Below are positions 1-64,000 of a stretch of 64,000 bases of DNA, piece after piece. The stretch comes from an uncultured bacterium (lineage in GTDB: Bacteria; Patescibacteriota; Patescibacteriia; UBA9570; XYC2-FULL-38-9). Positions within the stretch are counted from its first letter, which is position 1, and every line of letters starts with the position of its first letter. A program made the translations under genes and the position numbers. Where the stretch lies: NCBI GenBank assembly GCA_937996685.1, contig CALKUP010000002.1, forward strand, positions 113,066-177,065. The letters are read 5' to 3'. The notes beneath the pieces are model-generated. The model had not been told where the DNA came from. It was given only the letters and a program-made list of their open reading frames with translations, and searched no databases.

Positions 1-1050
1 AATGATTCAAAGCCTGCGCTCAACCCGCCAGTGATTACAGAAGGTGGACCGAATGACAAGTGGTTCTTGCAGTACCTGTTTATGAATCCAGTGAATCTAA
101 AAGAAGCTTTTGCTGTTCGTGTCTTTTCAAATGCAGAAAATTTATCACCAGAAGAATGGTATCGAAAAAATGCACCAAGCCCAGGCTCTGCAAACACGCT
201 GACAATTGATGGATATCAAGCGATTCAAGACGGAAATTCATATTACGTGTCAGCAAGTAATGTGATTCCAGGGGCAAATGGTGGTGAGAAGCAGCTTTAT
301 AATAATATTTACCTCATTACTTTTAATGACGGTGTTGAAAAAGCCGAAGCTGTTGGCGCGTTGCGTTCTGAGATTTTGCAATATCTCCATTTTAATACAA
401 ATGTTGATATGGCACAGTGTACTGGTTCTGATAAAGCAAAGCTCACGCGTGACACAAAGCGGGTGAGTGATCTTGGTACTATTGCGTCTTTGGCAAACGA
501 CTACTACCAATCAAATCGTGCGTACCCGGCGCCAAAGAGCCAATCATTTGGTTCGTATATTGCAAACTTTACAACCAGTATGTGGAATTCATGGCAAGGA
601 GCGCTTGGAAATACACTTGGCAGCACGTTACCGACAGATCCCTTGAATCTCTTTTATGCGCGGTCAACGCCAGATCCGTATAATGCGACGGAAAATTCAT
701 GGGTATCAACAGCGGAAGACCCGGTGCGTGATTGTAAATATGATCCAAATACAGGAAAATATTTTGATGAGTCAGGTACGTGTTGGGATCCAGTGAATAG
801 CAAGTTCTTTTGTCCAGAGTATTCATCTGTCTATGCGTATAAAAAAACAGATGACCAAACGGTTTCTTTATACGCCCACTTAGAATACGGGCAGTTCTTT
901 GCTGGTGGTCAATCAGAAACATATATTGATCAGGCGAATGTGCAGCGGTCTGATAATGTATGTAGTGATTTAACCAATGCTGAATGTGCGTGTTTCAATT
1001 ATGGGATCACGTCCAGAAATCCGGGCAATCAATTTACGCCAATACAATAA
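1..1050 (+). CDS. Partial CDS (3' portion; reading frame is open to position 1). Hypothetical secreted Cys-rich protein
   Basis: Open frame continues off the left edge. The C-terminal region has multiple Cys (CKYDP, CWDP, CPEY, CSDLTNAECACFNYG), suggesting an extracellular disulfide-rich domain. No recognisable family. Confidence 0.45.
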   Translation, partial: NDSKPALNPPVITEGGPNDKWFLQYLFMNPVNLKEAFAVRVFSNAENLSPEEWYRKNAPSPGSANTLTIDGYQAIQDGNSYYVSASNVIPGANGGEKQLYNNIYLITFNDGVEKAEAVGALRSEILQYLHFNTNVDMAQCTGSDKAKLTRDTKRVSDLGTIASLANDYYQSNRAYPAPKSQSFGSYIANFTTSMWNSWQGALGNTLGSTLPTDPLNLFYARSTPDPYNATENSWVSTAEDPVRDCKYDPNTGKYFDESGTCWDPVNSKFFCPEYSSVYAYKKTDDQTVSLYAHLEYGQFFAGGQSETYIDQANVQRSDNVCSDLTNAECACFNYGITSRNPGNQFTPIQ

Positions 1051-1056
1051 TATTTT

Positions 1057-1878
1057 ATGAGCGACACAGACACAAAACAATCAACAGCCGATGAGGCAGA
1101 TAAAAAATCAGGACTCGAAAAAATCCTCCCTGATAGCATGCCAAGCGTTTCATCATTGCTTGGGGGAACGGAAATTCAACCAGAGTCTTCAATTCCGTCT
1201 GAGGTTGTTGTTCCTGTTGCCCCGCAAGCTTCCGCGATTCCAAAGCCGCCTGCAGATGCTCCTGTTGTTGGTGTGCTGCAACATCCAAAGCCACAGCCTG
1301 CGGTTCCTGTAGCGCTGCCAAGTCAGCCACAGCCAATGAAAAATCGTGAACAACCACCAATTTTTGGATCACGTATTGGAAAAATGGTGTCCATTATTTT
1401 GGGGCTTGGACTATTTATTGCAATGATTGGCTTGATTATATTTTTCTTGGTGTCTCCGAACAGTGCGTTGTTTAGTGCGTTTAAAAAAGAGGATACAGTT
1501 GTGACAACGAATACAAATACCGCGCCAACAAATAGTGCTGTTGTGAATACGAGCAATACAAATTCTGCGTCAACGAACACTGAGTCAGTTGTGCCAAATG
1601 ATGCGGATGGAGACGGGTTGCTTGATAATCAAGAAGCCGGCTACCAAACAAACCCGAAAAAAATTGATACTGATGGAGACGAATTGACTGATCGACAAGA
1701 AATTGAAATTTACAAAACATCACCGACAAAAAAAGATACTGACGGAGATGGTTTTTCAGATGGTTCAGAGGTGCGTAATTTTTATAATCCAAATGGTCCA
1801 GGAAATTTAATTAATGTACCAGAGGCGATTGATTCACTTTCGAATAGTGCTGTAAATGGTACGAACGTTGTAAAATAA
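1057..1878 (+). CDS. Membrane-anchored protein with Pro/Gln-rich N-terminal region, one TM helix, Thr/Asn-rich linker and C-terminal thrombospondin-type-3-like calcium-binding repeats
   Basis: TM segment MVSIILGLGLFIAMIGLIIFFLV. Repeats DADGDGLLD, DTDGDELTD, DTDGDGFSDGSEV (D-x-D-G-D-G-x-x-D). Confidence 0.6.
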   Translation: MSDTDTKQSTADEADKKSGLEKILPDSMPSVSSLLGGTEIQPESSIPSEVVVPVAPQASAIPKPPADAPVVGVLQHPKPQPAVPVALPSQPQPMKNREQPPIFGSRIGKMVSIILGLGLFIAMIGLIIFFLVSPNSALFSAFKKEDTVVTTNTNTAPTNSAVVNTSNTNSASTNTESVVPNDADGDGLLDNQEAGYQTNPKKIDTDGDELTDRQEIEIYKTSPTKKDTDGDGFSDGSEVRNFYNPNGPGNLINVPEAIDSLSNSAVNGTNVVK

Positions 1879-1881
1879 ATT

Positions 1882-3171
1882 ATGTTTGATTCCATTCGGT
1901 CTGAAAAATCGTCACCCACACAAACAGAAAGCCTAGCTGCTGTGCGTCCAGAAATTGGTGATCCTGACGCAAAAAAATCAGTCTATACATTACCAAAAGA
2001 ATTTTTGCCAACAAAGCGTTTGTTGCCGGCAAGTGGAGGTTCCTTTTTTGCTTCGTGGAAAGTCGTTGCGTTAATTGCTTCTATCGGGGTTATATTTATC
2101 GCGATTATCGGTATTTTGGTGTACTGGCTCACTCAGCAAAATAACACAACAACTCAAACACAGGCCTTTCCGTTGACGACAAATCAAGCGGCAACAACAA
2201 ATACCGTTTCTAATAGTAGTACGCAATTGAATTTGAATGTGAATCAAGGATTAAATAGCAATGTGAATGCTGGTTTGTTTCCCAATGATAACACAAATAC
2301 AAATACAACAACGAATACAAATAGCGTGGCAACAGGGGTGAAAGCATTTTCGGTGAAAACAACTGTGCCGCTGGCTGCTGACAAAGACAAGGATCAATTA
2401 ACCGATGCCGAGGAAGCGTTGTATGGAACAAAGGTTGGATTACCTGATTCAGATAGCGATGGATTTATTGATGGAACTGAAGTGTTAAAAGCATATTCGC
2501 CAATTGCTGCAAAAAAAACGTTGCGTGACAGCGGCTTGGTGTTGCCATATAACAATACTTCATTTGGTTGGTCTATGGACTATCCGTCGAAATGGGTTGC
2601 CGGTGCATCAGATGATGCAGGAAAATCTGTGTTATTTACATCGGATTCTGTACAAGGGGAGTACGTGCAAGTTGTGATGGTTGATAACCCGCAAGGTGCC
2701 ACAGCAAAAGACTGGTACATGAGTGTATTCACGGATACAAATCCAGCTTCATTGCAAGATGCGACCGTTGCGGGACTTTCTGGAATTGTCAGTGCTGATG
2801 GCTATACATACTATTTGGCGGATGCAAAAAATATTATTGGAATTTCATATAATTTCGGAACAAAGGACGCTGTCTCATTTAAGACAACATTTCAAATGAT
2901 GTTGAGTTCTTTTGCGTATAATCCGGCAGCAGCAACAGCAAGTACCGCGACAAATACATCGTCGACGTTTTTGCAGCCGACTGTACCAACGACAAATACG
3001 AATACGACGAATACCAATACAGCGTCAACAACAACGAACACTAATACGACAAAAACAAATACAAACACGAATACCACAAACAAAAATACGAACACCAACA
3101 CAACAACAAGTCGCACGGTCCCAACAAACACCAATACAACGAATGCCAATACCGTAAGAACAATCCAATAA
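1882..3171 (+). CDS. Membrane-anchored TSP3-repeat protein with a C-terminal Thr/Asn low-complexity tail (paralog of 1057..1878)
   Basis: TM helix VVALIASIGVIFIAIIGILVYWL. DKDKDQLTD and DSDSDGFIDGTEV motifs. C-terminal about 80 aa is almost pure T/N repeats. Confidence 0.6.
   Translation: MFDSIRSEKSSPTQTESLAAVRPEIGDPDAKKSVYTLPKEFLPTKRLLPASGGSFFASWKVVALIASIGVIFIAIIGILVYWLTQQNNTTTQTQAFPLTTNQAATTNTVSNSSTQLNLNVNQGLNSNVNAGLFPNDNTNTNTTTNTNSVATGVKAFSVKTTVPLAADKDKDQLTDAEEALYGTKVGLPDSDSDGFIDGTEVLKAYSPIAAKKTLRDSGLVLPYNNTSFGWSMDYPSKWVAGASDDAGKSVLFTSDSVQGEYVQVVMVDNPQGATAKDWYMSVFTDTNPASLQDATVAGLSGIVSADGYTYYLADAKNIIGISYNFGTKDAVSFKTTFQMMLSSFAYNPAAATASTATNTSSTFLQPTVPTTNTNTTNTNTASTTTNTNTTKTNTNTNTTNKNTNTNTTTSRTVPTNTNTTNANTVRTIQ
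2930..3170 (+). repeat. Imperfect short tandem repeat (acgaat / acaaat units) encoding the TNTNTT low-complexity tail
   Basis: Visible degenerate 6-nt periodicity 'aatac(g/a)a(a/c)' across about 240 bp. Spurious antisense and +1 ORFs arise here. Confidence 0.6.
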
Positions 3172-3172
3172 C

Positions 3173-3607
3173 ATGTTTTCTATGTCCGTTGATATTTCCC
3201 GTGAGCAGGATATTCCTGAATTAACCGATGAGCTCGTTTTGCAGTTGTTTGCGGCGGCCCGTAAAACCGTTGAGGTGCCAGATGACTTTGAGTGGTCGAT
3301 TGCGCTGGTAGATGATGGAAGTATTGCGGCGCTCAATGAGCAGTATCGTGAGAAGGTTGGACCAACGGATGTGTTGTCATTTCGATACGACGATCTGCAT
3401 GGAGAAATTGTGATTTCAAAAGACCGGGTTTTTGAGCAAGCGACTGAGTACGGAAATACAGTCCTTGAGGAAAGTGCTTGGATGGTGGTTCATGGTATAC
3501 TTCATGTACTCGGCTGGGATCATGAACGATCACAAGAAGAACACGATGAGCAGCGACATTTAGAACAAACCATTTTATCACTATGCAACATTCAGTGCGC
3601 ACGTTAA
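3173..3607 (+). CDS. ybeY: Endoribonuclease YbeY (rRNA maturation factor)
   Basis: H-x-x-x-H-x-x-G-x-x-H zinc motif VVHGILHVLGWDHE. Size about 144 aa. Position upstream of dgkA as in Firmicute operons. Confidence 0.85.
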   Translation: MFSMSVDISREQDIPELTDELVLQLFAAARKTVEVPDDFEWSIALVDDGSIAALNEQYREKVGPTDVLSFRYDDLHGEIVISKDRVFEQATEYGNTVLEESAWMVVHGILHVLGWDHERSQEEHDEQRHLEQTILSLCNIQCAR

Positions 3608-3963
3608 TCAATAGTTTTCGATTTGCCATTAAAGGCTTTCGATATGCTTTTGTTCATGAGCAAAATTTCCGTATTCAAACGCTTGCGGCTATTGTGGTTT
3701 TTGCGCTTGCGTTTTTCTTTCATGTCAAACCGTGGGAAGTAGTCGCGTTGACTGGTATGGTCGTTGCGGTTCTTGTGCTGGAAATTGCGAATACAGTGAT
3801 TGAAAAATTTGTTGATTTATTAAAACCGCGAATGGAGCATTATTCTGGGGTGGTGAAGGATTTAATGGCAACAGCTGTCTTGTTGACCTCACTAGGTGCG
3901 ATCATTGTGGGCTCAACGATCTTCATTCCGTATATTGTTCACATGATTTCAGAAATGTGGTAA
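3583..3963 (+). CDS. dgkA: Diacylglycerol kinase / undecaprenol kinase family membrane protein
   Basis: About 126 aa, 3 TM helices, conserved E..ANTVIE..VD motif (LEIANTVIEKFVD). Overlaps the ybeY 3' end by 25 nt. Confidence 0.7.
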   Translation: MQHSVRTLINSFRFAIKGFRYAFVHEQNFRIQTLAAIVVFALAFFFHVKPWEVVALTGMVVAVLVLEIANTVIEKFVDLLKPRMEHYSGVVKDLMATAVLLTSLGAIIVGSTIFIPYIVHMISEMW

Positions 3964-3966
3964 AAT
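3938..3966 (+). promoter_or_regulatory. Sigma70-like promoter for ftsA: TTCACA-17-TAAAAT with TGG extension. ATG 8 nt downstream (near-leaderless)
   Basis: TTCACA 3938-3943, spacer 17 nt, TGGTAAAAT 3958-3966. ftsA ATG at 3975. Confidence 0.5.
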
Positions 3967-3974
3967 AATTGCAT

Positions 3975-5231
3975 ATGGCTCGAGAAGATATTATTACAGG
4001 ACTGGACATTGGATCAACCGCGATTCGTGTTGTTTGCAGTCAATTAAAAGAACAAACAGACGGGAGTGTTGCGCTGAGTATTATTGGCGCTGGTGAGGCT
4101 CCGGCTGAAGGGATCTCCAAAGGTGTGATTACGAGCATTGAAGATGCGGTTTCAAGCATTTCGGCTGCATTGGAAAAGTGTGAACGCATGACCGGTATCC
4201 CAATTGAAGAAGCGGTTGTGAGTATTAACGGGGCGCATGTTGTGGCTCAAGAAAGTCATGGCGTTGTCGCGGTCAGTAAACCAACTGGGGAAATTGAAGA
4301 AGATGATGTTGAGCGTGCAATGAATGCTGCACAAAGTGTTGCAACTCCACCAAACTACGAAATTTTACATGTGATTCCACGCGCTTTTTCTGTGGATGAT
4401 CAAGCAGGAATCAAAGATCCAATCGGTATGACCGGGATCAAGCTTGAGGTGGACACACAAATTATTTTAGGAATGACATCTCAAATTAAGAATGTCACGA
4501 AATCAGTCTATCGTACAGGCGTTGATATTTCTGACATGGTTGTTGAGGTGCTTGCTGCGAGTGAATCTGTGTTAACAAAACGACAAAAAGAACTTGGAGT
4601 TGTGTTGGTCAATATGGGTGGAGCAACGACAAGTATTATGGTATTTGAAGAAGGGGATGTCATCCATAGTAAAATTTTGCCAGTAGGATCTGGTCATATT
4701 ACAAACGATATCGCCATTGGATTGCGAACAACAGTTGATATTGCAGAAGAAGTGAAAAAACGATTCGGCACAGCGTTGCCAGAAACAGTGAATAAAAATG
4801 AAGAAATTGACCTCGCTGATATCGATCCACAAGAAGATGTAAAAGTATCAAAGAAAGAAGTGGCTGAAATTATTTCCGCTCGTTTAGAGGAGGTGTTTCA
4901 AATGATTCAAAAAGAACTTCGCACTATTGACCGTGATGCAAAATTGCCAGCAGGCATCGTCTTTACTGGTGGAGGAGCGTTGCTTCCTGGGCTCATTGAA
5001 ATGGCCAAAAATGACTTCCGAACCAGTGCGAGTATTGGTCTTCCAAAGCATGTTGTCTCTCCAATCGAAAAAGTGAATGACCCAACCTTTGCCACAGCTG
5101 TTGGTTTGGTTCTCTGGGCGCAGCATTTACAAGCGGTTCCTCAAGGAAAGCGTGGTGCTGTTGCGAATTTCAGCTCAGTTGCTGATGTAACTGGAAAAAT
5201 GGGGAAATGGTTTAAGTCGTTGATCCCATAG
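3975..5231 (+). CDS. ftsA: Cell division protein FtsA
   Basis: Actin-like ATPase. N-terminus ITGLDIGSTAIRVV, upstream of ftsZ. The ORF track begins at a TTG at 3969; the ATG at 3975 (MAREDII) is more likely. Confidence 0.9.
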   Translation: MAREDIITGLDIGSTAIRVVCSQLKEQTDGSVALSIIGAGEAPAEGISKGVITSIEDAVSSISAALEKCERMTGIPIEEAVVSINGAHVVAQESHGVVAVSKPTGEIEEDDVERAMNAAQSVATPPNYEILHVIPRAFSVDDQAGIKDPIGMTGIKLEVDTQIILGMTSQIKNVTKSVYRTGVDISDMVVEVLAASESVLTKRQKELGVVLVNMGGATTSIMVFEEGDVIHSKILPVGSGHITNDIAIGLRTTVDIAEEVKKRFGTALPETVNKNEEIDLADIDPQEDVKVSKKEVAEIISARLEEVFQMIQKELRTIDRDAKLPAGIVFTGGGALLPGLIEMAKNDFRTSASIGLPKHVVSPIEKVNDPTFATAVGLVLWAQHLQAVPQGKRGAVANFSSVADVTGKMGKWFKSLIP

Positions 5232-5333
5232 TGAACACATTATTTGTTCAGCATAGTCTTGCTTTTTGTTCAGAGTTCCTGTAGACTCTGAATTGTTTTA
5301 ACCTCTTGTATAAAGTATAAAAAATTCAAACCT

Positions 5334-6524
5334 ATGGAAGTCAAACCCGAAGTAGAAACCTTTGCAAAAATTAAAGTCGTTGGTGTTGGCGGTTCTGGTG
5401 GCGCGGCGATTAACCGAATGATTGAAGCTGGCTTGAAAGGTGTTGAGTTTATCGCTGTGAATACAGACGCTCAAGCGTTGCAACATTCTCCTGCACAAAA
5501 GAAAATCCATATCGGAAAAACAACAACTCGTGGACTTGGTGCTGGAATGGATCCAGAGGTTGGTTATAAGGCAGCAGAAGAAAATCAAGAAGAATTAAAA
5601 GAAGCACTGAAAGGTGCTGACATGGTATTTATTACCTGTGGTCTCGGTGGTGGAACAGGTTCTGGCGCTGGACCATTTGTTGCGCAATGCGCAAAAGAAG
5701 CTGGTGCGTTAACTGTCGCTGTTGTGACGCGTCCGTTTGCATTTGAAGGTGCGCAGCGTTCACATGTTGCAGACAGTGCGTTGTCTGATCTTGCGGAAAG
5801 TGTAGATACAATCATCACAATTCCAAATGATCGTTTATTGCAAATTATTGATAAGAAAACATCTCTATTAGATGCGTTCGGTATTGTTGATGAAGTCTTG
5901 CGTCAAGGTGTTGCTGGTATTTCTGATTTAATCACTGTTCCTGGATTGATCAACGTCGACTTTGCCGATGTGAAATCAGTCATGTCTGAAGCGGGTAGTG
6001 CATTGATGGGTATCGGAAAAGCAGCTGGTGAGCACCGCGCAGTTGAAGCGGCGAAAGCGGCAATTGATAGCCCACTTCTTGAAATGTCTATTGAAGGTGC
6101 GCAAGGTATCTTGTTCACTATTATGGGTGGCAGCAACCTTGGTATGTTTGAGGTTAATGAAGCGGCGCGTATCATTACAGAAAATGCAGATCCAAATGCA
6201 CGAATTATTTTTGGTGCTGTGATCGACGAATCATTGAAAGATGAAATTCAAATCACTGTTGTTGCAACGGGTTTTGGCGGCAAAGCGCGTTCAGTGAAAC
6301 GCCGTGAAGCAAGTAATCCATTCCGCGATGTTGATTCATTAACCCCTGGAACATCACGCTACAGTGATGATAACGAAACTGCAGCAGCGCCAGCTGGAAT
6401 GTCAATGATGGATGATGTCACAACCGCGCCTCCAGCTCGCAGTATCATGGATGAAGTGAAAGTTGATAATTCACAAGATGACGATTTGGATATCCCTGCG
6501 TTCATTCGAAAAAAGATGATGTAG
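5334..6524 (+). CDS. ftsZ: Cell division GTPase FtsZ
   Basis: Tubulin signature GGGTGSG (CGLGGGTGSGAGP), KVVGVGGSGGAAINRM, C-terminal DDLDIPAFIRKK tail. Confidence 0.95.
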   Translation: MEVKPEVETFAKIKVVGVGGSGGAAINRMIEAGLKGVEFIAVNTDAQALQHSPAQKKIHIGKTTTRGLGAGMDPEVGYKAAEENQEELKEALKGADMVFITCGLGGGTGSGAGPFVAQCAKEAGALTVAVVTRPFAFEGAQRSHVADSALSDLAESVDTIITIPNDRLLQIIDKKTSLLDAFGIVDEVLRQGVAGISDLITVPGLINVDFADVKSVMSEAGSALMGIGKAAGEHRAVEAAKAAIDSPLLEMSIEGAQGILFTIMGGSNLGMFEVNEAARIITENADPNARIIFGAVIDESLKDEIQITVVATGFGGKARSVKRREASNPFRDVDSLTPGTSRYSDDNETAAAPAGMSMMDDVTTAPPARSIMDEVKVDNSQDDDLDIPAFIRKKMM

Positions 6525-6542
6525 TAATAGAAATGAAAACAA

Positions 6543-6567
6543 GCCGCTGTAACCAGCGGTTTTTTTC
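6543..6567 (+). terminator. Rho-independent terminator after ftsZ
   Basis: Hairpin ccgctg-taac-cagcgg followed by a T7 run. Confidence 0.6.
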
Positions 6568-6586
6568 TGTACGATATTTTGCTTTG

Positions 6587-6595
6587 TGGTATACT
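6587..6595 (+). promoter_or_regulatory. Extended -10 element TGGTATACT upstream of the sensor kinase gene
   Basis: TGnTATACT at 6587-6595. In-frame ATG at 6605, 9 nt downstream. Confidence 0.5.
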
Positions 6596-6604
6596 ATTGT
6601 TTGT

Positions 6605-8683
6605 ATGTCTCGGAGGAAAAAAAATAAAAACATATTTCACTATTTACAGATGCAGCCAACGATTGGAGAGTTGCTCTTTTTTTGTTTCCTGGTTGCATTG
6701 ACGAGTGCCTTTACATTATTCGAATTGCTTGAGCACATTCATTTTTTTACATCCATTGATTTATATCGTTTATCGATCGCTGTCGATGTCATGATTACTA
6801 TTGGGGTGTCGTCTATTTCGTTTGCACGATTTTTCGCGAAAAAGAATGATACGGTGTTGTTTATTGGTTTTGCATTTGTGAGTCACGGCATTATTGATGC
6901 GTTGCGTTTGCTTGCGATTAGTGATTATGGAATTCATCATTTCCGTGTCTCGCAGTACGCTTTGGTCCATTGGTCATGGCTCGCGTCAGAAACTGTCTGG
7001 GTCTCGTTGCTTGCGATGAGTGCAGTTGTCTGGTTTTTGCAAAAAAAATATGGAGAGCAAGCGCATGTACGGTGGGGAGTGTTGTCATTGGTGGTTGCGT
7101 TGTTGACGTTGTCCGCGACAATTTTCTTTTTTACAACGCCGGTGACGATTGATTTCTATCAACCGCTCGGTCCATTTTTGCGTCCATGGGAACTGATTCC
7201 TGGGCTCATTTCTCTGATTGCGCTCGTTTTATTTTTTATAAAAGGTGATTGGGAACACGATGCGTTTGATTTTGGTTTACTTATTGCGTTGTTATGTACA
7301 TCGTTGGGACATTTCTTTTTTGGTTCGCAATCGACCGCGATATTTGATCAACATTTTTATGCGGCGCAATTATTGACGCAAACCGGAATGCTGATCGTAG
7401 CTGTTGGGTTGTTTTATAGTATGACAACACTCTTTCAAGATGTTGAGTCAAAAGAGCTTCAGTTGGTTTCCCGGGTACATGATTTGAAGCGTGAAAAAGC
7501 AATGGATGATACATTTATTGAAAGTATTGGAGATGCGATTATTGTAACGGATAGTGATACCCGAATTACACGGGTAAACAAAGCATTTGAAGAAACAATG
7601 GGTTGGACTAAAAAAGAGGCGATTGGTCAGCCGGTGACAAAGGTATTGCCGATGTTTGATTTGCATAATGCTGCGATTCCGTATGAAAAGCGCCCACAAG
7701 CAAAAGCGTTATTTGCTGGTGAGCGAATTGAAACATCAATGGAATATACGTACCAAAGAAAGGACGGTTCCTTATTTTCGGTTGCGTCTACGGTGACTCC
7801 GGTGATTGTTGACGGAGATATTATCGGTGCAATTGAAGTGTTTCGAGATGTGTCAAAAGAAAAGATGATCGATGAGCAAAAGAGCACATTCGTGTCTGTT
7901 GCGTCACATCAACTGCGAACCCCGCTCACGACACTGAATTGGTACACGGAAATGTTGCTGTCTGGAGATGCCGGAAAAATTAATAAAAAACAGAAAGAAT
8001 TTTTATTAGAAATTTACCAAGGGAGTAAGCGCCTTGTTGTGTTGGTGAATGATTTATTGAATATTTCGCGCATTGAATCGGGCAGGCTGAAAATTCAACC
8101 GGTTGAAACGAGTATTCATTCGTTGATTAAAGAAACAGTCGCAGAAATCCGCCCGTTATTACGCGGTCGCTCAACAAGCGTGACTGTCGATATTCCAGCG
8201 CTTCAATTTACTGATGTTTTGATCGACCCGCTGATTTTACGTCAGGTGATTCATAATTTACTAACGAATGCTATTCGATATTCTTCGAAAGATACAAAAA
8301 GCGTGATTACTATTTCGGTGCAAAAAAAGCGTTTTGCGCTCACACGCAATAAAGCAGCGGAACTCAGACCAGGGAGTTATATTGTTATTGCTGTGAAAGA
8401 TCAGGGTATTGGTATTCCAAAGAACCAGCAAGATCGTATTTTTGAAAAGTTTTTTCGAGCAGACAATGCGCTGCATGCCGCCGCAGATGGGAGTGGTTTA
8501 GGTTTGTATTTTATTAAAATGATTATGCAAGAATCAGGCGGAGCGTTATGGTTTACCTCAAAAGAAAATCAAGGAAGTACCTTTTTTGTCGCTATCCCTG
8601 TTACTGGCATGAAAGCAAAGGTTGGAGATAAAGAAATATCAACAGTGGCTTCAACAGAATTGCTTTCAAAGGAGAAAAAATAG
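6605..8683 (+). CDS. Sensor histidine kinase with a polytopic N-terminal membrane sensor, PAS, HisKA and HATPase_c domains
   Basis: H-box FVSVASHQLRTPLTTL, G-box GSGLGLYFIK, about 8 predicted TM helices at the N-terminus. The ORF track start at 6533 lies inside the ftsZ terminator, so the ATG at 6605 (or 6649) is preferred. Confidence 0.8.
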   Translation: MSRRKKNKNIFHYLQMQPTIGELLFFCFLVALTSAFTLFELLEHIHFFTSIDLYRLSIAVDVMITIGVSSISFARFFAKKNDTVLFIGFAFVSHGIIDALRLLAISDYGIHHFRVSQYALVHWSWLASETVWVSLLAMSAVVWFLQKKYGEQAHVRWGVLSLVVALLTLSATIFFFTTPVTIDFYQPLGPFLRPWELIPGLISLIALVLFFIKGDWEHDAFDFGLLIALLCTSLGHFFFGSQSTAIFDQHFYAAQLLTQTGMLIVAVGLFYSMTTLFQDVESKELQLVSRVHDLKREKAMDDTFIESIGDAIIVTDSDTRITRVNKAFEETMGWTKKEAIGQPVTKVLPMFDLHNAAIPYEKRPQAKALFAGERIETSMEYTYQRKDGSLFSVASTVTPVIVDGDIIGAIEVFRDVSKEKMIDEQKSTFVSVASHQLRTPLTTLNWYTEMLLSGDAGKINKKQKEFLLEIYQGSKRLVVLVNDLLNISRIESGRLKIQPVETSIHSLIKETVAEIRPLLRGRSTSVTVDIPALQFTDVLIDPLILRQVIHNLLTNAIRYSSKDTKSVITISVQKKRFALTRNKAAELRPGSYIVIAVKDQGIGIPKNQQDRIFEKFFRADNALHAAADGSGLGLYFIKMIMQESGGALWFTSKENQGSTFFVAIPVTGMKAKVGDKEISTVASTELLSKEKK

Positions 8684-8739
8684 CCGCTGTGCCTATGCGC
8701 AAAGATATGGTACTCTATACGTAATTACAGATACATTTT

Positions 8740-9117
8740 ATGCCAGCATCCAAGCCCCACATTTTAATCGCAGAAGATGAAAAGCCAGTCGCAAAAGCTT
8801 TGTCTCTTAAATTAGAGCACGAAGGCTTTGCTGTGACCATTGTTGAAAACGGGGTTGATGCTCTCGCTGCCATTGAAAAAGATGATTTTTCATGCCTCGT
8901 CCTTGATTTGATGATGCCGGAAATGGATGGTTTTGAGGTATTGTCAGCCTTGCAGGAAAAACAGATCACAGGCGTGCCTATTTTGGTTGCGTCTAATCTC
9001 GCACAAGCTGAAGATATCGCTCGAGCAAAAGACCTTGGAGCTGATGATTATTATGTGAAATCCGATACGCCACTCACTGTTGTTGTTGAGCGTGTGCAAA
9101 AATTAGCTCGTACATAA
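8740..9117 (+). CDS. Single-domain response regulator (CheY-like receiver only)
   Basis: ILIAEDE...D-LMMPEMDGFEVL receiver motifs. 125 aa, no output domain. Immediately upstream of the pilus ATPase gene. Confidence 0.8.
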   Translation: MPASKPHILIAEDEKPVAKALSLKLEHEGFAVTIVENGVDALAAIEKDDFSCLVLDLMMPEMDGFEVLSALQEKQITGVPILVASNLAQAEDIARAKDLGADDYYVKSDTPLTVVVERVQKLART

Positions 9118-9122
9118 TATAT

Positions 9123-10823
9123 ATGAATCGTTTTGGCCTCTATTCTGAACCTGAAGTTATCGCTCTATTGGAAAAAGGGAATTATATTTCTGAATCCGAT
9201 CGTCTTGCGGCAACAAAAAAAGAAGAAGCGCAACCAGGCGGTGGTATTGATTTTTTAATTAACACAGAGTCGATTACATTTGATTTGATCGGTCAGGCAA
9301 TTGCTGAGAGTCTTGGTGTTGCATATGCGGATATCAATTCACGCAAACCGGCGCGTGACACAATGTTGCTGCTTCCAGAGGCAATGTCTCTTGAGTCACG
9401 TCTTGTGGTATACCGTGTGCAAGACAATGCGGTTGTGATCGCGACAGATGATGTGGTGGCGACAAAAAAAGCAGCAAAAAATATTGAGGCTGCGCTCGGC
9501 GGAAAAGCAGCAGTGTTTGCCTATGCCTTGCCGCAAGATATTTCCGAAGCACTGACTGTATTTCGGAAAGCGCTAGAAACACGTTTTTCTGCAATCATTG
9601 AAAAAACAAAACGTGTAGCACCAGAAATTATTACAGAGATTATCAATGACGCATTGATTTATCGCTCGTCTGATATTCACTTCGAGCCTCAAATGGATGA
9701 AGTAATTATTCGTTTCCGTATTGATGGTGTTTTGGAAGAAGCAGGCCGCGTGCCGATGGGGTATTACAGTACGATTGTGAATCGTGTGAAAGTGCAAGCG
9801 CGATTGCGGATTGACGAACATTTTGCAGCGCAAGACGGTGCAATTCGGTATGAACAAAACGGAGTCGTGACAGACATGCGTGTGTCGATTGTTCCGACGG
9901 TGAATGGAGAAAAAATTGTATTACGTTTATTGTCAGAAACAGCGCGTAATTTTACATTGGAAGATATTGGACTTGATTCTGCACATGAAGCGCAATTAAA
10001 AGAATCGTTTGCAAAACCGTTTGGGATGATTCTGGTCACTGGCCCAACAGGAAGTGGTAAAACAACAACGCTCTACACAGTGATTAAGGCGTTGAATACT
10101 CCGGATATTAATATTACAACCATCGAAGATCCGGTTGAATATAAAATTGCTGGCATCAATCAAATCCAAGTCAACGCAGAAACAAATATGACATTTGCAA
10201 AAGGCTTGCGTTCGATTGTGCGTCAAGATCCTGATGTGATTCTCGTTGGGGAAATTCGAGATACAGAAACAGCTGAAATTGCTGTGAACGCAGCATTGAC
10301 TGGTCATTTATTGTTGTCGACATTTCATGCAAACGATGCCGCGACAGCAATGCCGCGCTTGATTGATATGGGCATTGAGCCGTTTTTGCTCGCTTCAACA
10401 TTGGAAACGGTATTAGCGCAACGTTTAGTCCGTCGTATCTGTACAGAATGTCGGGTGAGTGTTGTTGTGACAAGCACAGAATTAAAAAAGGCCTACCCGG
10501 ATAGTTATGGTTTTTTTCCTGGAGCAAAAACGACGCTTTATAAAGGGAAGGGGTGCGCGGCGTGTCATGACAGTGGATACCGAGGACGTGTTGCGATTAT
10601 GGAGATGATTCAGATAACGCCAGAAATGGAAGCGTTGTTATTACAGCGACCATCGAGTCAAGAGATTTGGACGCTCGCTAGCAAGCAGGGAAGTGTGTCG
10701 TTATTTGAAGATGGTATTGCAAAAGTAAAATCTGGAATGACAACTCTTGGTGAAGTATATCGTGTTGCAAATCCGCCGGCGACAACAACAGCAGCGGTAA
10801 TGACGCGTAAAAAATCACGATAA
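9123..10823 (+). CDS. pilB: Type IV pilus / type II secretion assembly ATPase (PilB/GspE family) with an N-terminal T2SSE_N domain
   Basis: Walker A GPTGSGKTT, Asp box, tetracysteine CTEC...CAAC motif typical of GspE/PilB, N-terminal GSPII_E_N-like region. Confidence 0.9.
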   Translation: MNRFGLYSEPEVIALLEKGNYISESDRLAATKKEEAQPGGGIDFLINTESITFDLIGQAIAESLGVAYADINSRKPARDTMLLLPEAMSLESRLVVYRVQDNAVVIATDDVVATKKAAKNIEAALGGKAAVFAYALPQDISEALTVFRKALETRFSAIIEKTKRVAPEIITEIINDALIYRSSDIHFEPQMDEVIIRFRIDGVLEEAGRVPMGYYSTIVNRVKVQARLRIDEHFAAQDGAIRYEQNGVVTDMRVSIVPTVNGEKIVLRLLSETARNFTLEDIGLDSAHEAQLKESFAKPFGMILVTGPTGSGKTTTLYTVIKALNTPDINITTIEDPVEYKIAGINQIQVNAETNMTFAKGLRSIVRQDPDVILVGEIRDTETAEIAVNAALTGHLLLSTFHANDAATAMPRLIDMGIEPFLLASTLETVLAQRLVRRICTECRVSVVVTSTELKKAYPDSYGFFPGAKTTLYKGKGCAACHDSGYRGRVAIMEMIQITPEMEALLLQRPSSQEIWTLASKQGSVSLFEDGIAKVKSGMTTLGEVYRVANPPATTTAAVMTRKKSR

Positions 10824-11959
10824 TGACACAGCATTTTTCTCGAGAACGAACGGCCTTGCAGCGCTTCATGCGCTCGCTTGGTTTGAGTTTTTTGCGGTTG
10901 AATGTTTCTCGTGAACGCAAGCAATATATCATGGACAATATTGGCATTCAGTTATCATCTGGTCTTGATGTGTTGCAGGCAATTGAGGCGGTTGAAAAAG
11001 ATGCACAGTCTTGGGCGCTCGCTCGAATATTACGCATGATTGCGGAGGATGTGTTGTCTGGTGTGCCGTTTTGGCAAGCTCTTGGTGATACGCATTTATT
11101 TTCAATGCATATCGTTTCGCTGATTCGGATCGGTGAAGAGTCCGGAAAGCTCGCAGAAAATATTGCAGTGATCGCAAGCGAGCAAGATAAAGAACGTGTG
11201 TTTCAATCACGGATTCGCAGCGCATTGTTATACCCGGTATTTGTATTGAGTTTAACCGTGGTGATTGCAGTTGGTATCGCGTGGTTTATTTTGCCAAATA
11301 TTATTACGGTGTTTAAACAGATGGATATTGCCTTGCCGTTGCCGACACGAATCTTAATGGTTGTGGGGCGATTTTTCCGTGATTACGGCCACATTGCGGC
11401 GCCGTCTATTGTATTCGGCACAGTTGCTTTTGTGTATGGTGTGTTTTTTCACCCGCAAACAAAATTTATTGGACAGTGGTTATTGTTCCGAGTCCCAGGG
11501 ATTCGCCGGATCATGCAACAGCTCGAACTCGCACGCATGGGGTATGTTTTAGGCAATTTATTAGAAGCGGGACTCCCAATCGTTGAAGCCATTGAGTCAC
11601 TGGCCGATGCAACAGCCCTTCGAAGTTATAAAAAGTTTTATCAAGGATTGGCTCGTCGGATTGAAGACGGTGATTCATTTGCCGTTATTTTTGATTCGCA
11701 AAAACGCATTCGCCATCTTGTTCCGGTATCTATCCAGCAAATTATTACAACCGGTGAACAAACAGGTCATTTGCCAAAAAGTCTGAAAAAAATTGGAGAA
11801 ATCTATGAAGGCAAAACAGAAACATCGACAAAAAATATTGCAGTGATTCTCGAACCAATTTTATTAGTCATTGTCTGGGTTGGTGTTGTAACGGTTGCGT
11901 TGTCAGTTGTGCTTCCGATTTATAGTTTAATTGGTGGTTTAAATTCAGGTTCGTTGTAG
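10823..11959 (+). CDS. pilC: Type IV pilus platform protein (PilC/GspF family)
   Basis: Two T2SSF repeats, 378 aa, polytopic. Start overlaps the pilB stop (translational coupling). Confidence 0.85.
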   Translation: MTQHFSRERTALQRFMRSLGLSFLRLNVSRERKQYIMDNIGIQLSSGLDVLQAIEAVEKDAQSWALARILRMIAEDVLSGVPFWQALGDTHLFSMHIVSLIRIGEESGKLAENIAVIASEQDKERVFQSRIRSALLYPVFVLSLTVVIAVGIAWFILPNIITVFKQMDIALPLPTRILMVVGRFFRDYGHIAAPSIVFGTVAFVYGVFFHPQTKFIGQWLLFRVPGIRRIMQQLELARMGYVLGNLLEAGLPIVEAIESLADATALRSYKKFYQGLARRIEDGDSFAVIFDSQKRIRHLVPVSIQQIITTGEQTGHLPKSLKKIGEIYEGKTETSTKNIAVILEPILLVIVWVGVVTVALSVVLPIYSLIGGLNSGSL

Positions 11960-11962
11960 TGT

Positions 11963-12406
11963 ATGAAAGGGTTTGCAGAAGACGGATTTTCTCTTTTGGA
12001 GCTGTTGTTGTCCATTGCGTTAATTGGTATTTTGCTCGCGGCATCATTTCCGGTGTATCAGCAAGTGCAAAATAAAAATGCTGCAATGCTTGCCGCAAAC
12101 ACCATTGAACAAACAGTGCATCGGGCGACGTTGCTTGCGCGTTCAGGTGCGCAAGACAGCGCGTGGGGCGTGAAGGTTGCGTCCGGAAGTGTCACGTTAT
12201 TTTCAGGTGATTCTTATGCGGCTCGTGATACTGCATTTGATGAGGTGTTTACATTTTCGACAACAGTGCAATTCAGCACCACGCCTGAAATGGTATTTGC
12301 AAAACAGACTGGTGTGCAACCCGCTGATCAAACAATCGGGGTGTCGAGTCACGGTGAATCCGTAGTGACGCTCACTATTTTGACTAGTGGCGTTGTGAAT
12401 CGATAA
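11963..12406 (+). CDS. Prepilin-type N-terminal cleavage/methylation domain protein (minor pilin or pseudopilin)
   Basis: Class III signal: GFSLLELLLSIALIGILLA (G|F..E at +5). 147 aa. Confidence 0.75.
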   Translation: MKGFAEDGFSLLELLLSIALIGILLAASFPVYQQVQNKNAAMLAANTIEQTVHRATLLARSGAQDSAWGVKVASGSVTLFSGDSYAARDTAFDEVFTFSTTVQFSTTPEMVFAKQTGVQPADQTIGVSSHGESVVTLTILTSGVVNR

Positions 12407-12410
12407 TCCT

Positions 12411-15400
12411 ATGAAGCAATTACAGATTTTTCAGTTATGGCATAGACGCAACATTCGTGGCTTTTCAATTGTTGAAGCAATGCTGGCAGTGGCGGTGTTT
12501 GGGATTATTGTATCTGGAACCGTCGGCGCTTTGGTATACGCAAGTCAGGGCGGCGGTGATTCTGGTGTCCGTGTGCGCGCGAATTTTTTTGCAGCAGAAG
12601 GTATCACAGCAGTGCGCTCTATTGCTGGACATCAGTGGTATGACATTCAAAGTGCGGCAACTGGGCCGCATGGATTAGTGGTGACGGGAAATGTGTGGAC
12701 TCTCTCTGGATCGTCGGATACACGTGATCAATTTACCCGCACAGTCACATTTACAGATATCTGTCGGAATGCAACGAATGATTTTGAAACGTGCAACGGG
12801 ACAAATCGTGATACCCGAACACGAGAAGTTGCAGTCACTGTTCAATGGACTGGGCAATTTGGGAATGCGCGAACTGTCACACAAACAGCACGCTTAACAA
12901 ACTGGGGAACGGACATGTGGAAGCAGACTGATTGGTCAGGTGGAGATGGTCAAGCGACGTGGTCTGCGGAAGATCAATATGATAGTCACACTGATGATAT
13001 TGATGTTACAACAGCGGGAGAGGTGACAGCGACCGGCGCTCAGCAAGGCTGTGGAATAAAAACATATCCGCTCACAACTCCAGCGGATTACACTGCGTCA
13101 GGGGCTGAACTCACGCTGAATTCTGGAACCGCCTTTTTAACATCATCAGGCACCGACGTTGATGCAAACACAAAAGGTTTGTGGCATTTGAATGATGCTT
13201 CGGGCACAGCGAAAGATGTTTCTGGAAATAATAATAATCTGACAGCAGCGGGTAATGCGGCGTATGGTGCAGCGGCAAAGTTTGCGACGGGTGTGACATC
13301 TGACGGTTCAGGTGATCTTTTGGCTGTGACTGATGCTGCGCAGTCTGGTCTTGATATTACGGGTGCTATCACGTTGGAAGCATGGATTAAACAGGGTGCA
13401 ACGGGAACTGGAACAGATGTCATTATGGAAAAAAATGGTGGAACGGCGGCAACGGGTTCATATCAGTTGTATATGGTCAGCTCTGGCGCCTTGAACACAA
13501 CGCTGAATTTCCGCGTGAGTAACGGAACGAGTTTCACGACTGTGACTTCAGCTGCGTTTGCGATCAACACAAGTACATGGCGACATGTTGCGGCGGTGTA
13601 TAATGGTACATCAACGCTGACGATTTATCTCGATGGCGTATCTGTCGGAACAGCGGCATTTAGTTCGACGATTTTGAATAGCGCGGCAGATTTTCGTATT
13701 AGCTCTACAGGCACAAGCTCGTTTAATGGGATGATTGATGAGGTGCGTGTTTCAAACAGTGCGCGATATGCAGGAAATTTTGCAGTTCCAACAACGCCAT
13801 TTGGATTGAATTATTCGACTACAAAACCAACAGTTGCTCCAGCAGTGGAATACGATCCGGCAACGATTGGGCGGTGGCAGGCATTTTCTGAAACAGCCAC
13901 AAAAACGCGTGATGCAGAAATTTATTATCAGTTGTCTGACGATAGCGGAGCGACCTGGAAATGGTGGAACGGATCTGCGTGGGCAACAGCAAGTAGTGGC
14001 ACAGACTACAATACTGCAACGACAATCAATACAAATATCACGACATTTTCAACAACTGCCGGGAAATTGAATTGGCGAGCCTTTTTTGTGAGCAATGGTT
14101 CAGATCCAGCGGTGCTTGATTCTGTGTCGTTGACCTGCGTGATGTTGCAACAATGGAATTACGACACAAGCGGGGATTACGCCGCAGACAGCGGCGTGGC
14201 AGTGAGTAGCGGCGCGGCGGCGCTGACGTCAACAGGAACGGACGCTGATGCAAATACGGTTGCGTTGTGGCACATGAATGAAGCGACGAGTGGAGCGGTC
14301 CTACAAGATTACACCGCAAACAACAATGATTTGACGCCTGTAGGAACAACGAATATTACCTGGAATACGACTGGTAATTTTAATGGCGCAGTGCAATTTG
14401 GCGCAACGGGTGATTACTTTCAATTAGCCGGCGCCGCACAAACCGGAATGGCTCCGTCTGGTTCGTTTACCATTGATGGTTGGATTAAAAAGTCCACCAA
14501 TAGTGCGGACGATCTATTTCAACGTTGGGGAACAGGTCTTTCAACGCGGTCATATAAACTGTCGATTAACACGACTGGAAATCTGGTATTTCAAACAGGG
14601 GACGGTGTGACGAATACATCGCTCACATCAGCGACAACTGTGACGACTGGTAGTTGGGTGCATGTCGCAGGGCAGTTTACGCAAAACAGCGCAACGACTG
14701 GAACAATGACAATCTGGATTAATGGCGTACAGCGTGGAAGTATATCAACAACCTATGGTTCAGTGGTGAGTGCGTCGCAGGCAGTGCTTTTGAGTAATAC
14801 AAGTGCATCGGCGTTTGGTGGTGTGGTTGATGAGTTCCGTTTTTCAAATATAGCGCGTTACTCAACGACCTTTACTCCGCAGATTGTGCCATTTGGAAAA
14901 GTGTATCCAACAAACTCTCCGACCATTCGCAATGTGGCTGCATTCTCAGCGACCGATCCTGTTGCGTGGTATGGTATGACGAGTACACAAACAACATTCA
15001 ATGAAAGCGCGGTGAATTATCAGGTCAGCAACGATGGTGTTACTTGGAAGTATTGGAATGGCTCAGCATGGGCAACGGCGAGTAGTGCCACGCACTATAA
15101 TCCTATCGCGACAATCAATACGAATATTGCAACATTTCCACTCACAGGCAACTCCCTCTATTTCAAGGCTTTTTTGGTAAGCTCTGGCTCTGACGTTGTT
15201 TCGATTGATCGGACAGAAGCGATGTATGTACAAAACCCTGATGCGAGTGGAAGTGGTGGCGGTGGCGGATCTGGAACGTTGACCTCATCGGCGTTTAACC
15301 TCGGACGCGCGACAACAATTACACGTGTTGAATGGGATGAAGACGACACGCCATGTGCTGCTGACTGTGTGATTCGAGCCCAAGTGCGGACAGCGCCAGA

Positions 15401-15596
15401 CAATGGTGGGTCGCCGGGAACCTGGACCGCGTGGTATGGTGCATCTGGAGCGGGAACCTATTTTACAGACGGTGATTATTCAACACCTCCAGATCAAGTG
15501 CAGAATAATCGTTGGGTGCAATACAAATTAGACCTCAATGGAACAGGTGGCGGAACGCCAGTCGTGCGAGAATTCAGAATATATTATGATAAATAA
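12411..15596 (+). CDS. Giant prepilin-type protein (1061 aa) with two tandem LamG / concanavalin-A-like lectin modules; candidate pilus-tip adhesin
   Basis: N-terminus RGFSIVEAMLAVAVFGIIVSG prepilin motif. Two internally duplicated modules of about 440 aa each begin LTSSGTDVDANTKGLWHLNDASG.. and LTSTGTDADANTVALWHMNEATSG.. (Laminin_G_3-like), each followed by a WKWWNGSAWATASSGT.. beta-sandwich. Confidence 0.7.
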   Translation: MKQLQIFQLWHRRNIRGFSIVEAMLAVAVFGIIVSGTVGALVYASQGGGDSGVRVRANFFAAEGITAVRSIAGHQWYDIQSAATGPHGLVVTGNVWTLSGSSDTRDQFTRTVTFTDICRNATNDFETCNGTNRDTRTREVAVTVQWTGQFGNARTVTQTARLTNWGTDMWKQTDWSGGDGQATWSAEDQYDSHTDDIDVTTAGEVTATGAQQGCGIKTYPLTTPADYTASGAELTLNSGTAFLTSSGTDVDANTKGLWHLNDASGTAKDVSGNNNNLTAAGNAAYGAAAKFATGVTSDGSGDLLAVTDAAQSGLDITGAITLEAWIKQGATGTGTDVIMEKNGGTAATGSYQLYMVSSGALNTTLNFRVSNGTSFTTVTSAAFAINTSTWRHVAAVYNGTSTLTIYLDGVSVGTAAFSSTILNSAADFRISSTGTSSFNGMIDEVRVSNSARYAGNFAVPTTPFGLNYSTTKPTVAPAVEYDPATIGRWQAFSETATKTRDAEIYYQLSDDSGATWKWWNGSAWATASSGTDYNTATTINTNITTFSTTAGKLNWRAFFVSNGSDPAVLDSVSLTCVMLQQWNYDTSGDYAADSGVAVSSGAAALTSTGTDADANTVALWHMNEATSGAVLQDYTANNNDLTPVGTTNITWNTTGNFNGAVQFGATGDYFQLAGAAQTGMAPSGSFTIDGWIKKSTNSADDLFQRWGTGLSTRSYKLSINTTGNLVFQTGDGVTNTSLTSATTVTTGSWVHVAGQFTQNSATTGTMTIWINGVQRGSISTTYGSVVSASQAVLLSNTSASAFGGVVDEFRFSNIARYSTTFTPQIVPFGKVYPTNSPTIRNVAAFSATDPVAWYGMTSTQTTFNESAVNYQVSNDGVTWKYWNGSAWATASSATHYNPIATINTNIATFPLTGNSLYFKAFLVSSGSDVVSIDRTEAMYVQNPDASGSGGGGGSGTLTSSAFNLGRATTITRVEWDEDDTPCAADCVIRAQVRTAPDNGGSPGTWTAWYGASGAGTYFTDGDYSTPPDQVQNNRWVQYKLDLNGTGGGTPVVREFRIYYDK

Positions 15597-15597
15597 G

Positions 15598-16110
15598 ATG
15601 AAGCACTCACAAGCCGGATTTACATTGATTGAATTACTGCTGTACGCTGGTATTGTTGCAATTATGACAACCGCGATTTCGGGCTTGCTTGCGCTGTCTC
15701 TTCAGGCGCGCGTCAAAAATCAAGTGGTGGAGTCAGTTGAAAGTGGCTCGACGATCGCAATGGACAGCATGCTTGCGGCAATTCGTAATAGCGACGGCGT
15801 GACACTGACAACAGATGGTAATGGTGATGCGATTGTGACGCTTGCAGAAACAGTTGCTGGAGTACATCCAACCGTCTTTCAATTGAGTGCTGGAGTCTTA
15901 ACAAAAAAAGAAGGAAGTAGCGCAGCAGTGCCGGTGACGTCTTCGAATATTGTCATTGATCATTTCACGGCAACAGACACAACGCCGAGCGGTGAAACAA
16001 TGCAAGTCATTTCTCTTGGATTTGATGTGCGTTATAATAATCAAAGTCCGCGTCAGGAATATCAGTATGCTGCAACGTATAATGGCACAGCGCAACTCAA
16101 CACACCGTAG
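15598..16110 (+). CDS. Prepilin-type minor pilin
   Basis: MKHSQAG|FTLIELLLYAGIVAIM classic short leader plus G-F-T-L-I-E. The ATG at 15598 sits 1 nt after the stop of the giant pilin gene. Confidence 0.75.
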   Translation: MKHSQAGFTLIELLLYAGIVAIMTTAISGLLALSLQARVKNQVVESVESGSTIAMDSMLAAIRNSDGVTLTTDGNGDAIVTLAETVAGVHPTVFQLSAGVLTKKEGSSAAVPVTSSNIVIDHFTATDTTPSGETMQVISLGFDVRYNNQSPRQEYQYAATYNGTAQLNTP

Positions 16111-16114
16111 TAGT

Positions 16115-16540
16115 ATGAACTATTTTCTTACACAATTAAGATATAGAGAATCCCAATCCGGTTACGTCTTGTTGCTCTCCGTTGTGATTATTGGAGTTGT
16201 TGCAAGTAGTATTGCCGCAACTATTTTGTTACTTGGGATTGGCACACAGCGGACGTCGCTCGCAGTGCAAGAAGGTCAGGCGGCGCGACATTTAGCTGAT
16301 AGTTGTGCTCAAGAAGTAATTGAGCGGCTTATTCAAAATACCGCCTATACTGGGAGTGAAACACTGACATTTAACGGTGAGAGTTGTGCGGTCGGGCCTG
16401 TGACAGGTTCAGGAGACGCAAATCGCGTTATCCATGTCACTGGGGTGTCAGGAGATGCAACCGCGCGCGTGGCTGTTACGGTGACAACAGTCGGTCCACC
16501 GGTGGTTATTGGTTCATGGCAAGAAGTTGCAGGCTTTTAG
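16115..16540 (+). CDS. Putative PilX-like minor pilin (hydrophobic N-terminal pilin-like helix, non-canonical cleavage site)
   Basis: N-terminus QSGYVLLLSVVIIGVVASSIAATILLLG resembles the PilX_N / GspK N-terminal segment. Overlaps the previous stop (tagtATG). Confidence 0.45.
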   Translation: MNYFLTQLRYRESQSGYVLLLSVVIIGVVASSIAATILLLGIGTQRTSLAVQEGQAARHLADSCAQEVIERLIQNTAYTGSETLTFNGESCAVGPVTGSGDANRVIHVTGVSGDATARVAVTVTTVGPPVVIGSWQEVAGF

Positions 16541-16569
16541 TTGCGCCTTTGCTTGGATTTTGGTATATT
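16541..16569 (+). promoter_or_regulatory. Strong sigma70-like promoter for the major pilin gene: TTGCGC-17-TATATT with TGG extension
   Basis: TTGCGC 16541-16546, 17-nt spacer, TGGTATATT 16561-16569. ATG at 16603. Confidence 0.5.
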
Positions 16570-16602
16570 GCCAATAATGTGTATTAATAAAATGATTTTT
16601 GT

Positions 16603-17046
16603 ATGAGGAAACAGAACCAAGGTTTTACATTATTAGAAATTTTGCTTGTTATCGCAGCGATCGGCATTTTGGCTGGTATTGTGATTGTTGCGATTAACCC
16701 AACAAAGCAACTCGCTGATGCGCGGAATGCGGCTCGTAAGTCAGCAGTCAATACTGTGCTGAACGCTGTATATCAATATGCAGTTGATAATGACGGTGCT
16801 CTGCCAGGAAGTATTCCAGAAACAGCGACAGAAATTTGTGCAACCGGCGCTGGAAGTTGTACAGGATTGGTGAATTTGTCTGCATTGACGACAAATGAAC
16901 GATATTTAACAGCAATCCCAGAAGATCCAAGTGGAACATGTGCGGCAAACGGTGCGTGTTATGAAATTCTGCAATCTGCAAACGGCCGTGTAACAGTCTC
17001 TGCTCCGGATGCTGAAAACGGTGCTGATATTTCAGTGACTCGTTAA
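16603..17046 (+). CDS. Type IV major pilin (PilA / ComGC / GspG-like)
   Basis: MRKQNQG|FTLLEILLVIAAIGILAGI canonical class III signal. 147 aa with two Cys pairs (C..C ; C..C) for C-terminal disulfide loops. Confidence 0.8.
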   Translation: MRKQNQGFTLLEILLVIAAIGILAGIVIVAINPTKQLADARNAARKSAVNTVLNAVYQYAVDNDGALPGSIPETATEICATGAGSCTGLVNLSALTTNERYLTAIPEDPSGTCAANGACYEILQSANGRVTVSAPDAENGADISVTR

Positions 17047-17072
17047 GAAGCGGGTCTTAAGGCTTAAAGCTT

Positions 17073-17107
17073 GAAAAAAAATGCTACTTCGTGTAGCGTT
17101 TTTTTAT
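17073..17107 (+). terminator. Bidirectional rho-independent terminator after the pilin gene
   Basis: A8-gctac-ttcgt-gtagc-T7 (A-run, hairpin, T-run). Confidence 0.55.
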
Positions 17108-17144
17108 TGCGCAATTCCGCGCCTGCTCATTAATGGAGGCTATC

Positions 17145-17573
17145 ATGGCTCGTATTCTTCAGGAAACGCCGTTCCGCCCTCGCATTGAGAATCCTGCCGC
17201 ACAACTGAACCGAGAGTTGATTGATTTTCAACTCAGTCTGATTGAGGTCGCGCAGGCCGCGGTTCAAAGGAATGCGGCCACTTCCTTTGAAATATTTACA
17301 ACTGGCTTGTGGACGAGCGCTCTCGAGCGCTTTGACATGTTGTTGTTTCGGATCAACGGGCTCCCGAGCAATGACAGTACCTTGCGGGGCGTAGAGGGTC
17401 AGATTGATGCAATTGCTGCGCTGCAACGTCGGATTGAACCGTACAAGAAAAGACACCGCGGTCAAGGGTACGGATTCTTGTGGCATCGACTTGAAGAAGC
17501 CCGGTTGGCTGCTCAGGCGATTGTCGCGGAATATCAGCGCTGGGAAAAAGCCAAGCCCCCGTGGCTCAAATAA
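17145..17573 (+). CDS. Hypothetical protein (no recognisable family)
   Basis: GGAGG Shine-Dalgarno 7 nt upstream of the ATG at 17145. The ORF track begins at 17133 inside the SD. Locally GC-richer than flanks. Confidence 0.4.
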   Translation: MARILQETPFRPRIENPAAQLNRELIDFQLSLIEVAQAAVQRNAATSFEIFTTGLWTSALERFDMLLFRINGLPSNDSTLRGVEGQIDAIAALQRRIEPYKKRHRGQGYGFLWHRLEEARLAAQAIVAEYQRWEKAKPPWLK

Positions 17574-17628
17574 ATTCTTACTGCTACAGACGGTGGCAGC
17601 AAGAGAGGGGGAACTTTTTTTATTTTAG

Positions 17629-17637
17629 TGGTATACT
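17629..17637 (+). promoter_or_regulatory. Extended -10 TGGTATACT; nrdR ATG 6 nt downstream (leaderless)
   Basis: TGGTATACT 17629-17637. ATG 17644. Confidence 0.5.
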
Positions 17638-17643
17638 GTTCAT

Positions 17644-18117
17644 ATGAAGTGTCCAAGTTGCCAAAAACCTGATACTCGTGTGATTGACACACGAATGATT
17701 GAAGACGGAAGTTCCATTCGCCGCCGCCGCCAATGTGAGTTTTGTCATTTTCGTTTTACAACAGCTGAAGAGATTGAAATTTTAACACTCCACGTGATGA
17801 AGTCTGATGGGAGACGAGAAGCGTATGATCGCGAAAAGTTGCTCTATAGCATGAAGCTCCCATTGAGTAAACGACCGATTACAGCCGCGCAAATTAAAAA
17901 AACATTTCATCAGATTGAACAAGAAGTGCAATCACAAGCCAAACACGACAGCATCACAACGGCAAAGATTGGAGACATTGTTACAAAGTATTTGAAAAAA
18001 TTGGATAAAGTTGCATATATCCGGTATGCTTCTGTGTATCATGCCTTTGATGATTTACACGCCTTTGTCGAAGAGGTGGAAAAAATTTCTCGTAAGAAAA
18101 AAGCTAAGAAAAAATAA
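17644..18117 (+). CDS. nrdR: Transcriptional repressor NrdR (zinc ribbon plus ATP-cone)
   Basis: MKCPSCQ...CEFCHFRFTT zinc ribbon followed by an ATP-cone. Located upstream of the RNR gene. Confidence 0.9.
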   Translation: MKCPSCQKPDTRVIDTRMIEDGSSIRRRRQCEFCHFRFTTAEEIEILTLHVMKSDGRREAYDREKLLYSMKLPLSKRPITAAQIKKTFHQIEQEVQSQAKHDSITTAKIGDIVTKYLKKLDKVAYIRYASVYHAFDDLHAFVEEVEKISRKKKAKKK

Positions 18118-18119
18118 CT

Positions 18120-18692
18120 ATGCAATGGCATAAGCGTCCCAAAAAAGAATTTAACCCAAAAAAGCGTTTAGGAAAAATTCATGTCTACACAGGTGACGGA
18201 AAGGGCAAGACCTCTGCTGCGCTTGGTGTATTGCTGCGTGCAAGTGGACACAATATGAAGGTGTCGATGGTGCAATTATTTAAAGGCCATAAAGATGCTG
18301 GGGATTTACTCGCACACCAACTCCTTGGTTCAAATATTGAAATTTTGCAATTTGGAACAACAGAGCGCGTTGATCTAGAAAACCCAACAGCAATGGATCA
18401 ATATATTGCCACCCGCGCACTTGATCACGCGCGCGATATCATGCAATCAAATCGACCAGATATTTTGATTTTAGATGAATTTAATCCAGCACTCTTTCAT
18501 GGGATTGTTGATATATCTGAATTTTTAGATTTCCTTGATCATAAGCATCAAAATACAGAAATTATTATTACTGGCCATAATGCGCCGCCAGAGATTCTCA
18601 ATGCAGCTGATATTGTGACAGTGATGCGACAAACAAAAGGCGCGGTTGATGATTGGGATCTGTTTGAGCCTCGTTCGGGCGTTGAATTTTAG
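18120..18692 (+). CDS. cobA: Cob(I)alamin adenosyltransferase (CobA/CobO/BtuR family)
   Basis: P-loop IHVYTGDGKGKTSAALG, about 190 aa. Sits between nrdR and class II RNR. Confidence 0.75.
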   Translation: MQWHKRPKKEFNPKKRLGKIHVYTGDGKGKTSAALGVLLRASGHNMKVSMVQLFKGHKDAGDLLAHQLLGSNIEILQFGTTERVDLENPTAMDQYIATRALDHARDIMQSNRPDILILDEFNPALFHGIVDISEFLDFLDHKHQNTEIIITGHNAPPEILNAADIVTVMRQTKGAVDDWDLFEPRSGVEF

Positions 18693-18790
18693 CGAACGGG
18701 ACTGCAAAAAATTGCTGTTTCGACGTTTTTTGACGGAACGTTTTTTTTGCTTTATTCTGAATCAAGTATTCACTATTGTAACGATATTCT

Positions 18791-21202
18791 ATGTCACATG
18801 AACTCACTGGTTTGCGTCAAAAAGTCTTCTTAGATCGATATGCGCGGAAAGATGAAAAGGGGAATCCGATTGAAAAAAGCCCCAAAGAAATGTGGAAACG
18901 GGTAGCAAAAGCCATTGCCGAAAATGAAGCAGAAGACGTTCGTCCACAGTGGGAACAAAAATTTTATTCAGCACTCGAAGAATTTAAATTCGTGCCAGGT
19001 GGTCGTATTTTGACCGGTGCGGGTGTTGATCATGAATTGACATTTTATAATTGCTATGTGATTCCGTCTCCAGAAGATAGTCGGGGCGGTATTTTTGATT
19101 CCGTACGTACGATGGTGGAAATCATGTCTCGCGGTGGTGGCGTTGGTGTGAATTTATCATCAATTCGGCCGCGTGGTGCGCATGTCAAAGGCGTGAGCGG
19201 AACAGCCTCTGGTTCAGTGTCATTTGGTGGTCTCTATTCATTTGCAACCGGTCTTGTGATTCAAGGCGGGAGTCGTCGTGGAGCGTTGATGCTGATGTTG
19301 AATGATGATCATCCAGATATCGAGGAGTTTATCACCGTGAAGCGCACAATGGGCCTGATTACAAATGCGAATTTATCTGTGGCAGTTTCGGATCGTTTTA
19401 TGGAAGCAGTCGAGGCTGATGCAGATTGGGATTTGCAATGGCATGGCAAGGTCTACAAAACAGTGAAGGCTTCCTATTTGTGGAATTTGATTTGCGAAAG
19501 TGCGTGGGCATCTGGCGAGCCGGGTGTTGTGTTCATGGAGCGATATAACAAAGAATCCAATAGTTGGTATTTTGAAAAAATTATTTCTGTGAACCCGTGT
19601 GGTGAGCAAGGTTTGGGTGCGTGGAATGTGTGCAATCTCGGAGCGATTAATCTCTCTGCGTTTGTGGATGATTACGGCGTGATTGACCGTGAAGGGTTGC
19701 AAGAGACGATTCGGACAGCAGTGCGGTTTTTGGATAATGTAATTGATACAACTCCATATTTTTTCCCAGAAAATAAAGAAGCGCAATCGAATATTCGACG
19801 CACAGGTCTTGGAACAATGGGCTTGGCTGACGCGTTGATTAAAGCGAAAATTCCATACGGCTCTGCAGAAGCGGTTGCGTGGTGTGATGATATCTACAGC
19901 ATGATTCGAGATGAGGCGTATCGAATGAGTGCGGAAATTGCAGAAGAGAAAGGCGCGTTTCCAAAGTTTGATCGCGAGAAGTTTTTGCAAGGTCGTTTCA
20001 TCCAGCGGTTGCCGGAAGATATTCGAGAGTTGATTTCAGAGCATGGAATCCGTAATGGCATGTTGCTCACACAAGCACCAACTGGAACAACCAGTATTTT
20101 AGCCGGTGTGTCATCAGGCATCGAACCAGTCTATGATTTTGCATTTAAACGCAAAGATCGGTTAGGTGAACACATTGTCTATCATCCATTATACGAACAA
20201 TGGAAAAAGCATAATCCTGAAGCAACCGATGACAAACGTCCACCGCATTTTGTGTCCGCCAAAGAATTGTCTCCATTGGAGCATGTGCAAATGCAGGCAG
20301 TCGCGCAAACGTACACTGATTCATCTATTAGTAAAACAGTGAACGCGCCAAATGATCACACAGTTGAGCAAGTGAAAGAGTTGTATATGCAAGCCTATAA
20401 AATGGGTTGCAAAGGCATTGCATATTATCGAGACGGATCACGTGATGTCTCTGTGCTTGAGTCACTTGATGCGAAGCCAAAAGTAGCCGAGGCAGTTACA
20501 GTACCTGAAGAAAAGGCGCAAACAGTGAAAGTTCCAGTTGAGGCAGCAAGTGCTGTGCAGCAGAGCGCGCCACAGTTGCCGTCAATGCCGACTCCAGCAC
20601 CGCGTCCGGACGTCGTGGCTGGCGCGACCTATAAAGTGAAAACAGGCTACGGCACAATGTATGTCACGATTAATCACGATGAAGCCGGTAAGCCATTTGA
20701 GGTGTTTGCAACGATTGGAAAAGCCGGCGGCGTGTTTCAAGAAGAGTCAGAAGCGATTTGTCGTTTGATTTCATTGTCATTGCGATCAGGAATTTCTGTT
20801 GAAGCAGTAATTGATCAAATCAAAGGCATTCGTGGTCCAATGCCGACATGGACGAAAAACGGGCAAGTCCTCAGCGTTCCAGATGGCATTGCGCAAATTT
20901 TGCAACAACATCAAGCCAGTGCGAATCCACAATTACAGCTGCAGTTTGCCAGTAGTGCAAAACAGTTGTCAGGGAACGGAAAAGACCGTAGTGCAACAAC
21001 AGTTGCTGCTGCTGATACTGACGCTCCGACATCGTCTGCGGTTGCAGAGCAAGCACATGAGGCCGCTCCAGTGATGCCAACAAAACAACCGTCGATTGCG
21101 GATTCTGGGTTTGCGCCAGAGTGTCCAGAATGTAGTGCGACGTTGACATTGCAAGAAGGGTGCATGACCTGTTTTTCATGCGGATATAGTAAGTGCGCGT
21201 AA
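18791..21202 (+). CDS. nrdJ: Class II (adenosylcobalamin-dependent) ribonucleoside-triphosphate/diphosphate reductase with a C-terminal zinc-ribbon tail
   Basis: Active-site NPCGE, monomeric about 800 aa, C-terminal CPECS...CFSCGYSKCA. Confidence 0.9.
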   Translation: MSHELTGLRQKVFLDRYARKDEKGNPIEKSPKEMWKRVAKAIAENEAEDVRPQWEQKFYSALEEFKFVPGGRILTGAGVDHELTFYNCYVIPSPEDSRGGIFDSVRTMVEIMSRGGGVGVNLSSIRPRGAHVKGVSGTASGSVSFGGLYSFATGLVIQGGSRRGALMLMLNDDHPDIEEFITVKRTMGLITNANLSVAVSDRFMEAVEADADWDLQWHGKVYKTVKASYLWNLICESAWASGEPGVVFMERYNKESNSWYFEKIISVNPCGEQGLGAWNVCNLGAINLSAFVDDYGVIDREGLQETIRTAVRFLDNVIDTTPYFFPENKEAQSNIRRTGLGTMGLADALIKAKIPYGSAEAVAWCDDIYSMIRDEAYRMSAEIAEEKGAFPKFDREKFLQGRFIQRLPEDIRELISEHGIRNGMLLTQAPTGTTSILAGVSSGIEPVYDFAFKRKDRLGEHIVYHPLYEQWKKHNPEATDDKRPPHFVSAKELSPLEHVQMQAVAQTYTDSSISKTVNAPNDHTVEQVKELYMQAYKMGCKGIAYYRDGSRDVSVLESLDAKPKVAEAVTVPEEKAQTVKVPVEAASAVQQSAPQLPSMPTPAPRPDVVAGATYKVKTGYGTMYVTINHDEAGKPFEVFATIGKAGGVFQEESEAICRLISLSLRSGISVEAVIDQIKGIRGPMPTWTKNGQVLSVPDGIAQILQQHQASANPQLQLQFASSAKQLSGNGKDRSATTVAAADTDAPTSSAVAEQAHEAAPVMPTKQPSIADSGFAPECPECSATLTLQEGCMTCFSCGYSKCA

Positions 21203-21211
21203 TACACGAAT

Positions 21212-22213
21212 ATGGATATAGATACAGTACTGAGCGATGTGCGCGCCATCATCGGCGATCAGCGCGCGTTGCTTTATGAAAAAGAGTTAGCGACATTACC
21301 GACACATCGAGAGGTGTTGCATGCGGCGATCGCACGATTACCAAAAGAGCATACGATTCTGTTTGTTGATAATTCAATTCCGTTAACGGACGCAGAGCAA
21401 GCAGCGCGCAGTGTGGTGAGTAAAGCGCAACACGCAGCGCATGCGATTTCGGAATGTACAACGCCCGGAAACACGAACACCGCGCAACGCTTAAAAAGCA
21501 TGTTTGGATATGAAGACGAGTCAGATCCGCGCGCAGTCGTGTGGCACGCGCCATTTGAAACACCGGTGATTTCCTTGGATAACGTGGATGCAATTATTTT
21601 GTCAGGCTCGGGTGCGATGGTGACAAGCTGGGAGTCGACAGATTGGATGCAGCGTGAAATGGCTGTGATTCGTGAAGCGGTTGAACGCAAGATTCCAATT
21701 CTCGGGATCTGTTTTGGTCATCAAATTATGGCGCAAGCGCTCGGTGGTCGAGTTGATTGGCTCACTGATGTGACAGGGCAACGATTTATGGAAATCGGCC
21801 CAACCACAGCACAGCTGACAGAGGCTGGAATGAGCGATCCGTTATTTGCTGGATTTGATGCGTCGTTCACGGTTCAGGCGACACATTCGCAAGAGGTCGT
21901 TGAGATTGCTCCTGAGGCAATTCTTCTCGCGACAAACGAGGCAAGTCCAATGCAGGCATTGCGTTATGGCACCAATCCTGCCTGGTCATTGCAAAATCAT
22001 CCAGAAAACTCACAAATTTTAATGGATATTCGGATTCATGAAATGGAACAACTGTTGACTGAGCGATTCGAGAAGCTGCCGAAAGAAACCGCTGCTCTGT
22101 TGGGATATGGCTCATTTTCGGAGTTGGTGCGTCGCTTGGAAGAAATGGACACGACCGCCGCAAAAACCCAGATATTTGCCAATTTCATCAATTTTGTGGC
22201 AGACTACAGATAA
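21212..22213 (+). CDS. Class I glutamine amidotransferase-like protein
   Basis: ILGICFGHQIMAQALGG nucleophile-elbow motif. About 150 aa N-terminal extension of unknown function. Confidence 0.65.
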   Translation: MDIDTVLSDVRAIIGDQRALLYEKELATLPTHREVLHAAIARLPKEHTILFVDNSIPLTDAEQAARSVVSKAQHAAHAISECTTPGNTNTAQRLKSMFGYEDESDPRAVVWHAPFETPVISLDNVDAIILSGSGAMVTSWESTDWMQREMAVIREAVERKIPILGICFGHQIMAQALGGRVDWLTDVTGQRFMEIGPTTAQLTEAGMSDPLFAGFDASFTVQATHSQEVVEIAPEAILLATNEASPMQALRYGTNPAWSLQNHPENSQILMDIRIHEMEQLLTERFEKLPKETAALLGYGSFSELVRRLEEMDTTAAKTQIFANFINFVADYR

Positions 22214-22233
22214 TTGATTTATTAGTATCATAT

Positions 22234-22803
22234 ATGAAAGAGATGTATTCCCAGAAAAAACTGTTTTTTGCTATCGGATTGATTGCCGTCGGCATTGTGA
22301 CCCGTTATCTATTGCGTGATATCCCAAATGTGGAAACAATCACCGCAGTGACAATTGTTGCTGGAAGTCTTCTCGGTGGTGTCTGGGGAATGATTGTTGG
22401 TGTCGCGACAGTGGCTGGTTCGGATATGTTTATCGGCAACACATCAATTTTGTATTACACATGGTCTGCGTGGGCAATGGTTGGTGCTGTGTCGTTGATG
22501 ACGCGTCTGTTTTCGACAACACGCACATCGCGTCGTGTATTGGCAATGACTGGTGTTGGACTTGTTTCAAACCTCGTATTTTTCGCATGGACAAACTTCG
22601 GTGTTTGGCATATTGGCGGTCTCTATCCGCATACTGGTGCAGGTCTGTTGGAATCATATATCATGGCGCTGCCATTTTTGCGTAATCAATTACTCAGTAC
22701 GGTTGTGTTTGTTCCAGCGTTCGGCGCCGCAGCAATTGCGTTGTGGAATGCACAATCAGTTCGCAGAGAGCGCGTTGCCGCTGTCGTAGCAACTCGCCAA
22801 TAA
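22234..22803 (+). CDS. Small polytopic membrane protein (possible ECF-type transporter S component)
   Basis: 189 aa, 5-6 TM helices, Gly/Trp-rich helices. Family assignment is uncertain. Confidence 0.35.
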   Translation: MKEMYSQKKLFFAIGLIAVGIVTRYLLRDIPNVETITAVTIVAGSLLGGVWGMIVGVATVAGSDMFIGNTSILYYTWSAWAMVGAVSLMTRLFSTTRTSRRVLAMTGVGLVSNLVFFAWTNFGVWHIGGLYPHTGAGLLESYIMALPFLRNQLLSTVVFVPAFGAAAIALWNAQSVRRERVAAVVATRQ

Positions 22804-22810
22804 TAGCGTT

Positions 22811-23260
22811 ATGGAAGTAACACTTGATACGATTTTTGGTGAGGTATTGGAAGAATATCCAGAAACAGAAGAAGTGTTAAAAAATTACATGGGTGAGGCA
22901 TATTGTTTAACCTGCCCTGGAAAAATGTTTGATACCATCGGCAATGGTGTATTGTTGCATGGACTGTCAGATCAAATGACGCAATGGTTAATGGAAGATT
23001 TGCAACAAGTGGTTGATGCCTATGAAAACGGAACACCATTTCCGCCGCTGCGAAAGATTGATGCTGCTGGAATTGCTGAGTGGGATGGAAATTTTCAACC
23101 AGCCATTGGAACAACTCCTGCTACAGAAGTAGTGGAATCGGATGAAGCGGAAATTGATACCTCAGGAGTTGATATTGATCATATGTTTGCAGCAGCGATT
23201 AAGGAATTGGAAGCGCAGGAGAAAGAAGATGCTGCTCGTTCGACTCAAGAGCAGGCATAG
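22811..23260 (+). CDS. DUF1858-like (hybrid-cluster-protein-associated redox disulfide) domain protein with an acidic C-terminus
   Basis: N-terminus TIFGEVLEEYPETEEVLKNYMGEAYCLTCPG...LHGL matches the DUF1858 pattern (yPe..evf...G..C..Cp). Confidence 0.45.
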   Translation: MEVTLDTIFGEVLEEYPETEEVLKNYMGEAYCLTCPGKMFDTIGNGVLLHGLSDQMTQWLMEDLQQVVDAYENGTPFPPLRKIDAAGIAEWDGNFQPAIGTTPATEVVESDEAEIDTSGVDIDHMFAAAIKELEAQEKEDAARSTQEQA

Positions 23261-23262
23261 GA

Positions 23263-23268
23263 TATACT
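23263..23268 (+). promoter_or_regulatory. -10 TATACT 7 nt upstream of the prfB ATG (leaderless architecture)
   Basis: TATACT 23263-23268. ATG 23276. Confidence 0.4.
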
Positions 23269-23275
23269 CCATTTC

Positions 23276-24364
23276 ATGATCGAATTACAGGAATTACAGA
23301 ACAAAGTCGCCTCAGCATGGGAGCTTTTGAAGCTTGATGCAGTGGCTTGGCAGATTGCGGAATTAGAAGCGCAGACAACTGCGGCTGGTTTTTGGGATAA
23401 TCCGCAGACAGCGCAAAAAATCACAAAACAACTTGCAGATCTGCAGCGGGATTATGAGCAATGGCGAGCGCTGAGAGATGATATCGCCTCGACAATTGAA
23501 ATGATGGCGGATGCAAAAGAGTTAGCCGACGAAGAGTTGCTTTTGGATATTAAAAAAACAGCTGCCGGGCTTGAAGCGCAATTCGCGAGCATGGAAGAAT
23601 TTGTTTTACTGGCAGGAGAGCATGACGCGCGTGATGCCTATGTGTCGTTTCATGCTGGCGCTGGCGGTGTGGATGCCCAAGATTGGGCAGAGATGTTGTA
23701 TCGGATGATTGTGAAATATTGCGAGCTCAATGATTGGAGCGTGGAGCTTATTGACGAATCAAAAGGTGGGGAAGCGGGGTTGAAGTCCGCGACATTACAT
23801 GTCACTGGGCGATATGCCTATGGCTTGCTCAAGTCTGAACACGGCACGCATCGGCTGGTGCGTATTTCACCGTTTGACGCCGAAGCCATGCGCCACACCA
23901 GTTTTGCGAATATTGAAATTGTCCCGGATTTTGGTGATGTGGAAGAGTTTGAAATTTCAGAAGCCGAGCTGCGGATTGATGTGTTTCGCTCAGGCGGCAA
24001 AGGTGGGCAAGGGGTGAACACAACCGATTCAGCGGTTCGAGTGGTGCATATTCCAACTGGAACAACAGTGGTGTGTCAAAATGAACGCTCACAACATCAA
24101 AATAAAGCAACAGCGCTCGGGATTTTGAAATCGAAACTCTATGCACTGAAAGTCGCAGAGCAAGAAGCGCAGACAGCGCGTGAGCGAGGTGAAGTGAAAT
24201 CAGCAGCCTGGGGAAATCAGATCCGGTCGTATGTGTTGCATCCATATAAAATGGTGAAAGATCATCGCACGAATTTTGAGTCCGCGCATCCGGACAAGGT
24301 CCTGGGAGGTGAGTTGAAGGAGTTTGTGAAAGCCTATTTGGAATGGATGCAGGGGATGAAATAA
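23276..24364 (+). CDS. prfB: Peptide chain release factor 2, encoded in a single uninterrupted frame
   Basis: GGQ motif SGGKGGQGVNTTDS, HVTGRYAYGLLKSEHGTHRLVRISPFD. No in-frame UGA or +1 frameshift site. Confidence 0.9.
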   Translation: MIELQELQNKVASAWELLKLDAVAWQIAELEAQTTAAGFWDNPQTAQKITKQLADLQRDYEQWRALRDDIASTIEMMADAKELADEELLLDIKKTAAGLEAQFASMEEFVLLAGEHDARDAYVSFHAGAGGVDAQDWAEMLYRMIVKYCELNDWSVELIDESKGGEAGLKSATLHVTGRYAYGLLKSEHGTHRLVRISPFDAEAMRHTSFANIEIVPDFGDVEEFEISEAELRIDVFRSGGKGGQGVNTTDSAVRVVHIPTGTTVVCQNERSQHQNKATALGILKSKLYALKVAEQEAQTARERGEVKSAAWGNQIRSYVLHPYKMVKDHRTNFESAHPDKVLGGELKEFVKAYLEWMQGMK

Positions 24365-24387
24365 CGATTATTTTATATAGATATAGT

Positions 24388-24834
24388 ATGACAAAAAAAA
24401 GACACCAAAACGTTCCTGCTGCGTATTTAGCACTATTCAAAGATAATAAAATTTTGCTTCTCAGACGATACAATACTGGATATGAAGATGGCAATTATTC
24501 AATGGTTGCTGGATATGTTGAACCGAATGAAACGTTTACTCAGTGTGTAATTAGAGAAGCGGAAGAAGAGGCCGGAATAGTATTAAAACCGCAAGATTTA
24601 AAAGTCGTCCATGTAATGCACAGAAATTCTAAAGCCGCTGAAGATAATGAAAGAGTTGACCTCTTTTTTACTGCTGAAAAATGGGATGGGGAGATAGTAA
24701 ATAAAGAGCCCGACAAGTGTGATGATTTATCTTGGTTTGAGGTAGATGCTATTCCTGATAATGTCATACCCTATATTAGGCAAGCAATTGAGGAAATAAA
24801 AAATAAAGTTTATTATAGCGAACATGGATGGTAA
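24388..24834 (+). CDS. NUDIX hydrolase
   Basis: Nudix box REAEEEAGIVL (GX5EX7REUXEEXGU). Strongly AT-rich gene, about 30% GC. The ORF track start at 24343 overlaps prfB, so the ATG at 24388 is preferred. Confidence 0.75.
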   Translation: MTKKRHQNVPAAYLALFKDNKILLLRRYNTGYEDGNYSMVAGYVEPNETFTQCVIREAEEEAGIVLKPQDLKVVHVMHRNSKAAEDNERVDLFFTAEKWDGEIVNKEPDKCDDLSWFEVDAIPDNVIPYIRQAIEEIKNKVYYSEHGW

Positions 24835-24850
24835 TTGAAAACTAAAAAAT

Positions 24851-25558
24851 ATGAAAAAACCAATTACAACTTTATTCATGCTTGTTTCGGTTGATGGCAA
24901 AATTTCAACAGGAAGTAATGATACATTAGATGTTGATAAAGATTTTTCTAAAATAAAAGGACTGAAAGAAGGTCTTCAGCAATATTATGATATTGAACAG
25001 ACAACAGATTTATATTCATTAAATTCTGGAAAAGTTCAAGCGAAAGTTGGCGCAAATAAACCCCAAAAAAATATTGTAAAATTGCCGGTTAGTTTTCTAA
25101 TTATAGATAATAAACCCCACCTCAATACAATAGGAGTAGATAATTTTCTTCAGAAAAGTAAGAAGTTGTATATTATTACGACAAACAAAAATCACCCAGC
25201 TTTTCAAAGAAGGAACGCTGACAATCTGGAAATTATTTATTACGAGAAAGAAATTGATTTTGTTGATTTATTTAGGAAATTAAAAGTGGATCATGGAATT
25301 AAAAAAATGACCATTCAAACAGGTGGGACGCTTAATGCAATTTTTTTGAGAAACAAATTGATTGATAAAATTGCTATTGTAGTTGCCCCAACTGTAATTG
25401 GAGGCAAGGAAACTCCCTCTTTAATTGATGGAAAATCTTTATCTTCTGTTACGGAATTAAGTTTAATTAAAGCGCTGGAATTAACAAAGGTAAAAAAATT
25501 AAAGAATTCTTACCTGTATTTGCAATACAATGTTATTAACGACACAAAAATAAAATAA
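24851..25558 (+). CDS. RibD C-terminal domain / dihydrofolate-reductase-like reductase
   Basis: LVSVDGKISTG N-terminal motif and overall DHFR-like RibD_C architecture. AT-rich. Confidence 0.65.
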   Translation: MKKPITTLFMLVSVDGKISTGSNDTLDVDKDFSKIKGLKEGLQQYYDIEQTTDLYSLNSGKVQAKVGANKPQKNIVKLPVSFLIIDNKPHLNTIGVDNFLQKSKKLYIITTNKNHPAFQRRNADNLEIIYYEKEIDFVDLFRKLKVDHGIKKMTIQTGGTLNAIFLRNKLIDKIAIVVAPTVIGGKETPSLIDGKSLSSVTELSLIKALELTKVKKLKNSYLYLQYNVINDTKIK

Positions 25559-25562
25559 TCCT

Positions 25563-26027
25563 ATGAAATATAAACATACTCAAATCGGATATCTCACGAT
25601 TGTCGTAACTCTCGCTGTTGCGGCGCTTTTTGTGTGGGTGTATGTCGCAGCTGCCAATGAACCGCCGTCAGTTGATTCTGGTTCAAATGCTCTGGTGAGC
25701 GCTGTGATGCTTTTGATTTTCGGCGTCCTCGTTTCCTTTTGCTCTTTGCAAGTAAGGGTTGATGAAACACATCTTCGAATCAAGTTTGGATACGGCCTCT
25801 ATCAAAAAAAGTTTTTATTGCAAGACATCGCGTCTGCCAAGGCGGTGAAAAATCATTGGTATTATGGATGGGGGATAAAAGTGTGGTTCTCACCAAAGAT
25901 GTGGATTTATAGCGTGTCTGGCTTTGATGCAGTTGAAATACTATTGAACAACGGAAAGCGATATAGAATCGGGACAGATGAGCCGAAGGTATTAGAAAAA
26001 ATCATCTCTAATATTAATTTTCTATAA
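25563..26027 (+). CDS. Membrane protein with two N-terminal TM helices and a bacterial PH-like domain
   Basis: Two TM helices, then a segment rich in beta-strand character (LRIKFGYGLYQKKFLLQDI..). Uncertain. Confidence 0.4.
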   Translation: MKYKHTQIGYLTIVVTLAVAALFVWVYVAAANEPPSVDSGSNALVSAVMLLIFGVLVSFCSLQVRVDETHLRIKFGYGLYQKKFLLQDIASAKAVKNHWYYGWGIKVWFSPKMWIYSVSGFDAVEILLNNGKRYRIGTDEPKVLEKIISNINFL

Positions 26028-26103
26028 AAAAGTACTCGCCGTTCGATTTCTCTACTAGGCGAGTATGTGTGGACTGACAGGCTTTTATGCCTTGTGCCTG
26101 AAA

Positions 26104-26310
26104 TCAGCCTACTCTGACGAAACCGAATCTCGTGTCATACCCATATCCAACAAGCATGTTTGATGAGGTGTGGTGGACTTGAGGAGCGAGAGGGGGTTCT
26201 TCTTTGCTGTTGAGTTGCCTGAGCGCCTCCTCGATGCGCTCAGGTGATACTCCAGCCGCTTCAACCTCTTTGATGAGGGTGATCAATCTTCCCAGCTGTG
26301 CCTTCTTCAT
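26104..26310 (-). CDS. Small hypothetical protein (68 aa) with GC3-rich codon usage
   Basis: GGAG 9 nt upstream of the ATG. Helical N-terminus. Codon usage is unlike neighbouring genes. Could be spurious. Confidence 0.3.
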   Translation of the reverse strand: MKKAQLGRLITLIKEVEAAGVSPERIEEALRQLNSKEEPPLAPQVHHTSSNMLVGYGYDTRFGFVRVG

Positions 26311-26435
26311 CCCGTTTTCTCCTGCTGCTGAATAGCAACAATAAATAGTATTCTATTTTATGGATAAGTCAAGAGTGGTAAAAAGAGTCATTTAACAGCC
26401 TCTCTAACTCTGTCTTTATGTGCTGTGTCCGATAG

Positions 26436-26464
26436 TTGATTTTTTGGTTCTATCGCCCTATACT
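26436..26464 (+). promoter_or_regulatory. Sigma70-like promoter TTGATT-17-TATACT upstream of glmS
   Basis: TTGATT 26436-26441, 17-nt spacer, TATACT 26459-26464. glmS ATG 26491. Confidence 0.5.
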
Positions 26465-26490
26465 ACCGCAATACTATTGATTGAAATCCT

Positions 26491-28329
26491 ATGTGCGGAA
26501 TTATTGGATATGTTGGAAAAAAGCAAGCCCAGCCGATAATCATGGACGGCTTGAAGCGGCTGGAATATCGCGGATATGACAGCGCTGGGGTTGCGATTGT
26601 GCAACCAGATGGCGCTATTGGCGTTGCGAAAAAAGCTGGCAAATTATCTGTCCTTGGCGCAGAACTTGTGGCGCACCCGATCACTGGAACAGTTGGCATT
26701 GGTCACACGCGCTGGGCAACGCATGGTGGACCAACAGATGTGAATGCGCATCCGCATGGCGATTGCAAAAATGAAGTCTTTGTGATTCACAATGGCATCA
26801 TTGAAAATTTCCGTGAATTAAAAGCGAGCCTCGAACAAGATGGTCATACGTTTGTGTCTCAGACAGACACCGAAGTTGTCGCGCATTTAATTGAACGCGC
26901 ATACACTGCAGACGTGTCACTGGAAGCGGCTGTGCAAACAGTGCTTGGGGAAATTGTCGGAGCATACGGCTTATGTGTTGTTTCGAGTCGAGAGCCGGAA
27001 AAAATTGTTGCCGCGCGTCTTGGAAGTCCCTTGATTCTTGGTTTGTTGCCGGACAATGAATATATGGTTGCGTCTGGAATGACGGCGCTGTTGCCGTACA
27101 CTCGAGAAGTGATTTATATGGAAGAGCATGAAATGGCAGTGATTACACCAGCTGGATATACACTCACAACAACTGACAACCAAGCAGTGCAACGCGAAAG
27201 TGAGCATGTTGAATGGGATCTCGCGGCTGCAGAAAAAGGTGGCTTCGATCATTACATGCTCAAAGAAATGATGGAACAACCGCAAGTCGTTGTTGACGGG
27301 ATGCGAGGACGCTTGATTCCAGAAGAAGGCATTGCACATCTTGGTGGATTTTTGGAATACGAAGATCGATGGCGTGATATTGAACGTATTATTATTGTGG
27401 CATGTGGCAGTGCGGCGATTGCGGGGCAAATTGGTGAATACATGATTGAAGAATATGCCGGTATTCCTGTTGAAGTAGAGATTGGCTCAGAGTTTCGCTA
27501 TCGCAAGCCAGTACTCAACGACAAAACAGCGGTGATTTTTGTGTCACAATCTGGGGAAACAGCCGACACGATTGCGTGCTTGCGAGAAGTGAAGCGACAA
27601 GGTGTGTTGACGTTCGGTATTGTGAATGTGGTTGGCTCGACGCTTGCGCGCGAAGTCGATGGCGGTGCGTTTATTCATGCAGGACCTGAAGTGTCTGTTG
27701 CATCGACAAAAGCGCTCATGGGAATGATGAATTTGTTCGCGCAACTGACTGTCGCGCTTGGACGCAGTCGAGGAATGAGCCTTGTGACAGGCAAGCGCAT
27801 TTTAGAAGAAATGGAAGCGTTGCCGAAGCTGATGACTGACCTGCTGAATAATCGTGATGTGATTATGGCGCTCGGGAAAAAATACGCACACTATGATCAC
27901 GCGTTTTACTTGGGTCGGAAGTACAACTTTCCAATTGCGAGCGAAGGTGCGCTCAAATTAAAGGAGCTGGCGTATGTGCACGCAGAAGCCTATCCAAGTG
28001 GTGAGCTCAAACATGGTCCACTCGCATTAGTTGATGATCGGTTTTTCACTGTTGTGATTGCGCCAAAAGATTCAGTCTACGAAAAGTCAGTCAGCAATAT
28101 TCAAGAAGTCCGCGCGCGCGGCGGAAAAATGATTGTGATTGCGACAGAAGGGGACGATTCATTACGTGACATGGCAGATGACGTGATTTTTATTCCGAAG
28201 ACATTGGAGATGCTCACACCAATGCTGGCAGTGATTCCGTTGCAATTACTTGCGTATGCAATCGCCGTTGAGCGAGGGTGTGATATTGATCAGCCGCGCA
28301 ACCTTGCAAAATCAGTCACAGTTGAATAA
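26491..28329 (+). CDS. glmS: Glutamine--fructose-6-phosphate aminotransferase
   Basis: N-terminal MCGIIGY (Cys1 nucleophile), two SIS domains, C-terminal ...KSVTVE. Confidence 0.95.
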   Translation: MCGIIGYVGKKQAQPIIMDGLKRLEYRGYDSAGVAIVQPDGAIGVAKKAGKLSVLGAELVAHPITGTVGIGHTRWATHGGPTDVNAHPHGDCKNEVFVIHNGIIENFRELKASLEQDGHTFVSQTDTEVVAHLIERAYTADVSLEAAVQTVLGEIVGAYGLCVVSSREPEKIVAARLGSPLILGLLPDNEYMVASGMTALLPYTREVIYMEEHEMAVITPAGYTLTTTDNQAVQRESEHVEWDLAAAEKGGFDHYMLKEMMEQPQVVVDGMRGRLIPEEGIAHLGGFLEYEDRWRDIERIIIVACGSAAIAGQIGEYMIEEYAGIPVEVEIGSEFRYRKPVLNDKTAVIFVSQSGETADTIACLREVKRQGVLTFGIVNVVGSTLAREVDGGAFIHAGPEVSVASTKALMGMMNLFAQLTVALGRSRGMSLVTGKRILEEMEALPKLMTDLLNNRDVIMALGKKYAHYDHAFYLGRKYNFPIASEGALKLKELAYVHAEAYPSGELKHGPLALVDDRFFTVVIAPKDSVYEKSVSNIQEVRARGGKMIVIATEGDDSLRDMADDVIFIPKTLEMLTPMLAVIPLQLLAYAIAVERGCDIDQPRNLAKSVTVE

Positions 28330-28395
28330 ACTAGTAGTGACACATCATTGACAAGACAAAACACCTCGGCCGCATGAATGCTTTCGGGGTGTTTT

Positions 28396-29721
28396 ATGTT
28401 TCATCGATCAACCGTCGTGTTATTTCTTTTGCTGCTCGTGTGCGCTGTTTCAGTGTGGCGTCATCCAACTCCACGAGAGGTGAGCGCGGTGTATTTTCAT
28501 GATGCCGACAGAGTGCAGTTCGATGACGTGCGCGCTGTGGTTGTGCGCGAGCCAGATGTCTCTGAACACGACCAGCGGATCACAATTGCCGTTGATGGGC
28601 TTGGGGCGCAAGAAGAGTATTACGTGCGGATTACAACTGACGTCTATCCGTTTGTTCGCATTGGCGATGTGTTTGAGTTGTCGTGTGTTTTCAAGCGGCC
28701 GGAACCATTTGATGGTTTTGCATATGATGCCTATTTATTACGGTATCGAATTATCGCGGAATGCCGTCAACCGCAGATTCGTATTATCGGTAGAGAAGAA
28801 ACGATCCTCACGCACATCATTGATCAAAAGTTGTGGCTCATTGAACGATTGCAGCGCGATCTTCCATTGCCGGAAGCCGGTTTGTTGCTGGGGATTGTAT
28901 TCGGGGAAATGCGCGCGTTGCCTGATGAAATATTACAAGCCTTTCAAGTCACGGGCACATCCCATTTGTTGGTGATTTCTGGTTCAAATATTGTGCTCAT
29001 CACCGGCTGGATTCAAGCGTTCCTCCGGTGCTGTACAGCTGAACGCGGACGCATTCTGATTATTTTGGTTGCACTGACTGGATATACGGTAATGACCGGT
29101 GTGCAGCCATCTGCGACGCGCGCGGCAATTTTTGGCGGGATTATTTTGTGCAGCAATGCATTTGGTCGGCCGAATCAAGCGCTGCGTGGACTTGTGTACA
29201 CAGGGATTGTGATGGTCATTCTCAATCCGTTGATCTTGCTCTATGACGCCGGCTTTCAATTATCGTGGCTTGCAAGTTGCGGCATGATTGTTTGGAGTGA
29301 CCGGCTAACGAAAGCGCTGTCGTTTGTCCCCGAGCGTTTTGAATTACGCGCGGCTGCAAGCGCGACCCTCAGCGCGACGCTGATCACAACGCCGCTGTTG
29401 GTGGCGCAATTTCAAGTATTTTCTGTGATTGGATTTATTGCGAACCTCTTTTTGGTTCCACTTCTGTCTTCGTTTTTATTACTTGGCATTCTCTACACGG
29501 CGTGCGCTGTGGTGTTGCCGTGGCTCGCTGCGCTGGTGAGCGTGCCATTTCTTGTGGTGTTGCGTTACAGCGTGACCTTCGTGCTCTTTTTTTCGCACGT
29601 GCCGTATGCGCAAGTTCCGACGACTGTACCAGTCTCCAGCATGGTGATGTGCTATGCTGTACTCGGAATCTATATCTTGTACGTCATGCTCAAAAAACCT
29701 CAGTATCACTTTTATGAATAA
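28396..29721 (+). CDS. comEC: DNA internalisation competence protein ComEC/Rec2, membrane-channel part (DUF4131 plus competence domain)
   Basis: Conserved HLLVISGSNI and polytopic C-terminal region. The ORF track start at 28378 lies in a hairpin loop, so the ATG at 28396 is preferred. Confidence 0.75.
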   Translation: MFHRSTVVLFLLLLVCAVSVWRHPTPREVSAVYFHDADRVQFDDVRAVVVREPDVSEHDQRITIAVDGLGAQEEYYVRITTDVYPFVRIGDVFELSCVFKRPEPFDGFAYDAYLLRYRIIAECRQPQIRIIGREETILTHIIDQKLWLIERLQRDLPLPEAGLLLGIVFGEMRALPDEILQAFQVTGTSHLLVISGSNIVLITGWIQAFLRCCTAERGRILIILVALTGYTVMTGVQPSATRAAIFGGIILCSNAFGRPNQALRGLVYTGIVMVILNPLILLYDAGFQLSWLASCGMIVWSDRLTKALSFVPERFELRAAASATLSATLITTPLLVAQFQVFSVIGFIANLFLVPLLSSFLLLGILYTACAVVLPWLAALVSVPFLVVLRYSVTFVLFFSHVPYAQVPTTVPVSSMVMCYAVLGIYILYVMLKKPQYHFYE

Positions 29722-30631
29722 TACGAACGCAGAGCAGATTCGTGAAAAACGCAGCCGCCTCTTTTCATGGGTGATATTTTTCATATTACTCAGTGTGTCT
29801 GGTTTTGTTGCCTGGCAAGCAATGTCGACAATGCAGCAGCAATGGACACAAGACGGTGGGGTTCTGCGAGTGACGCAGCTCAATGTTGGTCAAGGCGATG
29901 GATTGCTTGTGCAAACCCCGCAAGGCAACGACATTCTTATTGACGCTGGTCGTGATCGTCGGATTCTGTCTGAAATCGGCACAGTGCTGCAGCCGTGGAA
30001 TACAACAATTGAATATGTGATCGCAACCCATGAAGACGCTGATCATATTGGTGGATTTCCGTTTATCGCACAGCAGTATCAGATCAATGAATGGATTGTG
30101 AGTGGTCGAACAAAAGAGACTACTGTCACAAAAGAATTGCATGCAGCGCAAGAGCGTGAAGGAGTGATGCATGTTGCGACAGCTGGAGAATCTATTGCGA
30201 TAGAAGATGGTGTTAGTCTTGAAATTCTCAGTCCAGATCAAGATGTGCCAGCCCATGAAGATATTAATGATGATTCAGTTGTGGCGATTTTGCACTACCA
30301 CGACTTTGCTCTTGCGCTCACCGGGGATGCTGGAATCACGTCTGAAAATGAGATCATGAAGCGTCACGAGCCAATTGATGTTGATATTCTGAAGGCCGGG
30401 CATCATGGTAGCAAGACCTCAACAAGTCCAGAGTTTTTGCAGTGGCTCGATCCGGAAATTGTGCTGATTTCCGCTGGGCAAGACAATGATTACGGGCATC
30501 CGCATTATCGAGTGCTGCACGATATTGAGCAATATGGCGCCTGGATATTCCGTACAGACAAAGATGGTCGAATTACATGTGAAACAGAGGGACTGCCAGG
30601 AGATGTTCAGTGTTCCAGGCAGTATGAATAA
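29714..30631 (+). CDS. ComEC C-terminal metallo-beta-lactamase domain encoded as a separate TM-anchored ORF
   Basis: HxHxDH-type motif ATHEDADHIGG, GHHGSKTS. N-terminal TM SWVIFFILLSVSGFVAW. Start ATGAATAA overlaps the comEC stop by 8 nt. Confidence 0.75.
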   Translation: MNNTNAEQIREKRSRLFSWVIFFILLSVSGFVAWQAMSTMQQQWTQDGGVLRVTQLNVGQGDGLLVQTPQGNDILIDAGRDRRILSEIGTVLQPWNTTIEYVIATHEDADHIGGFPFIAQQYQINEWIVSGRTKETTVTKELHAAQEREGVMHVATAGESIAIEDGVSLEILSPDQDVPAHEDINDDSVVAILHYHDFALALTGDAGITSENEIMKRHEPIDVDILKAGHHGSKTSTSPEFLQWLDPEIVLISAGQDNDYGHPHYRVLHDIEQYGAWIFRTDKDGRITCETEGLPGDVQCSRQYE

Positions 30632-30642
30632 TCAAATTTTTG

Positions 30643-30651
30643 TGGTATACT
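30643..30651 (+). promoter_or_regulatory. Extended -10 TGGTATACT; ndh ATG 6 nt downstream (leaderless)
   Basis: TGGTATACT 30643-30651. ATG 30658. The ORF track start at 30640 lies inside the -10. Confidence 0.5.
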
Positions 30652-30657
30652 GCTGAC

Positions 30658-31883
30658 ATGCAAGCAAAAAGACACCTTGTAATTGTTGGTGCTGGATTTG
30701 GAGGATTGTCCGCTGCTTTAACGTTCGCTGAGGCAATTGAAAAGGGGAAGCAGCCACAGTTTGATATTACGGTGATTGATAAAAACGATTACCAGCTCTA
30801 TACACCTGATTTATATGAAATTGCGGCAGGGAGTGCCACTATTCAAGATAGTGTAGAGTTGAAAAAAACTGTCTGCATTGACGTGAAGCTTGCCTTGGCG
30901 CAATATCACATTCGATTTTTGTCTGCGACGGTCAATGGGGTGAATCGAGCGCATAAGACGGTCGAAACCTCAAAAGGAGTAATTGGATACGATTATCTAT
31001 TGTTGTCGCCTGGGAGCATCGCATTTGATTACGGAATACCAGGAATTGCCGAGCATGCAGTGAATTTAAAAACAGCGCATGATGCATTGCAGATTCGTGA
31101 GTCAATTATGGAACGCGTGCAACACGGGCTACCAACACGGATTGCAGTGTGTGGAGCGGGTCCAGCTGGTTCGGAGCTTGCAGCCGAGCTGGCGTTTGTC
31201 TACGGTCGTGAAAGCGCTGGCTTGGTGTCAGTCGCATTAGTTGATGGCGGTGAGCGTGTTCTGGGTGCGATGTCACCGGCAGTGAGTCGTCGTGCTGAAA
31301 AGCGATTGCAAAAACTGAACGTCGAATTACACCATCGTTTTCGCATTGCCTCTGTTACCGCTGACTCTTTGACAAGTACAACGGGAGACACGCTAGCGGC
31401 AGATATTATTATTTGGACCGGCGGAGTGACGGCGAATCCGTTGATGCAGGCCCTTGGCCTTGAATTAAATACGCACGGACAATTGCCCGTGGCAGCGACA
31501 TTCCAATCAGCGGAAGATTCTGCGATTTTTGCAATTGGTGACAGCGCGCAAATTCCACTGCCGGGCACAGATGGTGTGTTTGCACCGCAGACAGCGTACG
31601 AGGCGGTGACACAAGGAGAAAAGGTGGCGTGGAATATCCTGTTGCATGATGCAGGCGGGCATTTACAAGCCTATCATTCCCGTTTTCCGGGATATGTTGT
31701 CGCGTTAGGAGGAAAATATGGTGTTGTTGCGTTGCCAAAAAATATCGTTTTATCGGGAAGAATTGGCTATCTTGCTCGAAAAATCATTGATTTTAACCAT
31801 TTCCGTAGCGTTCTGCCCTTTATGCAAGCCTGCGCTTTTTGGTATACTGGTATGCAGTTAATGAATAAGAATGATTCATCCGT

Positions 31884-31887
<4 letters not shown>
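30658..31887 (+). CDS. ndh: Type II NADH dehydrogenase / FAD-dependent pyridine nucleotide-disulfide oxidoreductase
   Basis: Two Rossmann GxGxxG motifs (VIVGAGFGG ; VCGAGPAGSE). Confidence 0.75.
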
Positions 31888-34396
<2,509 letters not shown>

Positions 34397-34420
34397 TGCA
34401 TTCATTGCTACACTCACTTC

Positions 34421-36046
34421 ATGGAATCTTCTACACCAACAACTGACTCCGCTATCCGTCGACCACTGGTATTACTCGTGCTTGATGGTTGGGGTATTGC
34501 GCCTCCGGGTCCCGGGAACGCGATTGTTACAGCGAAGACGCCGAATATGGATATGCTGGCAGAGCGGTACCCAACGGTTGCGCTGCATGCCTCTGGTGAG
34601 ATGGTTGGTTTGCCCCCGAACGAAATGGGGAATTCAGAGGTGGGTCATTTGAATATTGGCGCTGGCCGTATTCTATATCAAAGTTTGCCGCGGATTGATC
34701 GAGATGTGAGTTCCGGTCAATTTTTTCAGAACGAAACAATTCTCAAAGCTGTGCAAACAGCGAAAGAGCGCGGGAGTAAGATTCATTTACTCGGTCTTGC
34801 GAGTCACGGTGGTATCCATTCGTCGATTGCACATTTGTATGCGCTGCTTGAGTTGTGTAAACAGCAAGAGATGGGCGACAAGGTCTTTATTCACGCTGTT
34901 CTTGATGGTCGCGATACAGCGAAAAATGCTGGACTTGAAACCATTGCAGAACTCGAAACCAAATGCAATACCATCGGCGCAGGAAAAATCGCATCCCTTG
35001 CTGGGCGGTTTTGGGCAATGGATCGGGATAATCATTGGGAGCGCATTGAAGCAGCGTACAATGCAATGCGGCATGGTGTTGCAGACCAAAAAAATCACAG
35101 TCCGCTTGCGGCGATTGAGGAGTCGTACGGCAAGCAAGTGTTTGATGAAGAGTTTGTACCGACGGTCATTGTCAATGAACAAGGTGAGCCGACGACAACT
35201 GTTGATGATGGAGATGTGGTGATTTTTTTCAATTTTCGATCCGACAGAGCGCGGCAAATGACCAAAGCATTTGTGTTGCCAGGCTTTACAAAATTTGAAC
35301 GGGGATCAGCTTTTAATTCGTTGATTTTTGTGACAATGACTGAGTATGAAAAAAATATTCCAGTCCGTGTTGCGTATCAACAAGAGCAAGTAGAATATCC
35401 AATTGCGCGTGTGATTTCTGAGGCAGGCCTCACTCAGCTGCATGTTGCGGAAACAGAAAAATATGCGCACGTGACATTTTTTTTGAATGGTGGAGCCGAG
35501 GATCCGTTTTCTGGTGAAGAGCGGTCATTAGTCGCATCGCCGCGTGTTCAGTCATATGATCAATCTCCGGCAATGAGCGCAAAAGCGGTCAGTGATGCAG
35601 TTGTTGGTGGAGTTTCTGGAAAGAAGTTTGATTTTATTGTTGCGAATTTTGCAAACGCAGATATGATTGGGCACACTGGAAATCTTGCAGCGACCATTGC
35701 GGGCGTTGAAGTTGTTGATGCCTGTATTGGGGATATTGCAGCGGCTGTGGCAGCGGCCGATGGAACGCTAGTGATTACTGCAGATCACGGCAATGCAGAA
35801 GTGATGATTAATGCAAAAACAGGCGAGCCAGAAAAAGAGCACACAAAAAATGCTGTCCCGTGTATTATGGCATCTTCTGTCTTAGCAGCGCAGCGATCGT
35901 TGTGGCAACCGGTGACAAACGGTGATTTATCTCGCTTGCAACCAGTCGGGGTATTGTCTGATGTTGGGCCAACTGTGCTGACGTTACTTGGTGTTGCAAT
36001 TCCACAAGAAATGACTGGTCGGCCATTAATTCGCATGACGCAGTAA
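34421..36046 (+). CDS. gpmI: 2,3-bisphosphoglycerate-independent phosphoglycerate mutase
   Basis: About 541 aa. LLVLDGWG, SEVGHLNIGAGR, ITADHGN motifs. Confidence 0.9.
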   Translation: MESSTPTTDSAIRRPLVLLVLDGWGIAPPGPGNAIVTAKTPNMDMLAERYPTVALHASGEMVGLPPNEMGNSEVGHLNIGAGRILYQSLPRIDRDVSSGQFFQNETILKAVQTAKERGSKIHLLGLASHGGIHSSIAHLYALLELCKQQEMGDKVFIHAVLDGRDTAKNAGLETIAELETKCNTIGAGKIASLAGRFWAMDRDNHWERIEAAYNAMRHGVADQKNHSPLAAIEESYGKQVFDEEFVPTVIVNEQGEPTTTVDDGDVVIFFNFRSDRARQMTKAFVLPGFTKFERGSAFNSLIFVTMTEYEKNIPVRVAYQQEQVEYPIARVISEAGLTQLHVAETEKYAHVTFFLNGGAEDPFSGEERSLVASPRVQSYDQSPAMSAKAVSDAVVGGVSGKKFDFIVANFANADMIGHTGNLAATIAGVEVVDACIGDIAAAVAAADGTLVITADHGNAEVMINAKTGEPEKEHTKNAVPCIMASSVLAAQRSLWQPVTNGDLSRLQPVGVLSDVGPTVLTLLGVAIPQEMTGRPLIRMTQ

Positions 36047-36057
36047 TAAAATGATAT

Positions 36058-37068
36058 ATGATTAAAGCACTTCGTCGCTCAAAAAAACAACGATTTGATA
36101 TCGTGACTATTGGAAGTAGTTTGCGTGATACGTCTTTTTTTTCAAACGAGTTACAAGTCATTGATAATCCTATCAATGACGCAACGTGCAAACGACTCAT
36201 GGCAGTGGAGCACGGCGCAAAGATTCACAGTGACCATGTGCAAGTTGGATTTGGTGGTGGCGCCGGGAACACGGCAATGAATTTCGCGATACTTGATTTC
36301 AATGTTGGAATCATGAGTAGTATTGGAGCAGACGTTGATGGTCAAGCAATTATTGACCACTATCGAACCCAAGGTATTGATACGCGTTTTATTGAAGAGG
36401 TTGCTGGTGTGCGCACAGGTTTTTCCTTTATCACTGTTCATCCAAATAGTCATGATCGAACAATGTATGTCTATTACGGCGCGGCTCGAAAATTACAGGC
36501 ACCAAAAACAATATTTGAAAATTTTGAAACAGAGTGGTTTTATATCTCATCGTTAAATCATTCCACTTGGAAAAAAACTATCGAACATGCGATTGAAACG
36601 GGAGCGAGCGTTGCATGGAATCCAGGTTCTATGCAATTACAAGGATCTACAACCGCTTTAAAGCAGTTGATGAAACAGGTGCAAGTGCTTATTTTGAATA
36701 GTGATGAAGCAGCTGAGTTACTTGTGAAATGCGGATATGAAAATCGTGAATATTCATTAGAGGAACTGGTGAATGCTGTGTACGCATTCGGCTCAGGAAT
36801 TGTACTGATTACAGATGGGGCAAACGGATCTATTGTGCGTCGTGATGACGAAGTTATTTTTCAGCCCGCAACAGACAAGCTGCCGCTCGATACAAGTGGT
36901 GCCGGTGATTGCTTTGGCTCATCGTTTGTCACTGGTGTTATTCGATATGATGGCAATCTTGCAAAAAGCTTAGAGCTCGGGCAATATATCGCTGATCGTT
37001 TAATCGCAAAACCGGGCGCGCAAAATGGATTTGTTCCATGGGAAAAGTTGCCAAAAAAATTCCGATAA
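36058..37068 (+). CDS. PfkB-family carbohydrate or nucleoside kinase
   Basis: C-terminal DTSGAGDCF anion-hole motif, GG dipeptide near the N-terminus. Confidence 0.8.
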   Translation: MIKALRRSKKQRFDIVTIGSSLRDTSFFSNELQVIDNPINDATCKRLMAVEHGAKIHSDHVQVGFGGGAGNTAMNFAILDFNVGIMSSIGADVDGQAIIDHYRTQGIDTRFIEEVAGVRTGFSFITVHPNSHDRTMYVYYGAARKLQAPKTIFENFETEWFYISSLNHSTWKKTIEHAIETGASVAWNPGSMQLQGSTTALKQLMKQVQVLILNSDEAAELLVKCGYENREYSLEELVNAVYAFGSGIVLITDGANGSIVRRDDEVIFQPATDKLPLDTSGAGDCFGSSFVTGVIRYDGNLAKSLELGQYIADRLIAKPGAQNGFVPWEKLPKKFR

Positions 37069-37077
37069 CAAAAGATT

Positions 37078-37389
37078 ATGAAGATTCAATGGACAAAGCC
37101 ACTTGCAAAAAATGTTGGAGAAGTCTTGCGTGAAGCAGGGTATCATTATTTTGTTGACCCAAATACGCATAAAGGTAGTTTTGTGTTGCGTTTAAGCAAA
37201 CAATATTATCCGCGGTATCATGTCTATGTGAAAGAAGCGGACGGCGCAACAATTGTTGATTTACATATTGATCAAAAACACGCGTCATACGAAGGACAAA
37301 AAATGCATTCTGGTGAGTCAGATGGCCGGGTTGTTGAAGAAGAAATTGCGCGAATTGAACGCTGGCTTGAGCATTTTACGGTTATATAA
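37078..37389 (+). CDS. Small hypothetical protein (103 aa)
   Basis: Open frame with coding-like composition. No recognisable family. Confidence 0.35.
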   Translation: MKIQWTKPLAKNVGEVLREAGYHYFVDPNTHKGSFVLRLSKQYYPRYHVYVKEADGATIVDLHIDQKHASYEGQKMHSGESDGRVVEEEIARIERWLEHFTVI

Positions 37390-37435
37390 GGGTATTTTAT
37401 AGGGGTTTGCGAGAGTTGCGTTGCGATGGTTGTTT

Positions 37436-37444
37436 TGGTATACT
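37436..37444 (+). promoter_or_regulatory. Extended -10 TGGTATACT upstream of a NUDIX gene, with an approximately 60-nt leader
   Basis: TGGTATACT 37436-37444. Leader contains the ccaggatacctgg hairpin. Confidence 0.4.
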
Positions 37445-37509
37445 ATCTGTAGTCTTGAGTGCAAAAAGTCACTCATTAAATTCCATAACCAGGATACCTG
37501 GTCAGCTAC

Positions 37510-38046
37510 ATGACATTTTTTTGTATGCATACAAAAAGCCATCCACAACAAAAAGTCCATAAACGGTTTCAAAAACACGTGTTTGGCGCTGTTCGTGATG
37601 CAAAAAATGATACTCCTCAACCAGATGAACCGCGCCGCACTTCGCGTACTTCAAAATCCGTTGGTGCAATTGTCTTGAATCAAAAATTGCAAGTGTTGCT
37701 TATTTTTCAACAACAAAATAAATATTGGGAATTTCCAAAAGGGAAAATGGAAGCCGGAGAAGATGAAGTTGCGACATTGAAACGCGAAATCAACGAAGAG
37801 ACAGGAATTCGGAAATTTCGTTTGGTGCATAATTTTCGGAAATTAATGTATTACACATTTCGATTTGAAGGCTCAACGATTCGTCGGAGTGTTGTGTATT
37901 ACTTGATTCAAACTGGTGATCCAATTCAGTTGTCAGATGAGCATTCTCAATATATGTGGCTCTCATTTGATGCAGCAAAGAAAAAGCTCAAACATAAAAA
38001 TCAAATTAAATTGCTCGATCAGGTAACAGAATTGATTTATGGGTAA
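37510..38046 (+). CDS. NUDIX hydrolase with a basic N-terminal extension
   Basis: Nudix box GKMEAGEDEVATLKREINEETGI. Start is ambiguous between 37510 and 37525. Confidence 0.7.
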   Translation: MTFFCMHTKSHPQQKVHKRFQKHVFGAVRDAKNDTPQPDEPRRTSRTSKSVGAIVLNQKLQVLLIFQQQNKYWEFPKGKMEAGEDEVATLKREINEETGIRKFRLVHNFRKLMYYTFRFEGSTIRRSVVYYLIQTGDPIQLSDEHSQYMWLSFDAAKKKLKHKNQIKLLDQVTELIYG

Positions 38047-39742
38047 ATTGTTTCAATGGCAGGTTGCGGAAAAGATTAGTGAAGCGGAATTGTTGCGTTT
38101 CCCAGAATTTTCTGAGCTTGTGATTCAACTGCTTGCGAATCGTGGAATCACAGAAACAGCGGACATCGAATCATTTTTGCAACCAGATTATTTTCAAGAT
38201 CAACACGATCCTTTTTTGTTTCGTGATATGCGCGTTGCCGTTGATCGCATTAATCAGGCACTGAAGAATAAAGAAAAAATTACTATTCATGGTGATTATG
38301 ATGCGGATGGTGTGTGTGCATCTGCGGTGCTCTACAAAACCTTAATCGCGCTTCATGCTGATGTTGATTATTACTTACCGCATCGTGACACTGAGGGCTA
38401 TGGCTTGAACATGAACACAGTGGCAAAATTGAAAGCCGCTGGAACGCAATTAATCATTACGGTTGATTGTGGGATTTCCAATAAGCCAGAAGTTCAAGCA
38501 GCGGTTGATGCTGGAATGGAAGTGATTGTAACGGATCATCACAGTGAACCGCCGGAATTGCCAGATGCAGCGCTCGCTGTCTTGAATCCAAAAATTGCTG
38601 CAGAGCCATATCCATTTAAATATCTTGCGGGTGTTGGAGTGTCCTTTAAGCTCTGTCAGGCATTGATTCGTGAGCATGGTTTAGGCGAAGCATTTGAAAA
38701 ATGGCTCCTTGACTTAGTCGCGATTAGTACAGTGACAGATTTTGTGGAACTGGTTGGTGAAAACCGCGTCTTTTTGAAATACGGTTTAGTGGTGCTACAA
38801 AAAAATCAACGCCCTGGTTTGCGCGAACTGTTTGCGGTGATGGGCAAGGAAGCGAAAGATGCGACAGCTGAGACTATTGGGTTTCATATCGGTCCGCACA
38901 TTAATGCAGCAGGTCGCGTTAATCATGCCAATCAAGCACTGGAGCTTGTATTAGAAGAAAACCGAGACAATGCACAAGTGATGGCAAAGCAACTTGCAGC
39001 AACAAATAAAGAGCGGCAAGTGCAAAGTGGTAAAATGAGCAAAGAGGCGCTCGAGCAAGCCTTGTTGCAAACCAATGAAACCGTTATTATCGTTGAAGGG
39101 GATGAATGGCCGGTTGGATTAGTCGGACTTGTAGCAGGAAAAGTTGCATCTGAATATAACCGACCGACGTTTGTGATTACGACTATGGGCGACGAAATTG
39201 TTGGGAGTGGTCGTTCAATCCCGCAGTTCCATCTTGTTGAAGCGTTGCAATCCATGGATGAAGTGTTTACAAAATACGGCGGACATCCAGGAGCGTGTGG
39301 TTTTTCATTGAAAGACCGCGAAGCCTTGGAAGAGTTCAAGGTGCGCATGCGTGCTCGTGGAAACGAGTTGCTTGCTGGCAAGGATTTACGAAAGATTGTG
39401 AAAGCTGAAAAAGAAATCACACTTGGTGAAGCAGATTGGAATCTGGTTTCAACCGTTGAACAATTTGCTCCGTATGGTCAAAGCAATCCCGAGCCAATTT
39501 TTGTCTCTCGCGGTGTGCGTATTGAAAAAATTGATTGCGTTGGGAAAACCCAAGCGCATTTACGGATGCGTGTTTCGCAAGACGGTGTTGTGCGTCCATG
39601 CATTGGATTTTCTCTCGGTGAGTTGTGTGAAGAATTTCCAGCTGGAAGCATGGTGAATATTGCCTACACCATTTCAGTGAATGAATGGAACGGTAACAAA
39701 GATATTCAATTTCAGTTAATTGATATTGAAGCAGTAGAATAA
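38039..39742 (+). CDS. recJ: Single-stranded-DNA-specific exonuclease RecJ
   Basis: DHH motifs (HGDYDADG, DHH at VTDHH), DHHA1 and C-terminal OB region. 567 aa. Confidence 0.9.
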   Translation: MGKLFQWQVAEKISEAELLRFPEFSELVIQLLANRGITETADIESFLQPDYFQDQHDPFLFRDMRVAVDRINQALKNKEKITIHGDYDADGVCASAVLYKTLIALHADVDYYLPHRDTEGYGLNMNTVAKLKAAGTQLIITVDCGISNKPEVQAAVDAGMEVIVTDHHSEPPELPDAALAVLNPKIAAEPYPFKYLAGVGVSFKLCQALIREHGLGEAFEKWLLDLVAISTVTDFVELVGENRVFLKYGLVVLQKNQRPGLRELFAVMGKEAKDATAETIGFHIGPHINAAGRVNHANQALELVLEENRDNAQVMAKQLAATNKERQVQSGKMSKEALEQALLQTNETVIIVEGDEWPVGLVGLVAGKVASEYNRPTFVITTMGDEIVGSGRSIPQFHLVEALQSMDEVFTKYGGHPGACGFSLKDREALEEFKVRMRARGNELLAGKDLRKIVKAEKEITLGEADWNLVSTVEQFAPYGQSNPEPIFVSRGVRIEKIDCVGKTQAHLRMRVSQDGVVRPCIGFSLGELCEEFPAGSMVNIAYTISVNEWNGNKDIQFQLIDIEAVE

Positions 39743-39748
39743 CGATAT

Positions 39749-40168
39749 ATGAATGAAACACTGACATTATTTACCGATGGTGGATCACGCGGAAATCCAG
39801 GGCCTTCAGCGCTCGGGGCCGTGTTGTTTGATCAACATGGTAACGTTGTAAAAGAAATCAGCGAATACCTCGGAGTCACCACAAACAATCAAGCAGAGTA
39901 TCGCGCGGTTGTTGCTGGACTCAAGGCTGCGAAAGAGCTTGGCGCAACGCGGGTTGATTGCAAAATGGACAGCTTGCTGGTTGTCAAACAAATGAATCGT
40001 GAATGGAAGGTGAAAGATGTAAATATCGCGCCACTGGTTGTTGAATTGCATAATCTTGGAGTTGCAATTGGAACAGTGACATACACACACGTACGCCGAG
40101 AATATAATAAACACGCCGATGCACTCGTTAATAAAGCCCTGGATGCGCAGGCAGGTGTGACACGATAA
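39749..40168 (+). CDS. rnhA: Ribonuclease HI
   Basis: LFTDGGSRGNPG, NQAEYRA, DS..VV.Q, HADALVN catalytic DEDD/H pattern. Confidence 0.85.
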   Translation: MNETLTLFTDGGSRGNPGPSALGAVLFDQHGNVVKEISEYLGVTTNNQAEYRAVVAGLKAAKELGATRVDCKMDSLLVVKQMNREWKVKDVNIAPLVVELHNLGVAIGTVTYTHVRREYNKHADALVNKALDAQAGVTR

Positions 40169-40181
40169 AAACGCTCTGTTA

Positions 40182-41197
40182 TTATCGTTGTAAAAAGGTG
40201 TCGGCTTCGTAGAGGTCGATGCTGTTTTTTGTTGCCGTTGCGGTTGGGTCTTGCGTGTTGGTTGTGACAATTGTACGACCGTTGTTTCGAATGTGATCAA
40301 TAAAGATATTTTGTGCGCTCAGGAGTGTCCAGGTTTGTCTGCGGTCTCGTGAGTCGTATTCAACAGCATAGAGACCCGCGTTTGTTGTGTAGTAAAAATA
40401 TTGTCCAGAGCTATGTGCTCCAACACTTGTAATTGGCGTGCCAACTCGCGCGATAAGGTCCATGTTTTTTGGATCTAATTGGTAGAGCCAGAGATCTGTG
40501 CCGCTGGCGTAGAGCAAGGTGTTTTTATCAATCCAGGTTGCGTCTGTAATTGCGCCATCAATAATTGTTGTGTAATCAGTGTCGTTGATGTCTTTCAAAA
40601 CATATGTGCGAGCAGCTTTTGGATCAACAAGTAACAACTTCGGACCGCCGGTGATTACTTGTAGTTGTTCGATGTTCGAAAATCCCTGTTCGGATAAAAT
40701 GCGCTCCGCATTCGCAAGCTTGCTCGCGGCTTCTGTGACAGTATCAATTTTTGTAATTTCTAAAGAGTTTTCCAAAAGAGATCGTGTTTCAACAAACGGT
40801 TTTTGTGTGAGCTCAGAATAAAACAATACAATGTCAGGAAAGACAATGGATTTTCCAGGAGTAATAGTGGTTTGTTTTTCCCAGGTGTGATATCCCGGTT
40901 TTGATACAGTAATGCGATATGCTCCCGCGCTTGCAGTTTTAATATATGGCGTTGTTTCGGCTTGAACTTCACTATTGAGTGACACTGTCGCATTTTTTGG
41001 TGTAGAGATCAAAGAAATTGCAGCAGTGCGAGTCAGTGAGCGTGTTTCTTTGTTGTATCGATAGCCAGCAGAATAGACACCAACAAATAAGAGTGCTGGA
41101 ATTGCAATGACAATAAAGACCCAGAAAATAATCGGTTGCTTGCGTTGCACGGTGTATCCGCGTTGCTCTGGTTTGTCGCTTGATTGACTGGTCATAG
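40182..41197 (-). CDS. PEGA-domain membrane-anchored protein with a beta-rich C-terminal domain
   Basis: TM helix then a PEGA-like segment (ATVSLNSE...PGYHTWE). The ORF track start at 41249 overlaps murA, so the ATG at 41197 is preferred. Confidence 0.55.
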
Positions 41198-41219
41198 GCT
41201 TTCGAATATAGTTAGAGTC

Positions 41220-42485
41220 ATGGAACGATTTATTATTCAAGGAGGACATCAGCTATCTGGAGAGATTCCAGTATTTGGTGCAAAAAATCATGCATTAAAG
41301 GCGCTTGCGGCTACGTTATTGTTTGAACGTGCTGTGCATGTTGAGAATGTCCCAATGGGAGAGGATGTACTACGAATGCTCGATATTATACGAACAATTG
41401 GCGGTTCAGTCAACGTTTCTGAAGACGTTGTTGATATTCTTCCGCCGACGACATTTGATGGTGTATTGCCAGAAGATTTAGTGCCGCAATTACGTGCATC
41501 ACTTGTGTTGCTTGGTCCGTTATTAACCCGTTTTGGTCGCGTATTATTACCGCACCCCGGCGGGGATAATATCGGAAAACGACCAATTGATTTTTTTCTT
41601 GAATTTACAAAAGCGATGGGAGCTGAGGTTGTTGAACATGATGCGGCATACGAATTCATCGCTCCGAACGGATTACAAGGAACGCGCTATTTTTTTCCAG
41701 TCCAAAGTCACACTGGAACGGAAACGATGATACTGGCAGCGGCGGGCGCGCACGGCACAACAGTGATTGAAAATGCATCATGCGAACCAGAAGTGGTTGC
41801 TCTTGCACAATGGCTGCGTGAATCAGGTGTTGCTATTTCAGGAGAAGGCACACAAACGATCGTGATTGAGGGTGGAGATGTTTCTGCGTTGGAACCTGCT
41901 CCGGCAATCATTATTCCTGATCGATTAGAAGCTGGATCGTTTTTAATTCTTGGTGCAGCGACAAATAGTGAACTCACAGTAACCGGTTGCGTTCCTGGAC
42001 ACCTCACAAGTCTTTTGCACGCCTTTGAAACAATGGGTATTCCGTATTCGATTGCTGGTGATGCAATTACTGTGCACACACATGAATCTCTCGCTCCTTT
42101 GCAGCTGGTGACACATGAGTATCCAGGATTTCCAACTGACCTACAGGCGCCGATGACGGTGTTATTAACGCAGGCAACAGGCCAAAGTGCGGTGCGAGAA
42201 ACAATTTACGAAGGTCGACTTTTTTATACCGACATGCTGAACAATATGGGTGCACAGATTCAAATGCTTGATCCATATCGTGTGACCGTTCAAGGAAAAA
42301 CAGCGTTATATGGTAAGTCAGTTGTCAGTCCGGATATTCGCGCAGGTATTGCGATGGTTATTGCTGGGTTGATTGCAACTGGCGAAACAACAATTGAGCA
42401 AATTTATCAAGTTGATCGAGGCTACTTACAAATAGAGCAGCGCTTGCAGCAGATAGGTGCGCAGATTCGTCGAGAGAAGCGTTAA
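41220..42485 (+). CDS. murA: UDP-N-acetylglucosamine 1-carboxyvinyltransferase
   Basis: N-terminus MERFIIQGGHQLSGEIPVFGAKN. Active-site region around ...GAKNH... About 420 aa. Confidence 0.9.
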   Translation: MERFIIQGGHQLSGEIPVFGAKNHALKALAATLLFERAVHVENVPMGEDVLRMLDIIRTIGGSVNVSEDVVDILPPTTFDGVLPEDLVPQLRASLVLLGPLLTRFGRVLLPHPGGDNIGKRPIDFFLEFTKAMGAEVVEHDAAYEFIAPNGLQGTRYFFPVQSHTGTETMILAAAGAHGTTVIENASCEPEVVALAQWLRESGVAISGEGTQTIVIEGGDVSALEPAPAIIIPDRLEAGSFLILGAATNSELTVTGCVPGHLTSLLHAFETMGIPYSIAGDAITVHTHESLAPLQLVTHEYPGFPTDLQAPMTVLLTQATGQSAVRETIYEGRLFYTDMLNNMGAQIQMLDPYRVTVQGKTALYGKSVVSPDIRAGIAMVIAGLIATGETTIEQIYQVDRGYLQIEQRLQQIGAQIRREKR

Positions 42486-42494
42486 TATAACTTT

Positions 42495-43814
42495 ATGGAA
42501 TTTGATATCAATACACAATTACAAAATAAAGCGATGCAAAAAAAACAACAAGCACACAAAGCCTTTCTTGGTTTCGTTTTTGTGCTCGTCTTTGTTGTCG
42601 GTTTAGGAGCTGGTTTTTTAACAGCAACCCTTTCGTCAGATGGGGCTGGAAATATCCAAGAGGCAAAAAATGCCTTACTCAATAAAAATGCAGATGACCT
42701 CTCATTATTTTGGGATGTTTGGAATGACGTGAAAGGCGATTACGTGCACCAACCAGTTGACGAAAAGCAATTAATGTACGGTGCAGTATCAGGGATCGTT
42801 CAGGGCTTAAATGATCCGTATTCAGTGTTTTTCACTCCTGATCAATCCAAAGAGTTCATGGATGAGATTAATGGTGAGTTTGAGGGCATTGGTGCTGAGG
42901 TGGCGATTAAAAATAATCAACTTGTTGTTGTGAGTCCAATCACGGGAAGTCCTGCGATGGCCGCTGGTGTGCAGCCAGGAGATGCAATTTTGCGTATCGA
43001 TGATGTTGATACAGCTGGTATGGATTTGAATACCGCGGTTGGTAAAATTCGTGGAAAAAAAGATACCGTGGTCACCTTGCAATTACAGCGTAATGGTGAA
43101 ACGCCGTTTGATGTAAAAATTACCCGAGATCGTATTCATATTGATAGTGTGACTTCAAAAAATATTGAAAAAGACGGCAAACGGATTGCGCATATTACAA
43201 TTTCACAATTCAATGGTGAGACTGCTGATTTATTTTCAAAAGCGGTCACAGAAGTAAAAGTCAATAAACCAGATGGGATTATCTTGGATTTACGGAATAA
43301 CCCAGGTGGGTATTTAGACGCGGCAGTTGAAGTAATTGGTCAGTTTGTTGAAAATGGGACACCAGTTGTCTATGAGCAAAAAAGTGATGGTCAAGATATT
43401 CCATATAAAACAAAAGGTGCGCCAACAATTGACGGTGTTCCGACAGTTGTATTAATGAATGCTGGATCTGCTTCAGCGTCAGAAATTGTCGCAGGTGCGT
43501 TACGTGATTATAAAAAAGCAACCTTGCTTGGCACTACGTCGTTTGGTAAGGGGACTGTGCAGGATGTGCGCTCATATGCTGATGGTTCAACGCTCAAGCT
43601 CACAATCGCGCAATGGCTCACTCCAAATAAAACAGCGATCAATAAAACAGGGGTTGTGCCAGATTTTTACAGCACGAATACAAAAGAAGATGTTGCAGCG
43701 GATAAAGATCCACAACTTGATGCCGCGACATTGTACTTTACAAATAACGCAGAATTTGTAAAAACAATACTACCTCCAACTGAGGAGCAGAAAAAACCAC
43801 TTGTAAAAGAATAA
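42495..43814 (+). CDS. ctpA: Carboxyl-terminal processing protease (S41 family) with a PDZ domain
   Basis: N-terminal TM. PDZ (GDAILRIDDV). Catalytic Ser in GSASASEIVAGAL. Lys in TTSFGKGTVQ. Confidence 0.85.
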   Translation: MEFDINTQLQNKAMQKKQQAHKAFLGFVFVLVFVVGLGAGFLTATLSSDGAGNIQEAKNALLNKNADDLSLFWDVWNDVKGDYVHQPVDEKQLMYGAVSGIVQGLNDPYSVFFTPDQSKEFMDEINGEFEGIGAEVAIKNNQLVVVSPITGSPAMAAGVQPGDAILRIDDVDTAGMDLNTAVGKIRGKKDTVVTLQLQRNGETPFDVKITRDRIHIDSVTSKNIEKDGKRIAHITISQFNGETADLFSKAVTEVKVNKPDGIILDLRNNPGGYLDAAVEVIGQFVENGTPVVYEQKSDGQDIPYKTKGAPTIDGVPTVVLMNAGSASASEIVAGALRDYKKATLLGTTSFGKGTVQDVRSYADGSTLKLTIAQWLTPNKTAINKTGVVPDFYSTNTKEDVAADKDPQLDAATLYFTNNAEFVKTILPPTEEQKKPLVKE

Positions 43815-43822
43815 GAAGAATT

Positions 43823-44245
43823 ATGAAAGTTGTTATTAAAAAAACCGGACAAGTTAAAAATGTACCAGATGGATACGCGCGCAATTTCCTAATCCCAAAA
43901 GGTTTGGCAGTGCCAGCAACTGATGACGCTGTTGCGCAGGCTGCAAAAGGGCAGGCGGCAGCAAAAGCGCAACGCGAACAAGAAGAGCGTGAATGGGAAG
44001 AAATGAAGCGAACGCTCGGAGGCGTGACGATTCAATTGCAATTACCAGCAAATGACGCAGGGTTGTTGTTTGGCGCGGTGACTGCAAAAGAATTGGTCGC
44101 GGCTCTCAAAGAGCAGTGCTTTACAGTGCAACCGCAATGGTTTGTTGACGGTGTGCATATTAAACAGGTTGGAGAGCATGCAGTCTCGATTCATTTGCCA
44201 AATAAAGCAGTTGTTTCAATTCAATGCATTGTGCAAAAACAGTAG
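43823..44245 (+). CDS. rplI: 50S ribosomal protein L9
   Basis: MKVVIKKTGQVKNVPDGYARNFLIPKGLA N-terminal domain. 140 aa. Confidence 0.8.
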   Translation: MKVVIKKTGQVKNVPDGYARNFLIPKGLAVPATDDAVAQAAKGQAAAKAQREQEEREWEEMKRTLGGVTIQLQLPANDAGLLFGAVTAKELVAALKEQCFTVQPQWFVDGVHIKQVGEHAVSIHLPNKAVVSIQCIVQKQ

Positions 44246-44265
44246 TTGTTGTTTGTTTTGCTTCG

Positions 44266-44274
44266 TGATATACT
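44266..44274 (+). promoter_or_regulatory. Extended -10 TGATATACT upstream of pyrG
   Basis: TGaTATACT 44266-44274. pyrG ATG 44309. Confidence 0.4.
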
Positions 44275-44308
44275 CATTTTTTGAATTAATTTCCTCTTAT
44301 TTTTTTGT

Positions 44309-45988
44309 ATGGCAAAAGTAACCAAAAAAGGTAGTCGCAAAAAAGCGTATGCCCCGAAATATGTTTTTGTTGTTGGTGGTGTGATGTCGTCTGTTGGAAA
44401 AGGTGTTGCAGCGTCATCGATTGCATTAATTTTGCAATCACGTGGCTATCGAATCACTGCGATGAAAGCTGATCCATACATTAACGTTGATGCCGGAACA
44501 ATGAACCCAACAGAACACGGAGAAGTGTTTGTCACTGCTGACGGTGATGAAACAGATCAAGATATTGGGAACTATGAACGGTTTTTACATCAAGATATTC
44601 ATAAAGTAAATTACATGACAACAGGTCGTGTCTATTTGGATGTTATTCAACAAGAGCGTAATTTACAGTACCAAGGGAAGTGCGTTGAGGTTGTGCCGCA
44701 TATTCCATTGAATATTATTTCTCGGATTAAAAAAGCGCAAAAAACAGATGATGCTGAAATTACTGTTATTGAAATCGGCGGAACAGTTGGGGAATATCAA
44801 AGTGCGTTGTTTTTAGAAGCGGCTCGCATGATGAAAAATGAGCGTCCAGAAGATGTGGCGATTGTGCTTGTGAGTTACTTGCCTGTGCCATCAGCAGTTG
44901 GTGAGATGAAAACAAAGCCGACACAAACAGCAGTTCGTCAATTAAATGAAGCTGGTTTGCAAGCGGACTTTATTATTGCGCGTAGTGAAAAACCGATTGA
45001 TGCTGTTCGTAAAGAAAAGTTATCTGTATTCTGTGCGGTGAAACCAGAGAATATTATCGCAGCGCCAAATATTGATAGTATTTATGCGGTGCCACAAGCC
45101 TTTGAAGATGAAGGTCTTGGGGTTGCGATGTTGAAGACATTGAAATTAAAAACAAAGCGCGTGACAGCAAAAACAGCACTTGAGCAATTAAATGCTGTTG
45201 TGAACGTTTCGCGTACAGCAAAAGATACGGTAAAAATTGCGGTTGTTGGAAAGTATTTCGCAACTGGTGAATTTGTATTGTCAGATGTGTATATTTCTGT
45301 CATCGAGGCATTGAAACACGCGGCATGGAGTCAAAAACGTCAAATTGAATTGACATGGGTTGATGCAGAGGATTATGAAACGCATCCAAATAAGGTAAAA
45401 GAGTTGGGTGATTTTGATGGCGTGCTTGTGCCTGGAGGTTTTGGATCACGAGCGATCGAAGGAAAAATTCGAGCGATTCAATATGTCCGTGAAAACAAGA
45501 TTCCATACTTTGGCTTGTGTTACGGTATGCAATTGGCATGTGTTGAAGTGGCGCGAAATGTTGCTGGTCTTACTGGTGCGCACACTGTTGAAATTGATCA
45601 ACAAACAGATCATCCGATTATTATTGTGAATCCGAATCAAAAAAATAACATCGAAGCAAAACAATACGGCGGAACACTTCGCCTTGGAAGTTACCGTTGT
45701 GATCTCGCTCCTGGAAGCAAGACACAAAAAGCGTATGGCGTGAATACTGTTTCAGAGCGTCATCGTCATCGATATGAATTTAACAATGATTACGTTGATC
45801 AATTAGAAAATGCTGGGCTGGTTATTTCTGGAATTAACCCAGAACAAGGCTTGGTTGAAATTGTTGAATTAAAAGATCATCCGTGGTTTGTTGGTACGCA
45901 ATTTCATCCGGAGTTCTTGTCTCGTCCGTTGACACCGCATCCGTTATTTGTTGGTTTTGTTAAAGCAGCTATTGTCCGCAGCAAGTAA
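44309..45988 (+). CDS. pyrG: CTP synthase
   Basis: KYVFVVGGVMSSVGKG, GATase domain GLCYGMQLA, HRHRYEFN. Confidence 0.95.
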   Translation: MAKVTKKGSRKKAYAPKYVFVVGGVMSSVGKGVAASSIALILQSRGYRITAMKADPYINVDAGTMNPTEHGEVFVTADGDETDQDIGNYERFLHQDIHKVNYMTTGRVYLDVIQQERNLQYQGKCVEVVPHIPLNIISRIKKAQKTDDAEITVIEIGGTVGEYQSALFLEAARMMKNERPEDVAIVLVSYLPVPSAVGEMKTKPTQTAVRQLNEAGLQADFIIARSEKPIDAVRKEKLSVFCAVKPENIIAAPNIDSIYAVPQAFEDEGLGVAMLKTLKLKTKRVTAKTALEQLNAVVNVSRTAKDTVKIAVVGKYFATGEFVLSDVYISVIEALKHAAWSQKRQIELTWVDAEDYETHPNKVKELGDFDGVLVPGGFGSRAIEGKIRAIQYVRENKIPYFGLCYGMQLACVEVARNVAGLTGAHTVEIDQQTDHPIIIVNPNQKNNIEAKQYGGTLRLGSYRCDLAPGSKTQKAYGVNTVSERHRHRYEFNNDYVDQLENAGLVISGINPEQGLVEIVELKDHPWFVGTQFHPEFLSRPLTPHPLFVGFVKAAIVRSK

Positions 45989-46002
45989 TCAATGAAAATA
46001 AA

Positions 46003-46033
46003 AAAGACGCTCGATCGGTGAGCGTCTTTTTTA
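46003..46033. terminator. Bidirectional rho-independent terminator between pyrG (+) and rpmA (-)
   Basis: A-run, agacgctc-gatcggt-gagcgtct, T-run. Confidence 0.6.
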
Positions 46034-46043
46034 TTGTGTGTAT

Positions 46044-46325
46044 TTATTGTTTTTCAACAACGGATACAGTTTGGATGGTTTTGAGAAGTCCTGTGAAACG
46101 TTTTACTTTTTTCTTGGTGAATTTTACAACGCCAGGAACGATTGCGTAAATTGTGTCATCTTCGCCAATGCGTGTGCCAACTCCTGGACGGAATTTGCTT
46201 CCACGTTGTCGAATGAGGATGTTTCCGGATTCAACGGTCTGACCACCGTATTTTTTAACACCGAGACGCTTTGCTTTCGAATCGCGTCCCAGATTGGTCG
46301 AGCCACCGGCCTTGGTATGTGCCAT
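46044..46325 (-). CDS. rpmA: 50S ribosomal protein L27
   Basis: [29 protein letters not shown] canonical L27 N-terminus. Confidence 0.9.
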
Positions 46326-46399
46326 AGGTTACAGATTAGGATAAATATCAATGACTTTTTTCAATAATTTGAAGTCCGCAATAGCATACCATAGAGTGA

Positions 46400-46429
46400 T
46401 TGACGTGTCAATTTCTTTCACGCTATACT
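46400..46429 (+). promoter_or_regulatory. Sigma70-like promoter TTGACG-18-TATACT; ATG at 46436 is 6 nt downstream (leaderless)
   Basis: TTGACG 46400-46405, TATACT 46424-46429. A divergent TGGTATGCT for rpmA lies on the minus strand at 46383-46391. Confidence 0.45.
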
Positions 46430-46435
46430 ATATGC

Positions 46436-46822
46436 ATGTCTATTGAAGCCCGAAAAGGGATTGAGCCCACTCGATTTTTTGAACGCGTCCGTTTTTTGCC
46501 CGCACCATTTTGGATTGGTTTTCTGTTGGTATTCATTATTAATGCCGCGCAGTGGGGGTACATTTTGTGGAAGTTTCCGCCAATTGAAGGGGTGGTTTTT
46601 TTACATTACACAATCTACTTTGGCGTTGATATCACCGGACAATGGTGGAATATACTCCTGATTCCAGGAGCTGGACTGTTATTTTTTGTTCTGAATACTT
46701 TAGTTGTATTCTGGTCGTATTTTCGGTATCCGTTGATTGCCTGGGTGTCCGTGGTCTTTTCAGGGATTATGAATGCGCTTATATTACTTGGCCTCTATTT
46801 TATTATTCACGTAAACGCATAA
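46436..46822 (+). CDS. Hypothetical polytopic membrane protein
   Basis: 4 TM helices. The ORF track start at 46400 is a TTG inside the -35, so the ATG at 46436 is preferred. Confidence 0.45.
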   Translation: MSIEARKGIEPTRFFERVRFLPAPFWIGFLLVFIINAAQWGYILWKFPPIEGVVFLHYTIYFGVDITGQWWNILLIPGAGLLFFVLNTLVVFWSYFRYPLIAWVSVVFSGIMNALILLGLYFIIHVNA

Positions 46823-46826
46823 TTGT

Positions 46827-47897
46827 ATGTCTTTGACTGTCTGGGTTGCTGTAAAAATTTTATTACTCGCGTCAATTTCTTTTATTACAGCAATGCTGTG
46901 GACCCCGCTCCTGACACGTTTTTTGTATGCCTATAAAATGGGGAAGAATATTCGTAATGACAATAACGCAACTCCGTTGTTCTCGAAAATGCATCAACAT
47001 AAAAAAGGAACGCCAACAATGGGTGGCGTGCTGATTTGGGGGACAACGCTTGTATTGTCTTTGATTTGTGCGCTTGGTGTGCAATTTCCTGGTTCAATTT
47101 TCCCCCCAGAGATGAATTTTTTGACACGTCGTGAAACATTACTCCCACTTGGTGCGTTGATTATGTCCGCTCTTGTTGGTTTAATTGATGACATTATTGA
47201 TATTCGTCGCGCTGGAAAAGGCGGCGGGGGAATGGCAATGCGCTATCGATTATTGATTTATTCTGGTATCGCTGTGCTCGCTGCGTATTGGTTTGTTTCA
47301 AAGCTTGATTGGACAATTTTGCATATCCCATTTTGGGGGAACATTGAACTCGGTGTATTTGCGTTGCCGGCATTCTTTTTTGTTATTGTTGCAACTGCGT
47401 TTTCTGTAAACGAAACAGACGGACTCGATGGACTTGCAGGCGGTGTGCTTCTTGGTGCATTCACGGCATTTTCTGGTATTGCATTTATGCAAAGCCGCTT
47501 TGACCTTGCGGTATTTTGCGCGGTGATTGGTGGTTCATTGCTGGCATTTTTGTGGTTCAATATTCACCCGGCCCGTTTTTTCATGGGGGATACTGGCTCA
47601 ATGCCGCTTGGGATTACGCTGGCAATTGTCGCGATTTACACAAACACCGTTTGGTTGCTGCCGGTGATTGGATTTATTCTTGTCATGGAATCTGTTTCAG
47701 TTCTGGTGCAGTGGACATCAAAATTGCTTCGCAATGGAAAAAAGATTTTTCACTCAACGCCAATTCACCATCACTTTGAGGCAATTGGTTGGGAAGAGCC
47801 AAAAATCGTGATGCGGTTTTGGATCATTTCAGCGGTCTTTTCAATTCTAGGAATTGTCCTGTATCTTCTTGATCGCAGTATTTTAGGCCACCTCTAA
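46827..47897 (+). CDS. mraY: Phospho-N-acetylmuramoyl-pentapeptide transferase
   Basis: HQHKKGTPTMGG, NETDGLDGLAGG and DD..D motifs. 10 TM helices. Confidence 0.8.
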   Translation: MSLTVWVAVKILLLASISFITAMLWTPLLTRFLYAYKMGKNIRNDNNATPLFSKMHQHKKGTPTMGGVLIWGTTLVLSLICALGVQFPGSIFPPEMNFLTRRETLLPLGALIMSALVGLIDDIIDIRRAGKGGGGMAMRYRLLIYSGIAVLAAYWFVSKLDWTILHIPFWGNIELGVFALPAFFFVIVATAFSVNETDGLDGLAGGVLLGAFTAFSGIAFMQSRFDLAVFCAVIGGSLLAFLWFNIHPARFFMGDTGSMPLGITLAIVAIYTNTVWLLPVIGFILVMESVSVLVQWTSKLLRNGKKIFHSTPIHHHFEAIGWEEPKIVMRFWIISAVFSILGIVLYLLDRSILGHL

Positions 47898-47915
47898 AGA
47901 GTGTCAAATAGACTA

Positions 47916-48023
47916 TTGCGCAAGAAACGGCAGGATACTAAAGAGTACCATTGATACAATTGCAATCAGCGCGAGAACAAGGTATACTTTTTCCTGCCAG
48001 GATTTTTTTCGTTTACTCATATA
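47916..48023 (-). CDS. Unannotated small membrane peptide (35 aa: MSKRKKSWQEKVYLVLALIAIVSMVLFSILPFLAQ)
   Basis: Below the 60-aa ORF cutoff. -10 TATACT (minus strand, + coordinates 48031-48036) sits 7 nt before the ATG, the same leaderless architecture as other genes here. Basic N-terminus plus one TM helix. Confidence 0.3.
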
Positions 48024-48058
48024 GGAGAGTATACAAAAACCCAGTGTCTTTCGCAAGC

Positions 48059-48592
48059 ATGACAAGAAAACCAAAAAAACAACAAAAAACCCTCAAAAAA
48101 CGATTTCGTTTGTTTTCTCGAGCGCAAAAATTACCAAATAGAACACCTGCAGCGTTAGGAGGCACTGGGTCATCTATTGAAGTGAAGCGATTTTTTGATA
48201 CGCGTTTATTTGTTATGGTGTTGCTGCTGATCACCGGTTTTTTGTTTGTTTCGGTGACGCGTGAAGCAGTGCGTCGTGTGCAGATTGGTCGTGAAATCCG
48301 AACGGTCAAGCAAGAAATCGCAAAGCAAGAAGCGAGGAATGCACAGATGGCTGTACTTACAAAAGTGCTCAATACAAGTACCGCACAAGAAAAGCAAAGT
48401 CGTTTAACGCTCAATTCAATTATCCCTGGTGAAACAGTCGTGATTATTGAGTCAGACAACACGGCTTCTGCACAAGATTCTGAAAGTGAAGTTCTTTTGC
48501 CAAATGGTGAAACAGTTGATACTATATCAGGCAGGACTACGCAAACCAGTAATCCAAAGAAGTGGTTTGATTATTTTTTTAGTAATATTTAA
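48059..48592 (+). CDS. FtsL/DivIC-like septum-formation membrane protein
   Basis: Basic cytoplasmic N-terminus. Single TM LFVMVLLLITGFLFVSV. Coiled-coil VQIGREIRTVKQEIAKQEARNAQ. Start at the ATG at 48059 preferred over the ORF track start at 47951. Confidence 0.45.
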   Translation: MTRKPKKQQKTLKKRFRLFSRAQKLPNRTPAALGGTGSSIEVKRFFDTRLFVMVLLLITGFLFVSVTREAVRRVQIGREIRTVKQEIAKQEARNAQMAVLTKVLNTSTAQEKQSRLTLNSIIPGETVVIIESDNTASAQDSESEVLLPNGETVDTISGRTTQTSNPKKWFDYFFSNI

Positions 48593-48601
48593 TTATCACG
48601 T

Positions 48602-49660
48602 ATGAATGAAATGAATACAGGTCTTCCAAAAACTGAACCGGTTGCCGAGGCAGCTTCTTCAGTTGTAAAAGAAGATGCAACAGGATCAGTGGCGCCTTCT
48701 GCCGGCTCAACAGCTGTGACAGACGCTGAAAAAGCATTAAAGAAAACCAAGCGAATGATGTTTGCTGCAATTGCGGTCATTGCTGTCTTGGTATTGTTAA
48801 TGGTCTTTGGTGGTGGGTATTGGTTGGTCTATGTTGCGCAATCACAAAACGGTGCAGTGACAACAGTCAAGAATGCATTGCCATTGCCAATTGGAATGGT
48901 TGATTCACATATCTTGCCATTAAAAACATTTGAAAAGCGAGTAGCTGCTACAGAGCATTTTTATAAAAAACAAGAAGAGTTGAATTTAGGATTGGCTCAA
49001 AATCCCGGATCTGCAGAAATTCGTAAACAAGAATTTACTCGTCTCGTTGAAGGTGTTGCTCTTGCAGATTACGCGAAAGAACAAGGTGTGAGTGTATCTG
49101 ATCAAGAAGTAAACGACTATTTTGATAAAACAATTTTGCCACAAGCAAAGGGTGGTATTGATGAAGTGACATCAACATTGAAAGATTTGTATGATTGGTC
49201 AGTGGATGATTTCAAAAAAGAAATCTTAACAGAAGCAGTATTGCGCAATAAATTGCAAGACAAATTGTCAAAAGACGATTCTCAAAATGCTGACGCGAAA
49301 GCCAAGATTGATCAATTATATGCTGATGTTAAAGACGGTAAGAAATCTTTTGAAGATGCAGCAAAAGAATCAAGTGATGATACAGTTTCAGCAGAACAAG
49401 GTGGTTCATTGGGAACAATTTCAAAAGGTCAAACCGTTGCTGAGTTTGAAGATAAGGCGTTTTCAACACCAATTGGTGAGCTGAGTGCGCCGTTTACAAG
49501 TCAATATGGTTGGCATATCTTGAAGGTGACAAAGCGTGACGATGCTGTCGGAACTGCAGAAGTGAGTCATATTCTTGTCATGACAAAGCAATTGGATGAT
49601 GTGATTCAAGCGCGTGTCAAAGCAGCGACAGTGCGTCCGTTTATGGCAGATTTGCAATAA
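48602..49660 (+). CDS. PpiC-type peptidyl-prolyl cis-trans isomerase (PrsA/SurA-like), membrane-anchored
   Basis: Parvulin motif FSTPIGELSAPFTSQYGWHILKV. N-terminal TM helix. Confidence 0.75.
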   Translation: MNEMNTGLPKTEPVAEAASSVVKEDATGSVAPSAGSTAVTDAEKALKKTKRMMFAAIAVIAVLVLLMVFGGGYWLVYVAQSQNGAVTTVKNALPLPIGMVDSHILPLKTFEKRVAATEHFYKKQEELNLGLAQNPGSAEIRKQEFTRLVEGVALADYAKEQGVSVSDQEVNDYFDKTILPQAKGGIDEVTSTLKDLYDWSVDDFKKEILTEAVLRNKLQDKLSKDDSQNADAKAKIDQLYADVKDGKKSFEDAAKESSDDTVSAEQGGSLGTISKGQTVAEFEDKAFSTPIGELSAPFTSQYGWHILKVTKRDDAVGTAEVSHILVMTKQLDDVIQARVKAATVRPFMADLQ

Positions 49661-49683
49661 TGTTTCTCTGATATAAAAATAAA

Positions 49684-49711
49684 AAATCCGCTACTAAAAG
49701 CGGATTTTTTA
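49684..49711. terminator. Bidirectional rho-independent terminator between the ppiC-like gene (+) and tRNA-Thr (-)
   Basis: A6-tccgc-tactaaaa-gcgga-T6. Confidence 0.6.
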
Positions 49712-49713
49712 TT

Positions 49714-49789
49714 TGGAGCCGAGGCCGAGGATCGAACTCGGGACCTACACGTTACGAATGTGTCGCTCTGCCAACTGAGCTACATCGGC
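49714..49789 (-). tRNA. tRNA-Thr (anticodon CGU), CCA encoded
   Basis: Manual cloverleaf: acceptor GCCGATG/CCTCGGC (one mismatch), D-arm GCTC-AGTTGGCA-GAGC, anticodon loop TTCGTAA, T-arm CCGAG-TTCGATC-CTCGG, TCCA 3' end. Confidence 0.8.
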
Positions 49790-49907
49790 ATGGATGAAAT
49801 GAACGTCCTGTCATTTTCATATACTTGTTTCCAGAACAGTTCGGTAAATGAGCTCGTGCCCGGAACGGGTACTATCTTCATGGGTGCAAGTCAAAGTATA
49901 AAGAGGA

Positions 49908-49936
49908 TTGTCGCAAAGGTCAATTTCCTGTATACT
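49908..49936 (+). promoter_or_regulatory. Sigma70-like promoter TTGTCG-17-TATACT upstream of ftsE
   Basis: TTGTCG 49908-49913, TATACT 49931-49936. ftsE ATG 49960. Confidence 0.4.
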
Positions 49937-49959
49937 GCCTCGTATAGAAAACTTCTCTT

Positions 49960-50640
49960 ATGATTGAATTTCACAATGTTACAAAGTCATATCCAGACGG
50001 AACGCACGCATTACAAAATGCCTCTTTTTCCATTGAGCCAGGTGAATTTGTTTCAATTGTTGGTCAAAGTGGAGCAGGAAAAACAACAGTTGCTCGGTTA
50101 ATTATTGCAGAGGAGTTTGCAAGCAAAGGAAAAGTAGTGATCGGTGGTTGGGATATTACGAATATCAAACACCGTCAAATCCCAGTCTTGCGTCGTCAGA
50201 TTGGTGTAGTGTTCCAAGATTTTAAATTATTGCAACGCAAGACAGTCTATGAAAATGTTGCCTTTGGTTTAGAGGTGTGTGGAACGACTCCGGAAAAAAT
50301 TGCGAAAATTGTTCCTCAAGTATTAAAAATCGTTGGTTTGCAAGGCAAGGCGGAAAAATTTCCTGAGCAGTTGTCAGGAGGTGAACAACAACGGGTTGTG
50401 ATTGCAAGGTCTTTGGTCCATCGTCCAAAAATTTTATTAGCGGATGAGCCGACAGGAAATCTTGATACCATTACCGCTAACGAAATTATTGATTTGTTGC
50501 TCAAAATTAACCAGCTTGGCACCACGGTTGTGATGGTGACGCATAATCCTGATATTGTGAATCGCTTGCAGAAGCGGGTCATTACCATTGAAAAAGGAAA
50601 GATTATCGCAGATAAACAAAAGGGAAGTTATCATTTATAA
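49960..50640 (+). CDS. ftsE: Cell division ATP-binding protein FtsE (ABC ATPase)
   Basis: Walker A GQSGAGKTT, ABC signature LSGGEQQRV, Walker B LLADEPTGNLD. Confidence 0.9.
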   Translation: MIEFHNVTKSYPDGTHALQNASFSIEPGEFVSIVGQSGAGKTTVARLIIAEEFASKGKVVIGGWDITNIKHRQIPVLRRQIGVVFQDFKLLQRKTVYENVAFGLEVCGTTPEKIAKIVPQVLKIVGLQGKAEKFPEQLSGGEQQRVVIARSLVHRPKILLADEPTGNLDTITANEIIDLLLKINQLGTTVVMVTHNPDIVNRLQKRVITIEKGKIIADKQKGSYHL

Positions 50641-50642
50641 GT

Positions 50643-51554
50643 ATGTCTTCAATTATCCGTACAATTCGATTCGCGGCGCAGCATGTTTGGCGTAATTTAT
50701 GGCTTTCTGTTGTCACTTTGTTTTTGCTCGTATTAACAACTATCAGTATGACGCTGGTTGTTGGTTTGAATATCGTCGGCGGCCAGATTATTACAGCAAT
50801 TGAACAAAAGGTGGAAATTGATTTATATTTTTATCAATACGTTCCAGAGCAAGATGTGCTTGATGCGCAAGAATTTGTGCGTGGACTTCCGGAGACACAA
50901 AGTGTTCAGTACACATCCCCACAAGATGCATTGAAAGAATTTAAAGAGAGTCATGCTGACGACACAGCTTTATTGGCATCTCTCTCTGAATTAGATGACT
51001 CTGTATTACCTGCGAGCATCACGATTAAGGCAACGGAAATTTCTTCATATCCTGCAATTTTGGAATCAATCAAAAACTCACCGTACCAAGAATTTGTCGA
51101 CCGAACAGATTATTCAGATAATTCAGAGATGATTTCCCGTATCGAAGAGTTGACGCGTATTGCCAATCAAAGCGCCTTGGTGATTAGTACGATCTTCTTG
51201 ATTATTTCAATCATTGTTATTTTTAATACATTGCGTATTACGATTTATAATTATCGTGAAGAAATCGGGATCATGAAACTTGTCGGAGCAACGAACTCGT
51301 TCATTCGCTTGCCGTTTGTGCTCGAGGGCGCGTTGCTCGGCGCATTGGCTGCGGGTATTACGCTGATTTTAGGATATGGCTTGTTATTCTTGACTGATGA
51401 TTCAGTCCGCGCATTTTTTGAAGGGTACAACTTTTCGTTGTTTGCCTATGCGAAAACGTATTGGTATTACTTTTTCTTCGGAGAAATGATTGGTGCGATT
51501 GTATTGTCAGTGGTTTCCAGTATGATTGCAATCACTCGATATTTGAAAGTGTAA
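50643..51554 (+). CDS. ftsX: Cell division permease FtsX
   Basis: Adjacent to ftsE. 4 TM with a large extracytoplasmic loop. C-terminal FtsX domain (IMKLVGATNSFIRLPF). Confidence 0.85.
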   Translation: MSSIIRTIRFAAQHVWRNLWLSVVTLFLLVLTTISMTLVVGLNIVGGQIITAIEQKVEIDLYFYQYVPEQDVLDAQEFVRGLPETQSVQYTSPQDALKEFKESHADDTALLASLSELDDSVLPASITIKATEISSYPAILESIKNSPYQEFVDRTDYSDNSEMISRIEELTRIANQSALVISTIFLIISIIVIFNTLRITIYNYREEIGIMKLVGATNSFIRLPFVLEGALLGALAAGITLILGYGLLFLTDDSVRAFFEGYNFSLFAYAKTYWYYFFFGEMIGAIVLSVVSSMIAITRYLKV

Positions 51555-51580
51555 ATCCAATCCTGTTTTGTACATAAAAA

Positions 51581-51606
51581 GACCGTCACAGAATGACGGT
51601 CTTTTT
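51581..51606 (+). terminator. Rho-independent terminator after ftsX
   Basis: gaccgtca-cagaa-tgacggtc followed by TTTTT. Confidence 0.6.
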
Positions 51607-51613
51607 ATTTTCA

Positions 51614-51631
51614 TGCTGGGGAGGAGGGGAT
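51614..51631. repeat. 18-nt exact direct repeat of the tRNA-Gln 3' end (tgctggggaggaggggat); second copy at 51814..51831
   Basis: Identical 18-mer exactly 200 bp apart. Copy 2 is the T-stem/acceptor 3' half of tRNA-Gln. Confidence 0.7.
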
Positions 51632-51815
51632 TTCGCCTTGCTGGCTCACGCCAGCTTCGTTGTCCTGGGCAGCGCCAATTTGCCACTGGCAAATCGTCGA
51701 CATTCACTGCGTCGCGATCCTTCCTTTGGTCGTTTCGCTCCTGGTTCATTCCTGCCCGTTCGATCCCTCTCAATAAAAAAAAGAATCCGCCCAAAAGGAC
51801 GAATTCATTTTTTTG

Positions 51816-51887
51816 CTGGGGAGGAGGGGATCGAACCCCCGAATGCATGGACCAAAACCATGTGCCTTACCGCTTGGCGACTCCCCA
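51816..51887 (-). tRNA. tRNA-Gln (anticodon UUG), CCA not encoded
   Basis: Manual cloverleaf: U1-A72 acceptor TGGGGAG/CTCCCCA, D-arm GCC-AAGCGGTAA-GGC, anticodon arm CATGG-TTTTGGT-CCATG, T-arm GGGGG-TTCGATC-CCCTC, discriminator G. The ORF track entries 51568..51891 and 51593..51895 across it are spurious. Confidence 0.8.
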
Positions 51888-51981
51888 ATAGATGAGTGCG
51901 CTTGAAGTAGGATATCAAATTCTCAAATTCTCGTCAATAAAATCCTTGTATTTTTACAAGACGGCTGTATTATAGAGATAT

Positions 51982-53289
51982 ATGAATGATTTATCAGCGG
52001 CCCGCGCATTTATTGGTGATTCCCTTGGCTTTCACATTATCTTTGCTTTATTCGGTGTTGGTTTGCCGCTTGCCATTTTTTGTATTGAATGGTGGAGTAT
52101 TCGCCGAAAAAGCGCTGAACTGCTGTCTCTTGCTCATTTTTTGACTCGTATCATGTCATTGTTTGTGATTGTGGGAGTTGTTTCAGGAACGCTGATTGCA
52201 ATTCAAATGAGTGTTATTTGGTCAGGACTTGTTGATTTTGGGGCGCCGATTATCGGAATTCCATTTGCGCTTGAAGGGTATGCGTTTTTGATTGAAGCTG
52301 TGTTTTTGGGTTTTTATGTTTCAACATGGAAGCGGTATGCCGGGTATCATCATCTACTGCTGCTTGTTCCAGTGATTCTTGGTGCTGGCATGTCAGCGGT
52401 ATTTATTACGCTAGCAAATGCTTGGATGAATAATCCGCAAGGCTTTGAAATGGTAAATGGAGTCATGACAAATATCCATCCATGGAAAGGACTTCTTACC
52501 GCAACGGCATTTTTTGAAATTGCACACTCTCTAATTTCATATTACATGACAACATTTTTTGCAATTGCTGGTGTGTGTACATTCCTTATTACCAAAGGTG
52601 GCTCACAGCAGCGGGCACGTGCTCTACGGCTTGTTGTGAATCGTTTCATGTTATTTGGTTTTGTGTGTATTATTTTGCTTGCAGGTCTCGGACATGCGTC
52701 AATGCAACATCTTGCACAAGCAGAGCCGCGTAAATTCGCCGCAATTCAAATGCAGCCAGAAACATTGGATCATGCGCCGTATGTGATTGGAGGTCACCTT
52801 GATTCAAATGAGGAGCATTTGGAAGGAGGACTTCGTATTCCAAATGGATTAAGTATCCTTGCGGATAACGATGCGGATACTGTTGTTCGTGGACTTCGAG
52901 AATATCCGCGCGCTGATTGGCCGCTGTTGATTGTCAATCGTCTCTTTGAAGTAAAGATGGTGCTTGTTGGTTTTTTGACGCTGATCCCATTGCTGTATCT
53001 TGCGTTGTATCGTCGTGCACAAAAAATGTCGCTTGATAGTCGTATCGCGGGTTGGCTTGTACTTTGTTCGGGTCCGCTGTCCGTTCTTCTTGTAGAGCTC
53101 GGCTGGATGATTACAGAGCTTGGTAGGCAGCCATATGCGGTTGCAGGATATTTGCGCGTTGAACAAGCGTTTACTGCAAGCGTCTCGGTGATGGAGTGGG
53201 GATTTATTTTCCCTGTAGCTTTTGTCTTGCTGTTTGTTGTGTCGTTTGGCGTTGCTTTTCAAATGATTCGTAAAGAAGGACCACTATGA
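51982..53289 (+). CDS. cydA: Cytochrome bd-type quinol oxidase subunit I
   Basis: Polytopic. C-terminal Q-loop/GRQPY motif (ELGRQPYAVAGYLRVEQAF). N-terminal HIIFALFGVGLP region typical of CydA. Confidence 0.75.
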   Translation: MNDLSAARAFIGDSLGFHIIFALFGVGLPLAIFCIEWWSIRRKSAELLSLAHFLTRIMSLFVIVGVVSGTLIAIQMSVIWSGLVDFGAPIIGIPFALEGYAFLIEAVFLGFYVSTWKRYAGYHHLLLLVPVILGAGMSAVFITLANAWMNNPQGFEMVNGVMTNIHPWKGLLTATAFFEIAHSLISYYMTTFFAIAGVCTFLITKGGSQQRARALRLVVNRFMLFGFVCIILLAGLGHASMQHLAQAEPRKFAAIQMQPETLDHAPYVIGGHLDSNEEHLEGGLRIPNGLSILADNDADTVVRGLREYPRADWPLLIVNRLFEVKMVLVGFLTLIPLLYLALYRRAQKMSLDSRIAGWLVLCSGPLSVLLVELGWMITELGRQPYAVAGYLRVEQAFTASVSVMEWGFIFPVAFVLLFVVSFGVAFQMIRKEGPL

Positions 53290-53810
53290 ACATCGCATTA
53301 TTTTTTGTTATTTTTCCGTTAGTGCTCTATGTCCCGCTATTGCTCATTGAAATGAATCTGTCATTTTTGAGTATCGCCCGAGGTCGCTCGTTTAATGATT
53401 ACATGCATGTGACGTGGGAAACAACACATACCTTATTGATCCTTTCAGTGATCGCGTTTGTGTGGTTGTTCAATGACGCAGTGCCAATGGTGGCTCCTGT
53501 TGTTGCGCTTCCGTTGCTTCTCGCGGCTCTTTGCTTTTTATTACGGGCTGCTGCATATATTATTGTGTACTATGAATGGGGGACGCATCCACTGCAGCGA
53601 TTTGCGAGTCAATGTTTTGCAGTATCACACCTTGTGCTGGTTGCTGGCCTGTTATGGGTAGTGTATGGAGTTGCAACAACAGTGCCGTGGAATACGGTTG
53701 TGATTCAATCAAGTTTGATTATCTATCTCTGGCCAGGTGCAATCGCAACGCTTGTTATCGTGGCGTTTCCGGTTGCTCAAATGTATAAAACACTCGCTTC
53801 AATCGATTAA
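53286..53810 (+). CDS. Small polytopic membrane protein translationally coupled to cydA (possible reduced subunit II-like partner)
   Basis: ATGA overlap with cydA. 174 aa, 5 TM helices. Too short for canonical CydB. Confidence 0.35.
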   Translation: MNIALFFVIFPLVLYVPLLLIEMNLSFLSIARGRSFNDYMHVTWETTHTLLILSVIAFVWLFNDAVPMVAPVVALPLLLAALCFLLRAAAYIIVYYEWGTHPLQRFASQCFAVSHLVLVAGLLWVVYGVATTVPWNTVVIQSSLIIYLWPGAIATLVIVAFPVAQMYKTLASID

Positions 53811-55183
53811 AGAATTTGCGTTTCTTCAATGTCTGTTGTGCGGCCTTCGAAGATGACTTCAAGTGCGCGATTCGTCCCTTGATGTGGCGCGTTTGCAAAG
53901 CCGCTGTAGGCAGCTTCTGCGAGCCAACCAGAATGCACCCAATCGAGTAGCCAGTCTCCAGCGTTGCTTGGGGCTAATTGATCAATGCCAGCACCGGTTG
54001 AAAGGAGCCATTGTCGATTAAAGTCTTCTTGTGATCCAACGGGTTCTGTCATAATGATAGGAAGACCGAGTCCGGCGTAAAACGACAACTCGCTTGGTTT
54101 TGTCCATAGTACATCAGTTTCGTTGAGGACATGGTTGAATTTTTCAAAGTAATGATATTTGTTTGCGTCGTACACAATATTCACAAGATGGCCGTGGTCA
54201 GCGAGGCCTAGTTCGCGGCAGAGGTTTTCAAAATAGCGAAACACATCATCTCGTGATCCGGCAATCAGATTGAGCTTAATGCGACCTTCAAGAATGTGCG
54301 GCTGCAAACTGCGCAGAATGGTGCTCGCAACTTCACGCTGTGCTCCAGCACCACCAACAGCAAACGTGACAGTCAGTGGATGGTGATCTTCGATCACGCA
54401 ATATTGAGTGCCAAGATATTGCTCCAATGTTTTCATGTACTTTTCACGCCATTTGTTTTCTGGATCAAGAGCACAAAGCCTCCGGCCAACAGACGTCTTG
54501 AGAACCTCAAAGTCATCCCCAATGTTTTCAGCAGGAAGCGGGAAGCCAGTGGTGATAATGTTTTTTTCTGGAACACCGTAGCGAATCAAACGCTCTTTCA
54601 CACGAAAGGTCGGAGCGAGGTATTGAATACGTGTTGTTTCAGCATTCAGCGGTGCCCATGCGCGACTGACATCGGTGTCTGTGCAGATACAGTAAATATC
54701 GCCTTGATATCCGTGCTCTTCAGCAAAAAAGGCAATCGTGAAAAATGATGTAATCAGTGGTAGTGGTTTTTCGTTCAGCGTGTCGATCAAGTGTTTACCC
54801 CAACCGCGTTTAATCAATCCGTAGATTTGCTTGAGCTGAAAGGACGGATCATGCTCAGTGCGTTTTGGGTAGAACGGTTGAATCCGTTGCATGTAGTCCA
54901 TGATGCCAAACGCAGCCGTCCCAAGCAGTGGGATGCGTTTCATCCGAGAAATTTTTTCGTAAAATGATTGGCCGGATGTCCAGAGTTTTTGATCGCGCTT
55001 CGGAATGCCTTGGTAGTGATTCGCAACAATAATAGTACTGCCGGTTTCGTTCCAGCTATCTGGAGCCACAGCAACATGCGCGAGTGGATAGACAGCGCGT
55101 TGATGGCCATAGCCCATGTCGACGGTAACGACGTAGGCTTCTTGTGTGGTGGGTGTTTTGGGATTTTGGGGTGTGGTTTCCAT
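53807..55183 (-). CDS. Putative GT-B fold glycosyltransferase (MGDG-synthase / UgtP-like)
   Basis: 458 aa. N-terminal MGYGHQRA motif and overall two-Rossmann-domain length. Assignment uncertain. Confidence 0.35.
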   Translation of the reverse strand: METTPQNPKTPTTQEAYVVTVDMGYGHQRAVYPLAHVAVAPDSWNETGSTIIVANHYQGIPKRDQKLWTSGQSFYEKISRMKRIPLLGTAAFGIMDYMQRIQPFYPKRTEHDPSFQLKQIYGLIKRGWGKHLIDTLNEKPLPLITSFFTIAFFAEEHGYQGDIYCICTDTDVSRAWAPLNAETTRIQYLAPTFRVKERLIRYGVPEKNIITTGFPLPAENIGDDFEVLKTSVGRRLCALDPENKWREKYMKTLEQYLGTQYCVIEDHHPLTVTFAVGGAGAQREVASTILRSLQPHILEGRIKLNLIAGSRDDVFRYFENLCRELGLADHGHLVNIVYDANKYHYFEKFNHVLNETDVLWTKPSELSFYAGLGLPIIMTEPVGSQEDFNRQWLLSTGAGIDQLAPSNAGDWLLDWVHSGWLAEAAYSGFANAPHQGTNRALEVIFEGRTTDIEETQIL

Positions 55184-55199
55184 ATCCCAATAGTATACC

Positions 55200-56339
55200 T
55201 TATTTTCGAGTCAAATGCGTTACCAGCTCAACATGGGGTGTGTGTGGAAACATGTCGATCGCTCGCATGAATGAAACGGTGTAGTGTTTTTTCAATTGAA
55301 CCATTTCACGGGCAAAGTTTTTTGCATTGCACGAAACGTAGATAATCTCAGGTGGAAGGATGCGCAGAACATCAGCAAGAGCTGAATCGTGCATGCCGCT
55401 GCGTGGTGGGTCAAGGATCACGCAATCCGCGTTATATCCGCCCCAGTCAAAGTCTTCTGTTTTTTGGGCGGTGAGTTCAATACGGTCAGTTCCAATGCCG
55501 TTGAGTGTCGCATTTCGCCGCGCATCTTCAATGGCTTCTGGAACAATTTCAACCCCGATCACTGTTGTGTCTGGAAGTTTCATTGCGGCGCTTATTCCAA
55601 AAAATCCAGAACCACAATACAGGTCAAGGAGGGTTTTTGGTGCTACTGCTGCGATGCGTTCCAAAACTGTTTGCTGCAAGACACTCGCGCCATGCGGATT
55701 CGTTTGAAAAAAGGCATTTGGAGAAATTGCAAATTGTACGCCATTGATTTCTTCGTGAATGACGCCATCGCCAGAAATCACACGGAGTTCATCGCCGACG
55801 CTCACATCTGAAATGGTGTGGTTAATGCTCCAGATAACAGTTGTGGCGCCGCTGCTGCTCGCGAGTGTTTCCAGTGCCGTTTGTGTCGCAGCTTCTTCTG
55901 CAGGGTCTGCGGGCGCGCTTGTGACAATCGTAATCATGGTTTCGCCTTTGAGCGTGGAGCGAATCACAGCATAGCGGAGCAGTCCGGTGTGTGCCTTGCG
56001 ATCAAAAAATGTTAACTCGGAGGTCTTCGTCCAATCTCGGACACTGTGAAACAAGCGTTCAATATCTTCACTCGCTAAAAAGCAGGTGTGGTCGTCGATC
56101 ACGCGCCACCACTTTCCTTTTTGCCGCAAACCAACACGACCTTCAAAATCGATGACAAAATCCATTCGGTTGCGGAAGTGTTCTGTTACGGGTGAGGGGA
56201 GGATTTCCTCGCATTTCAAATCCAGCTCTTTCAAGGCGAATGATCCGTTAATGTCTGCAAGTTTTTGGGTGAGTTGTTTGTCATACGGGATATGTGACCA
56301 ACCACATGATCCGCAGAGCTCTTTGTTTGGGCAATTCAT
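55200..56339 (-). CDS. 23S rRNA (uracil-C5)-methyltransferase RlmD/RumA family (TRAM plus SAM-dependent methyltransferase)
   Basis: N-terminal Cys cluster CPNKELCGSCGW. SAM motif LLDLYCGSGFFG. C-terminal catalytic Cys in DPPRSG...VSCN. Confidence 0.85.
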   Translation of the reverse strand: MNCPNKELCGSCGWSHIPYDKQLTQKLADINGSFALKELDLKCEEILPSPVTEHFRNRMDFVIDFEGRVGLRQKGKWWRVIDDHTCFLASEDIERLFHSVRDWTKTSELTFFDRKAHTGLLRYAVIRSTLKGETMITIVTSAPADPAEEAATQTALETLASSSGATTVIWSINHTISDVSVGDELRVISGDGVIHEEINGVQFAISPNAFFQTNPHGASVLQQTVLERIAAVAPKTLLDLYCGSGFFGISAAMKLPDTTVIGVEIVPEAIEDARRNATLNGIGTDRIELTAQKTEDFDWGGYNADCVILDPPRSGMHDSALADVLRILPPEIIYVSCNAKNFAREMVQLKKHYTVSFMRAIDMFPHTPHVELVTHLTRK

Positions 56340-56411
56340 GCCTATACTGTAGCAAATGAGTTATAAAAACGCTATTTTTTGCGTATGTTACACATTGCTG
56401 GGGATAAATAA

Positions 56412-56440
56412 TTGACAAAATCACAAAAAAGTTGCATTAT
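56412..56440 (+). promoter_or_regulatory. Near-consensus sigma70 promoter TTGACA-17-CATTAT; ATG 6 nt downstream (leaderless)
   Basis: TTGACA 56412-56417, 17-nt spacer, CATTAT 56435-56440. ATG 56447. Confidence 0.5.
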
Positions 56441-56446
56441 GTGCCC

Positions 56447-56524
56447 ATGTTTAAAGGAATGATTGCAGTCAGTATTGCTCTCTTCTTGTTCATCATGGTG
56501 AGCAGCACAATGTCCATTGCATAG
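56447..56524 (+). CDS. Unannotated 25-aa hydrophobic peptide (MFKGMIAVSIALFLFIMVSSTMSIA) immediately upstream of ppnK
   Basis: Leaderless start right after a consensus promoter. Stop TAG 2 nt before the ppnK ATG (TAGGCATG). Single TM helix. Confidence 0.3.
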   Translation: MFKGMIAVSIALFLFIMVSSTMSIA

Positions 56525-56526
56525 GC

Positions 56527-57318
56527 ATGAAACGTGTCTATGTGGTCGGAATGGTGCGCGACGCATTGATTGACCGTATTAAGAAGGGATATCCAGGTCT
56601 TCAGGTAGTGAATGACCGTTTTTTGGTTGACGGAGATGTTGGGAAGGCGGATTGCGATGTGGTGATTTGTTACGGAGGCGATGGAACATTGTTGTATGGA
56701 GAAGAACATATCCCGGAGGTTCCAAAAATGATGCTGCGGAATACGATGCTGTGTGATTCCTGTGTTGCGCGGACAGAGCGCGACATGCTTGCAGCGCTGG
56801 CTGATGATCAGTATACGATTCAAGAGTACGATAAATTAGAAGCACGTGGTGCGCGGACACATACAGCGTTATATGATGTGATGATTGGTCACGCGCGTGT
56901 GAACATGAGCGTGCGTCTGCGTTTTGCTGTGAATGGAAAACCGCATGTAGAAGAGGTTGTTGGTGATGGCATTGTGATCAGTACAGCACTTGGTTCAACA
57001 GGGTATTATCAAAGTATTACGCGGAGTAATTTTAGTGGCGGGATTGGTATTGCATTTAATAACTCCGTCAATACAATGAGTAATGTTGTTGTTGATGCAG
57101 ATTCTGTTATTGATGTTGACATTACACGCGGGCCAGCAGTGCTCGCAACAGACAATACAGAAGATACAGAAATCGTGGAGACGGGAAATGCAATTCAGAT
57201 TCGACGATCGCAGCACACTGGAAAATTACTGTCATTTGCAGGAGAGCTTGAGCAATACAATTTTGCGACACACCGTTTTCCAGCGGGAATTTGTCAGCTC
57301 TGTCAATCACACATATGA
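56527..57318 (+). CDS. ppnK: NAD(+) kinase
   Basis: GGDGT motif (ICYGGDGTLL). DGIVISTALGSTGYYQS NAD-kinase C-terminal motif. Confidence 0.85.
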   Translation: MKRVYVVGMVRDALIDRIKKGYPGLQVVNDRFLVDGDVGKADCDVVICYGGDGTLLYGEEHIPEVPKMMLRNTMLCDSCVARTERDMLAALADDQYTIQEYDKLEARGARTHTALYDVMIGHARVNMSVRLRFAVNGKPHVEEVVGDGIVISTALGSTGYYQSITRSNFSGGIGIAFNNSVNTMSNVVVDADSVIDVDITRGPAVLATDNTEDTEIVETGNAIQIRRSQHTGKLLSFAGELEQYNFATHRFPAGICQLCQSHI

Positions 57319-57893
57319 TTTCCATTGTTACTGGTAACACAAAAAAATTCACAGAAATGCAACATGCGCTTTCTGCATTTGATATCGCGGTTGAGCAAGT
57401 GCAGGTTGATGTTCCGGAATTACAAACACGTGATCACGAGGCAGTGATTCGCGCAAAAACAGCGGCGGCCTATGCGGCGACACAGCGTCCGGTGCTTGTT
57501 GATGATTCGGGTTTTTATATTGAGCGGCACCAGCAATTCCCAGGTGTGTACACAAAAGATGTGTACAAGATGATTGGGTATGACGGTTTGCGGGCGTTGA
57601 CCTCTGAAGGAGACGCAGCGGAGTTTCGGTGCTTTGTTGGATATATGGACGAGACGCTCAACGAGCCAATGATTTTTCGTGGTGTGTACTCTGGCAGCGT
57701 GACGCATGACTTTGACAGCGAGGCTGCCGCGAAGACCCATGCTGAAATGCCGTATGTTGTCTTGTTTGTGCCGGACATCCAGCCGAATACAAATGCTTCA
57801 AAATCCCTTGCATATTTTTCTGAAGACGAGCGCTCGAGTGATCACAGACATCAAGCCTTGCAGGCATTTGCACAGTGGTATCGCTCGCGGTAA
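57315..57893 (+). CDS. rdgB: Non-canonical purine NTP pyrophosphatase (RdgB/HAM1 family)
   Basis: N-terminus ISIVTGNTKKFTE. Substrate-binding segments VDDSGFYIE and FPGVYTK. ATGA overlap with ppnK. Confidence 0.8.
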   Translation: MISIVTGNTKKFTEMQHALSAFDIAVEQVQVDVPELQTRDHEAVIRAKTAAAYAATQRPVLVDDSGFYIERHQQFPGVYTKDVYKMIGYDGLRALTSEGDAAEFRCFVGYMDETLNEPMIFRGVYSGSVTHDFDSEAAAKTHAEMPYVVLFVPDIQPNTNASKSLAYFSEDERSSDHRHQALQAFAQWYRSR

Positions 57894-57902
57894 ACTGTCT
57901 AC

Positions 57903-59249
57903 ATGAATATCACATTTTATGGTGCAAGTGAGCAAGTGACAGGTTCGCAATATCTTGTGCAATCAACTCAAACAACGTTATTGGTCGATTCTGGTTTATT
58001 TCAAGGAAGCGGTGATAATTGGAAAGAGAATTTCGCTGATTTTTCGTTTGACCCACAAACGGTTGATGCGTTGGTGTTGACGCACGCGCATTTAGATCAT
58101 TGCGGTCGGATTCCAAAATTGGTGCGCGAAGGATTTTCTGGAAAAATTATCGGAACAGCTCCAACGCTTGAGCTCGCGCGGTTAATCTTGGAAGACTCGG
58201 TTCGGATTATTGAAGAGCATGCGATTGAGCAAGGAATGCCGCAGTTGTACTCAGTGGAAGATGTGTCAGCAGCGACGGAGTTGTTTCATCCAATTTCTTA
58301 TCACGAAAAAACATTGGTGGGCGATATTGCAATCGAGTTGTATGACGCGGGTCATATTCTTGGGTCATCAATTGTAGTGCTTGAGTCAGAGAGTAAGCGT
58401 GTGGTGTTTTCTGGTGATCTTGGAAATGCGCCAGTGCCGTTGTTGTATCCAACAGAATATATTGAGAGCGCGGATTTGGTCGTTATGGAATCAACATATG
58501 GCGGACGCATTCACGAAGATGTTGCGACTCGAACAGCAGAGCTCAAGGCGATTATTGCAGAGACGGTGAATGCCGGCGGAGTGTTAATGATTCCGGCCTT
58601 TGCATTAGAGCGCACGCAAGAATTGTTGTTTGAGATGAATAAAATGGTTGAGCGAAAAGAAATTCCAGATGTACCAATCTATTTAGATAGCCCGCTGGCC
58701 ATTAATGCGACAAATGTCTTTTTGCGGTATCCAGAATATTTAAATGATGAAACGCAGCTCAAAATGAAAGGGGATAATATTTTTGATTTCCCCGGACTCT
58801 TGATGACAGAATCAGTGGCGAAGTCAAAAATGATTAACCACGCGCCGGCACCAAAAATTATTATTGCGGGAAGTGGAATGGCAGAAGGTGGTCGAATTGT
58901 TAAGCACATTGAACGTTATATCGGCAGCCCACAAAATCACTATTTGATTATCGGATATCAAGTAGAAGGAACACTTGGCCGGGCCCTGCGTGACGGAGAA
59001 AAAATAGTGAAGATTAATGGGCAAGAATTTGAGGTGAATGCAAAGGTGTCTGCAATCGGCGGGTATTCAGCGCACGCAGATCAAGACAAGTTGACTGACT
59101 GGCTCCTTCATATGAATCAAAGTCGATTGAAGCAAGTGTGTATTACACACGGGGAGCTTGAGCAAGCAACAGCGTTTAAACAGCACATTGAAGAACATGT
59201 GTCTGCAAGCGTCACTATTCCACATGTTGGCCAGGTGATCACTGTCTAA
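57903..59249 (+). CDS. MBL-fold beta-CASP family RNA-metabolising hydrolase (RNase J-like, short form)
   Basis: HxHxDH motif LTHAHLDHCG. Beta-CASP region. 448 aa. Confidence 0.75.
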   Translation: MNITFYGASEQVTGSQYLVQSTQTTLLVDSGLFQGSGDNWKENFADFSFDPQTVDALVLTHAHLDHCGRIPKLVREGFSGKIIGTAPTLELARLILEDSVRIIEEHAIEQGMPQLYSVEDVSAATELFHPISYHEKTLVGDIAIELYDAGHILGSSIVVLESESKRVVFSGDLGNAPVPLLYPTEYIESADLVVMESTYGGRIHEDVATRTAELKAIIAETVNAGGVLMIPAFALERTQELLFEMNKMVERKEIPDVPIYLDSPLAINATNVFLRYPEYLNDETQLKMKGDNIFDFPGLLMTESVAKSKMINHAPAPKIIIAGSGMAEGGRIVKHIERYIGSPQNHYLIIGYQVEGTLGRALRDGEKIVKINGQEFEVNAKVSAIGGYSAHADQDKLTDWLLHMNQSRLKQVCITHGELEQATAFKQHIEEHVSASVTIPHVGQVITV

Positions 59250-59303
59250 TGCCGTTGAGTTGTGCTATGCTGTATCTATAATTAGTCATTTTATTTAGAT
59301 AGT

Positions 59304-59636
59304 ATGGCAACAAAGAAAAAAACTACTTCAAAATTTTTAATCGGCGCTGGTGTTGCAGCTGCAACAGCGGCTGGCATGGTTGCGTTTTTAACACAAACCA
59401 AACACGGTAAAGCAATGATTAAAGAAGGTCGCGAACATGCGGAAGATTTGTCACGTGAAATCAGTAAGCGTGTTGAAAAGAGTACAAAGATGACCAAGAA
59501 AATGTACGAAGACATGATCGATGATTTACTGGTTGAGTACACAAAGCGTAAAAAGATGACTGAAGCCGCGGCAAAAGAGTTGTCTGCTTCTCTCAAAAAA
59601 GAGTGGACAAAAGTACAAAAGGAATTGAAGAAATAA
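59304..59636 (+). CDS. Small Lys-rich protein with an N-terminal TM helix (YtxH-like)
   Basis: TM FLIGAGVAAATAAGMVAFL followed by a charged helical region. Confidence 0.45.
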   Translation: MATKKKTTSKFLIGAGVAAATAAGMVAFLTQTKHGKAMIKEGREHAEDLSREISKRVEKSTKMTKKMYEDMIDDLLVEYTKRKKMTEAAAKELSASLKKEWTKVQKELKK

Positions 59637-59657
59637 CAACTGCCGACAACGCAGGGG

Positions 59658-59686
59658 AAACCGTGGACAAGATCCGCGGTTTTTTG
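59658..59686 (+). terminator. Rho-independent terminator after the small gene
   Basis: aaaccgtgg-acaagat-ccgcggttt then TTTTT. Confidence 0.55.
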
Positions 59687-59699
59687 TACACTGCCGGGA

Positions 59700-60134
59700 A
59701 TGAAAGAATTACATCGTGTTCGCGGGATTGTGCGCCGTGGGAATCAACTTGGGAGAACGCTCGGATATCCGACGGCAAATATGATATTGCATCAAGATAT
59801 TCGTGATGGTGTGTATGTTAGTCTCACGTCTATTGATCGTTGTCCTGCCGCGCTGCAAAAAAAATATCGCTCGCAGATGGTTGAGTGGAATGGAAAGATG
59901 TGGCTTCGAAGCCTGACGTTTATTGGAGCAGCGGAAACATTTGGTGGAACAAAGCGTAAAATTGAAACTTTTATTTTAGACTTTAATGGAAATCTCTATA
60001 CACATTGGCTGACTGTTTCGTTGTTGTCATATGTGCGCGGTTCAAAAAAATTTAAGACTGTGGATGATTTGCTTGTTGCGATGAACAATGATACAACCAC
60101 GGCTCGGGCATACTTTGAAAAATTTGATTTATAA
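59700..60134 (+). CDS. Monofunctional riboflavin kinase (RibF C-terminal domain homolog)
   Basis: GRTLGYPTANM flavokinase motif. 144 aa. No FAD-synthetase domain. Confidence 0.8.
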   Translation: MKELHRVRGIVRRGNQLGRTLGYPTANMILHQDIRDGVYVSLTSIDRCPAALQKKYRSQMVEWNGKMWLRSLTFIGAAETFGGTKRKIETFILDFNGNLYTHWLTVSLLSYVRGSKKFKTVDDLLVAMNNDTTTARAYFEKFDL

Positions 60135-60139
60135 GACAT

Positions 60140-60730
60140 ATGTTTACTGGCATTATTACAGCAACACAAACAATTACAGCAATTCAAAAAAATGGTTCAA
60201 ATAGTATTTTTCGGATCCATAAACCACGTGAATGGAATTTAGAAATTGGAGAGAGTATTTCGATTGACGGAGTGTGCTCAACAGTGATCGCAGAAGATGT
60301 TGATACATTTGCTGTGGAGTATATGCCGGAGACATTGCGTATCACAACACTCGGCGATAAGCAGGCAGGACAATTTGTGAACACAGAGCGGAGCATGCAG
60401 CTTGGTGATTTGGTGTCTGGGTATCTTGTTTCCGGGCACGTCGAAGGTCAGGGTGTTATTCAATCAATTGCGCCTGATGGTGATTCATACCGCATTCAAA
60501 TTGCGTATCCTGCAACAGCAAAGCAATACTTTATTCACAAAGGCGGAGTGACAGTCGATGGGATTGCATTAACGGTTGTTGAGCCGACAGATGAGCATTT
60601 TACCGTTGCGATTATTCCGCACACCTGGGAAAACACGACAATCCAATATTGGAAAGTTGGCGATGCGGTGAATCTGGAATTTGATATGATCGCAAAATAC
60701 GTTGAGCGTATTATTGCGCTGCGTGATTAA
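60140..60730 (+). CDS. ribE: Riboflavin synthase alpha subunit
   Basis: MFTGIITATQTI N-terminus. Two lumazine-binding repeats (SIDGVCSTV ; TVDGIALTVV). Confidence 0.85.
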   Translation: MFTGIITATQTITAIQKNGSNSIFRIHKPREWNLEIGESISIDGVCSTVIAEDVDTFAVEYMPETLRITTLGDKQAGQFVNTERSMQLGDLVSGYLVSGHVEGQGVIQSIAPDGDSYRIQIAYPATAKQYFIHKGGVTVDGIALTVVEPTDEHFTVAIIPHTWENTTIQYWKVGDAVNLEFDMIAKYVERIIALRD

Positions 60731-60742
60731 GCAGCCAAATGC

Positions 60743-62278
60743 TTACACGTTTTTTGGTCCGTGAATTGGAAGCGTAACAAAGAATGTTGTGCCTTTATTT
60801 TCTTCGCTTTCAAATCGAATGGTTCCGCCGTGGCGTTTCACAATTTGAGAAACCATAAATAACCCAAGTCCAGATCCGTCTGCTTGAACAGTTTGAATAT
60901 TCGACGCTCGGAAAAATTTTGAAAAAATCCGTTCTTGCTCTTCTTTTGGAATTCCGTATCCAGTATCAGAAACAGTCATCGTGACAGTGTCTGCATCATG
61001 AGAAAAGTGCACGCTTACTGTCCCGTCTTTTGGTGTATATTTAATTGCATTGTCGATTAAATTATGGACGACCAGTGAAATTTTTTCTGTATCCATATTT
61101 AATTGCGGCAATGGCTCTTTCGGTGTTTCGATATTCACCGTGACGCTATTTTTTTCTGCTGCTTGAAATAAGTCTTTTACCGCATCAGTAAACAATGGAA
61201 GGAGGTCGCTATTTTGAAAGTTGAATGCAAAGCCTTCGGTTTCAAGGCGAGTGACATCAAGCAGTCCGTTGATTAAGGTGATCATACGATCAACGTTTTC
61301 CATACTGAGTTGCAGTTGCTTGCGTGCTTCGTCGTCGATTTTCCCAAAGTCACCGTCAAGAGTCATTTGCACAACCCATTTAATGCCGCTCATTGGTGTG
61401 CGGAGTTGATGCGCTGCGATACTTAAGAATTCCGTTTTTTGTTTATCGAGTAATTTGGTTTTTTCTAATTCTTGTTGCAATGCTGCCTGCGCTTCTTGGA
61501 TGTGCGTTGTCATAGCATTGAAACTTTCTGACAACACGCCGATTTCGTCATTGCCTTCAACAGGAACGGTTTGTGAAAAATCACCTGAGCCAATCCGTTC
61601 TGCTGCGGTTGTGAGGCGTTCAATTGGTTTGGCGACAGACCGGCGAATAAATGAAAACAATAACAACATTGTGACGATTGCAAGCAAGATCGCCAAGATC
61701 ACCATAATGATCGTGCGTTGGAATTGGTCGATGGTTTGTTGTTGGACTGCTTTGCTATCGGCTTGAATTTTGGTTGAGATTTTTGTGTCTAAAAAGTCGA
61801 TGAAGATATCTCGATTATTGGAAACGGCTGTTAATTTTTCTTGCAACGTTTTTGTATCTGCGCCAGATTCGTATGCTGCAACGAGGTCGTTCAAGCTTTC
61901 TGTGGTGTTGTTGATGTACTCTTGAAATGAGCTGGTGAATTCAAAATCGTCAGATGTTTTTGAGAGTAAAAATAAATCAACTTGAGCGCGCAGCGCATCT
62001 TGGAGTTTTTCTTGATAGAGGAGCTTGCTGTCTTGGTTGCCAGTTTGGATGTAATCGTACGCAGCGGCAATGGAAATATTTAAACTATCTTTTAAGGTCC
62101 CGGTGCTGACAATCTTTGGAACAAATTGATTTGCAATCACGTCGGTCTTTGAACGAATGTCGTCCGTGGCGGTAATAGTGAGTACGCCGAGGTTGATCAT
62201 TAAGATAAGAATAACAATAAAGATCAATGAGATCTTGTATTGAATCTTGAGGTTTCGAATCAATGTAAGGATATTCAT
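60743..62278 (-). CDS. Sensor histidine kinase (TM, HAMP, HisKA, HATPase_c)
   Basis: H-box FLSIAAHQLRTPMSGI, HAMP, G2 box GSGLGLFMV. The ORF track start at 62629 runs into the neighbouring gene, so the ATG at 62278 (MNILTLIRNLKIQYK, TM) is preferred. Confidence 0.8.
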   Translation of the reverse strand: MNILTLIRNLKIQYKISLIFIVILILMINLGVLTITATDDIRSKTDVIANQFVPKIVSTGTLKDSLNISIAAAYDYIQTGNQDSKLLYQEKLQDALRAQVDLFLLSKTSDDFEFTSSFQEYINNTTESLNDLVAAYESGADTKTLQEKLTAVSNNRDIFIDFLDTKISTKIQADSKAVQQQTIDQFQRTIIMVILAILLAIVTMLLLFSFIRRSVAKPIERLTTAAERIGSGDFSQTVPVEGNDEIGVLSESFNAMTTHIQEAQAALQQELEKTKLLDKQKTEFLSIAAHQLRTPMSGIKWVVQMTLDGDFGKIDDEARKQLQLSMENVDRMITLINGLLDVTRLETEGFAFNFQNSDLLPLFTDAVKDLFQAAEKNSVTVNIETPKEPLPQLNMDTEKISLVVHNLIDNAIKYTPKDGTVSVHFSHDADTVTMTVSDTGYGIPKEEQERIFSKFFRASNIQTVQADGSGLGLFMVSQIVKRHGGTIRFESEENKGTTFFVTLPIHGPKNV

Positions 62279-62298
62279 TGAATGAATTGTATCATATA

Positions 62299-62307
62299 TG
62301 ATATAAT
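62299..62307 (+). promoter_or_regulatory. Consensus extended -10 TGATATAAT; ATG 6 nt downstream (leaderless)
   Basis: TGaTATAAT 62299-62307. ATG 62314. Confidence 0.5.
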
Positions 62308-62313
62308 TGTTCC

Positions 62314-63054
62314 ATGAATCAAGGAGACCAAAATCAAACCCCAGCCGATTCTTTGGCGCAGCCGTTGCCAGGAATGGAATTTCCCGCATCAATGCCAGAA
62401 AATCAGGCAACTGCTCTGCAGCAACCGGTTCAACCGACGGCGATGCCAGTGCAACCACAAATGGCGATGCAAGAACCAGTGATGCAATCCGCAGCGCATG
62501 TTCCAGGAGAAGTTGCTCCGGCAAATGTGCCAGGACAAGAGCCTGCTGGTTTTGGCGCGTTCGGCTCTCTCCCAGAACAGCCTGTTGCGACGGGTCCGTT
62601 GCCGGGGGCGATACCAACTCAAGCAGCAAGCCCAGAGCTTATGCAATCTGCGGCATATCAAGGTTCTGCAACTCCGATGCTGATGACACCAGAGGATGAA
62701 GCTGATTTATTTGGACGTGAAAAATTAAGCGTTGGTTCAAAAATGCTGATTGTTGCAGCAATTGTTGCGGCGCTCGGGAGTGTTGTGGCAGTTGGTTTAT
62801 GGCTCTACTCGACATATTTTAAAGTGCCGAACACTGGCTCGACTCCGAACGGTGTTCCGGTGGTCAATAGCGTGAACAAAGGAGCGGCGTCGACTGCGAA
62901 TACAGATGTGGATGGAGATGGATTGACAGAGGCAGATGAAAAGAAGTACGGTAGTGATCCTAAAAAAGCAGACACAGACGGAGATGGATTTGCCGATGGT
63001 GTTGAAGTCAAAAATGGCTACAGCCCAACTGGTTCCGGCCGACTGGTTCAATAA
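62314..63054 (+). CDS. Membrane-anchored Pro/Gln-rich protein with C-terminal TSP3-like calcium-binding repeats (third paralog)
   Basis: TM MLIVAAIVAALGSVVAVGLWLY. DVDGDGLTEADE and DTDGDGFADGVEV repeats. C-terminus ...GYSPTGSG as in 1057..1878. Confidence 0.6.
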   Translation: MNQGDQNQTPADSLAQPLPGMEFPASMPENQATALQQPVQPTAMPVQPQMAMQEPVMQSAAHVPGEVAPANVPGQEPAGFGAFGSLPEQPVATGPLPGAIPTQAASPELMQSAAYQGSATPMLMTPEDEADLFGREKLSVGSKMLIVAAIVAALGSVVAVGLWLYSTYFKVPNTGSTPNGVPVVNSVNKGAASTANTDVDGDGLTEADEKKYGSDPKKADTDGDGFADGVEVKNGYSPTGSGRLVQ

Positions 63055-63066
63055 GCAGAGAAGTGA

Positions 63067-64000
63067 TGAAACAAACGGTGATTGTTGGAATGAGTGGAGG
63101 AGTGGACTCCACTGTTGCGGCATATCTGTTGCAACAGCAAGGATATGATGTTCGCGGTGTCTTCATGAAGAATTGGGAGGATCCGACAGAGTGGAGCGGG
63201 GAGACGGCGGCGTATCGAAAAAATCGGATCAACGATTGTCCGTGGGAAGTTGACTTGGCAGATGCTCGCGCCGCTGCAGAAAAACTGGGAATTCCATTTC
63301 AAGTGATGGTGTTTGTGAATGAGTATCGTGACTTGGTGTTCACGGAGTTTGTGAGTGAGCTGAAGGCTGGGCGCACACCGAATCCGGATATTTTGTGTAA
63401 CCAAGAAATTAAGTTTCGATTGTTTTTTGAACGCGCACTTGCACAAGAAGGAGTTGACTTTGTTGCGACCGGGCATTATGCGAAAATTGGCGCTTCCGCG
63501 GATGGGGAGTATCAGCTACAAAAGCCAGTTGATCGCGAAAAAGATCAGACCTATTTTTTGCATCGAATTGACTCTAGTGTTTTGCCGCGCGTGTTATTTC
63601 CATTGCAAGATTTAACAAAGAGTGAAGTGCGTAAAATTGCAGCAGAGCAAGGCTTTATTAACGCTGCGAAAAAAGATTCGACAGGGATTTGTTTTATTGG
63701 AGATATTGATTACAAAACATTTATTGATCAATATATTGAAAAGAAGCTGGGGAATATTGTGTTAGTGGAGGCGGATGGTGCACGTCATGTAATCGGCGAG
63801 CATCAAGGGTTGCATTTTTTCACGATCGGACAACGGCGTGGAATTGATATTGGCGGAACGGGCCCGTTTTATGTGTTTGAAAAAGATCTTGCGACTGGAG
63901 ATTTGTTGGTGACCAATGATGTTGATGATGTTCGGTTATTTGCGAAGGAGTGCGGTGTTGAAAAAATGCATTGGCTTGTGAGTGCTGAAGATCCACGTGT
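63067..64000 (+). CDS. mnmA: tRNA-specific 2-thiouridylase MnmA (partial; runs off the right edge)
   Basis: PP-loop VIVGMSGGVDSTVAA, CPWEVD..., catalytic Cys in GICFIG. The frame is open to the window end. Confidence 0.9.

Follow-up and report, generated by a model that had tools for sequence, protein, structure and literature searches.

Type I dockerins (PF00404) use a duplicated unit of about 22 residues, a calcium loop followed by a helix, for Ca2+-dependent protein docking. The PsbP/Mog1 fold is typically an extracytoplasmic protein-binding scaffold. In single-pass envelope proteins, the N-terminal INLLP peptide of PilN docks on PilM, and the tail of FtsN docks on FtsA. Patescibacteria (CPR) account for a large share of bacterial diversity and live mostly attached to other cells; to our knowledge, very little is known about how their envelopes and surface proteins are organized. 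The EF-hand 2/3 pair of staphylococcal Bap has been shown experimentally to be a Ca2+ switch, or sensor, in S. aureus, where the module regulates adhesion (cell–cell aggregation) instead of binding a ligand (PMC7785521). The thrombospondin type 3 (TSP3) repeats of bacterial OmpA-like proteins are disulfide-dependent, according to Dai et al. 2017 as cited in 10.1101/2023.11.21.568195.

We analyzed a contiguous 64-kb stretch of DNA (64,000 nucleotides), hereafter the window, in which three open reading frames were confirmed: A (1057..1878), B (1882..3171) and C (62314..63054). All three are genuine genes, from an uncultured member of the Patescibacteria (CPR), and literature searches found no study of their families. 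They and their parts are:

1057..1878, + strand: ORF A (273 aa), with a disordered cytoplasmic tail, one transmembrane (TM) helix, a Thr/Asn stalk and three TSP3_bac Ca loops
1114..1134, + strand: cytoplasmic short motif L-E-K-I-L-P-D of A (residues 20–26), from the A3 alignment
1369..1452, + strand: TM helix of A (residues ~105–132; Kyte–Doolittle 2.99; AF2 helix, pLDDT >90)
1600..1806, + strand: predicted Ca-binding module of A (residues 182–250), three loop–helix repeats plus conserved tail
1882..3171, + strand: ORF B (429 aa), described from homologues, the A2 alignment and an AF2 model
1981..2004, + strand: cytoplasmic short motif V-Y-T-L-P-K-E-F of B (residues 34–41); family motif (I/V)x(V/T)MPxx(F/Y)
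2056..2145, + strand: TM helix of B (residues ~59–88; Kyte–Doolittle 3.07; AF2 helix)
2380..2502, + strand: predicted Ca-binding pair of B (residues 167–207), DKDKDQLTDAEE ... DSDSDGFIDGTE; pLDDT 95–98
2521..2916, + strand: predicted PsbP/Mog1/DcrB-like alpha/beta domain of B (residues ~214–345), from Foldseek and AF2
2929..3168, + strand: C-terminal low-complexity (Thr/Asn)n tail of B, from the translation; pLDDT <50
62314..63054, + strand: ORF C (246 aa), with a long Pro/Gln-rich cytoplasmic tail, one TM segment, a short stalk and two TSP3_bac loops
62686..62730, + strand: juxtamembrane cytoplasmic motif T-P-E-D-E-A-D-L-F-G-R-E-K-L-S of C (residues 125–139), conserved in relatives
62731..62811, + strand: TM segment of C (residues ~140–166; Kyte–Doolittle 2.67)
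62905..63033, + strand: predicted Ca-binding pair plus tail of C (residues 198–240), with DVDGDGLTE and DTDGDGFAD

Each protein contains one strongly hydrophobic segment (2.7–3.1 in 19-residue Kyte–Doolittle windows; residues ~106–132 of A, ~59–86 of B and ~140–166 of C), which is helical in the AF2 models of A and B, in agreement with the single TM helix per ORF proposed in a first-pass annotation of the same DNA. Lys and Arg are more frequent on the N-terminal flank of this segment in all three proteins, which implies an N-in/C-out topology; by these signals A, B and C are type-II single-pass membrane proteins. Together with the Pfam PF18884 matches described below, the topology signals bear out the proposal that repeats of the bacterial TSP3 class are anchored to the membrane and displayed on its outer side. 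A disordered cytoplasmic tail, a flexible Thr/Asn-rich stalk of 35–85 residues and an outer repeat module are common to A, B and C, and the cysteine fraction of each is 0.0.

The single architecture that had been proposed for the three ORFs does not hold for B: the membrane anchor, stalk and repeat module are in common, but B adds a domain of ~130 residues and an 80-residue (Thr/Asn)n tail. Because these follow its repeats, B continues past G-T-E-V, so the closure of the repeats at ...G-(S/T)-E-V, read as common to all three, fails for B; ORF C terminates in ...NGYSPTGSGRLVQ. The disordered Pro/Gln/Ser-rich N-terminus is likewise borne out by the long, Pro/Gln-rich tail of C but not by B, whose tail is just ~58 aa long and not enriched in Pro/Gln. 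The three proteins can be aligned outside low-complexity regions, as had been claimed: the alignment of A and C extends from the TM segment to the C-terminus (E 5e-17), while those of A with B (2e-8) and B with C (3e-10) are confined to the repeat pair. One paralogous family is too simple a description: A and B are orthologous families in their own right, each deeply conserved, and they co-occur in many Patescibacteria; both are old and distinct, and they are not recent duplicates.

The element that A, B and C have in common is a mobile module. DxDxDG-type loop–helix repeats (DxDxDG-L-x-D-x-x-E) occur three times in A and twice each in B (residues 167 and 189) and C (198 and 220), at a spacing of 22–23 residues. 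Six matches to a stricter motif were found in a six-frame scan of the 64 kb, all in-frame inside A, B or C; the seventh repeat, at residue 198 of C, ends in Glu and was caught only by the per-ORF scan. Across the seven tandem units, acidic ligands occupy loop positions 1, 3, 5, 9 and 12, and these columns are invariant in 21 A-family (A3 alignment) and 52 B-family (A2 alignment) sequences. Judged by these conserved ligand residues, the modules of A, B and C probably bind Ca2+. AF2 models the repeat modules of A and B at pLDDT 93–98.

Against Pfam TSP3_bac (PF18884, gathering cutoff 25 bits), A scored 41.8 bits (E 9e-11) and C 41.0 bits (E 1.7e-10). B had no match to PF18884 even at E≤10, although 24 of 52 B-family homologues pass it. 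None of the three matched eukaryotic TSP_3 (PF02412) at E≤10, a search in which HMMER filters may drop very weak matches, or Dockerin_1 (PF00404) at E≤10. The assignment of the repeats as TSP3-like therefore holds for A and C through PF18884; B fails this model, and PF02412 is unmatched throughout.

When the A3 profile was searched against the PDB with hmmsearch, it matched the Bap entries 7c7r and 7c7u, with both loops aligned in the Bap B-domain (7c7r_B, E 1.5e-7). Foldseek superimposed the A module on 7c7u_A and 7c7r_A with an rmsd of 0.8 Å over 43–45 columns at 44–46% identity and a probability of 1.00; this match is short, and its E-value of 0.03–0.05 is not significant alone. The A/B/C module and the Ca2+-sensing EF-hand 2/3 pair of Bap are homologous and can be superimposed. 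The view that these proteins have no characterised bacterial function is accurate for the A, B and C families, which are unstudied, but not for their module, whose closest solved relative is the Bap switch. Elsewhere, the same TSP3 pair is fused to sortase (PF04203), L,D-transpeptidase/YkuD (PF03734) and OmpA_C domains: directly after the membrane anchor in CPR sortases and L,D-transpeptidases, and beside OmpA_C peptidoglycan-binding domains in diderms. A pattern scan detected it in many phyla, archaea included.

Orthologues of A share 41–49% identity with it over nearly its full length, and the D/G/E ligand columns are invariant in the A3 alignment of 21 A-family sequences. The three repeats begin at residues 182 (DADGDGLLD), 204 (DTDGDELTD, with Glu at the Gly position) and 227 (DTDGDGFSD), and are followed by the conserved tail ...EVRNFYNPNGPGNL; residues 180–250 are modelled at a pLDDT of ~96. 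In more distant members of the family, a motif (E/D)D(I/M)F(A) takes up approximately the same N-proximal stretch of the cytoplasmic tail as L-E-K-I-L-P-D (residues 20–26). MAFFT, however, aligns it with residues 30–34 (SVSSL) of A, and the two motifs thus correspond only loosely. Cytoplasmic tails with a [DE][IMVL]F motif are encoded at 22 of 26 A species loci.

ORF B consists of a short cytoplasmic tail, the TM helix, a Thr/Asn stalk, a degenerate TSP3 pair, a PsbP/Mog1-like domain and the (Thr/Asn)n tail. Its loops read DKDKDQLTD (residue 167), with Gln at the glycine position, and DSDSDGFID (189); D167, D169, D171, E177, E178, D189, D191, D193, D197, G198, E200 and P207 are invariant in the 52 homologues of the A2 alignment. 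P38 of the cytoplasmic motif is also invariant in 52 sequences, and the motif was found at 22 of the 27 species loci, four others having near variants. Residues 160–350 are modelled with a pLDDT >93. In this confident model, the extra domain (pLDDT 93–98) adopts a PsbP/Mog1-like alpha/beta sandwich fold. Foldseek matched it in the PDB to 3hlz (5e-6), CyanoP 2xb3 (2.8e-5) and 2lnj (4.2e-5), and further to Apa 5zx9 (2.8e-4), several PsbP chains and Tsi3. The probability was 0.99–1.00 for the first fourteen matches and 0.84–1.00 for the top twenty, the lower Tsi3 entries being weakest; target-normalised TM values were 0.36–0.56, with 3hlz, 2xb3, 2lnj, 5zx9 and PsbP at probability 1.00. B itself matched no Pfam family at E≤0.01. 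Two of the 52 homologues match Pfam PsbP_2/DcrB/PsbP, and profile matches of the B family to 2xb3 and 2lnj are weak (E 0.04–0.05). The B tail is encoded partly by imperfect ACAAAT-type DNA repeats, with TRF arrays at 2989–3106. At E≤1e-30, the B-family profile retrieves 3,050 clusters at 50% identity, a count that also takes in multi-repeat giants; among the best 150 matches listed, about half are full-length proteins of 320–600 aa.

C is probably a lineage-restricted, stand-alone member of a much larger CPR pool of proteins composed of a TM segment, a stalk and a TSP3 pair. Its close orthologues P0128–P0132 are 54–62% identical to it, and the juxtamembrane motif is kept in these as well as in P0134 and P0153. 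As had been noted, C lies beside a sensor kinase; the two genes are divergently oriented, an arrangement kept in two related genomes, and the order kinase (divergent)–C–mnmA is kept in relatives.

The surroundings of A and B comprise:

31..1050, + strand: truncated giant surface protein, of which the window start leaves the Cys-rich C-terminal 339 residues; conserved upstream partner gene of A/B
3173..3607, + strand: ybeY, conserved downstream context
3583..3963, + strand: dgkA, conserved downstream context
3969..5231, + strand: ftsA, conserved downstream context
5334..6524, + strand: ftsZ, conserved downstream context

The giant had escaped the first-pass annotation because the window cuts it. 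The fragment at 31..1050 gave no Pfam, NCBIfam or PDB match. In tblastn searches, its domain was found at the end of ORFs of 1,864–2,355 aa directly upstream of A homologues; in some relatives it is internal or lies several kb upstream of A, in ORFs that reach about 3,300 aa. Full-length relatives carry T4SS_pilin (residues ~51–121), TIG and Big_5 domains and 60–170 Cys. By these assignments, the giant is predicted to be a Cys-rich Ig-domain (TIG/Big_5) surface protein of 1,800–3,300 aa with an N-terminal VirB2-like hairpin anchor.

The giant, A and B constitute a conserved, undescribed gene trio. A and B follow the giant in tandem in about 30 Patescibacteria species, usually just before ybeY-dgkA-ftsA-ftsZ, and every one of the eight metagenome and genome contigs consulted contained the trio. 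A Cys-rich ORF of at least 1,000 aa lies immediately upstream of A at 24 of 25 loci in species-representative genomes with sufficient upstream DNA. Among the trio loci are those of genomes named Uhr-, Falkow-, Magasanik-, Buchanan- and Kerfeldbacteria and of the complete genome CP060223.1. The downstream order is the same in L002, in L004–L010 and at about 30 genome loci. Gaps in the trio region measure 6, 3 and 1 nt; up to ftsA, the window genes are separated by 1–6 nt or overlap, and a gap of ~100 nt precedes ftsZ. A window scan found no strong terminator-like site before 6541, and weaker consensus matches at 2519 and 5268. FtsA, an actin-fold protein, is encoded two to three genes downstream of A/B. 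We treat ybeY, dgkA, ftsA and ftsZ simply as context of A/B. At locus L031, the trio is intact although neither ybeY, dgkA nor ftsZ was detected in the following 10 kb and >8 kb separate it from the nearest ftsA match. Locus L060 has an A-like gene beside ybeY and neither giant nor B, which indicates that A can function without them.

This genomic context points to a partnership with the neighbouring giant. We tentatively favour, as possible rather than established, the reading that A and B serve the giant surface protein as accessory subunits, anchored in the membrane and dependent on calcium, with C as a stand-alone relative. With Ca2+ bound, the modules of A and B would fold; A and B would then dock onto the giant in the wall zone and organise it as accessory or anchoring subunits, while their disordered cytoplasmic tails would contact a cytoplasmic partner via the family-specific short linear motifs, which suggest signalling or tethering across the membrane. 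Physical contacts of A/B with the giant and with any cytoplasmic partner are candidates only, and the Ig-like TIG/Big_5 domains of the giant are, by analogy, candidate cohesin-type partners of the module. C probably docks on another partner through this same Ca2+-dependent module.

As nearly all genes of the genome lie on one strand, the order of A and B beside the giant may be synteny retained by descent. The case for an operon is weakened by the flanking rpsU-yqeY ... ybeY-dgkA backbone, itself a conserved array of long standing. The fusions of the TSP3 pair to unrelated enzymes and domains (sortase, YkuD, OmpA_C) fit a generic spacer or wall-zone role equally well. The pair could serve without a specific protein partner, as a spacer next to the membrane or in the wall zone that is rigidified by Ca2+, or as an element that binds cations. 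In that case A and C would have a structural role as Ca2+-binding proteins of the envelope, stabilising the wall or S-layer or buffering divalent cations, and the position beside the giant would reflect inherited gene order only. The placement of the module after the anchors of CPR enzymes and beside OmpA_C in diderms, its spread through many phyla including archaea in the pattern scan, the near absence of other extracellular domains from A and C, and the A-like gene at L060 all agree with this. We nevertheless consider it rather unlikely, as it leaves unexplained why two families, one of them PsbP-like, stand in tandem behind the giant in about 30 species, why the trio coheres when ybeY and ftsA lie elsewhere (L031), and why the family-specific cytoplasmic motifs and the post-repeat tail EVRNFYNPNGPGKL are conserved.

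A, B and C could themselves be adhesins that mediate Ca2+-dependent attachment of an epibiotic cell to a host or partner, as had been suggested from the sequence; this is possible but gained no specific support here, and we regard it as distinctly unlikely. Calcium-binding modules on flexible stalks outside the cell would suit such a role, as would the weak matches to the Myxococcus TSP3-repeat proteins CglD and MtsC/MtsD; Patescibacteria are also largely host-dependent. The aggregation protein Bap is regulated through the same module, yet there the module regulates adhesion and does not bind the ligand (PMC7785521). Beyond the 50–70 ordered residues of their Ca loops, A and C expose little, and a stalk of 35–50 residues is short for passing wall and S-layer. 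Host-contact surfaces normally diversify, and the strong conservation of the repeat module and post-repeat tail in the A family would be unusual for one. As an adhesin, the neighbouring giant with its Ig domains is a far stronger candidate.

Alternatively, A and B could be division-linked adaptors whose cytoplasmic motifs dock on FtsA, coupling the divisome to the wall zone or the giant, which we judge very unlikely. In each, a single membrane pass with the N-terminus inside is combined with a short conserved motif in a tail that otherwise varies; phi-x-phi-M-P-x-x-F of B and K-I-L-P of A resemble phi-x-L-L-P of PilN, the order A-B-ybeY-dgkA-ftsA-ftsZ holds at nearly all loci, and the FtsA homologues also match PilM_2 weakly. 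However, the resemblance is short and loose, most A-family members carry the different motif (E/D)D(I/M)F, the intervening ybeY and dgkA are unrelated to division, and the A/B pair is separated from ftsA at L031 and L025. A literature search for papers on tail-motif docking of the PilN/PilM or FtsN/FtsA type found none. Binding of the tail motifs to an actin-fold ATPase (PilM or FtsA) may occur, a candidate that derives from gene proximity to ftsA. Highly doubtful, too, is a broader reading in which giant, A and B are a Patescibacteria-wide trans-envelope apparatus, with Ca2+-gated adaptors that hold a giant adhesin and plug their tails into FtsA or another machine. There, the ectodomains would combine a dockerin-like TSP3 module with a PsbP-like domain, and the tails would act in a PilN–PilM- or FtsN–FtsA-like manner. 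That the ORFs are chance frames through low-complexity DNA with merely compositional motifs, as the long Pro/Gln and Thr/Asn stretches and the repetitive DNA of the B tail might suggest, is practically inconceivable and is refuted by identical protein calls in independent assemblies, full-length orthologues with kept synteny, Pfam E-values of ~1e-10 and folded domains predicted at high confidence.

On the preferred reading of A and B as accessory subunits, a trio kept in about 30 species, comprising a giant Ig-domain protein and two small Ca-loop membrane proteins, one of them PsbP-like, is a concrete candidate, open to testing, for an apparatus of surface display or attachment. Two large unannotated families, A and B, can now be assigned a fold and linked by module homology to the Ca2+ switch of Bap. 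Were the trans-envelope reading true, surface attachment would be coupled to division or growth in host-dependent, ultra-small bacteria; if the conservative reading alone holds, these are further TSP3-repeat envelope proteins, which helps annotation and is unsurprising.

Compared with known systems, A and C (above cutoff) resemble PF18884 TSP3_bac in their 22-residue DxDxDG-L-x-D unit, arranged in tandem pairs or triplets outside the cell, as in proteins annotated "thrombospondin type 3 repeat-containing protein". B fails the model though its ligand residues are conserved, and Pfam defines the repeat alone, not the full-length families, the TM–stalk architecture, the PsbP-like domain or the trio. 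The best solved relative of the A module, by sequence profile and by structure, is Bap, with a cysteine-free DxDxDG loop–helix pair ~23 residues apart (EF-hand 2/3; 7c7r, 7c7u) in a cell-surface protein. In Bap, however, the pair is one part of region B (~450 residues) in an LPXTG-type wall protein of 2,276 aa, where it governs amyloid-like aggregation, whereas in the present small membrane-anchored proteins the pair or triplet makes up almost the entire ectodomain, and no amyloidogenic region was identified. Eukaryotic TSP3 (PF02412) and bacterial OmpA-like TSP3 repeats are also tandem, Asp-rich DxDxDG Ca2+ loops in extracellular or periplasmic proteins, but they need intra-repeat disulfides, and A, B and C are without cysteine, PF02412, OmpA_C or a beta-barrel.

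Type I dockerin has the same duplicated loop–helix design, and the database relative P0202 is annotated with both Dockerin_1 and TSP3_bac; A, B and C differ in having no Dockerin_1 match, and no cohesin partner was identified. Anthrax PA/binary toxin B (PF03495) matches A near the cutoff (24.9 versus 25 bits) and iota toxin Ib gives weak Foldseek matches to A, but the toxin domains are absent from A, B and C. CglD (NF033765), MtsC and MtsD (NF047638, NF047639), named in NCBIfam as an adventurous gliding motility lipoprotein and cell–cell cohesion proteins, likewise bear TSP3-type Ca loops at the cell surface of Myxococcus; they belong to a diderm and are either large lipoproteins or MYXO-CTERM proteins, and A and C, with local scores of 17–34 bits against cutoffs of 350–800, are not members. 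The alpha/beta sandwich of B is, like PsbP, CyanoP, DcrB and Mog1 (PF01789, PF18933, PF08786), extracytoplasmic, two family members match Pfam, and BT_1490, Apa and Tsi3 are structural neighbours. B differs in its 11–17% identity, the lack of a Pfam match or photosystem context, and a fusion to TM anchor, stalk and TSP3 pair that is not described for PsbP-type families. With PilN/FtsN-like adaptors, finally, A and B share the N-in single-pass topology, the basic N-flank and the conserved tail motifs.

The three open reading frames that the first-pass annotation had described as membrane proteins with thrombospondin-type-3-like (TSP3) repeats were all found on the plus strand:

1057..1878, plus strand: ORF A, 273 aa
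1882..3171, plus strand: ORF B, 429 aa
62314..63054, plus strand: ORF C, 246 aa

Each protein contains exactly one strongly hydrophobic 19-residue window, with Kyte–Doolittle values of 2.99 (A), 3.07 (B) and 2.67 (C). Lys and Arg are more numerous on the N-terminal than on the C-terminal flank of this helix in all three, so that the predicted topology is N-in, C-out; in relatives, the N-terminal flank is a strongly basic R-x-G-R-G-S-R-x-R stretch. Because the helices lie 60–140 residues from the N-terminus, they are predicted to be anchors rather than cleavable signal peptides, and the single membrane-spanning helix claimed earlier is thus borne out for each protein. A motif scan revealed D-x-D-x-D-x-(L/F) units at residues 182, 204 and 227 of A, 167 and 189 of B, and 198 and 220 of C, with a spacing of 22–23 residues throughout. 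When a stricter pattern was applied to six frames of all 64 kb, it gave six matches, every one in frame within A, B or C; the seventh unit (C residue 198), which ends in E, was seen in the per-ORF scan only. It is firmly supported that A, B and C are real, conserved, extracytoplasmic membrane proteins with predicted calcium loops; the original observation was sound, and the finding has more structure to it than could be seen from the window sequence alone.

The bacterial TSP3 model PF18884 (TSP3_bac, cutoff 25 bits) scored 41.8 bits on A and 41.0 bits on C, and did not match B even at E ≤ 10. The eukaryotic TSP_3 model (PF02412), with which a scan had been suggested, matched none of the three even at E ≤ 10, and membership in Dockerin_1 (PF00404) was ruled out by the same result. 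A reached 24.9 bits with the anthrax-PA/binary-toxin calcium-binding domain (cutoff 25), and CglD, MtsC/MtsD and lanmodulin (NCBIfam) were rejected as family identities, the matches being local, repeat-level and far under the cutoffs. BLASTP aligned A with C from the transmembrane helix through the C-terminus (E 5e-17), and A with B (2e-8) and B with C (3e-10) over the repeat pair only. Since A and C pass PF18884 and the three proteins align pairwise, the concern that the motifs might fail calcium-binding models and the proteins fail to align outside low-complexity regions is answered. The proposal of one shared architecture holds for A and C; it does not extend to B, whose similarity to the others is limited to the repeat pair and which carries an extra domain. 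A recent tandem duplication giving rise to A and B was also rejected, as the two resemble each other in the repeat pair only and their families co-occur in distant genomes.

A database search returned 55 homologues of B. In an alignment of 52 sequences, D167, D169, D171, E177, E178, D189, D191, D193, D197, G198, E200 and P207 are invariant; every acidic calcium ligand of B is thus under selection, despite loops that read DKDKDQ and DSDSDG in the window. PF18884 accepts 24 of these 52 sequences. The AlphaFold2 model of B has a transmembrane helix at residues 59–88, pLDDT values of 93–98 over residues 160–350, and is disordered elsewhere. Foldseek comparison of residues ~214–345 with the PDB gave probabilities of 0.99–1.00 for the first fourteen matches, including BT_1490 (3hlz, 5e-6), cyanobacterial PsbP (2xb3, 2.8e-5; 2lnj, 4.2e-5), M. 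tuberculosis Apa (5zx9), plant PsbP chains and Tsi3; two B homologues have Pfam PsbP_2/DcrB/PsbP matches. B therefore consists of a transmembrane helix, a stalk, a TSP3 pair, a PsbP/Mog1-like domain and a (Thr/Asn)n tail, and the presence of the PsbP-like domain is firmly supported. Part of the tail is encoded by imperfect ACAAAT-type tandem DNA repeats (2989..3106, plus strand; periods 6, 15, 21 and 27), through which its length could vary. The PsbP-like fold and the TSP3_bac repeat are already known building blocks. The B family itself is large and without a name; its profile retrieves 3,050 clusters (50% identity) at E ≤ 1e-30, including many full-length matches of 320–600 aa as well as multi-repeat giants.

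Directly upstream of A lies the gene for a giant, Cys-rich surface protein with Ig-like domains, only the end of which falls inside the window:

31..1050, plus strand: C-terminal Cys-rich end of the giant protein, the first ORF of the window, cut by the window edge

Searches of Pfam, NCBIfam and the PDB gave no match to this C-terminal domain. In relatives, the giant protein measures 1,800–3,300 aa with 60–170 cysteines, and Pfam assigns to it a T4SS_pilin domain (VirB2-like, residues ~51–121, an N-terminal hairpin) together with TIG and Big_5 Ig-like domains. The homologues come from Patescibacteria/CPR MAGs of Kerfeld-, Falkow-, Uhr-, Magasanik- and Buchananbacteria. On all contigs examined, a giant ORF (1,864–2,835+ aa) directly precedes the A orthologue, which is followed by the B orthologue and then by ybeY, dgkA, ftsA and ftsZ, with rpsU/yqeY upstream. 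Patterns derived from the A alignment also matched unrelated TSP3 proteins from many phyla, so that the neighbouring genes were used to filter the loci; across species-representative genomes the scan then gave 31 loci with A in the gene context just described. Of the 25 loci having enough upstream DNA, 24 show an ORF of 1,000 aa or more, containing 44–173 cysteines, immediately upstream of A. It is firmly supported that A, B and the giant surface protein form a conserved trio. In the window, the gaps between the giant protein, A, B and ybeY are 6, 3 and 1 nt. Up to the end of ftsZ, no terminator-like site of any strength comparable to a strong one was seen; the genes could thus be co-transcribed, with the caveat that nearly the whole window is co-directional.

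In some Uhrbacteria-like genomes, the giant protein and A are separated by a third TSP3 membrane protein (260–275 aa, 2 TSP3 motifs, 12 Cys):

L011 (relative's contig), 9081..9905: third TSP3 membrane protein
L015 (relative's contig), 9099..9926: third TSP3 membrane protein
L020 (relative's contig), 8786..9568: third TSP3 membrane protein

Many loci with the Patescibacteria-type order giant-A-B-ybeY-dgkA-ftsA-ftsZ (L012–L015, L021, L024, L028, L030, L038, L039, L045 and L047) come from MAG records that bear the title 'uncultured Gammaproteobacteria bacterium'. FtsA and FtsZ of these loci share 50–65% identity with those of the window, so the titles look like mislabels.

The cytoplasmic tails show little conservation and are disordered in the models, yet they hold short family-specific motifs:

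1114..1134: tail motif of A
1981..2004: tail motif of B
62686..62730: tail motif of C

Most A-family members begin with MF(D/E)D and have (E/D)D(I/M)F(A), a motif seen at 22 of 26 species loci. In the window A and its closest orthologues, this end of the tail instead has a motif of the L-x-K-I-L-P type. The B-family motif (I/V)x(V/T)MPxx(F/Y) occurs in 22 of 27 loci, with near variants besides, and reads VYTLPKEF in the window; its P38 is invariant in the family. The C family has TPxDEADLFGKEKLS directly before the helix. Conservation of such motifs across dozens of species suggests docking on cytoplasmic partners; the remaining single-pass proteins encoded in the window showed no shared tail motif. 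The PilN peptide binds PilM, and the phi-x-phi-(M/L)-P pattern of the tails recalls this peptide by analogy.

Close orthologues of C (54–62% identity) were found in its nearest relatives only, and its position, with a divergent HAMP/HisKA kinase on one side and mnmA on the other, is kept in two of these, on the contigs examined. The gene that follows C is

63066..64000, plus strand: mnmA-like gene (tRNA 2-thiouridylase, MKQTVIVGMSGGVDS...), starting 12 nt after C and running off the window end

An mnmA-like gene also follows the C orthologue in the relative's locus L091. The same probably holds for L092, in which the contig ends within the downstream ORF, left unannotated. The 628-aa kinase ORF listed at 60743..62629 (minus strand) is over-extended; orthologous kinases have 511 aa, so the true start lies near 62278 and the kinase gene does not really overlap C. 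The two genes are transcribed away from each other, with about 35 nt between them.

Between ftsZ and nrdR lies a type IV pilus module (6533..17046, plus strand) comprising a MASE3/PAS histidine kinase, a response regulator, a PilB-like T2SSE ATPase, a PilC-like T2SSF protein and four N_methyl pilins, one of which has 1,061 aa and a lectin-like Laminin_G_3 domain. In the more distant relatives L008–L010, nrdR directly follows ftsZ. A link of A and B to the pilus cluster (9123..17046) was rejected, as the cluster occurs at this place only in the present lineage and L002 and is absent from L008–L010. Nearly all long ORFs of the window (1..64000) lie on the plus strand and cumulative GC skew climbs monotonically; GC content dips locally to 0.367 at 24001..26000 and is 0.40–0.49 elsewhere.

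Searches of the literature on TSP3 in CPR, PF18884, PF18895, giant Cys-rich CPR proteins and the PilN INLLP motif brought up no work on these families, and we infer the function of A, B and C from their context. Our tentative preference is that A and B, anchored in the membrane, would serve the giant protein in a Ca2+-dependent way as accessory or anchoring subunits, and that C would engage a different partner through the same module. The relative's locus L060 has an A-like gene adjoining ybeY, with neither the giant protein nor B. A generic spacer of the wall zone, rigidified by Ca2+, is a less probable reading that still deserves weight. Beyond the nearest relatives, the search with C yielded hundreds of short CPR proteins made of a transmembrane helix, a stalk and a TSP3 pair, as well as TSP3 pairs fused to sortase, L,D-transpeptidase and OmpA_C domains, and the module is therefore a widely reused juxtamembrane element. 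Direct adhesion to a host, as first proposed, seems rather improbable, and a role as FtsA-linked division adaptors slightly more so; the relative's locus L031 keeps giant-A-B with the nearest ftsA match more than 8 kb away and with ybeY, dgkA and ftsZ not detected within 10 kb downstream. The view that A, B and C are an artefact was rejected as having practically no chance of being right.

According to Dai et al. 2017, cited in 10.1101/2023.11.21.568195, eukaryotic and OmpA-type TSP3 repeats depend on intra-repeat disulfides; in contrast, A, B and C contain no cysteine. The A family (21 aligned sequences) has three repeats with invariant D, G and E positions and a conserved tail EVRNFYNPNGPGKL, and its profile has one clear match among solved structures, the B domain of the Staphylococcus aureus surface protein Bap (7c7r, E 1.5e-7; 7c7u, 4e-6), with an alignment spanning DYDKDGLLDRYE...DTDGDGKNDGDEV. 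The AlphaFold2 model of A (pLDDT ~96, residues 180–250) superimposes on this segment, the EF-hand 2/3 pair of Bap, with an rmsd of 0.8 Å and 44–46% identity over 43–45 columns, the Foldseek E-value being weak because the match is short. Ca2+ binding stabilises the Bap fold, and aggregation mediated by Bap is no longer sensitive to calcium when EF-hand loop positions 1, 3 and 12 are mutated (PMC7785521). The module therefore has a characterised bacterial precedent, in which it serves as a Ca2+-dependent conformational switch.

Follow-up and report, generated by a model that had tools for sequence, protein, structure and literature searches.

The arrangement of gene starts at this locus raises the question of whether many of its mRNAs begin at the start codon itself, and of how far such leaderless initiation extends. 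The sample was one window of 64 kb with a GC content of 44%. Its FtsZ, NrdR and MurA have their best relatives in Patescibacteria MAGs, with Kerfeldbacteria as the nearest that carry a name, which places the window within Parcubacteria/Patescibacteria; judged from these relatives, it is part of a Patescibacteria (CPR) genome of a Kerfeldbacteria-like kind. A -10 box placed 6-8 nt ahead of the start is the accepted signature of leaderless genes (PMC6028130, PMC3160421), an organisation that is known from other bacteria and of which no account was found in the literature for Patescibacteria (CPR). The initial annotation had quoted nine such motif/ATG sites and regarded leaderless translation as the dominant initiation mode. 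All nine sites exist, eight of them exactly where they had been placed.

A -10 hexamer was defined as a match of at least 5/6 to TATAAT/TATACT, with a gap of 5-9 nt upstream of ATG. Using refined starts, it precedes 25/66 genes compared to 48/2210 other ATGs (2.2%; odds ratio 27, p=2e-22), and the gaps (5 nt, two cases; 6 nt, eight; 7 nt, six; 8 nt, six; 9 nt, three) peak at 6-8 nt. Using the first-ATG rule, the hexamer is found at 19/63 gene starts and 54/2213 other ATGs (Fisher 7.6e-15) with gaps that peak at 5-8 nt, and no hexamer is seen at gaps of 10-14 nt upstream of the starts of the window's gene set. Independently of any start assignment, 7 of the 48 TATA[AC]T in the window are followed 6-9 nt later by an ATG opening an ORF of 128-692 aa. 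A TANNNT signal is hence localised ~6-8 nt before starts, above background, and between roughly a quarter and two fifths of the window's genes carry a -10 box 6-9 bases before ATG. Such hexamers could be expected by chance, with good-looking cases picked afterwards, given that upstream regions are about 70% A/T and that TAA is the stop at 21/23 junctions, often supplying the hexamer's last T. However, 5000 shuffles of the upstream 40 nt yield 4.2 ± 2.0 matches and never more than 13, and neither mononucleotide shuffles, stop-preserving shuffles nor gap windows of 0-4 and 10-14 nt give such a peak. The recurrent arrangement is confirmed, and is stronger across the window than had been suggested (25/66 vs ~4 in shuffled upstream regions). 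The co-occurrence with TGn or -35 boxes and the conservation described below also speak against chance, which is a most improbable explanation overall; as a source of the strong-class hexamers it is refuted by the shuffles, the promoter co-features and the conservation in the relative L089.

The features surrounding the hexamers are those of promoters. A TGn extension is present at 8/26 start-proximal hexamers (background 7.6%, p=7e-4), a -35 box with a match of at least 4/6 at 16-18 nt at 11/26 (background 14.7%, p=9e-4), and one or the other at 16/26 (background 21%, p=1.4e-5). As in sigma-70 extended -10 promoters, where TG at -15/-14 compensates for a poor -35 box, five of the eight TGn sites match the -35 consensus at no more than 3/6 positions, while several hexamers devoid of TGn carry TTGACn at 17-18 nt. 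These results support a reading of the hexamers as -10 boxes of the sigma-70 type, often extended. A generic -35/-10 scan, taken as a whole, displayed no clear enrichment over shuffles, about 2 sd at most (23 vs 36.9 ± 5.6; 43 vs 31.6 ± 6.4; 51 vs 37.1 ± 7.0). Promoters of the same type also precede tRNA-Gln and, at a distance of 21-65 nt, leadered genes; the motif is therefore a transcription rather than a translation signal. This bears on a second explanation, in which, as in GeneMarkS-2 group B genomes, mRNAs would be leadered or polycistronic and TAnnnT would be a non-canonical ribosome-binding signal on them, acting either by pairing with an altered 16S 3' tail or as an A/U-rich site for ribosomal protein S1. 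Indeed, the hexamer spacing equals normal Shine-Dalgarno (SD) spacing and altered 16S 3' ends occur in some Parcubacteria (PMC9297842), but 13/17 candidates outside tight junctions possess TGn or a -35 box, which would be meaningless to a ribosome.

Several candidates are on the plus strand. The ftsA gene (3938..3977) shows TTCACA-17-(TGG)TAAAAT (3958-3966) 8 nt before ATG 3975; prfB, encoding RF2 (23240..23278), shows TCGACT-17-TATACT (23263-23268) 7 nt before ATG 23276, its promoter lying in the 3' end of the gene before it (15-nt gap). For nrdR (17629..17646) and the NDH-2 type oxidoreductase gene ndh (30643..30660), TGGTATACT is located 6 nt before ATG 17644 and ATG 30658 respectively, and for iPGM (34406..34423) the extended -10 TGCTACACT is 6 nt before ATG 34421. 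Because of an in-frame stop 15 nt upstream, ATG 17644 is the sole possible start of nrdR; the Pfam profile positions 1-42 coincide with NrdR residues 1-42 and the public gene call is identical. A 128-aa membrane protein (46400..46438) has TTGACG-18-TATACT (46424-46429), 6 nt, ATG 46436, and cytochrome bd subunit I, CydA (51968..51984), has TATTAT, 8 nt, ATG 51982. Before ppnK, a 25-aa hydrophobic ORF, MFKGMIAVSIALFLFIMVSSTMSIA (56412..56529), is preceded by TTGACA-17-CATTAT (56435-56440) 6 nt from ATG 56447, and its TAG ends 2 nt ahead of the ppnK ATG 56527. On the minus strand, TATACT (55197..55192) stands 8 nt before the ATG (A at 55183) of a 458-aa DUF6938 protein (55181..55197), and TGCTACAGT (56354..56346) 6 nt before that of a tRNA U5-methyltransferase-like gene (56337..56354; A at 56339). 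The minus-strand small ORF among the nine quoted sites, a 35-aa membrane peptide gene, MSKRKKSWQEKVYLVLALIAIVSMVLFSILPFLAQ (47913..48056), does have its TATACT and ATG, 3 nt away from where they had been reported: TTGCGA-17-TATACT (48033..48028), 7 nt, A of ATG at 48020. A weak case is a pilin gene (16588..16605, plus strand) with TAAAAT 9 nt before ATG 16603; transcription from an alternative, TGGTATATT, located 33 nt upstream, would instead produce a short leader.

The remaining candidates are set in very compact intergenic regions. On the plus strand, the gene of a 692-aa MASE3/PAS histidine kinase (6541..6607) has TGGTATACT (6587-6595) 9 nt before ATG 6605, with the ftsZ intrinsic terminator (6541-6571) directly ahead of this promoter; ATG 6533, which sits within that terminator, was discarded as a spurious start. 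For riboflavin kinase (59655..59702, plus strand), a strong terminator hairpin (59655-59686, -20.6 kcal/mol) abuts TACACT (59687-59692), which has the -35 box TGGACA at 17 nt and is followed after 7 nt by ATG 59700. Terminator, -10 and ATG are thereby packed into 45-65 nt at 6541-6605 and 59655-59700. Furthermore, two divergent pairs are separated, from start codon to start codon, by only 24 and 35 nt. In the first (41184..41222), MurA on the plus strand has TTGACT-17-TATAGT (41207-41212), 7 nt, ATG 41220, a start identical to the public gene call, and a PEGA-domain protein on the minus strand has TATATT (41210..41205), 9 nt, ATG (A at 41195), so that the two -10 boxes overlap. In the second (62276..62316), a 511-aa histidine kinase (MNILTL...) on the minus strand has TGATACAAT (62294..62286), 7 nt, ATG (A at 62278), and a TSP3-repeat protein on the plus strand has TGATATAAT (62299-62307), 6 nt, ATG 62314. 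At least eight of these cases, 55183(-), 34421, 41220, 41195(-), 51982, 56339(-), 59700 and 62278(-), had been missed initially. For NrdR, Ndh, MurA, CydA and the RibF kinase, the choice of start codon is settled by in-frame stops, by the N-termini of Pfam matches and by public gene calls. The suspicion that several ORF starts were over-extended proved correct (3969 to 3975, 6533 to 6605, 30640 to 30658, 41184 to 41220, 46400 to 46436 and 62629 to 62278), and for NrdR and MurA the public gene calls (P0001, P0121) give the same starts.

Counting the canonical distance down from each -10 box, and given a Y(-1)A(+1) context, the predicted +1 falls where it had been proposed, on the A of ATG or 1-3 nt away. 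At gaps of 9 nt (6605, 41195, 16603) a leader of 1-3 nt is as likely as none. A third explanation grants real promoters a minor use: longer upstream transcripts would carry most translation, leaderless mRNAs being a side product of a compact genome. The ftsA, prfB, ndh, iPGM and 55183 starts indeed follow a gene of the same direction after only 11-26 nt, without an intervening terminator, and at least 24 internal genes require SD-independent internal initiation anyway. This explanation fails, however, for the terminator-flanked starts 6605 and 59700 and for the divergent pairs 41195/41220 and 62278/62314, and the -10 position is kept in relatives while neighbouring bases change; we consider it unlikely. 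Where the promoter is located within an upstream gene (prfB, ndh, iPGM, 55183), polycistronic read-through transcripts may exist in parallel.

Five of the candidate leaderless starts show the same arrangement in relatives, although the sequence in between has changed. The nrdR gene shows TATACT-6-ATG in L082 and a terminator followed by TATACT-9-ATG in L083. In L089 (67% identity in MurA), the -10 is retained at 6-9 nt, next to a changed discriminator sequence, in four genes, those of MurA, the PEGA protein, the membrane protein and CydA: MurA TTGACT-17-TATAGT-8-ATG and PEGA TATATT-9-ATG, the starts being 25 nt apart; membrane protein TTGACG and TATACT, 7 nt from ATG; and CydA TACACT-6-ATG. 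The 35-aa membrane peptide is conserved there at 27/35 aa, and of 23 nt changes in its gene 14 fall at codon position 3 and one at position 2. The ftsA promoter, TGTTATAAT, is found 26-29 nt upstream in the relatives L083/L085, and leadered genes remain leadered in L089, including the pyrG leader.

SD pairing, defined as a duplex energy of -4.5 kcal/mol or lower with ACCUCCUUA, is found at 2/66 starts compared to 10.5% of other ATGs. None of the leaderless candidates reaches this energy, as had been claimed for the genes with the recurrent motif, and there is physically no room for an SD. By the same test in the window, none was found before bL27, bL9, pyrG, glmS and internal genes. G represents only 9-16% at positions -13 to -4 before starts, RF2 (prfB) displays no SD-dependent frameshift, and the relatives are SD-poor as well (L085 0/17, L089 1/15). 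Gene 17145, initially given as the only one with GGAGG, is ambiguous owing to an in-frame ATG at 17133; a better SD example, with a canonical AGGAG, is a 68-aa ORF on the minus strand (26104..26372) with TTGACT-16-TACTAT, a leader and AGGAG 8 nt before ATG 26310. No rRNA genes are present in the window or the relatives' loci examined. Given a -10 box 6-9 bases from ATG and an SD that is nearly absent, many mRNAs therefore probably begin at the start codon.

Leaderless initiation cannot serve at least 24 operon-internal genes or ~9 genes with short SD-less leaders. The latter comprise at least glmS, pyrG, pgk, ftsE, bL27, divIC, ftsZ, 59304 and 37510. For example, pyrG (44266..44311, plus strand) has TGATATACT 34 nt before ATG 44309, the bL27 gene (46325..46044, minus strand; region 46044..46411) has TTGACA-17-(TG)GTATGCT (46411..46383) and a ~50-nt leader without SD, and other promoters lead from 26459 to 26491 (glmS), 31840 to 31884 (pgk), 49931 to 49960 (ftsE), 59277 to 59304 and 37436 to 37510. 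At tight junctions a -10-like hexamer 5-9 nt before the start can overlap the upstream stop codon, as at 1043..1059 (plus strand); the others are at 1871, 15585, 22799, 25551, 36047, 39735, 50629 and 57891. These 9/23 hexamers exceed stop-preserving shuffles (2.5 ± 1.5, P=6e-4), at junctions hardly able to hold their own promoter, and a pyrimidine at -1 in an A/T-rich, G-poor context is common to all gene classes, all of which would suit a ribosome signal. Only 3/9 have TGn or a -35 box, compared to 13/17 elsewhere, and since these are mostly missing the nine may not be promoters. However, these hexamers are weak, the 24 internal genes, hence most of them, have no motif, the hexamer at the RNase H gene junction (39735) is not conserved in L089, and elsewhere the motif lies directly behind terminators. 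We thus hold a ribosome-binding role for TAnnnT to be quite improbable, less probable than a minor use of real promoters.

Calling leaderless initiation dominant was an overstatement: the ~17 starts that appear well supported as leaderless from sequence represent ~26% of the 66 genes and roughly half of ~31 transcription units, about half of which leaderless initiation probably serves. Taken together, we favour with good confidence the reading of an SD-free CPR genome in which about half of the transcription units are leaderless and the rest use short SD-less leaders or reinitiation. Housekeeping promoters have a strong -10 box (consensus TGGTATACT), often TGn-extended or else accompanied by a TTGACn -35 box at 16-18 nt, and in about half of the transcription units this box sits 6-9 nt ahead of ATG. 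Transcription by RNA polymerase would in that case begin on the A of this codon or 1-3 nt off (pyrimidine at -1, A at +1), and the ribosome would bind the leaderless mRNA through its 5'-terminal AUG. The remaining first cistrons would have A/U-rich SD-less leaders of about 15-60 nt, and operon-internal cistrons, -25 to +12 nt from the preceding stop, would presumably rely on SD-independent reinitiation.

The closest known systems are the TA-led, or GeneMarkS-2 group C, genomes of Actinobacteria and Deinococcus-Thermus, in which a Pribnow box 6-8 nt before the start of first cistrons yields leaderless mRNAs (Zheng 2011, PMC3160421; Lomsadze 2018, PMC6028130). They share the TANNNT signal, its spacing and the ATG at the 5' end, and their leaderless share of 19-46% of genes or 25-50% of operons (PMC3160421, PMC6028130) is similar to that of the starts predicted in the window (about 26-40% of genes; about half of the transcription units). 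However, they are mostly high-GC with a minimal TAnnnT, compared to a full, often TGn-extended TATA[AC]T at 44% GC, and their other genes use SD, whereas here the rest is also SD-less (2/66) and the dual model does not hold. Mycoplasma pneumoniae, with SD at only 8.1% of genes and 16% leaderless-like transcripts (Weber 2023, PMC10568206; 10.1101/2022.07.25.500264), resembles the window in its reduced genome, low to medium GC and largely SD-independent initiation; Mollicutes are nonetheless another phylum, M. pneumoniae keeps a canonical anti-SD, and the apparent leaderless share is higher here. Bacteroidota-type group B genomes (PMC6028130) also have no SD and an A/T-rich, G-poor region before starts, internal genes included, but they have leadered mRNAs and a motif ahead of every gene, while the strong motif here has promoter features and is missing from most internal genes, and A is not preferred at -3 (T 42%, A 20%). 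Finally, about half of Parcubacteria, of the same superphylum, have no 16S anti-SD motif (Tsurumaki 2022, PMC9297842), and SD-less mRNAs as seen here are what such ribosomes would require; that study dealt with rRNA and ribosomal proteins rather than with mRNA architecture. The genome retains bL9 and bL27.

The window has a G+C content of 44% and is gene-dense: of some 66 genes, nearly all lie on the plus strand, and two tRNAs are the only RNA genes found by Rfam and ARAGORN. Among the genes identified by Pfam are ftsA, ftsZ, murA and ftsE/X (cell division and envelope), nrdR, a class II-type RNR, pyrG and RF2 (nucleotide metabolism and release factor), glmS, pgk, eno and iPGM (sugar metabolism), bL9 and bL27 (ribosomal proteins), and cydA and NDH-2 (respiration), besides a type IV pilus cluster and two sensor kinases. 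The closest homologues of FtsZ, NrdR and MurA are found in metagenome-assembled genomes of Patescibacteria (CPR), and the nearest named relatives are Candidatus Kerfeldbacteria, with identities of up to 67% for FtsZ, 62% for NrdR and 58-59% for MurA. The public records of the window's own NrdR and MurA (P0001 and P0121, on a 241-kb contig) have starts identical to those used here, and ENA assembly ERZ650239 contains a 3-kb piece identical to the window. The respiratory genes of this CPR genome include those for an NDH-2-type oxidoreductase (30658-31887) and cytochrome bd subunit I (region 51982-53810). Where cydB would be expected there is an ORF of only 174 aa without a Pfam match, and scanning metagenomes with Ndh gave relatives at 29% identity only.

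The initial annotation had noticed by eye that a -10 box recurs 6-9 nt before the ATG of many genes. For counting, a hexamer was accepted if it matched TATAAT or TATACT at 5/6 positions or more, with A2 and T6 required, 5-9 nt upstream of an ATG. The exact motif TATA[AC]T occurs 48 times in the window, and in seven cases an ATG that begins an ORF of 128-692 aa lies 6-9 nt behind it; among these seven, 55197 on the minus strand had been overlooked. Under a mechanical rule that takes the first ATG of each long ORF, the hexamer is present at 19/63 starts compared to 2.4% of 2213 other ATGs (Fisher 7.6e-15), and the histogram of gaps peaks at 5-8 nt and is zero at 10-14 nt. Shuffling of the upstream regions gives 4.2 ± 2.0 expected hits, with a maximum of 13 among 5000 shuffles. 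Once starts are corrected using terminators, Pfam N-termini, homologue lengths and newly recognised genes, the counts become 25/66 starts versus 48/2210 other ATGs (odds ratio 27, p=2e-22), with gaps of 5 nt (two starts), 6 nt (eight), 7 nt (six), 8 nt (six) and 9 nt (three). Hence the recurrent pattern is borne out and does not reflect selection by eye. The motif and ATG positions first quoted are also correct for all genes but the minus-strand small ORF, whose hexamer lies at 48033..48028 and the A of its ATG at 48020, 3 nt off. Two further starts combine a weaker hexamer with a perfect partner element, namely 56339 on the minus strand (TGCTACAGT-6-ATG) and 56447, where the partner is the -35 (TTGACA-17-CATTAT-6-ATG).

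Because the spacing of the hexamer is also that of a Shine-Dalgarno (SD) sequence, features specific to promoters were tested. A TG at -15/-14 accompanies 8/26 candidate hexamers, compared to a rate of 7.6% among 701 background hexamers (p=7e-4), and a -35 box with 4/6 or more matches, spaced 16-18 nt away, is found for 11/26 versus 14.7% of the background (p=9e-4). At least one of the two is present in 16/26 candidates versus 21% of the background (p=1.4e-5), and in 13/17 outside tight operon junctions, where a gene starts no more than 12 nt behind the upstream stop. As in E. coli promoters, TGn and -35 are partly complementary: the -35 match is 3/6 or lower in five of the eight TGn sites, and several TGn-less sites carry, at 17-18 nt, TTGACT, TTGACG, TTGACA, TCGACT or TGGACA. 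Promoters of this type, with the consensus TGGTATACT, are also located 21 nt upstream of the mature 5' end of tRNA-Gln and 21-65 nt upstream of the clearly leadered glmS, pyrG, pgk, ftsE, 59304, 37510 and bL27. As read from the sequence, a sigma-70-type -10 at 6-8 nt stands at the distance that would place +1 on the A of ATG. A generic -35/-10 consensus scan showed no clear excess over shuffles and was discarded as evidence, with individual -35 partners alone being confirmed.

At four loci the geometry leaves no space for both a promoter and a leader. Downstream of the ftsZ terminator (6541-6571) come TGGTATACT, 9 nt and the ATG of the kinase (6605); an ATG at 6533 was rejected as the kinase start since it falls within this terminator. 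Likewise, a terminator hairpin at 59655-59686 (-20.6 kcal/mol) adjoins TACACT, and the riboflavin kinase ATG (59700) comes 7 nt on. The minus-strand histidine kinase, which begins MNILTL with its A at 62278 (TGATACAAT-7-ATG), and the TSP3 protein at 62314 (TGATATAAT-6-ATG) have 35 nt between their ATGs. Finally, the start codons of the PEGA protein (TATATT-9-ATG, A at 41195, minus strand) and MurA (TTGACT-17-TATAGT-7-ATG, 41220) are 24 nt apart and their -10 boxes overlap.

The start codons themselves are supported by protein features. The nrdR frame is closed by a stop codon 15 nt upstream and the zinc ribbon of the protein begins at residue 1, the Pfam alignments of Ndh, MurA, CydA, riboflavin kinase and bL27 begin at profile position 1-4, and MurA has 421 aa here and 419-427 aa in homologues. 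The earlier suspicion that some ORF-track starts are over-extended proved right for the histidine kinase at 62278, which is 117 codons too long in the mechanical ORF list. NrdR and MurA are present in the public gene-call index and the products of 57903, 60140 and 62314, with the starts used here, are missing from it, probably because public pipelines chose other starts in an SD-less genome. The start codon appears to be ATG in all 66/66 genes, and the stop codon at tight junctions is TAA in 21/23.

Pairing with ACCUCCUUA at -4.5 kcal/mol or stronger is seen at 2/66 starts versus 10.5% of other ATGs, in agreement with the initial annotation that candidate leaderless starts have no SD. The G content at positions -13 to -4 is 9-16%, and no SD precedes bL27 or bL9, which both encode ribosomal proteins. 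RF2 (23276-24364; SPF at 198, GGQ at 243) is a single ORF without an SD-dependent +1 frameshift site; RF2 of the relative L085 (14569-15657) likewise has no programmed +1 frameshift needing an internal SD-like element. Two starts depart from this pattern, 53286 (AAGGA) and 26310, the latter belonging to a 68-aa minus-strand ORF (MKKAQLGRLITLIKEVEAAG...; 26104-26372) that has a TTGACT-16-TACTAT promoter, a ~30-nt leader, a terminator and, 8 nt before its ATG, a canonical AGGAG, the sole clear SD in the window. This ORF, for which no Pfam family was found, could be foreign DNA. The single GGAGG-bearing gene reported earlier holds as such if it starts at ATG 17145 and not if the in-frame ATG 17133 is used, and the SD at 26310 comes in addition. 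A 16S 3' end was sought in the window and in loci L001-L081, and none was found.

A pyrimidine occupies position -1 in 57/66 genes of the window (T in 44) and in 23/25 leaderless candidates. The preference is equal among leaderless, leadered and operon-internal genes, and is seen at 15/15 starts in the relative L089; T(-1) frequency is 0.5-0.9 in many CPR loci (among L001-L077) compared to 0.1-0.44 in three Firmicutes controls. In internal genes it cannot be a transcription-start preference, and extended pairing of U(-1) with A37 of initiator tRNA is one possible reason. Moreover, the first 40 nt are less folded (-3.25 versus -5.5 kcal/mol, p=0.005), which is consistent with leaderless mRNAs but not specific to them.

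Seventeen candidates are well supported: 3975 (ftsA), 6605, 17644, 23276, 30658, 34421, 41195 (minus), 41220, 46436, 48020 (minus), 51982, 55183 (minus), 56339 (minus), 56447, 59700, 62278 (minus) and 62314; 16603 is a weaker one. Nine further hits lie at junctions that span 12 nt at most (9/23 versus 2.5 ± 1.5 in stop-codon-preserving shuffles, P=6e-4). TGn or -35 accompanies only 3/9 of them, counting ftsA, which was retained among the 17 because it has both. The tight-junction hexamers, although enriched, are therefore unproven as promoters, as TGn/-35 is lacking and one hexamer is not conserved. Set beside at least nine leadered SD-less genes and at least 24 operon-internal genes, the 17 candidates make it likely that leaderless initiation serves about a quarter of genes and about half of transcription units. 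It is thus not the "dominant" mode that had been proposed, when all genes are counted. This share is comparable to the highest published, i.e. 36-46% of genes in Deinococcus-Thermus (PMC3160421) and 25-50% of operons in group C genomes (PMC6028130).

Among closer relatives, nrdR keeps TATACT-6-ATG with a changed discriminator in L082 (NrdR 82% identical), has a terminator, TATACT, 9 nt and ATG in L083 (68%), and is operon-internal in L085 (Kerfeldbacteria RIFOXYA2_FULL_38_24, 62%). L089 (MurA 67% identical) is syntenic with 39.7-53.3 kb of the window. It retains the divergent PEGA/MurA arrangement (25 nt, TATATT-9-ATG and TTGACT-17-TATAGT-8-ATG) and the TTGACG, TATACT, 7 nt and ATG of the membrane protein gene, and its cydA has TACACT 6 nt ahead of the start, while bases between the conserved promoter elements and ATGs have changed. 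There, pyrG, bL27, divIC and ftsE remain leadered, and in total 6/15 starts have a -10 at 5-9 nt and 1/15 an SD. In L090 (61%) the PEGA/MurA start codons are 30 nt apart (9970-10001), with -10 boxes placed 25-27 nt ahead of the ATGs, giving short leaders; each -10 box overlaps the opposite gene's start codon, and the two ~20-nt leaders are mutually antisense. For ftsA, TGTTATAAT is 26-29 nt upstream in L083 and L085, and TGGTAAAAT 8 nt upstream in the window. Together, these comparisons indicate that promoters are conserved while leader length drifts from 0 to ~30 nt within the clade, and leaders shortening from ~20-30 nt to zero among related genomes offer a useful system for the origin of leaderless genes. 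In 77 more distant CPR ftsZ loci pooled, SD use is generally low and the 6-9 nt peak modest; ftsA is mostly leadered in relatives, with the leaderless position in 15/66. A CPR-wide leaderless trait is thereby ruled out.

Regarding mechanism, a 5'-terminal AUG would be bound directly, probably by 70S ribosomes, judging from what is known of leaderless mRNAs (PMC10568206 and works cited there; GeneMarkS-2). Internal cistrons may be started by reinitiation, as suggested only by junctions of -25 to +12 nt. A more far-reaching reading, which we regard as possible but rather doubtful, is a lineage without any SD/anti-SD pairing (16S 3' end lacking CCUCC) and with mitochondrion-like initiation, in which most transcription units are leaderless with a 5'-terminal AUG, other cistrons are reached by reinitiation at AUG codons preceded by U(-1), and some operon-internal genes have weak embedded leaderless promoters.

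CPR ribosomes are unusually small. The window agrees with TA-led, or group C, genomes in each feature testable here, the difference being that its other genes lack an SD. The combination of leaderless and SD-poor genes is already known in Mollicutes; M. pneumoniae has an SD at 8.1% of genes and 16% leaderless-like transcripts (PMC10568206). The anti-SD motif is reported to be absent in about half of Parcubacteria, in a paper whose scope did not include mRNAs (PMC9297842). A full-text literature search on leaderless genes or SD in CPR, including Saccharibacteria and Parcubacteria, found no earlier description, nor one of mRNA recognition in anti-SD-lacking CPR. The architecture is hence of a known type, and its link to CPR is new within the literature searched. 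For one lineage it shows, on the mRNA side, how recognition may be arranged, with first cistrons that are leaderless and with short leaders and junctions that lack an SD, and it is of interest mainly as counterpart to anti-SD loss and for CPR gene calling. Indeed, gene callers expecting a ribosome-binding site will misplace starts, as for the 62278 kinase and several products missing from public calls. Promoters for genetic tools in such organisms are also readable straight from the sequence by the TGGTATACT consensus.

Several small elements were observed as well. At 37436-37510, a 65-nt leader that contains two hairpins and has no Rfam match separates TGGTATACT from a NUDIX hydrolase gene. 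A 25-aa hydrophobic ORF (56447-56527; MFKGMIAVSIALFLFIMVSSTMSIA), behind its perfect promoter, stops 2 nt short of the ATG of NAD kinase, and the kinase may be translated only via reinitiation after this peptide. The bL27 gene (46325..46044, minus strand) lies beneath a spurious plus-strand ORF (46038), and bL27 and pyrG have a 17-bp bidirectional terminator (45997-46035) in common; the -35 boxes of bL27 and of the divergent gene 46436 overlap within the palindrome TTGACGTGTCAA (region 45997-46411). In the pyrG leader (44266-44309), the first ~18 nt (CATTTTTTGAATTAAT) are conserved in L089 (~6863-6905), which suggests a regulatory leader. Lastly, 47913-48020 on the minus strand, beside divIC, encodes a 35-aa peptide whose N-terminus is basic and which has a single hydrophobic helix, and is a real small gene that had gone unannotated: 27/35 aa are conserved in L089 (10505-10612, minus strand), and 14 of the 23 nucleotide changes fall at codon position 3 and one at position 2.

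Follow-up and report, generated by a model that had tools for sequence, protein, structure and literature searches.

The genes between positions 6587 and 17107 of the window (the whole 64-kb stretch of DNA that was analysed) raise the question of what kind of type IV filament they build and whether the two-component genes at their head control its assembly. The host is a Patescibacterium, i.e. an ultrasmall monoderm bacterium of the CPR, and all named close homologues of the PilB ATPase and of the receiver encoded here come from Patescibacteria. The preliminary description had read the locus as a type IV pilus or competence-pilus-like locus headed by a two-component system and fitting a monoderm such as Firmicutes or CPR bacteria. 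Our analysis supports this reading, with a CPR host. The genes probably encode a Com-like type IV filament of minimal composition that carries a variable lectin adhesin at its tip; the phosphorylated receiver (REC~P) would gate filament assembly by acting on PilB. We refer to this gene set (REC-PilB-PilC, four minor pilins, a major pilin and a sensor kinase) as class A.

Organization of the locus

All genes are located on the + strand and are tightly packed. Every gene that had been listed earlier is present, in the same order, as follows:

6541..6572, + strand: terminator-like hairpin and T-run after ftsZ, the upstream unit boundary
6587..6595, + strand: extended −10-like element TGgTATACT, read from the sequence, 9 nt before the conserved kinase start
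6605..8683, + strand: sensor histidine kinase (HK), MASE3-PAS-HisKA-HATPase_c by Pfam (mechanical ORF 6533–8683)
8740..9117, + strand: receiver-only response regulator (REC), 125 aa (Pfam Response_reg, 80 bits)
9123..10823, + strand: PilB/GspE-class assembly ATPase of the CPR-specific class A (T2SSE 406 bits, MshEN 32 bits)
10823..11959, + strand: PilC/GspF platform protein with three predicted TM segments (T2SSF 147 bits, two stretches)
11963..12406, + strand: minor pilin 1, GspH/FimU-like (N_methyl 24.0 bits; weak GspH and ComGD matches)
12411..15596, + strand: modular minor pilin, 1061 aa (N_methyl 21.3 bits; Laminin_G_3 117.6 bits, two stretches)
15586..16110, + strand: minor pilin 3 (N_methyl 25 bits), 11-nt overlap with the preceding gene
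16115..16540, + strand: minor pilin 4, the fifth pilin-like gene (G|Y site, hydrophobic N-terminus, no Glu5: …SQSG|YVLLL)
16568..16596, + strand: promoter-like site TTGCCA-17-AATGAT (consensus scan, 9/12 match) in the gap before pilA
16603..17046, + strand: major pilin, pilA (N_methyl 28.6 bits)
17083..17105, no strand assigned: bidirectional terminator-like hairpin A8-GCTAC-ttcgt-GTAGC-G-T7, the downstream unit boundary

The distances between successive genes from HK to minor pilin 4 are 56, 5, −1, 3, 4, −11 and 4 nt (the pilC ATG and the pilB stop codon share 1 nt), and the 62 nt before pilA form the sole sizeable intergenic gap among the pilus genes. This spacing, together with the flanking terminator-like hairpins, is operon-like. 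The hairpin after ftsZ (6541–6562) has a 9-bp stem with five GC pairs, is followed by a T run, and is the top + strand site in the terminator scan. It falls at the very start of the mechanical ORF, where the codons are not conserved in the orthologue from a related locus, L001; comparison with this orthologue places the conserved HK start at M25 (MSRRK), position 6605, and not at 6533. The earlier choice of 6587 as the start of the unit does coincide with the extended −10-like element, a putative promoter for which no good −35 was found, but the conserved kinase start lies downstream of it. The promoter and terminator ascribed to pilA are present as promoter- and terminator-like sites, but ‘strong’ overstates a 9/12 match and a stem of only 5 bp followed by a T7 run.

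At HMM sensitivity, and for the 64-kb window rather than the whole genome, the reported absence of PilD, PilT, PilMNO and a secretin was confirmed, and HMM searches found no GspC, D, L or M. A split ComEC is located inside the window at 28378–30631, 11 kb downstream of the cassette.

Sensor kinase and receiver

The kinase matches MASE3 (34 bits), PAS (51 bits), HisKA (59 bits) and HATPase_c (83 bits), contains the H-box SHQLRTPL, and has at least six hydrophobic segments between residues 47 and 263 in a TM scan. It scores 198 bits against the NCBIfam family MASE3_PAS_HK, under the cut-off of 560. REC has the key residues E12/D13, D56, S85 and K107 and carries no output domain, and its 120 closest database homologues are all REC-only proteins of 119–147 aa. 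Its sequence is generic, with OmpR-family-like receivers as the best matches. PilS-PilR likewise pair a sensor kinase with a response regulator that serve a type IV pilus. That pair controls pilin transcription, and PilR, the NtrC-type activator of pilA, binds DNA; because the regulator of the cassette, unlike PilR, has no output domain, a mechanism of this type is excluded.

The motor, the platform and the pilins

PilB carries a Walker A motif (GPTGSGKT) and a Zn tetracysteine (C440xxC...C478xxC), and its sequence contains no c-di-GMP MshEN motif. Its best solved-structure matches are, in order, Thermus PilF, Myxococcus PilB, Geobacter PilB and Vibrio GspE. The top NCBIfam matches of the ATPase and the platform protein are GspE (477 bits) and GspF (185 bits), with PilB and PilC marginally lower. 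However, all T2SS equivalog cut-offs are missed widely by the cassette proteins, and those of ComGA (253 < 300), ComGB (139 < 240) and ComGC (25.7 < 75) are missed as well.

Three prepilin-type proteins, one of them of 1061 aa, had been described ahead of the last two pilin-like genes, and all three exceed the N_methyl Pfam cut-off of 21.2 bits. With the major pilin, four pilins pass the N_methyl HMM, marginally, as is usual for so short a motif. The leader of minor pilin 1, which has orthologues in nearly all class A loci, is MKGFAEDG followed by FSLLE, and that of minor pilin 3 is MINKMKHSQAG followed by FTLIE, with the conserved family motif SRVKNQ..EVEQQG. Minor pilin 4, described before as PilX-like, has no Pfam match even at E ≤ 1 and no NCBIfam match; even so, the cassette has conserved it as an orthologous family, the class A members sharing a G|Y/F site, a hydrophobic helix and a CAE motif. 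It resembles GspK and PilX solely in the missing Glu5 and probably caps the tip complex. The major pilin (leader MRKQNQG, then FTLLEILLV; four Cys) scores best with GspG (35.6 bits), ahead of ComGC, each under its cut-off, and 33.5 bits with E. coli GspG; its solved-structure matches are confined to the pilin α1 helix. Across the CPR cassettes, the first ∼60 aa of this protein show high conservation (143–182 bits). The GAST content of the pilins is 39–46%, versus 26–31% for the cytoplasmic components.

The 1061-aa pilin begins with a class III signal peptide (…NIRG|FSIVE) and a pilin-like N-terminal module, continues with a tandemly duplicated module of ∼348 aa (residues 223–570 versus 586–933, 40% identity), each copy with a ConA/laminin-G lectin-like domain, and ends in a domain of unknown fold. 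No solved structure has a detectably similar sequence. The AF2 model (mean pLDDT 43) is confident only in the LamG cores, for which Foldseek returned laminin LG, neurexin LNS and neurotoxin Hc lectin-like domains; because the model is poor, the pilin module and the tip location are assigned from the signal peptide, the place of the gene in the locus and analogy. Not all Laminin_G_3 domains bind glycans.

A conserved cassette of CPR bacteria

The cassette is fully syntenic in L001 and was found in MAGs labelled as Kerfeld-, Parcu-, Falkow-, Morani-, Peri/Peregrini-, Davies-, Magasanik- and Doudnabacteria. Class A PilB proteins form a monophyletic, CPR-only clade (28/28) with a clade-specific DEHFAAQDG in place of ExRxPQDGR. 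Their identity is ∼37–38% to CPR class B PilB, to other PilB and to E. coli GspE. The clade leaves out E. coli GspE, HofB and the CPR PilB-PilT-PilC type, so that the ATPase does not group with T2SS GspE. In relatives, PilD either belongs to another pilus locus, which also contains PilT, or lies a few kb upstream, and its absence is no feature of the class A system. PilT and PilMNO are not parts of the cassette, which in its minimalism is like the ComG pilus or the T2SS endopilus and in sequence unlike them. The counterpart of the 1061-aa pilin is hypervariable: its length varies between 197 and 1702 aa, and it carries other domains (a β-propeller (LVIVD) pilin in L005). To call this a novel system, as had been done, is too strong since pili of CPR bacteria are already well known; what does appear to be undescribed is a separate CPR clade with a conserved REC-PilB-PilC-five-pilin cassette, and no hard-wired REC-PilB pairing was found in the literature searched.

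Adhesion or DNA uptake

The filament could instead be a competence pilus analogous to ComG, which would capture DNA and hand it to ComEC and whose two-component system would time competence, and to this we assign a low probability. CPR bacteria are naturally competent and rich in competence genes (PMC11665869), the split ComEC lies in the window, and the unusual conservation of the major pilin across lineages is what one would predict if its ligand were as generic as DNA. The cassette also shares with ComG of Firmicutes (ComGA-GG plus ComC) a monoderm host, a single ATPase, platform and major pilin, four minor pilins, the lack of PilT and PilMNO, and a peptidase encoded elsewhere. However, its proteins miss the ComG equivalog cut-offs, its ATPase is full-length and PilB-like with N1/MshEN and the Zn tetracysteine, its major pilin gene is last and not first, and it contains a giant lectin pilin and an embedded two-component system. 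In the related loci checked by called-gene tables, comEA, comEC and dprA are not linked to the cassette, and a hypervariable giant minor pilin with lectin or β-propeller modules suits adhesion better. One filament could serve both roles.

Linkage of the receiver to PilB

The proposal that the receiver next to pilB exerts phospho-dependent control receives strong comparative support. In 23 of the 27 class A loci that could be tested, spread over deeply divergent lineages, pilB is preceded within 103 nt by an orthologous REC; a REC is present anywhere in 25/28 loci and an HK in 19/28. The PilB-adjacent RECs are a distinct orthologous group (83–171 bits versus ≤70 for other RECs of the same loci), keep the acid pocket, phospho-Asp, Ser/Thr and Lys, and share the α4-β5 signature SNLGQxED...VKSxTP. 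Reciprocal look-ups from REC reached the cassette in 3/3 cases. REC co-diverges with PilB (r = 0.72) almost as closely as PilC does (r = 0.85); adjacency and REC/PilB co-divergence are also compatible with simple vertical co-inheritance. No class-wide conserved patch marking a docking site was found in the PilB N1 domain.

That the two-component genes are chance neighbours, with another target or with REC as a phosphate sink while pilus assembly is constitutive, is improbable. CPR genomes are compact, so tight spacing by itself is weak evidence, REC is generic, and many loci hold two RECs, as in sink architectures. The position of HK (upstream or downstream) and its sensor domain also differ among loci. 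Three or four class A loci have no REC upstream of pilB: in L005, HK-REC follows pilA, in L027 HK-REC lies between pilB and pilC, and no REC was found in the examined locus sequence of L011 and L031. Rearranged loci still keep the kinase, however, which as a pattern of gene order points to functional linkage, of which it is a classic signature, and the adjacency in 23 of 27 loci, the orthology, look-ups and co-divergence described above likewise speak against coincidence. Other, non-orthologous RECs adjoin pilus motors in the CPR class B loci L047 and L051 as well. Besides a phosphate sink, a relay to PilC, the pilins or a distant regulator would be an alternative role for REC.

Comparison with known systems

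A T2SS-like endopilus (pseudopilus) that would push protein cargo across the cell wall or S-layer of the CPR cell, in place of a surface pilus, is very unlikely: the GspE, GspF and GspG scores, the E-F order followed by four H/I/J/K-like minor pilins (one lacking Glu5 like GspK) and the lack of a retraction ATPase fit it, but all T2SS equivalog thresholds are missed, the secretin (GspD) and GspC, L and M are absent, the ATPase clade excludes GspE, PilF and PilB outrank GspE among solved structures, the 1061-aa lectin pilin is an adhesin feature, and monoderms are not known to have a T2SS.

The gated adhesive filament that we favour can be compared with several known systems. T4P-1 and T4P-2 of the saccharibacterium TM7x (Nanosynbacter lyticus) are likewise pili of a CPR monoderm with PilB, PilC and five pilins, among them a small, highly expressed major pilin. 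One of the minor pilins is large, bears an added jelly-roll or β-propeller domain and has been proposed to bind the host as a tip adhesin; T4P-2 has no retraction ATPase of its own (PMC11623550). In L005, a β-propeller pilin stands where the cassette has its 1061-aa pilin. In contrast to the cassette, the TM7x loci as described hold PilM/N/O (T4P-1 also PilT and PilD), and their pilins are spread over separate loci; a kinase or response regulator is not mentioned in that paper (PMC11623550). PilB and PilC of the S. sanguinis T4P also combine a class III signal peptide, a pilin module and grafted modules; PilC, whose lectin module binds host glycans, sits with other minor pilins at the pilus tip of this monoderm (PMC8179133, PMC9934059). 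The cassette pilin differs in its much larger size, its two LamG modules within a duplicated ∼348-aa unit and its unknown domains, and its glycan binding is putative.

As for control, PixG/PixH of Synechocystis (PMC11181946) and PilG/PilH of P. aeruginosa (PMC10519157, PMC11656802) are receivers without DNA-binding output that control T4P extension post-translationally, and PilB1 is bound only by phosphorylated PixG (PMC11181946). Their second REC can be an antagonist or sink, and several class A loci contain two RECs. They differ in being fed by CheA-type chemosensory kinases and MCPs and not by a classical HisKA sensor kinase, in the PATAN domain of PixG, and in genes that are not within the pilB operon; the REC-PilB contact in the cassette is a predicted one.

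Proposed mechanism

The polytopic MASE3/PAS kinase would detect a membrane or envelope cue, autophosphorylate and, judging from the conserved residues, phosphorylate D56 of REC. As REC has no DNA-binding output, REC~P would act through protein–protein contact; conserved adjacency and co-divergence suggest that it most likely contacts the adjacent PilB hexamer and thereby licenses or blocks filament assembly, as phosphorylated PixG binds PilB1 in Synechocystis (PMC11181946). PilB and PilC would then polymerise pilins already processed by a PilD encoded elsewhere. The four minor pilins would prime assembly and finish at the filament tip, and the major pilin, with a promoter-like gap of its own, would form the shaft. 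The two ConA/laminin-G modules of the 1061-aa pilin may bind glycans at the tip, probably on a host cell surface; lectin-bearing tip pilins occur in S. sanguinis (PMC9934059), and Saccharibacteria bind hosts via large accessory-domain minor pilins (PMC11623550). Patescibacteria have kept only about five two-component genes (PMC7137472). A receiver and kinase beside the motor may let CPR episymbionts turn on an adhesive pilus upon a signal.

Gene content and boundaries of the locus

ORF listing and HMM scans bore out the + strand block at 6587–17107, which comprises, as the preliminary description had proposed, a sensor histidine kinase (HK), a receiver-only response regulator (REC), PilB/GspE, PilC/GspF and five pilin-type genes. 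The genes at the head of the block are:

6533–8683 (mechanical ORF), + strand, histidine kinase with a MASE3-like polytopic sensor, PAS, HisKA and HATPase_c (by HMM)
8740–9117, + strand, receiver-only response regulator, 125 aa
9123–10823, + strand, PilB/GspE ATPase (T2SSE 406 bits, MshEN 32 bits)
10823–11959, + strand, PilC/GspF platform (T2SSF 147 bits, two stretches)

Upstream, ftsZ stops at 6524 and is followed by a terminator-like hairpin, the best one in this region (6541–6562, with a T run), and, after it, by an extended −10-like sequence, TGgTATACT, at 6587–6595. Conservation with the orthologue places the HK start at M25 (6605), which together with the −10-like site explains why the locus had originally been given a start at 6587. 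Two pilin genes carry upstream extensions in their mechanical ORFs (15538–16110 and 15950–16540), the real starts being 15586 (or 15598) and 16115, respectively. The intergenic spacing is operon-like (56, 5, −1, 3, 4, −11 and 4 nt), with 62 nt before the last gene, that of the major pilin (pilA). The promoter and terminator of pilA had been called strong, which overstated them: the promoter-like site matches at 9/12 positions, and the downstream hairpin (17083–17105) has a stem of 5 bp flanked by A8 and T7. An Rfam scan returned two tRNAs only, and no riboswitch or sRNA was found in the locus. The entire window contains one T2SSE ATPase, one T2SSF platform, one REC and two kinases.

The GC content is 0.48 at 12001–16000, where pilin genes are located, versus ∼0.42 in the flanks. 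This probably reflects their Gly/Ala/Ser/Thr-rich composition rather than foreign origin, as GAST residues account for 39–46% of all five pilins versus 26–31% of cytoplasmic proteins, in agreement with the trend applied to Saccharibacteria pilins (PMC11623550). Between the pilA terminator and nrdR lies a 146-aa ORF without a family match and without visible features of a pilin or a transmembrane protein (17133–17573); in the syntenic orthologous locus L001 its position is taken by a 120-aa gene.

A CPR-specific clade of type IV filaments

The ATPase, the platform protein and the pilins belong to the type IV filament superfamily. The PilB ORF far exceeds the Pfam T2SSE cut-off (406 bits versus 24.9), contains both Walker A and the PilB/GspE Zn tetracysteine, and matches solved structures of PilF, PilB and GspE at E ≤ 1e-95, in the order Thermus PilF, Myxococcus PilB, Geobacter PilB and Vibrio GspE. 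Three TM segments are predicted in the platform protein. All named sequences among the best 120 PilB homologues (54–77% identical), and likewise among the best 120 REC homologues, come from Patescibacteria/CPR.

Neighbor-joining trees were built from 81–83 PilB-like ATPases, E. coli GspE and HofB included, and window proteins were searched against the ORFs of 87 loci gathered via PilB. The window PilB falls within a monophyletic group of 28 sequences, here called class A, with both E. coli proteins outside it. All 28 are from CPR-type loci; a few of the MAGs are labelled otherwise, for example 'uncultured Gammaproteobacteria', apparently through automatic misnaming. The mean identity of the window PilB is 52% to class A, 37% to class B (the CPR PilB-PilT-PilC type) and 38% to the remaining bacterial PilB; between E. 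coli GspE and class A the mean is 38%. Locus L001 (GCA_964492735.1) has a PilB identity of 76% and is fully syntenic over a stretch that begins with ftsA-ftsZ, contains the pilins and ends with nrdR. Across class A the gene order is REC-PilB-PilC, minor pilin 1, a variable large pilin, minor pilin 3, a pilin without Glu5 and one or two major pilins, and every pilin position is an orthologous family that is detectable from the window protein. The cassette represents a clade of type IV filaments that is specific to CPR and has a REC-kinase module built in.

Class A also differs in the N2 domain of PilB, where the Arg and Pro of the motif ExR[LI]PQDGR are invariant in 55/55 non-class-A sequences (PilB, GspE and HofB). 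The class A version, in loci L001–L031, is DEHFAAQDG (9813–9842 in the window, PilB residues 231–240). The missing arginines are not the universal arginine fingers, both of which are retained as R253 and R268, the equivalents of R271 and R286 in PilB_Gm (PMC5424180). The motif change may alter the inter-subunit contact made by R257 of PilB_Gm.

Comparison with known systems and search for partner genes

None of the locus proteins reached a curated equivalog or subfamily cut-off. The scores were 253 versus 300 for ComGA, 139.4 versus 240 for ComGB and 25.7 versus 75 for ComGC; 470 versus 675.65 for PilB (TIGR02538), and 139 and 121 versus 700 for the PilC models; and 477 versus 630 for GspE, 185 versus 424 for GspF and 35.6 versus 88.85 for GspG. 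The locus shares with the ComG pilus a minimal architecture without PilT or PilMNO, but misses the ComGA, ComGB and ComGC cut-offs. Since PilT and PilMNO are lacking, the machine is Com- or T2SS-like in its minimalism, and retraction may be absent, spontaneous or provided in trans. It does not qualify as a canonical type IVa pilus, with PilB and PilC below the equivalog scores and PilT and PilM/N/O not found in the window. An assignment to type II secretion is rejected on the missed equivalog cut-offs, the partners missing from the window and the phylogeny; a grouping of the ATPase with T2SS GspE together with a secretin, named beforehand as the result that would speak against a pilus, was not seen, as GspE lies outside class A and the window contains no secretin. 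A c-di-GMP-regulated MshE-type motor is rejected on the missing binding motif, RLGxx(L/V/I)(L/V/I)xxG(L/V/I)(L/V/I)xxxxLxxxLxxQ, for which a regex found no match in PilB despite the 32 bits for Pfam MshEN.

The reported lack of PilD, PilT and a secretin held for the 64-kb window, in which PilM was encountered only as true FtsA beside ftsZ. For the prepilin peptidase (PilD/GspO, Peptidase_A24), neither Pfam scans nor jackhmmer, seeded by E. coli GspO and run against all six-frame ORFs of at least 40 aa, gave a hit in the window. No retraction ATPase was found there, the T2SSE-family ORF being a single one, and no secretin or GspL/M, for which the E. coli GspL/M seeds are too distant to serve. 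Searches of the window with E. coli HofN and HofO gave no match, at low sensitivity and with HofM/N/O seeds that are too distant; a CPR PilM seed (from L091, a Magasanikbacteria locus) was effective as a query and in the window drifted onto FtsA.

Among relatives, PilD is found next to class B loci or, in Peribacteria, 4–6 kb upstream of the class A cassette, and PilM occurs both in class B and in basal class A. In Magasanikbacteria (L091 17370–18366) and in basal class A (L028–L030) the minor pilins are followed by a PilM-like gene, so some versions of the cassette include an alignment-complex component, and the version in the window does not. Two of the loci (L012 and L047) belong to the same MAG, which indicates that both pilus types are able to coexist.

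The receiver and kinase and their link to PilB

HK and REC have the features of a classical two-component system (TCS), with HisKA at 59 bits, HATPase_c at 83 bits and a complete set of receiver residues. The H-box of HK, SHQLRTPL, is identical in L001, and in REC the acid pocket (E12/D13), the phospho-acceptor Asp (D56), S85 and K107 are conserved over 23 orthologues. PilB-adjacent RECs have a common signature in the α4-β5 region, SNLGQxEDxxxAKxLGAxDYxVKSxTP. REC lies at most 103 nt upstream of pilB in 23/27 testable loci, and a REC is present somewhere in the locus in 25/28. A kinase is found in 19/28, several of the remaining contigs being truncated; it either precedes REC or follows pilA, and its sensor domain varies (MASE3, PAS, CHASE, CHASE4, HisKA_7TM or dCache).

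The window REC matches the PilB-adjacent RECs with 83–171 bits in 20/23 loci (59–73 bits in the basal loci L025, L026 and L028), versus at most 70 bits for other RECs of those loci. Reverse look-up from REC homologues (Magasanikbacteria, an unnamed MAG and Doudnabacteria) led to the same cassette in all three cases. Pairwise divergence correlates with that of PilB with r = 0.72 for REC, 0.85 for PilC and 0.58 for HK.

Class B loci are mostly without REC. In two loci of the CPR PilB-PilT type (L047 and L051), pilB and pilT are separated by a receiver-only gene that is not orthologous to REC, and another PilB paralogue of L047 is preceded by HK-REC, so receivers beside pilus motors look like a recurrent theme in CPR, beyond class A. 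The window also encodes a second histidine kinase (HAMP-HisKA-HATPase_c; 60743–62629, − strand), for which no receiver gene is present in the 64-kb window, the sole REC being the one that adjoins pilB.

Pilins and the large modular pilin

Four pilins pass the N_methyl HMM, as had been anticipated for the prepilin-like N-termini (24.0, 21.3, 25 and 28.6 bits versus a cut-off of 21.2), and class III signal peptides are readable in all four (EDG/FSLLE, IRG/FSIVE, QAG/FTLIE and NQG/FTLLE, with the slash marking the cleavage site). The fourth minor pilin (16115–16540) has SQSG followed by YVLLL at this site and is without Glu5; the label 'PilX-like' that it had received is not borne out, as neither Pfam PilX_N nor any other family matched even at E ≤ 1. 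The N-terminal ∼60 residues of the major pilin are strikingly conserved, with 143–182 bits in the more closely related class A lineages.

The large minor pilin (1061 aa; 12411–15596) is a modular type IV pilin, that is, it combines a class III signal peptide with a grafted module. It has a leader of 17 residues, a G/F site and Glu5, with the N_methyl match (21.3 bits) at residues 12–36. Residues 223–570 and 586–933 form a tandem duplication with 40% identity and a Laminin_G_3 domain in each copy; an Asp-box-like SDDSGATW was found by regex in the first copy, and SNDGVTW, missed by the regex, was seen by eye in the second. No PDB entry matches the protein in sequence, and only 3–4 full-length homologues exist among 5.8 billion proteins. 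Its AF2 model, from a 4-sequence alignment, has a mean pLDDT of 43, with only the two LamG cores at 70–87; an N-terminal helix and β-sheet appear in this low-confidence model only. Foldseek relates the LamG cores to laminin LG, neurexin LNS and clostridial neurotoxin lectin-like domains. The proteins in the same position in relatives range from 197 to 1702 aa and are very different in content, with an LVIVD β-propeller in one of them (L005).

Other genes in the window

ComEC is encoded by two genes, at 28378–29721 (DUF4131 and Competence channel domain) and ∼29712–30631 (a metallo-β-lactamase-domain protein). The ATG of the second overlaps the stop region of the first (TTTTATGAATAA), so there is no obvious frameshift error. 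The left edge of the window (31–1050) encodes the C-terminal end of a very large surface protein, whose L001 orthologue (L001 1–2737) has 2229 aa with T4SS_pilin, TIG and Big_5 matches. A bacterial TSP3-repeat protein is next (1057–1878), and a second TSP3-repeat ORF is located near the right end (62314–63054). Cytochrome bd oxidase subunit I (51982–53289), which is unusual respiratory equipment for a Patescibacterium, is followed by a 174-aa ORF without a family match (53286–53810), where CydB would be expected.

Proposed mechanism and function

Our comparative genomic data suggest that REC receives a phosphate from the kinase of the locus and would, as REC~P, bind the PilB motor and gate pilus assembly. 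This is the simplest model because REC has no output domain and is phosphorylatable, and because its gene keeps its place directly before pilB and diverges in step with it. An analogue is known in Synechocystis, in which phosphorylated PixG binds PilB1 (PMC11181946); the present locus differs from PixG-type regulators in that both the PATAN domain and a CheA-type kinase are absent. Second RECs, where found, could act as sinks or antagonists in the fashion of PixH/PilH.

The four minor pilins (GspH-like, large modular, third and Glu5-less cap) resemble a widely conserved tip complex (PMC9934059), and would show the lectin modules at the tip of a shaft built by the major pilin, whose gene has its own promoter-like gap. 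We favor adhesion to host glycans over DNA uptake, because the adhesin-like pilin is hypervariable and the cassette is not linked to com genes in relatives. A competence pilus is a less likely alternative, in line with the split comEC 11 kb downstream and the conservation of the shaft pilin; the same hypervariability and the unlinked com genes count against it. Returning to adhesion, a further-reaching proposal, which we regard as possible but doubtful, is that the class A cassette serves Patescibacteria as their chief effector module for sensing hosts or surfaces. A dedicated single-domain receiver would take its signal from one of the very few TCSs that these cells still have and, once phosphorylated, would bind the CPR-specific PilB; the exchange of the otherwise invariant ExRxPQDGR for DEHFAAQDG would make this PilB cofactor-dependent, and a membrane signal would thus directly trigger, at the post-translational level, a lineage-specific lectin-tipped pilus.

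CPR are known to have type IV pili, large tip pilins and competence, and the recent literature treats as an open question by what means these ultrasmall episymbionts locate hosts, attach to them and regulate their pili (PMC11623550, PMC11665869). Patescibacteria keep only ∼5 two-component genes (PMC7137472). No response regulator or TCS tied to CPR pili, the REC-PilB cassette included, was found in the literature searched, the coverage of which is incomplete, and a REC-type partner is absent from a review of PilB cofactors. Because these genomes retain only a handful of signalling proteins, a TCS hard-wired beside the pilus motor is a concrete candidate for a signal-to-attachment pathway, and the hypervariable tip pilin is a candidate determinant of host range. 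As a PilB lineage of its own, in which a conserved motif has changed, class A can help to classify type IV filaments outside T4aP, T2SS and Com, and its cassette offers a concrete route to the question of how CPR pili are regulated.
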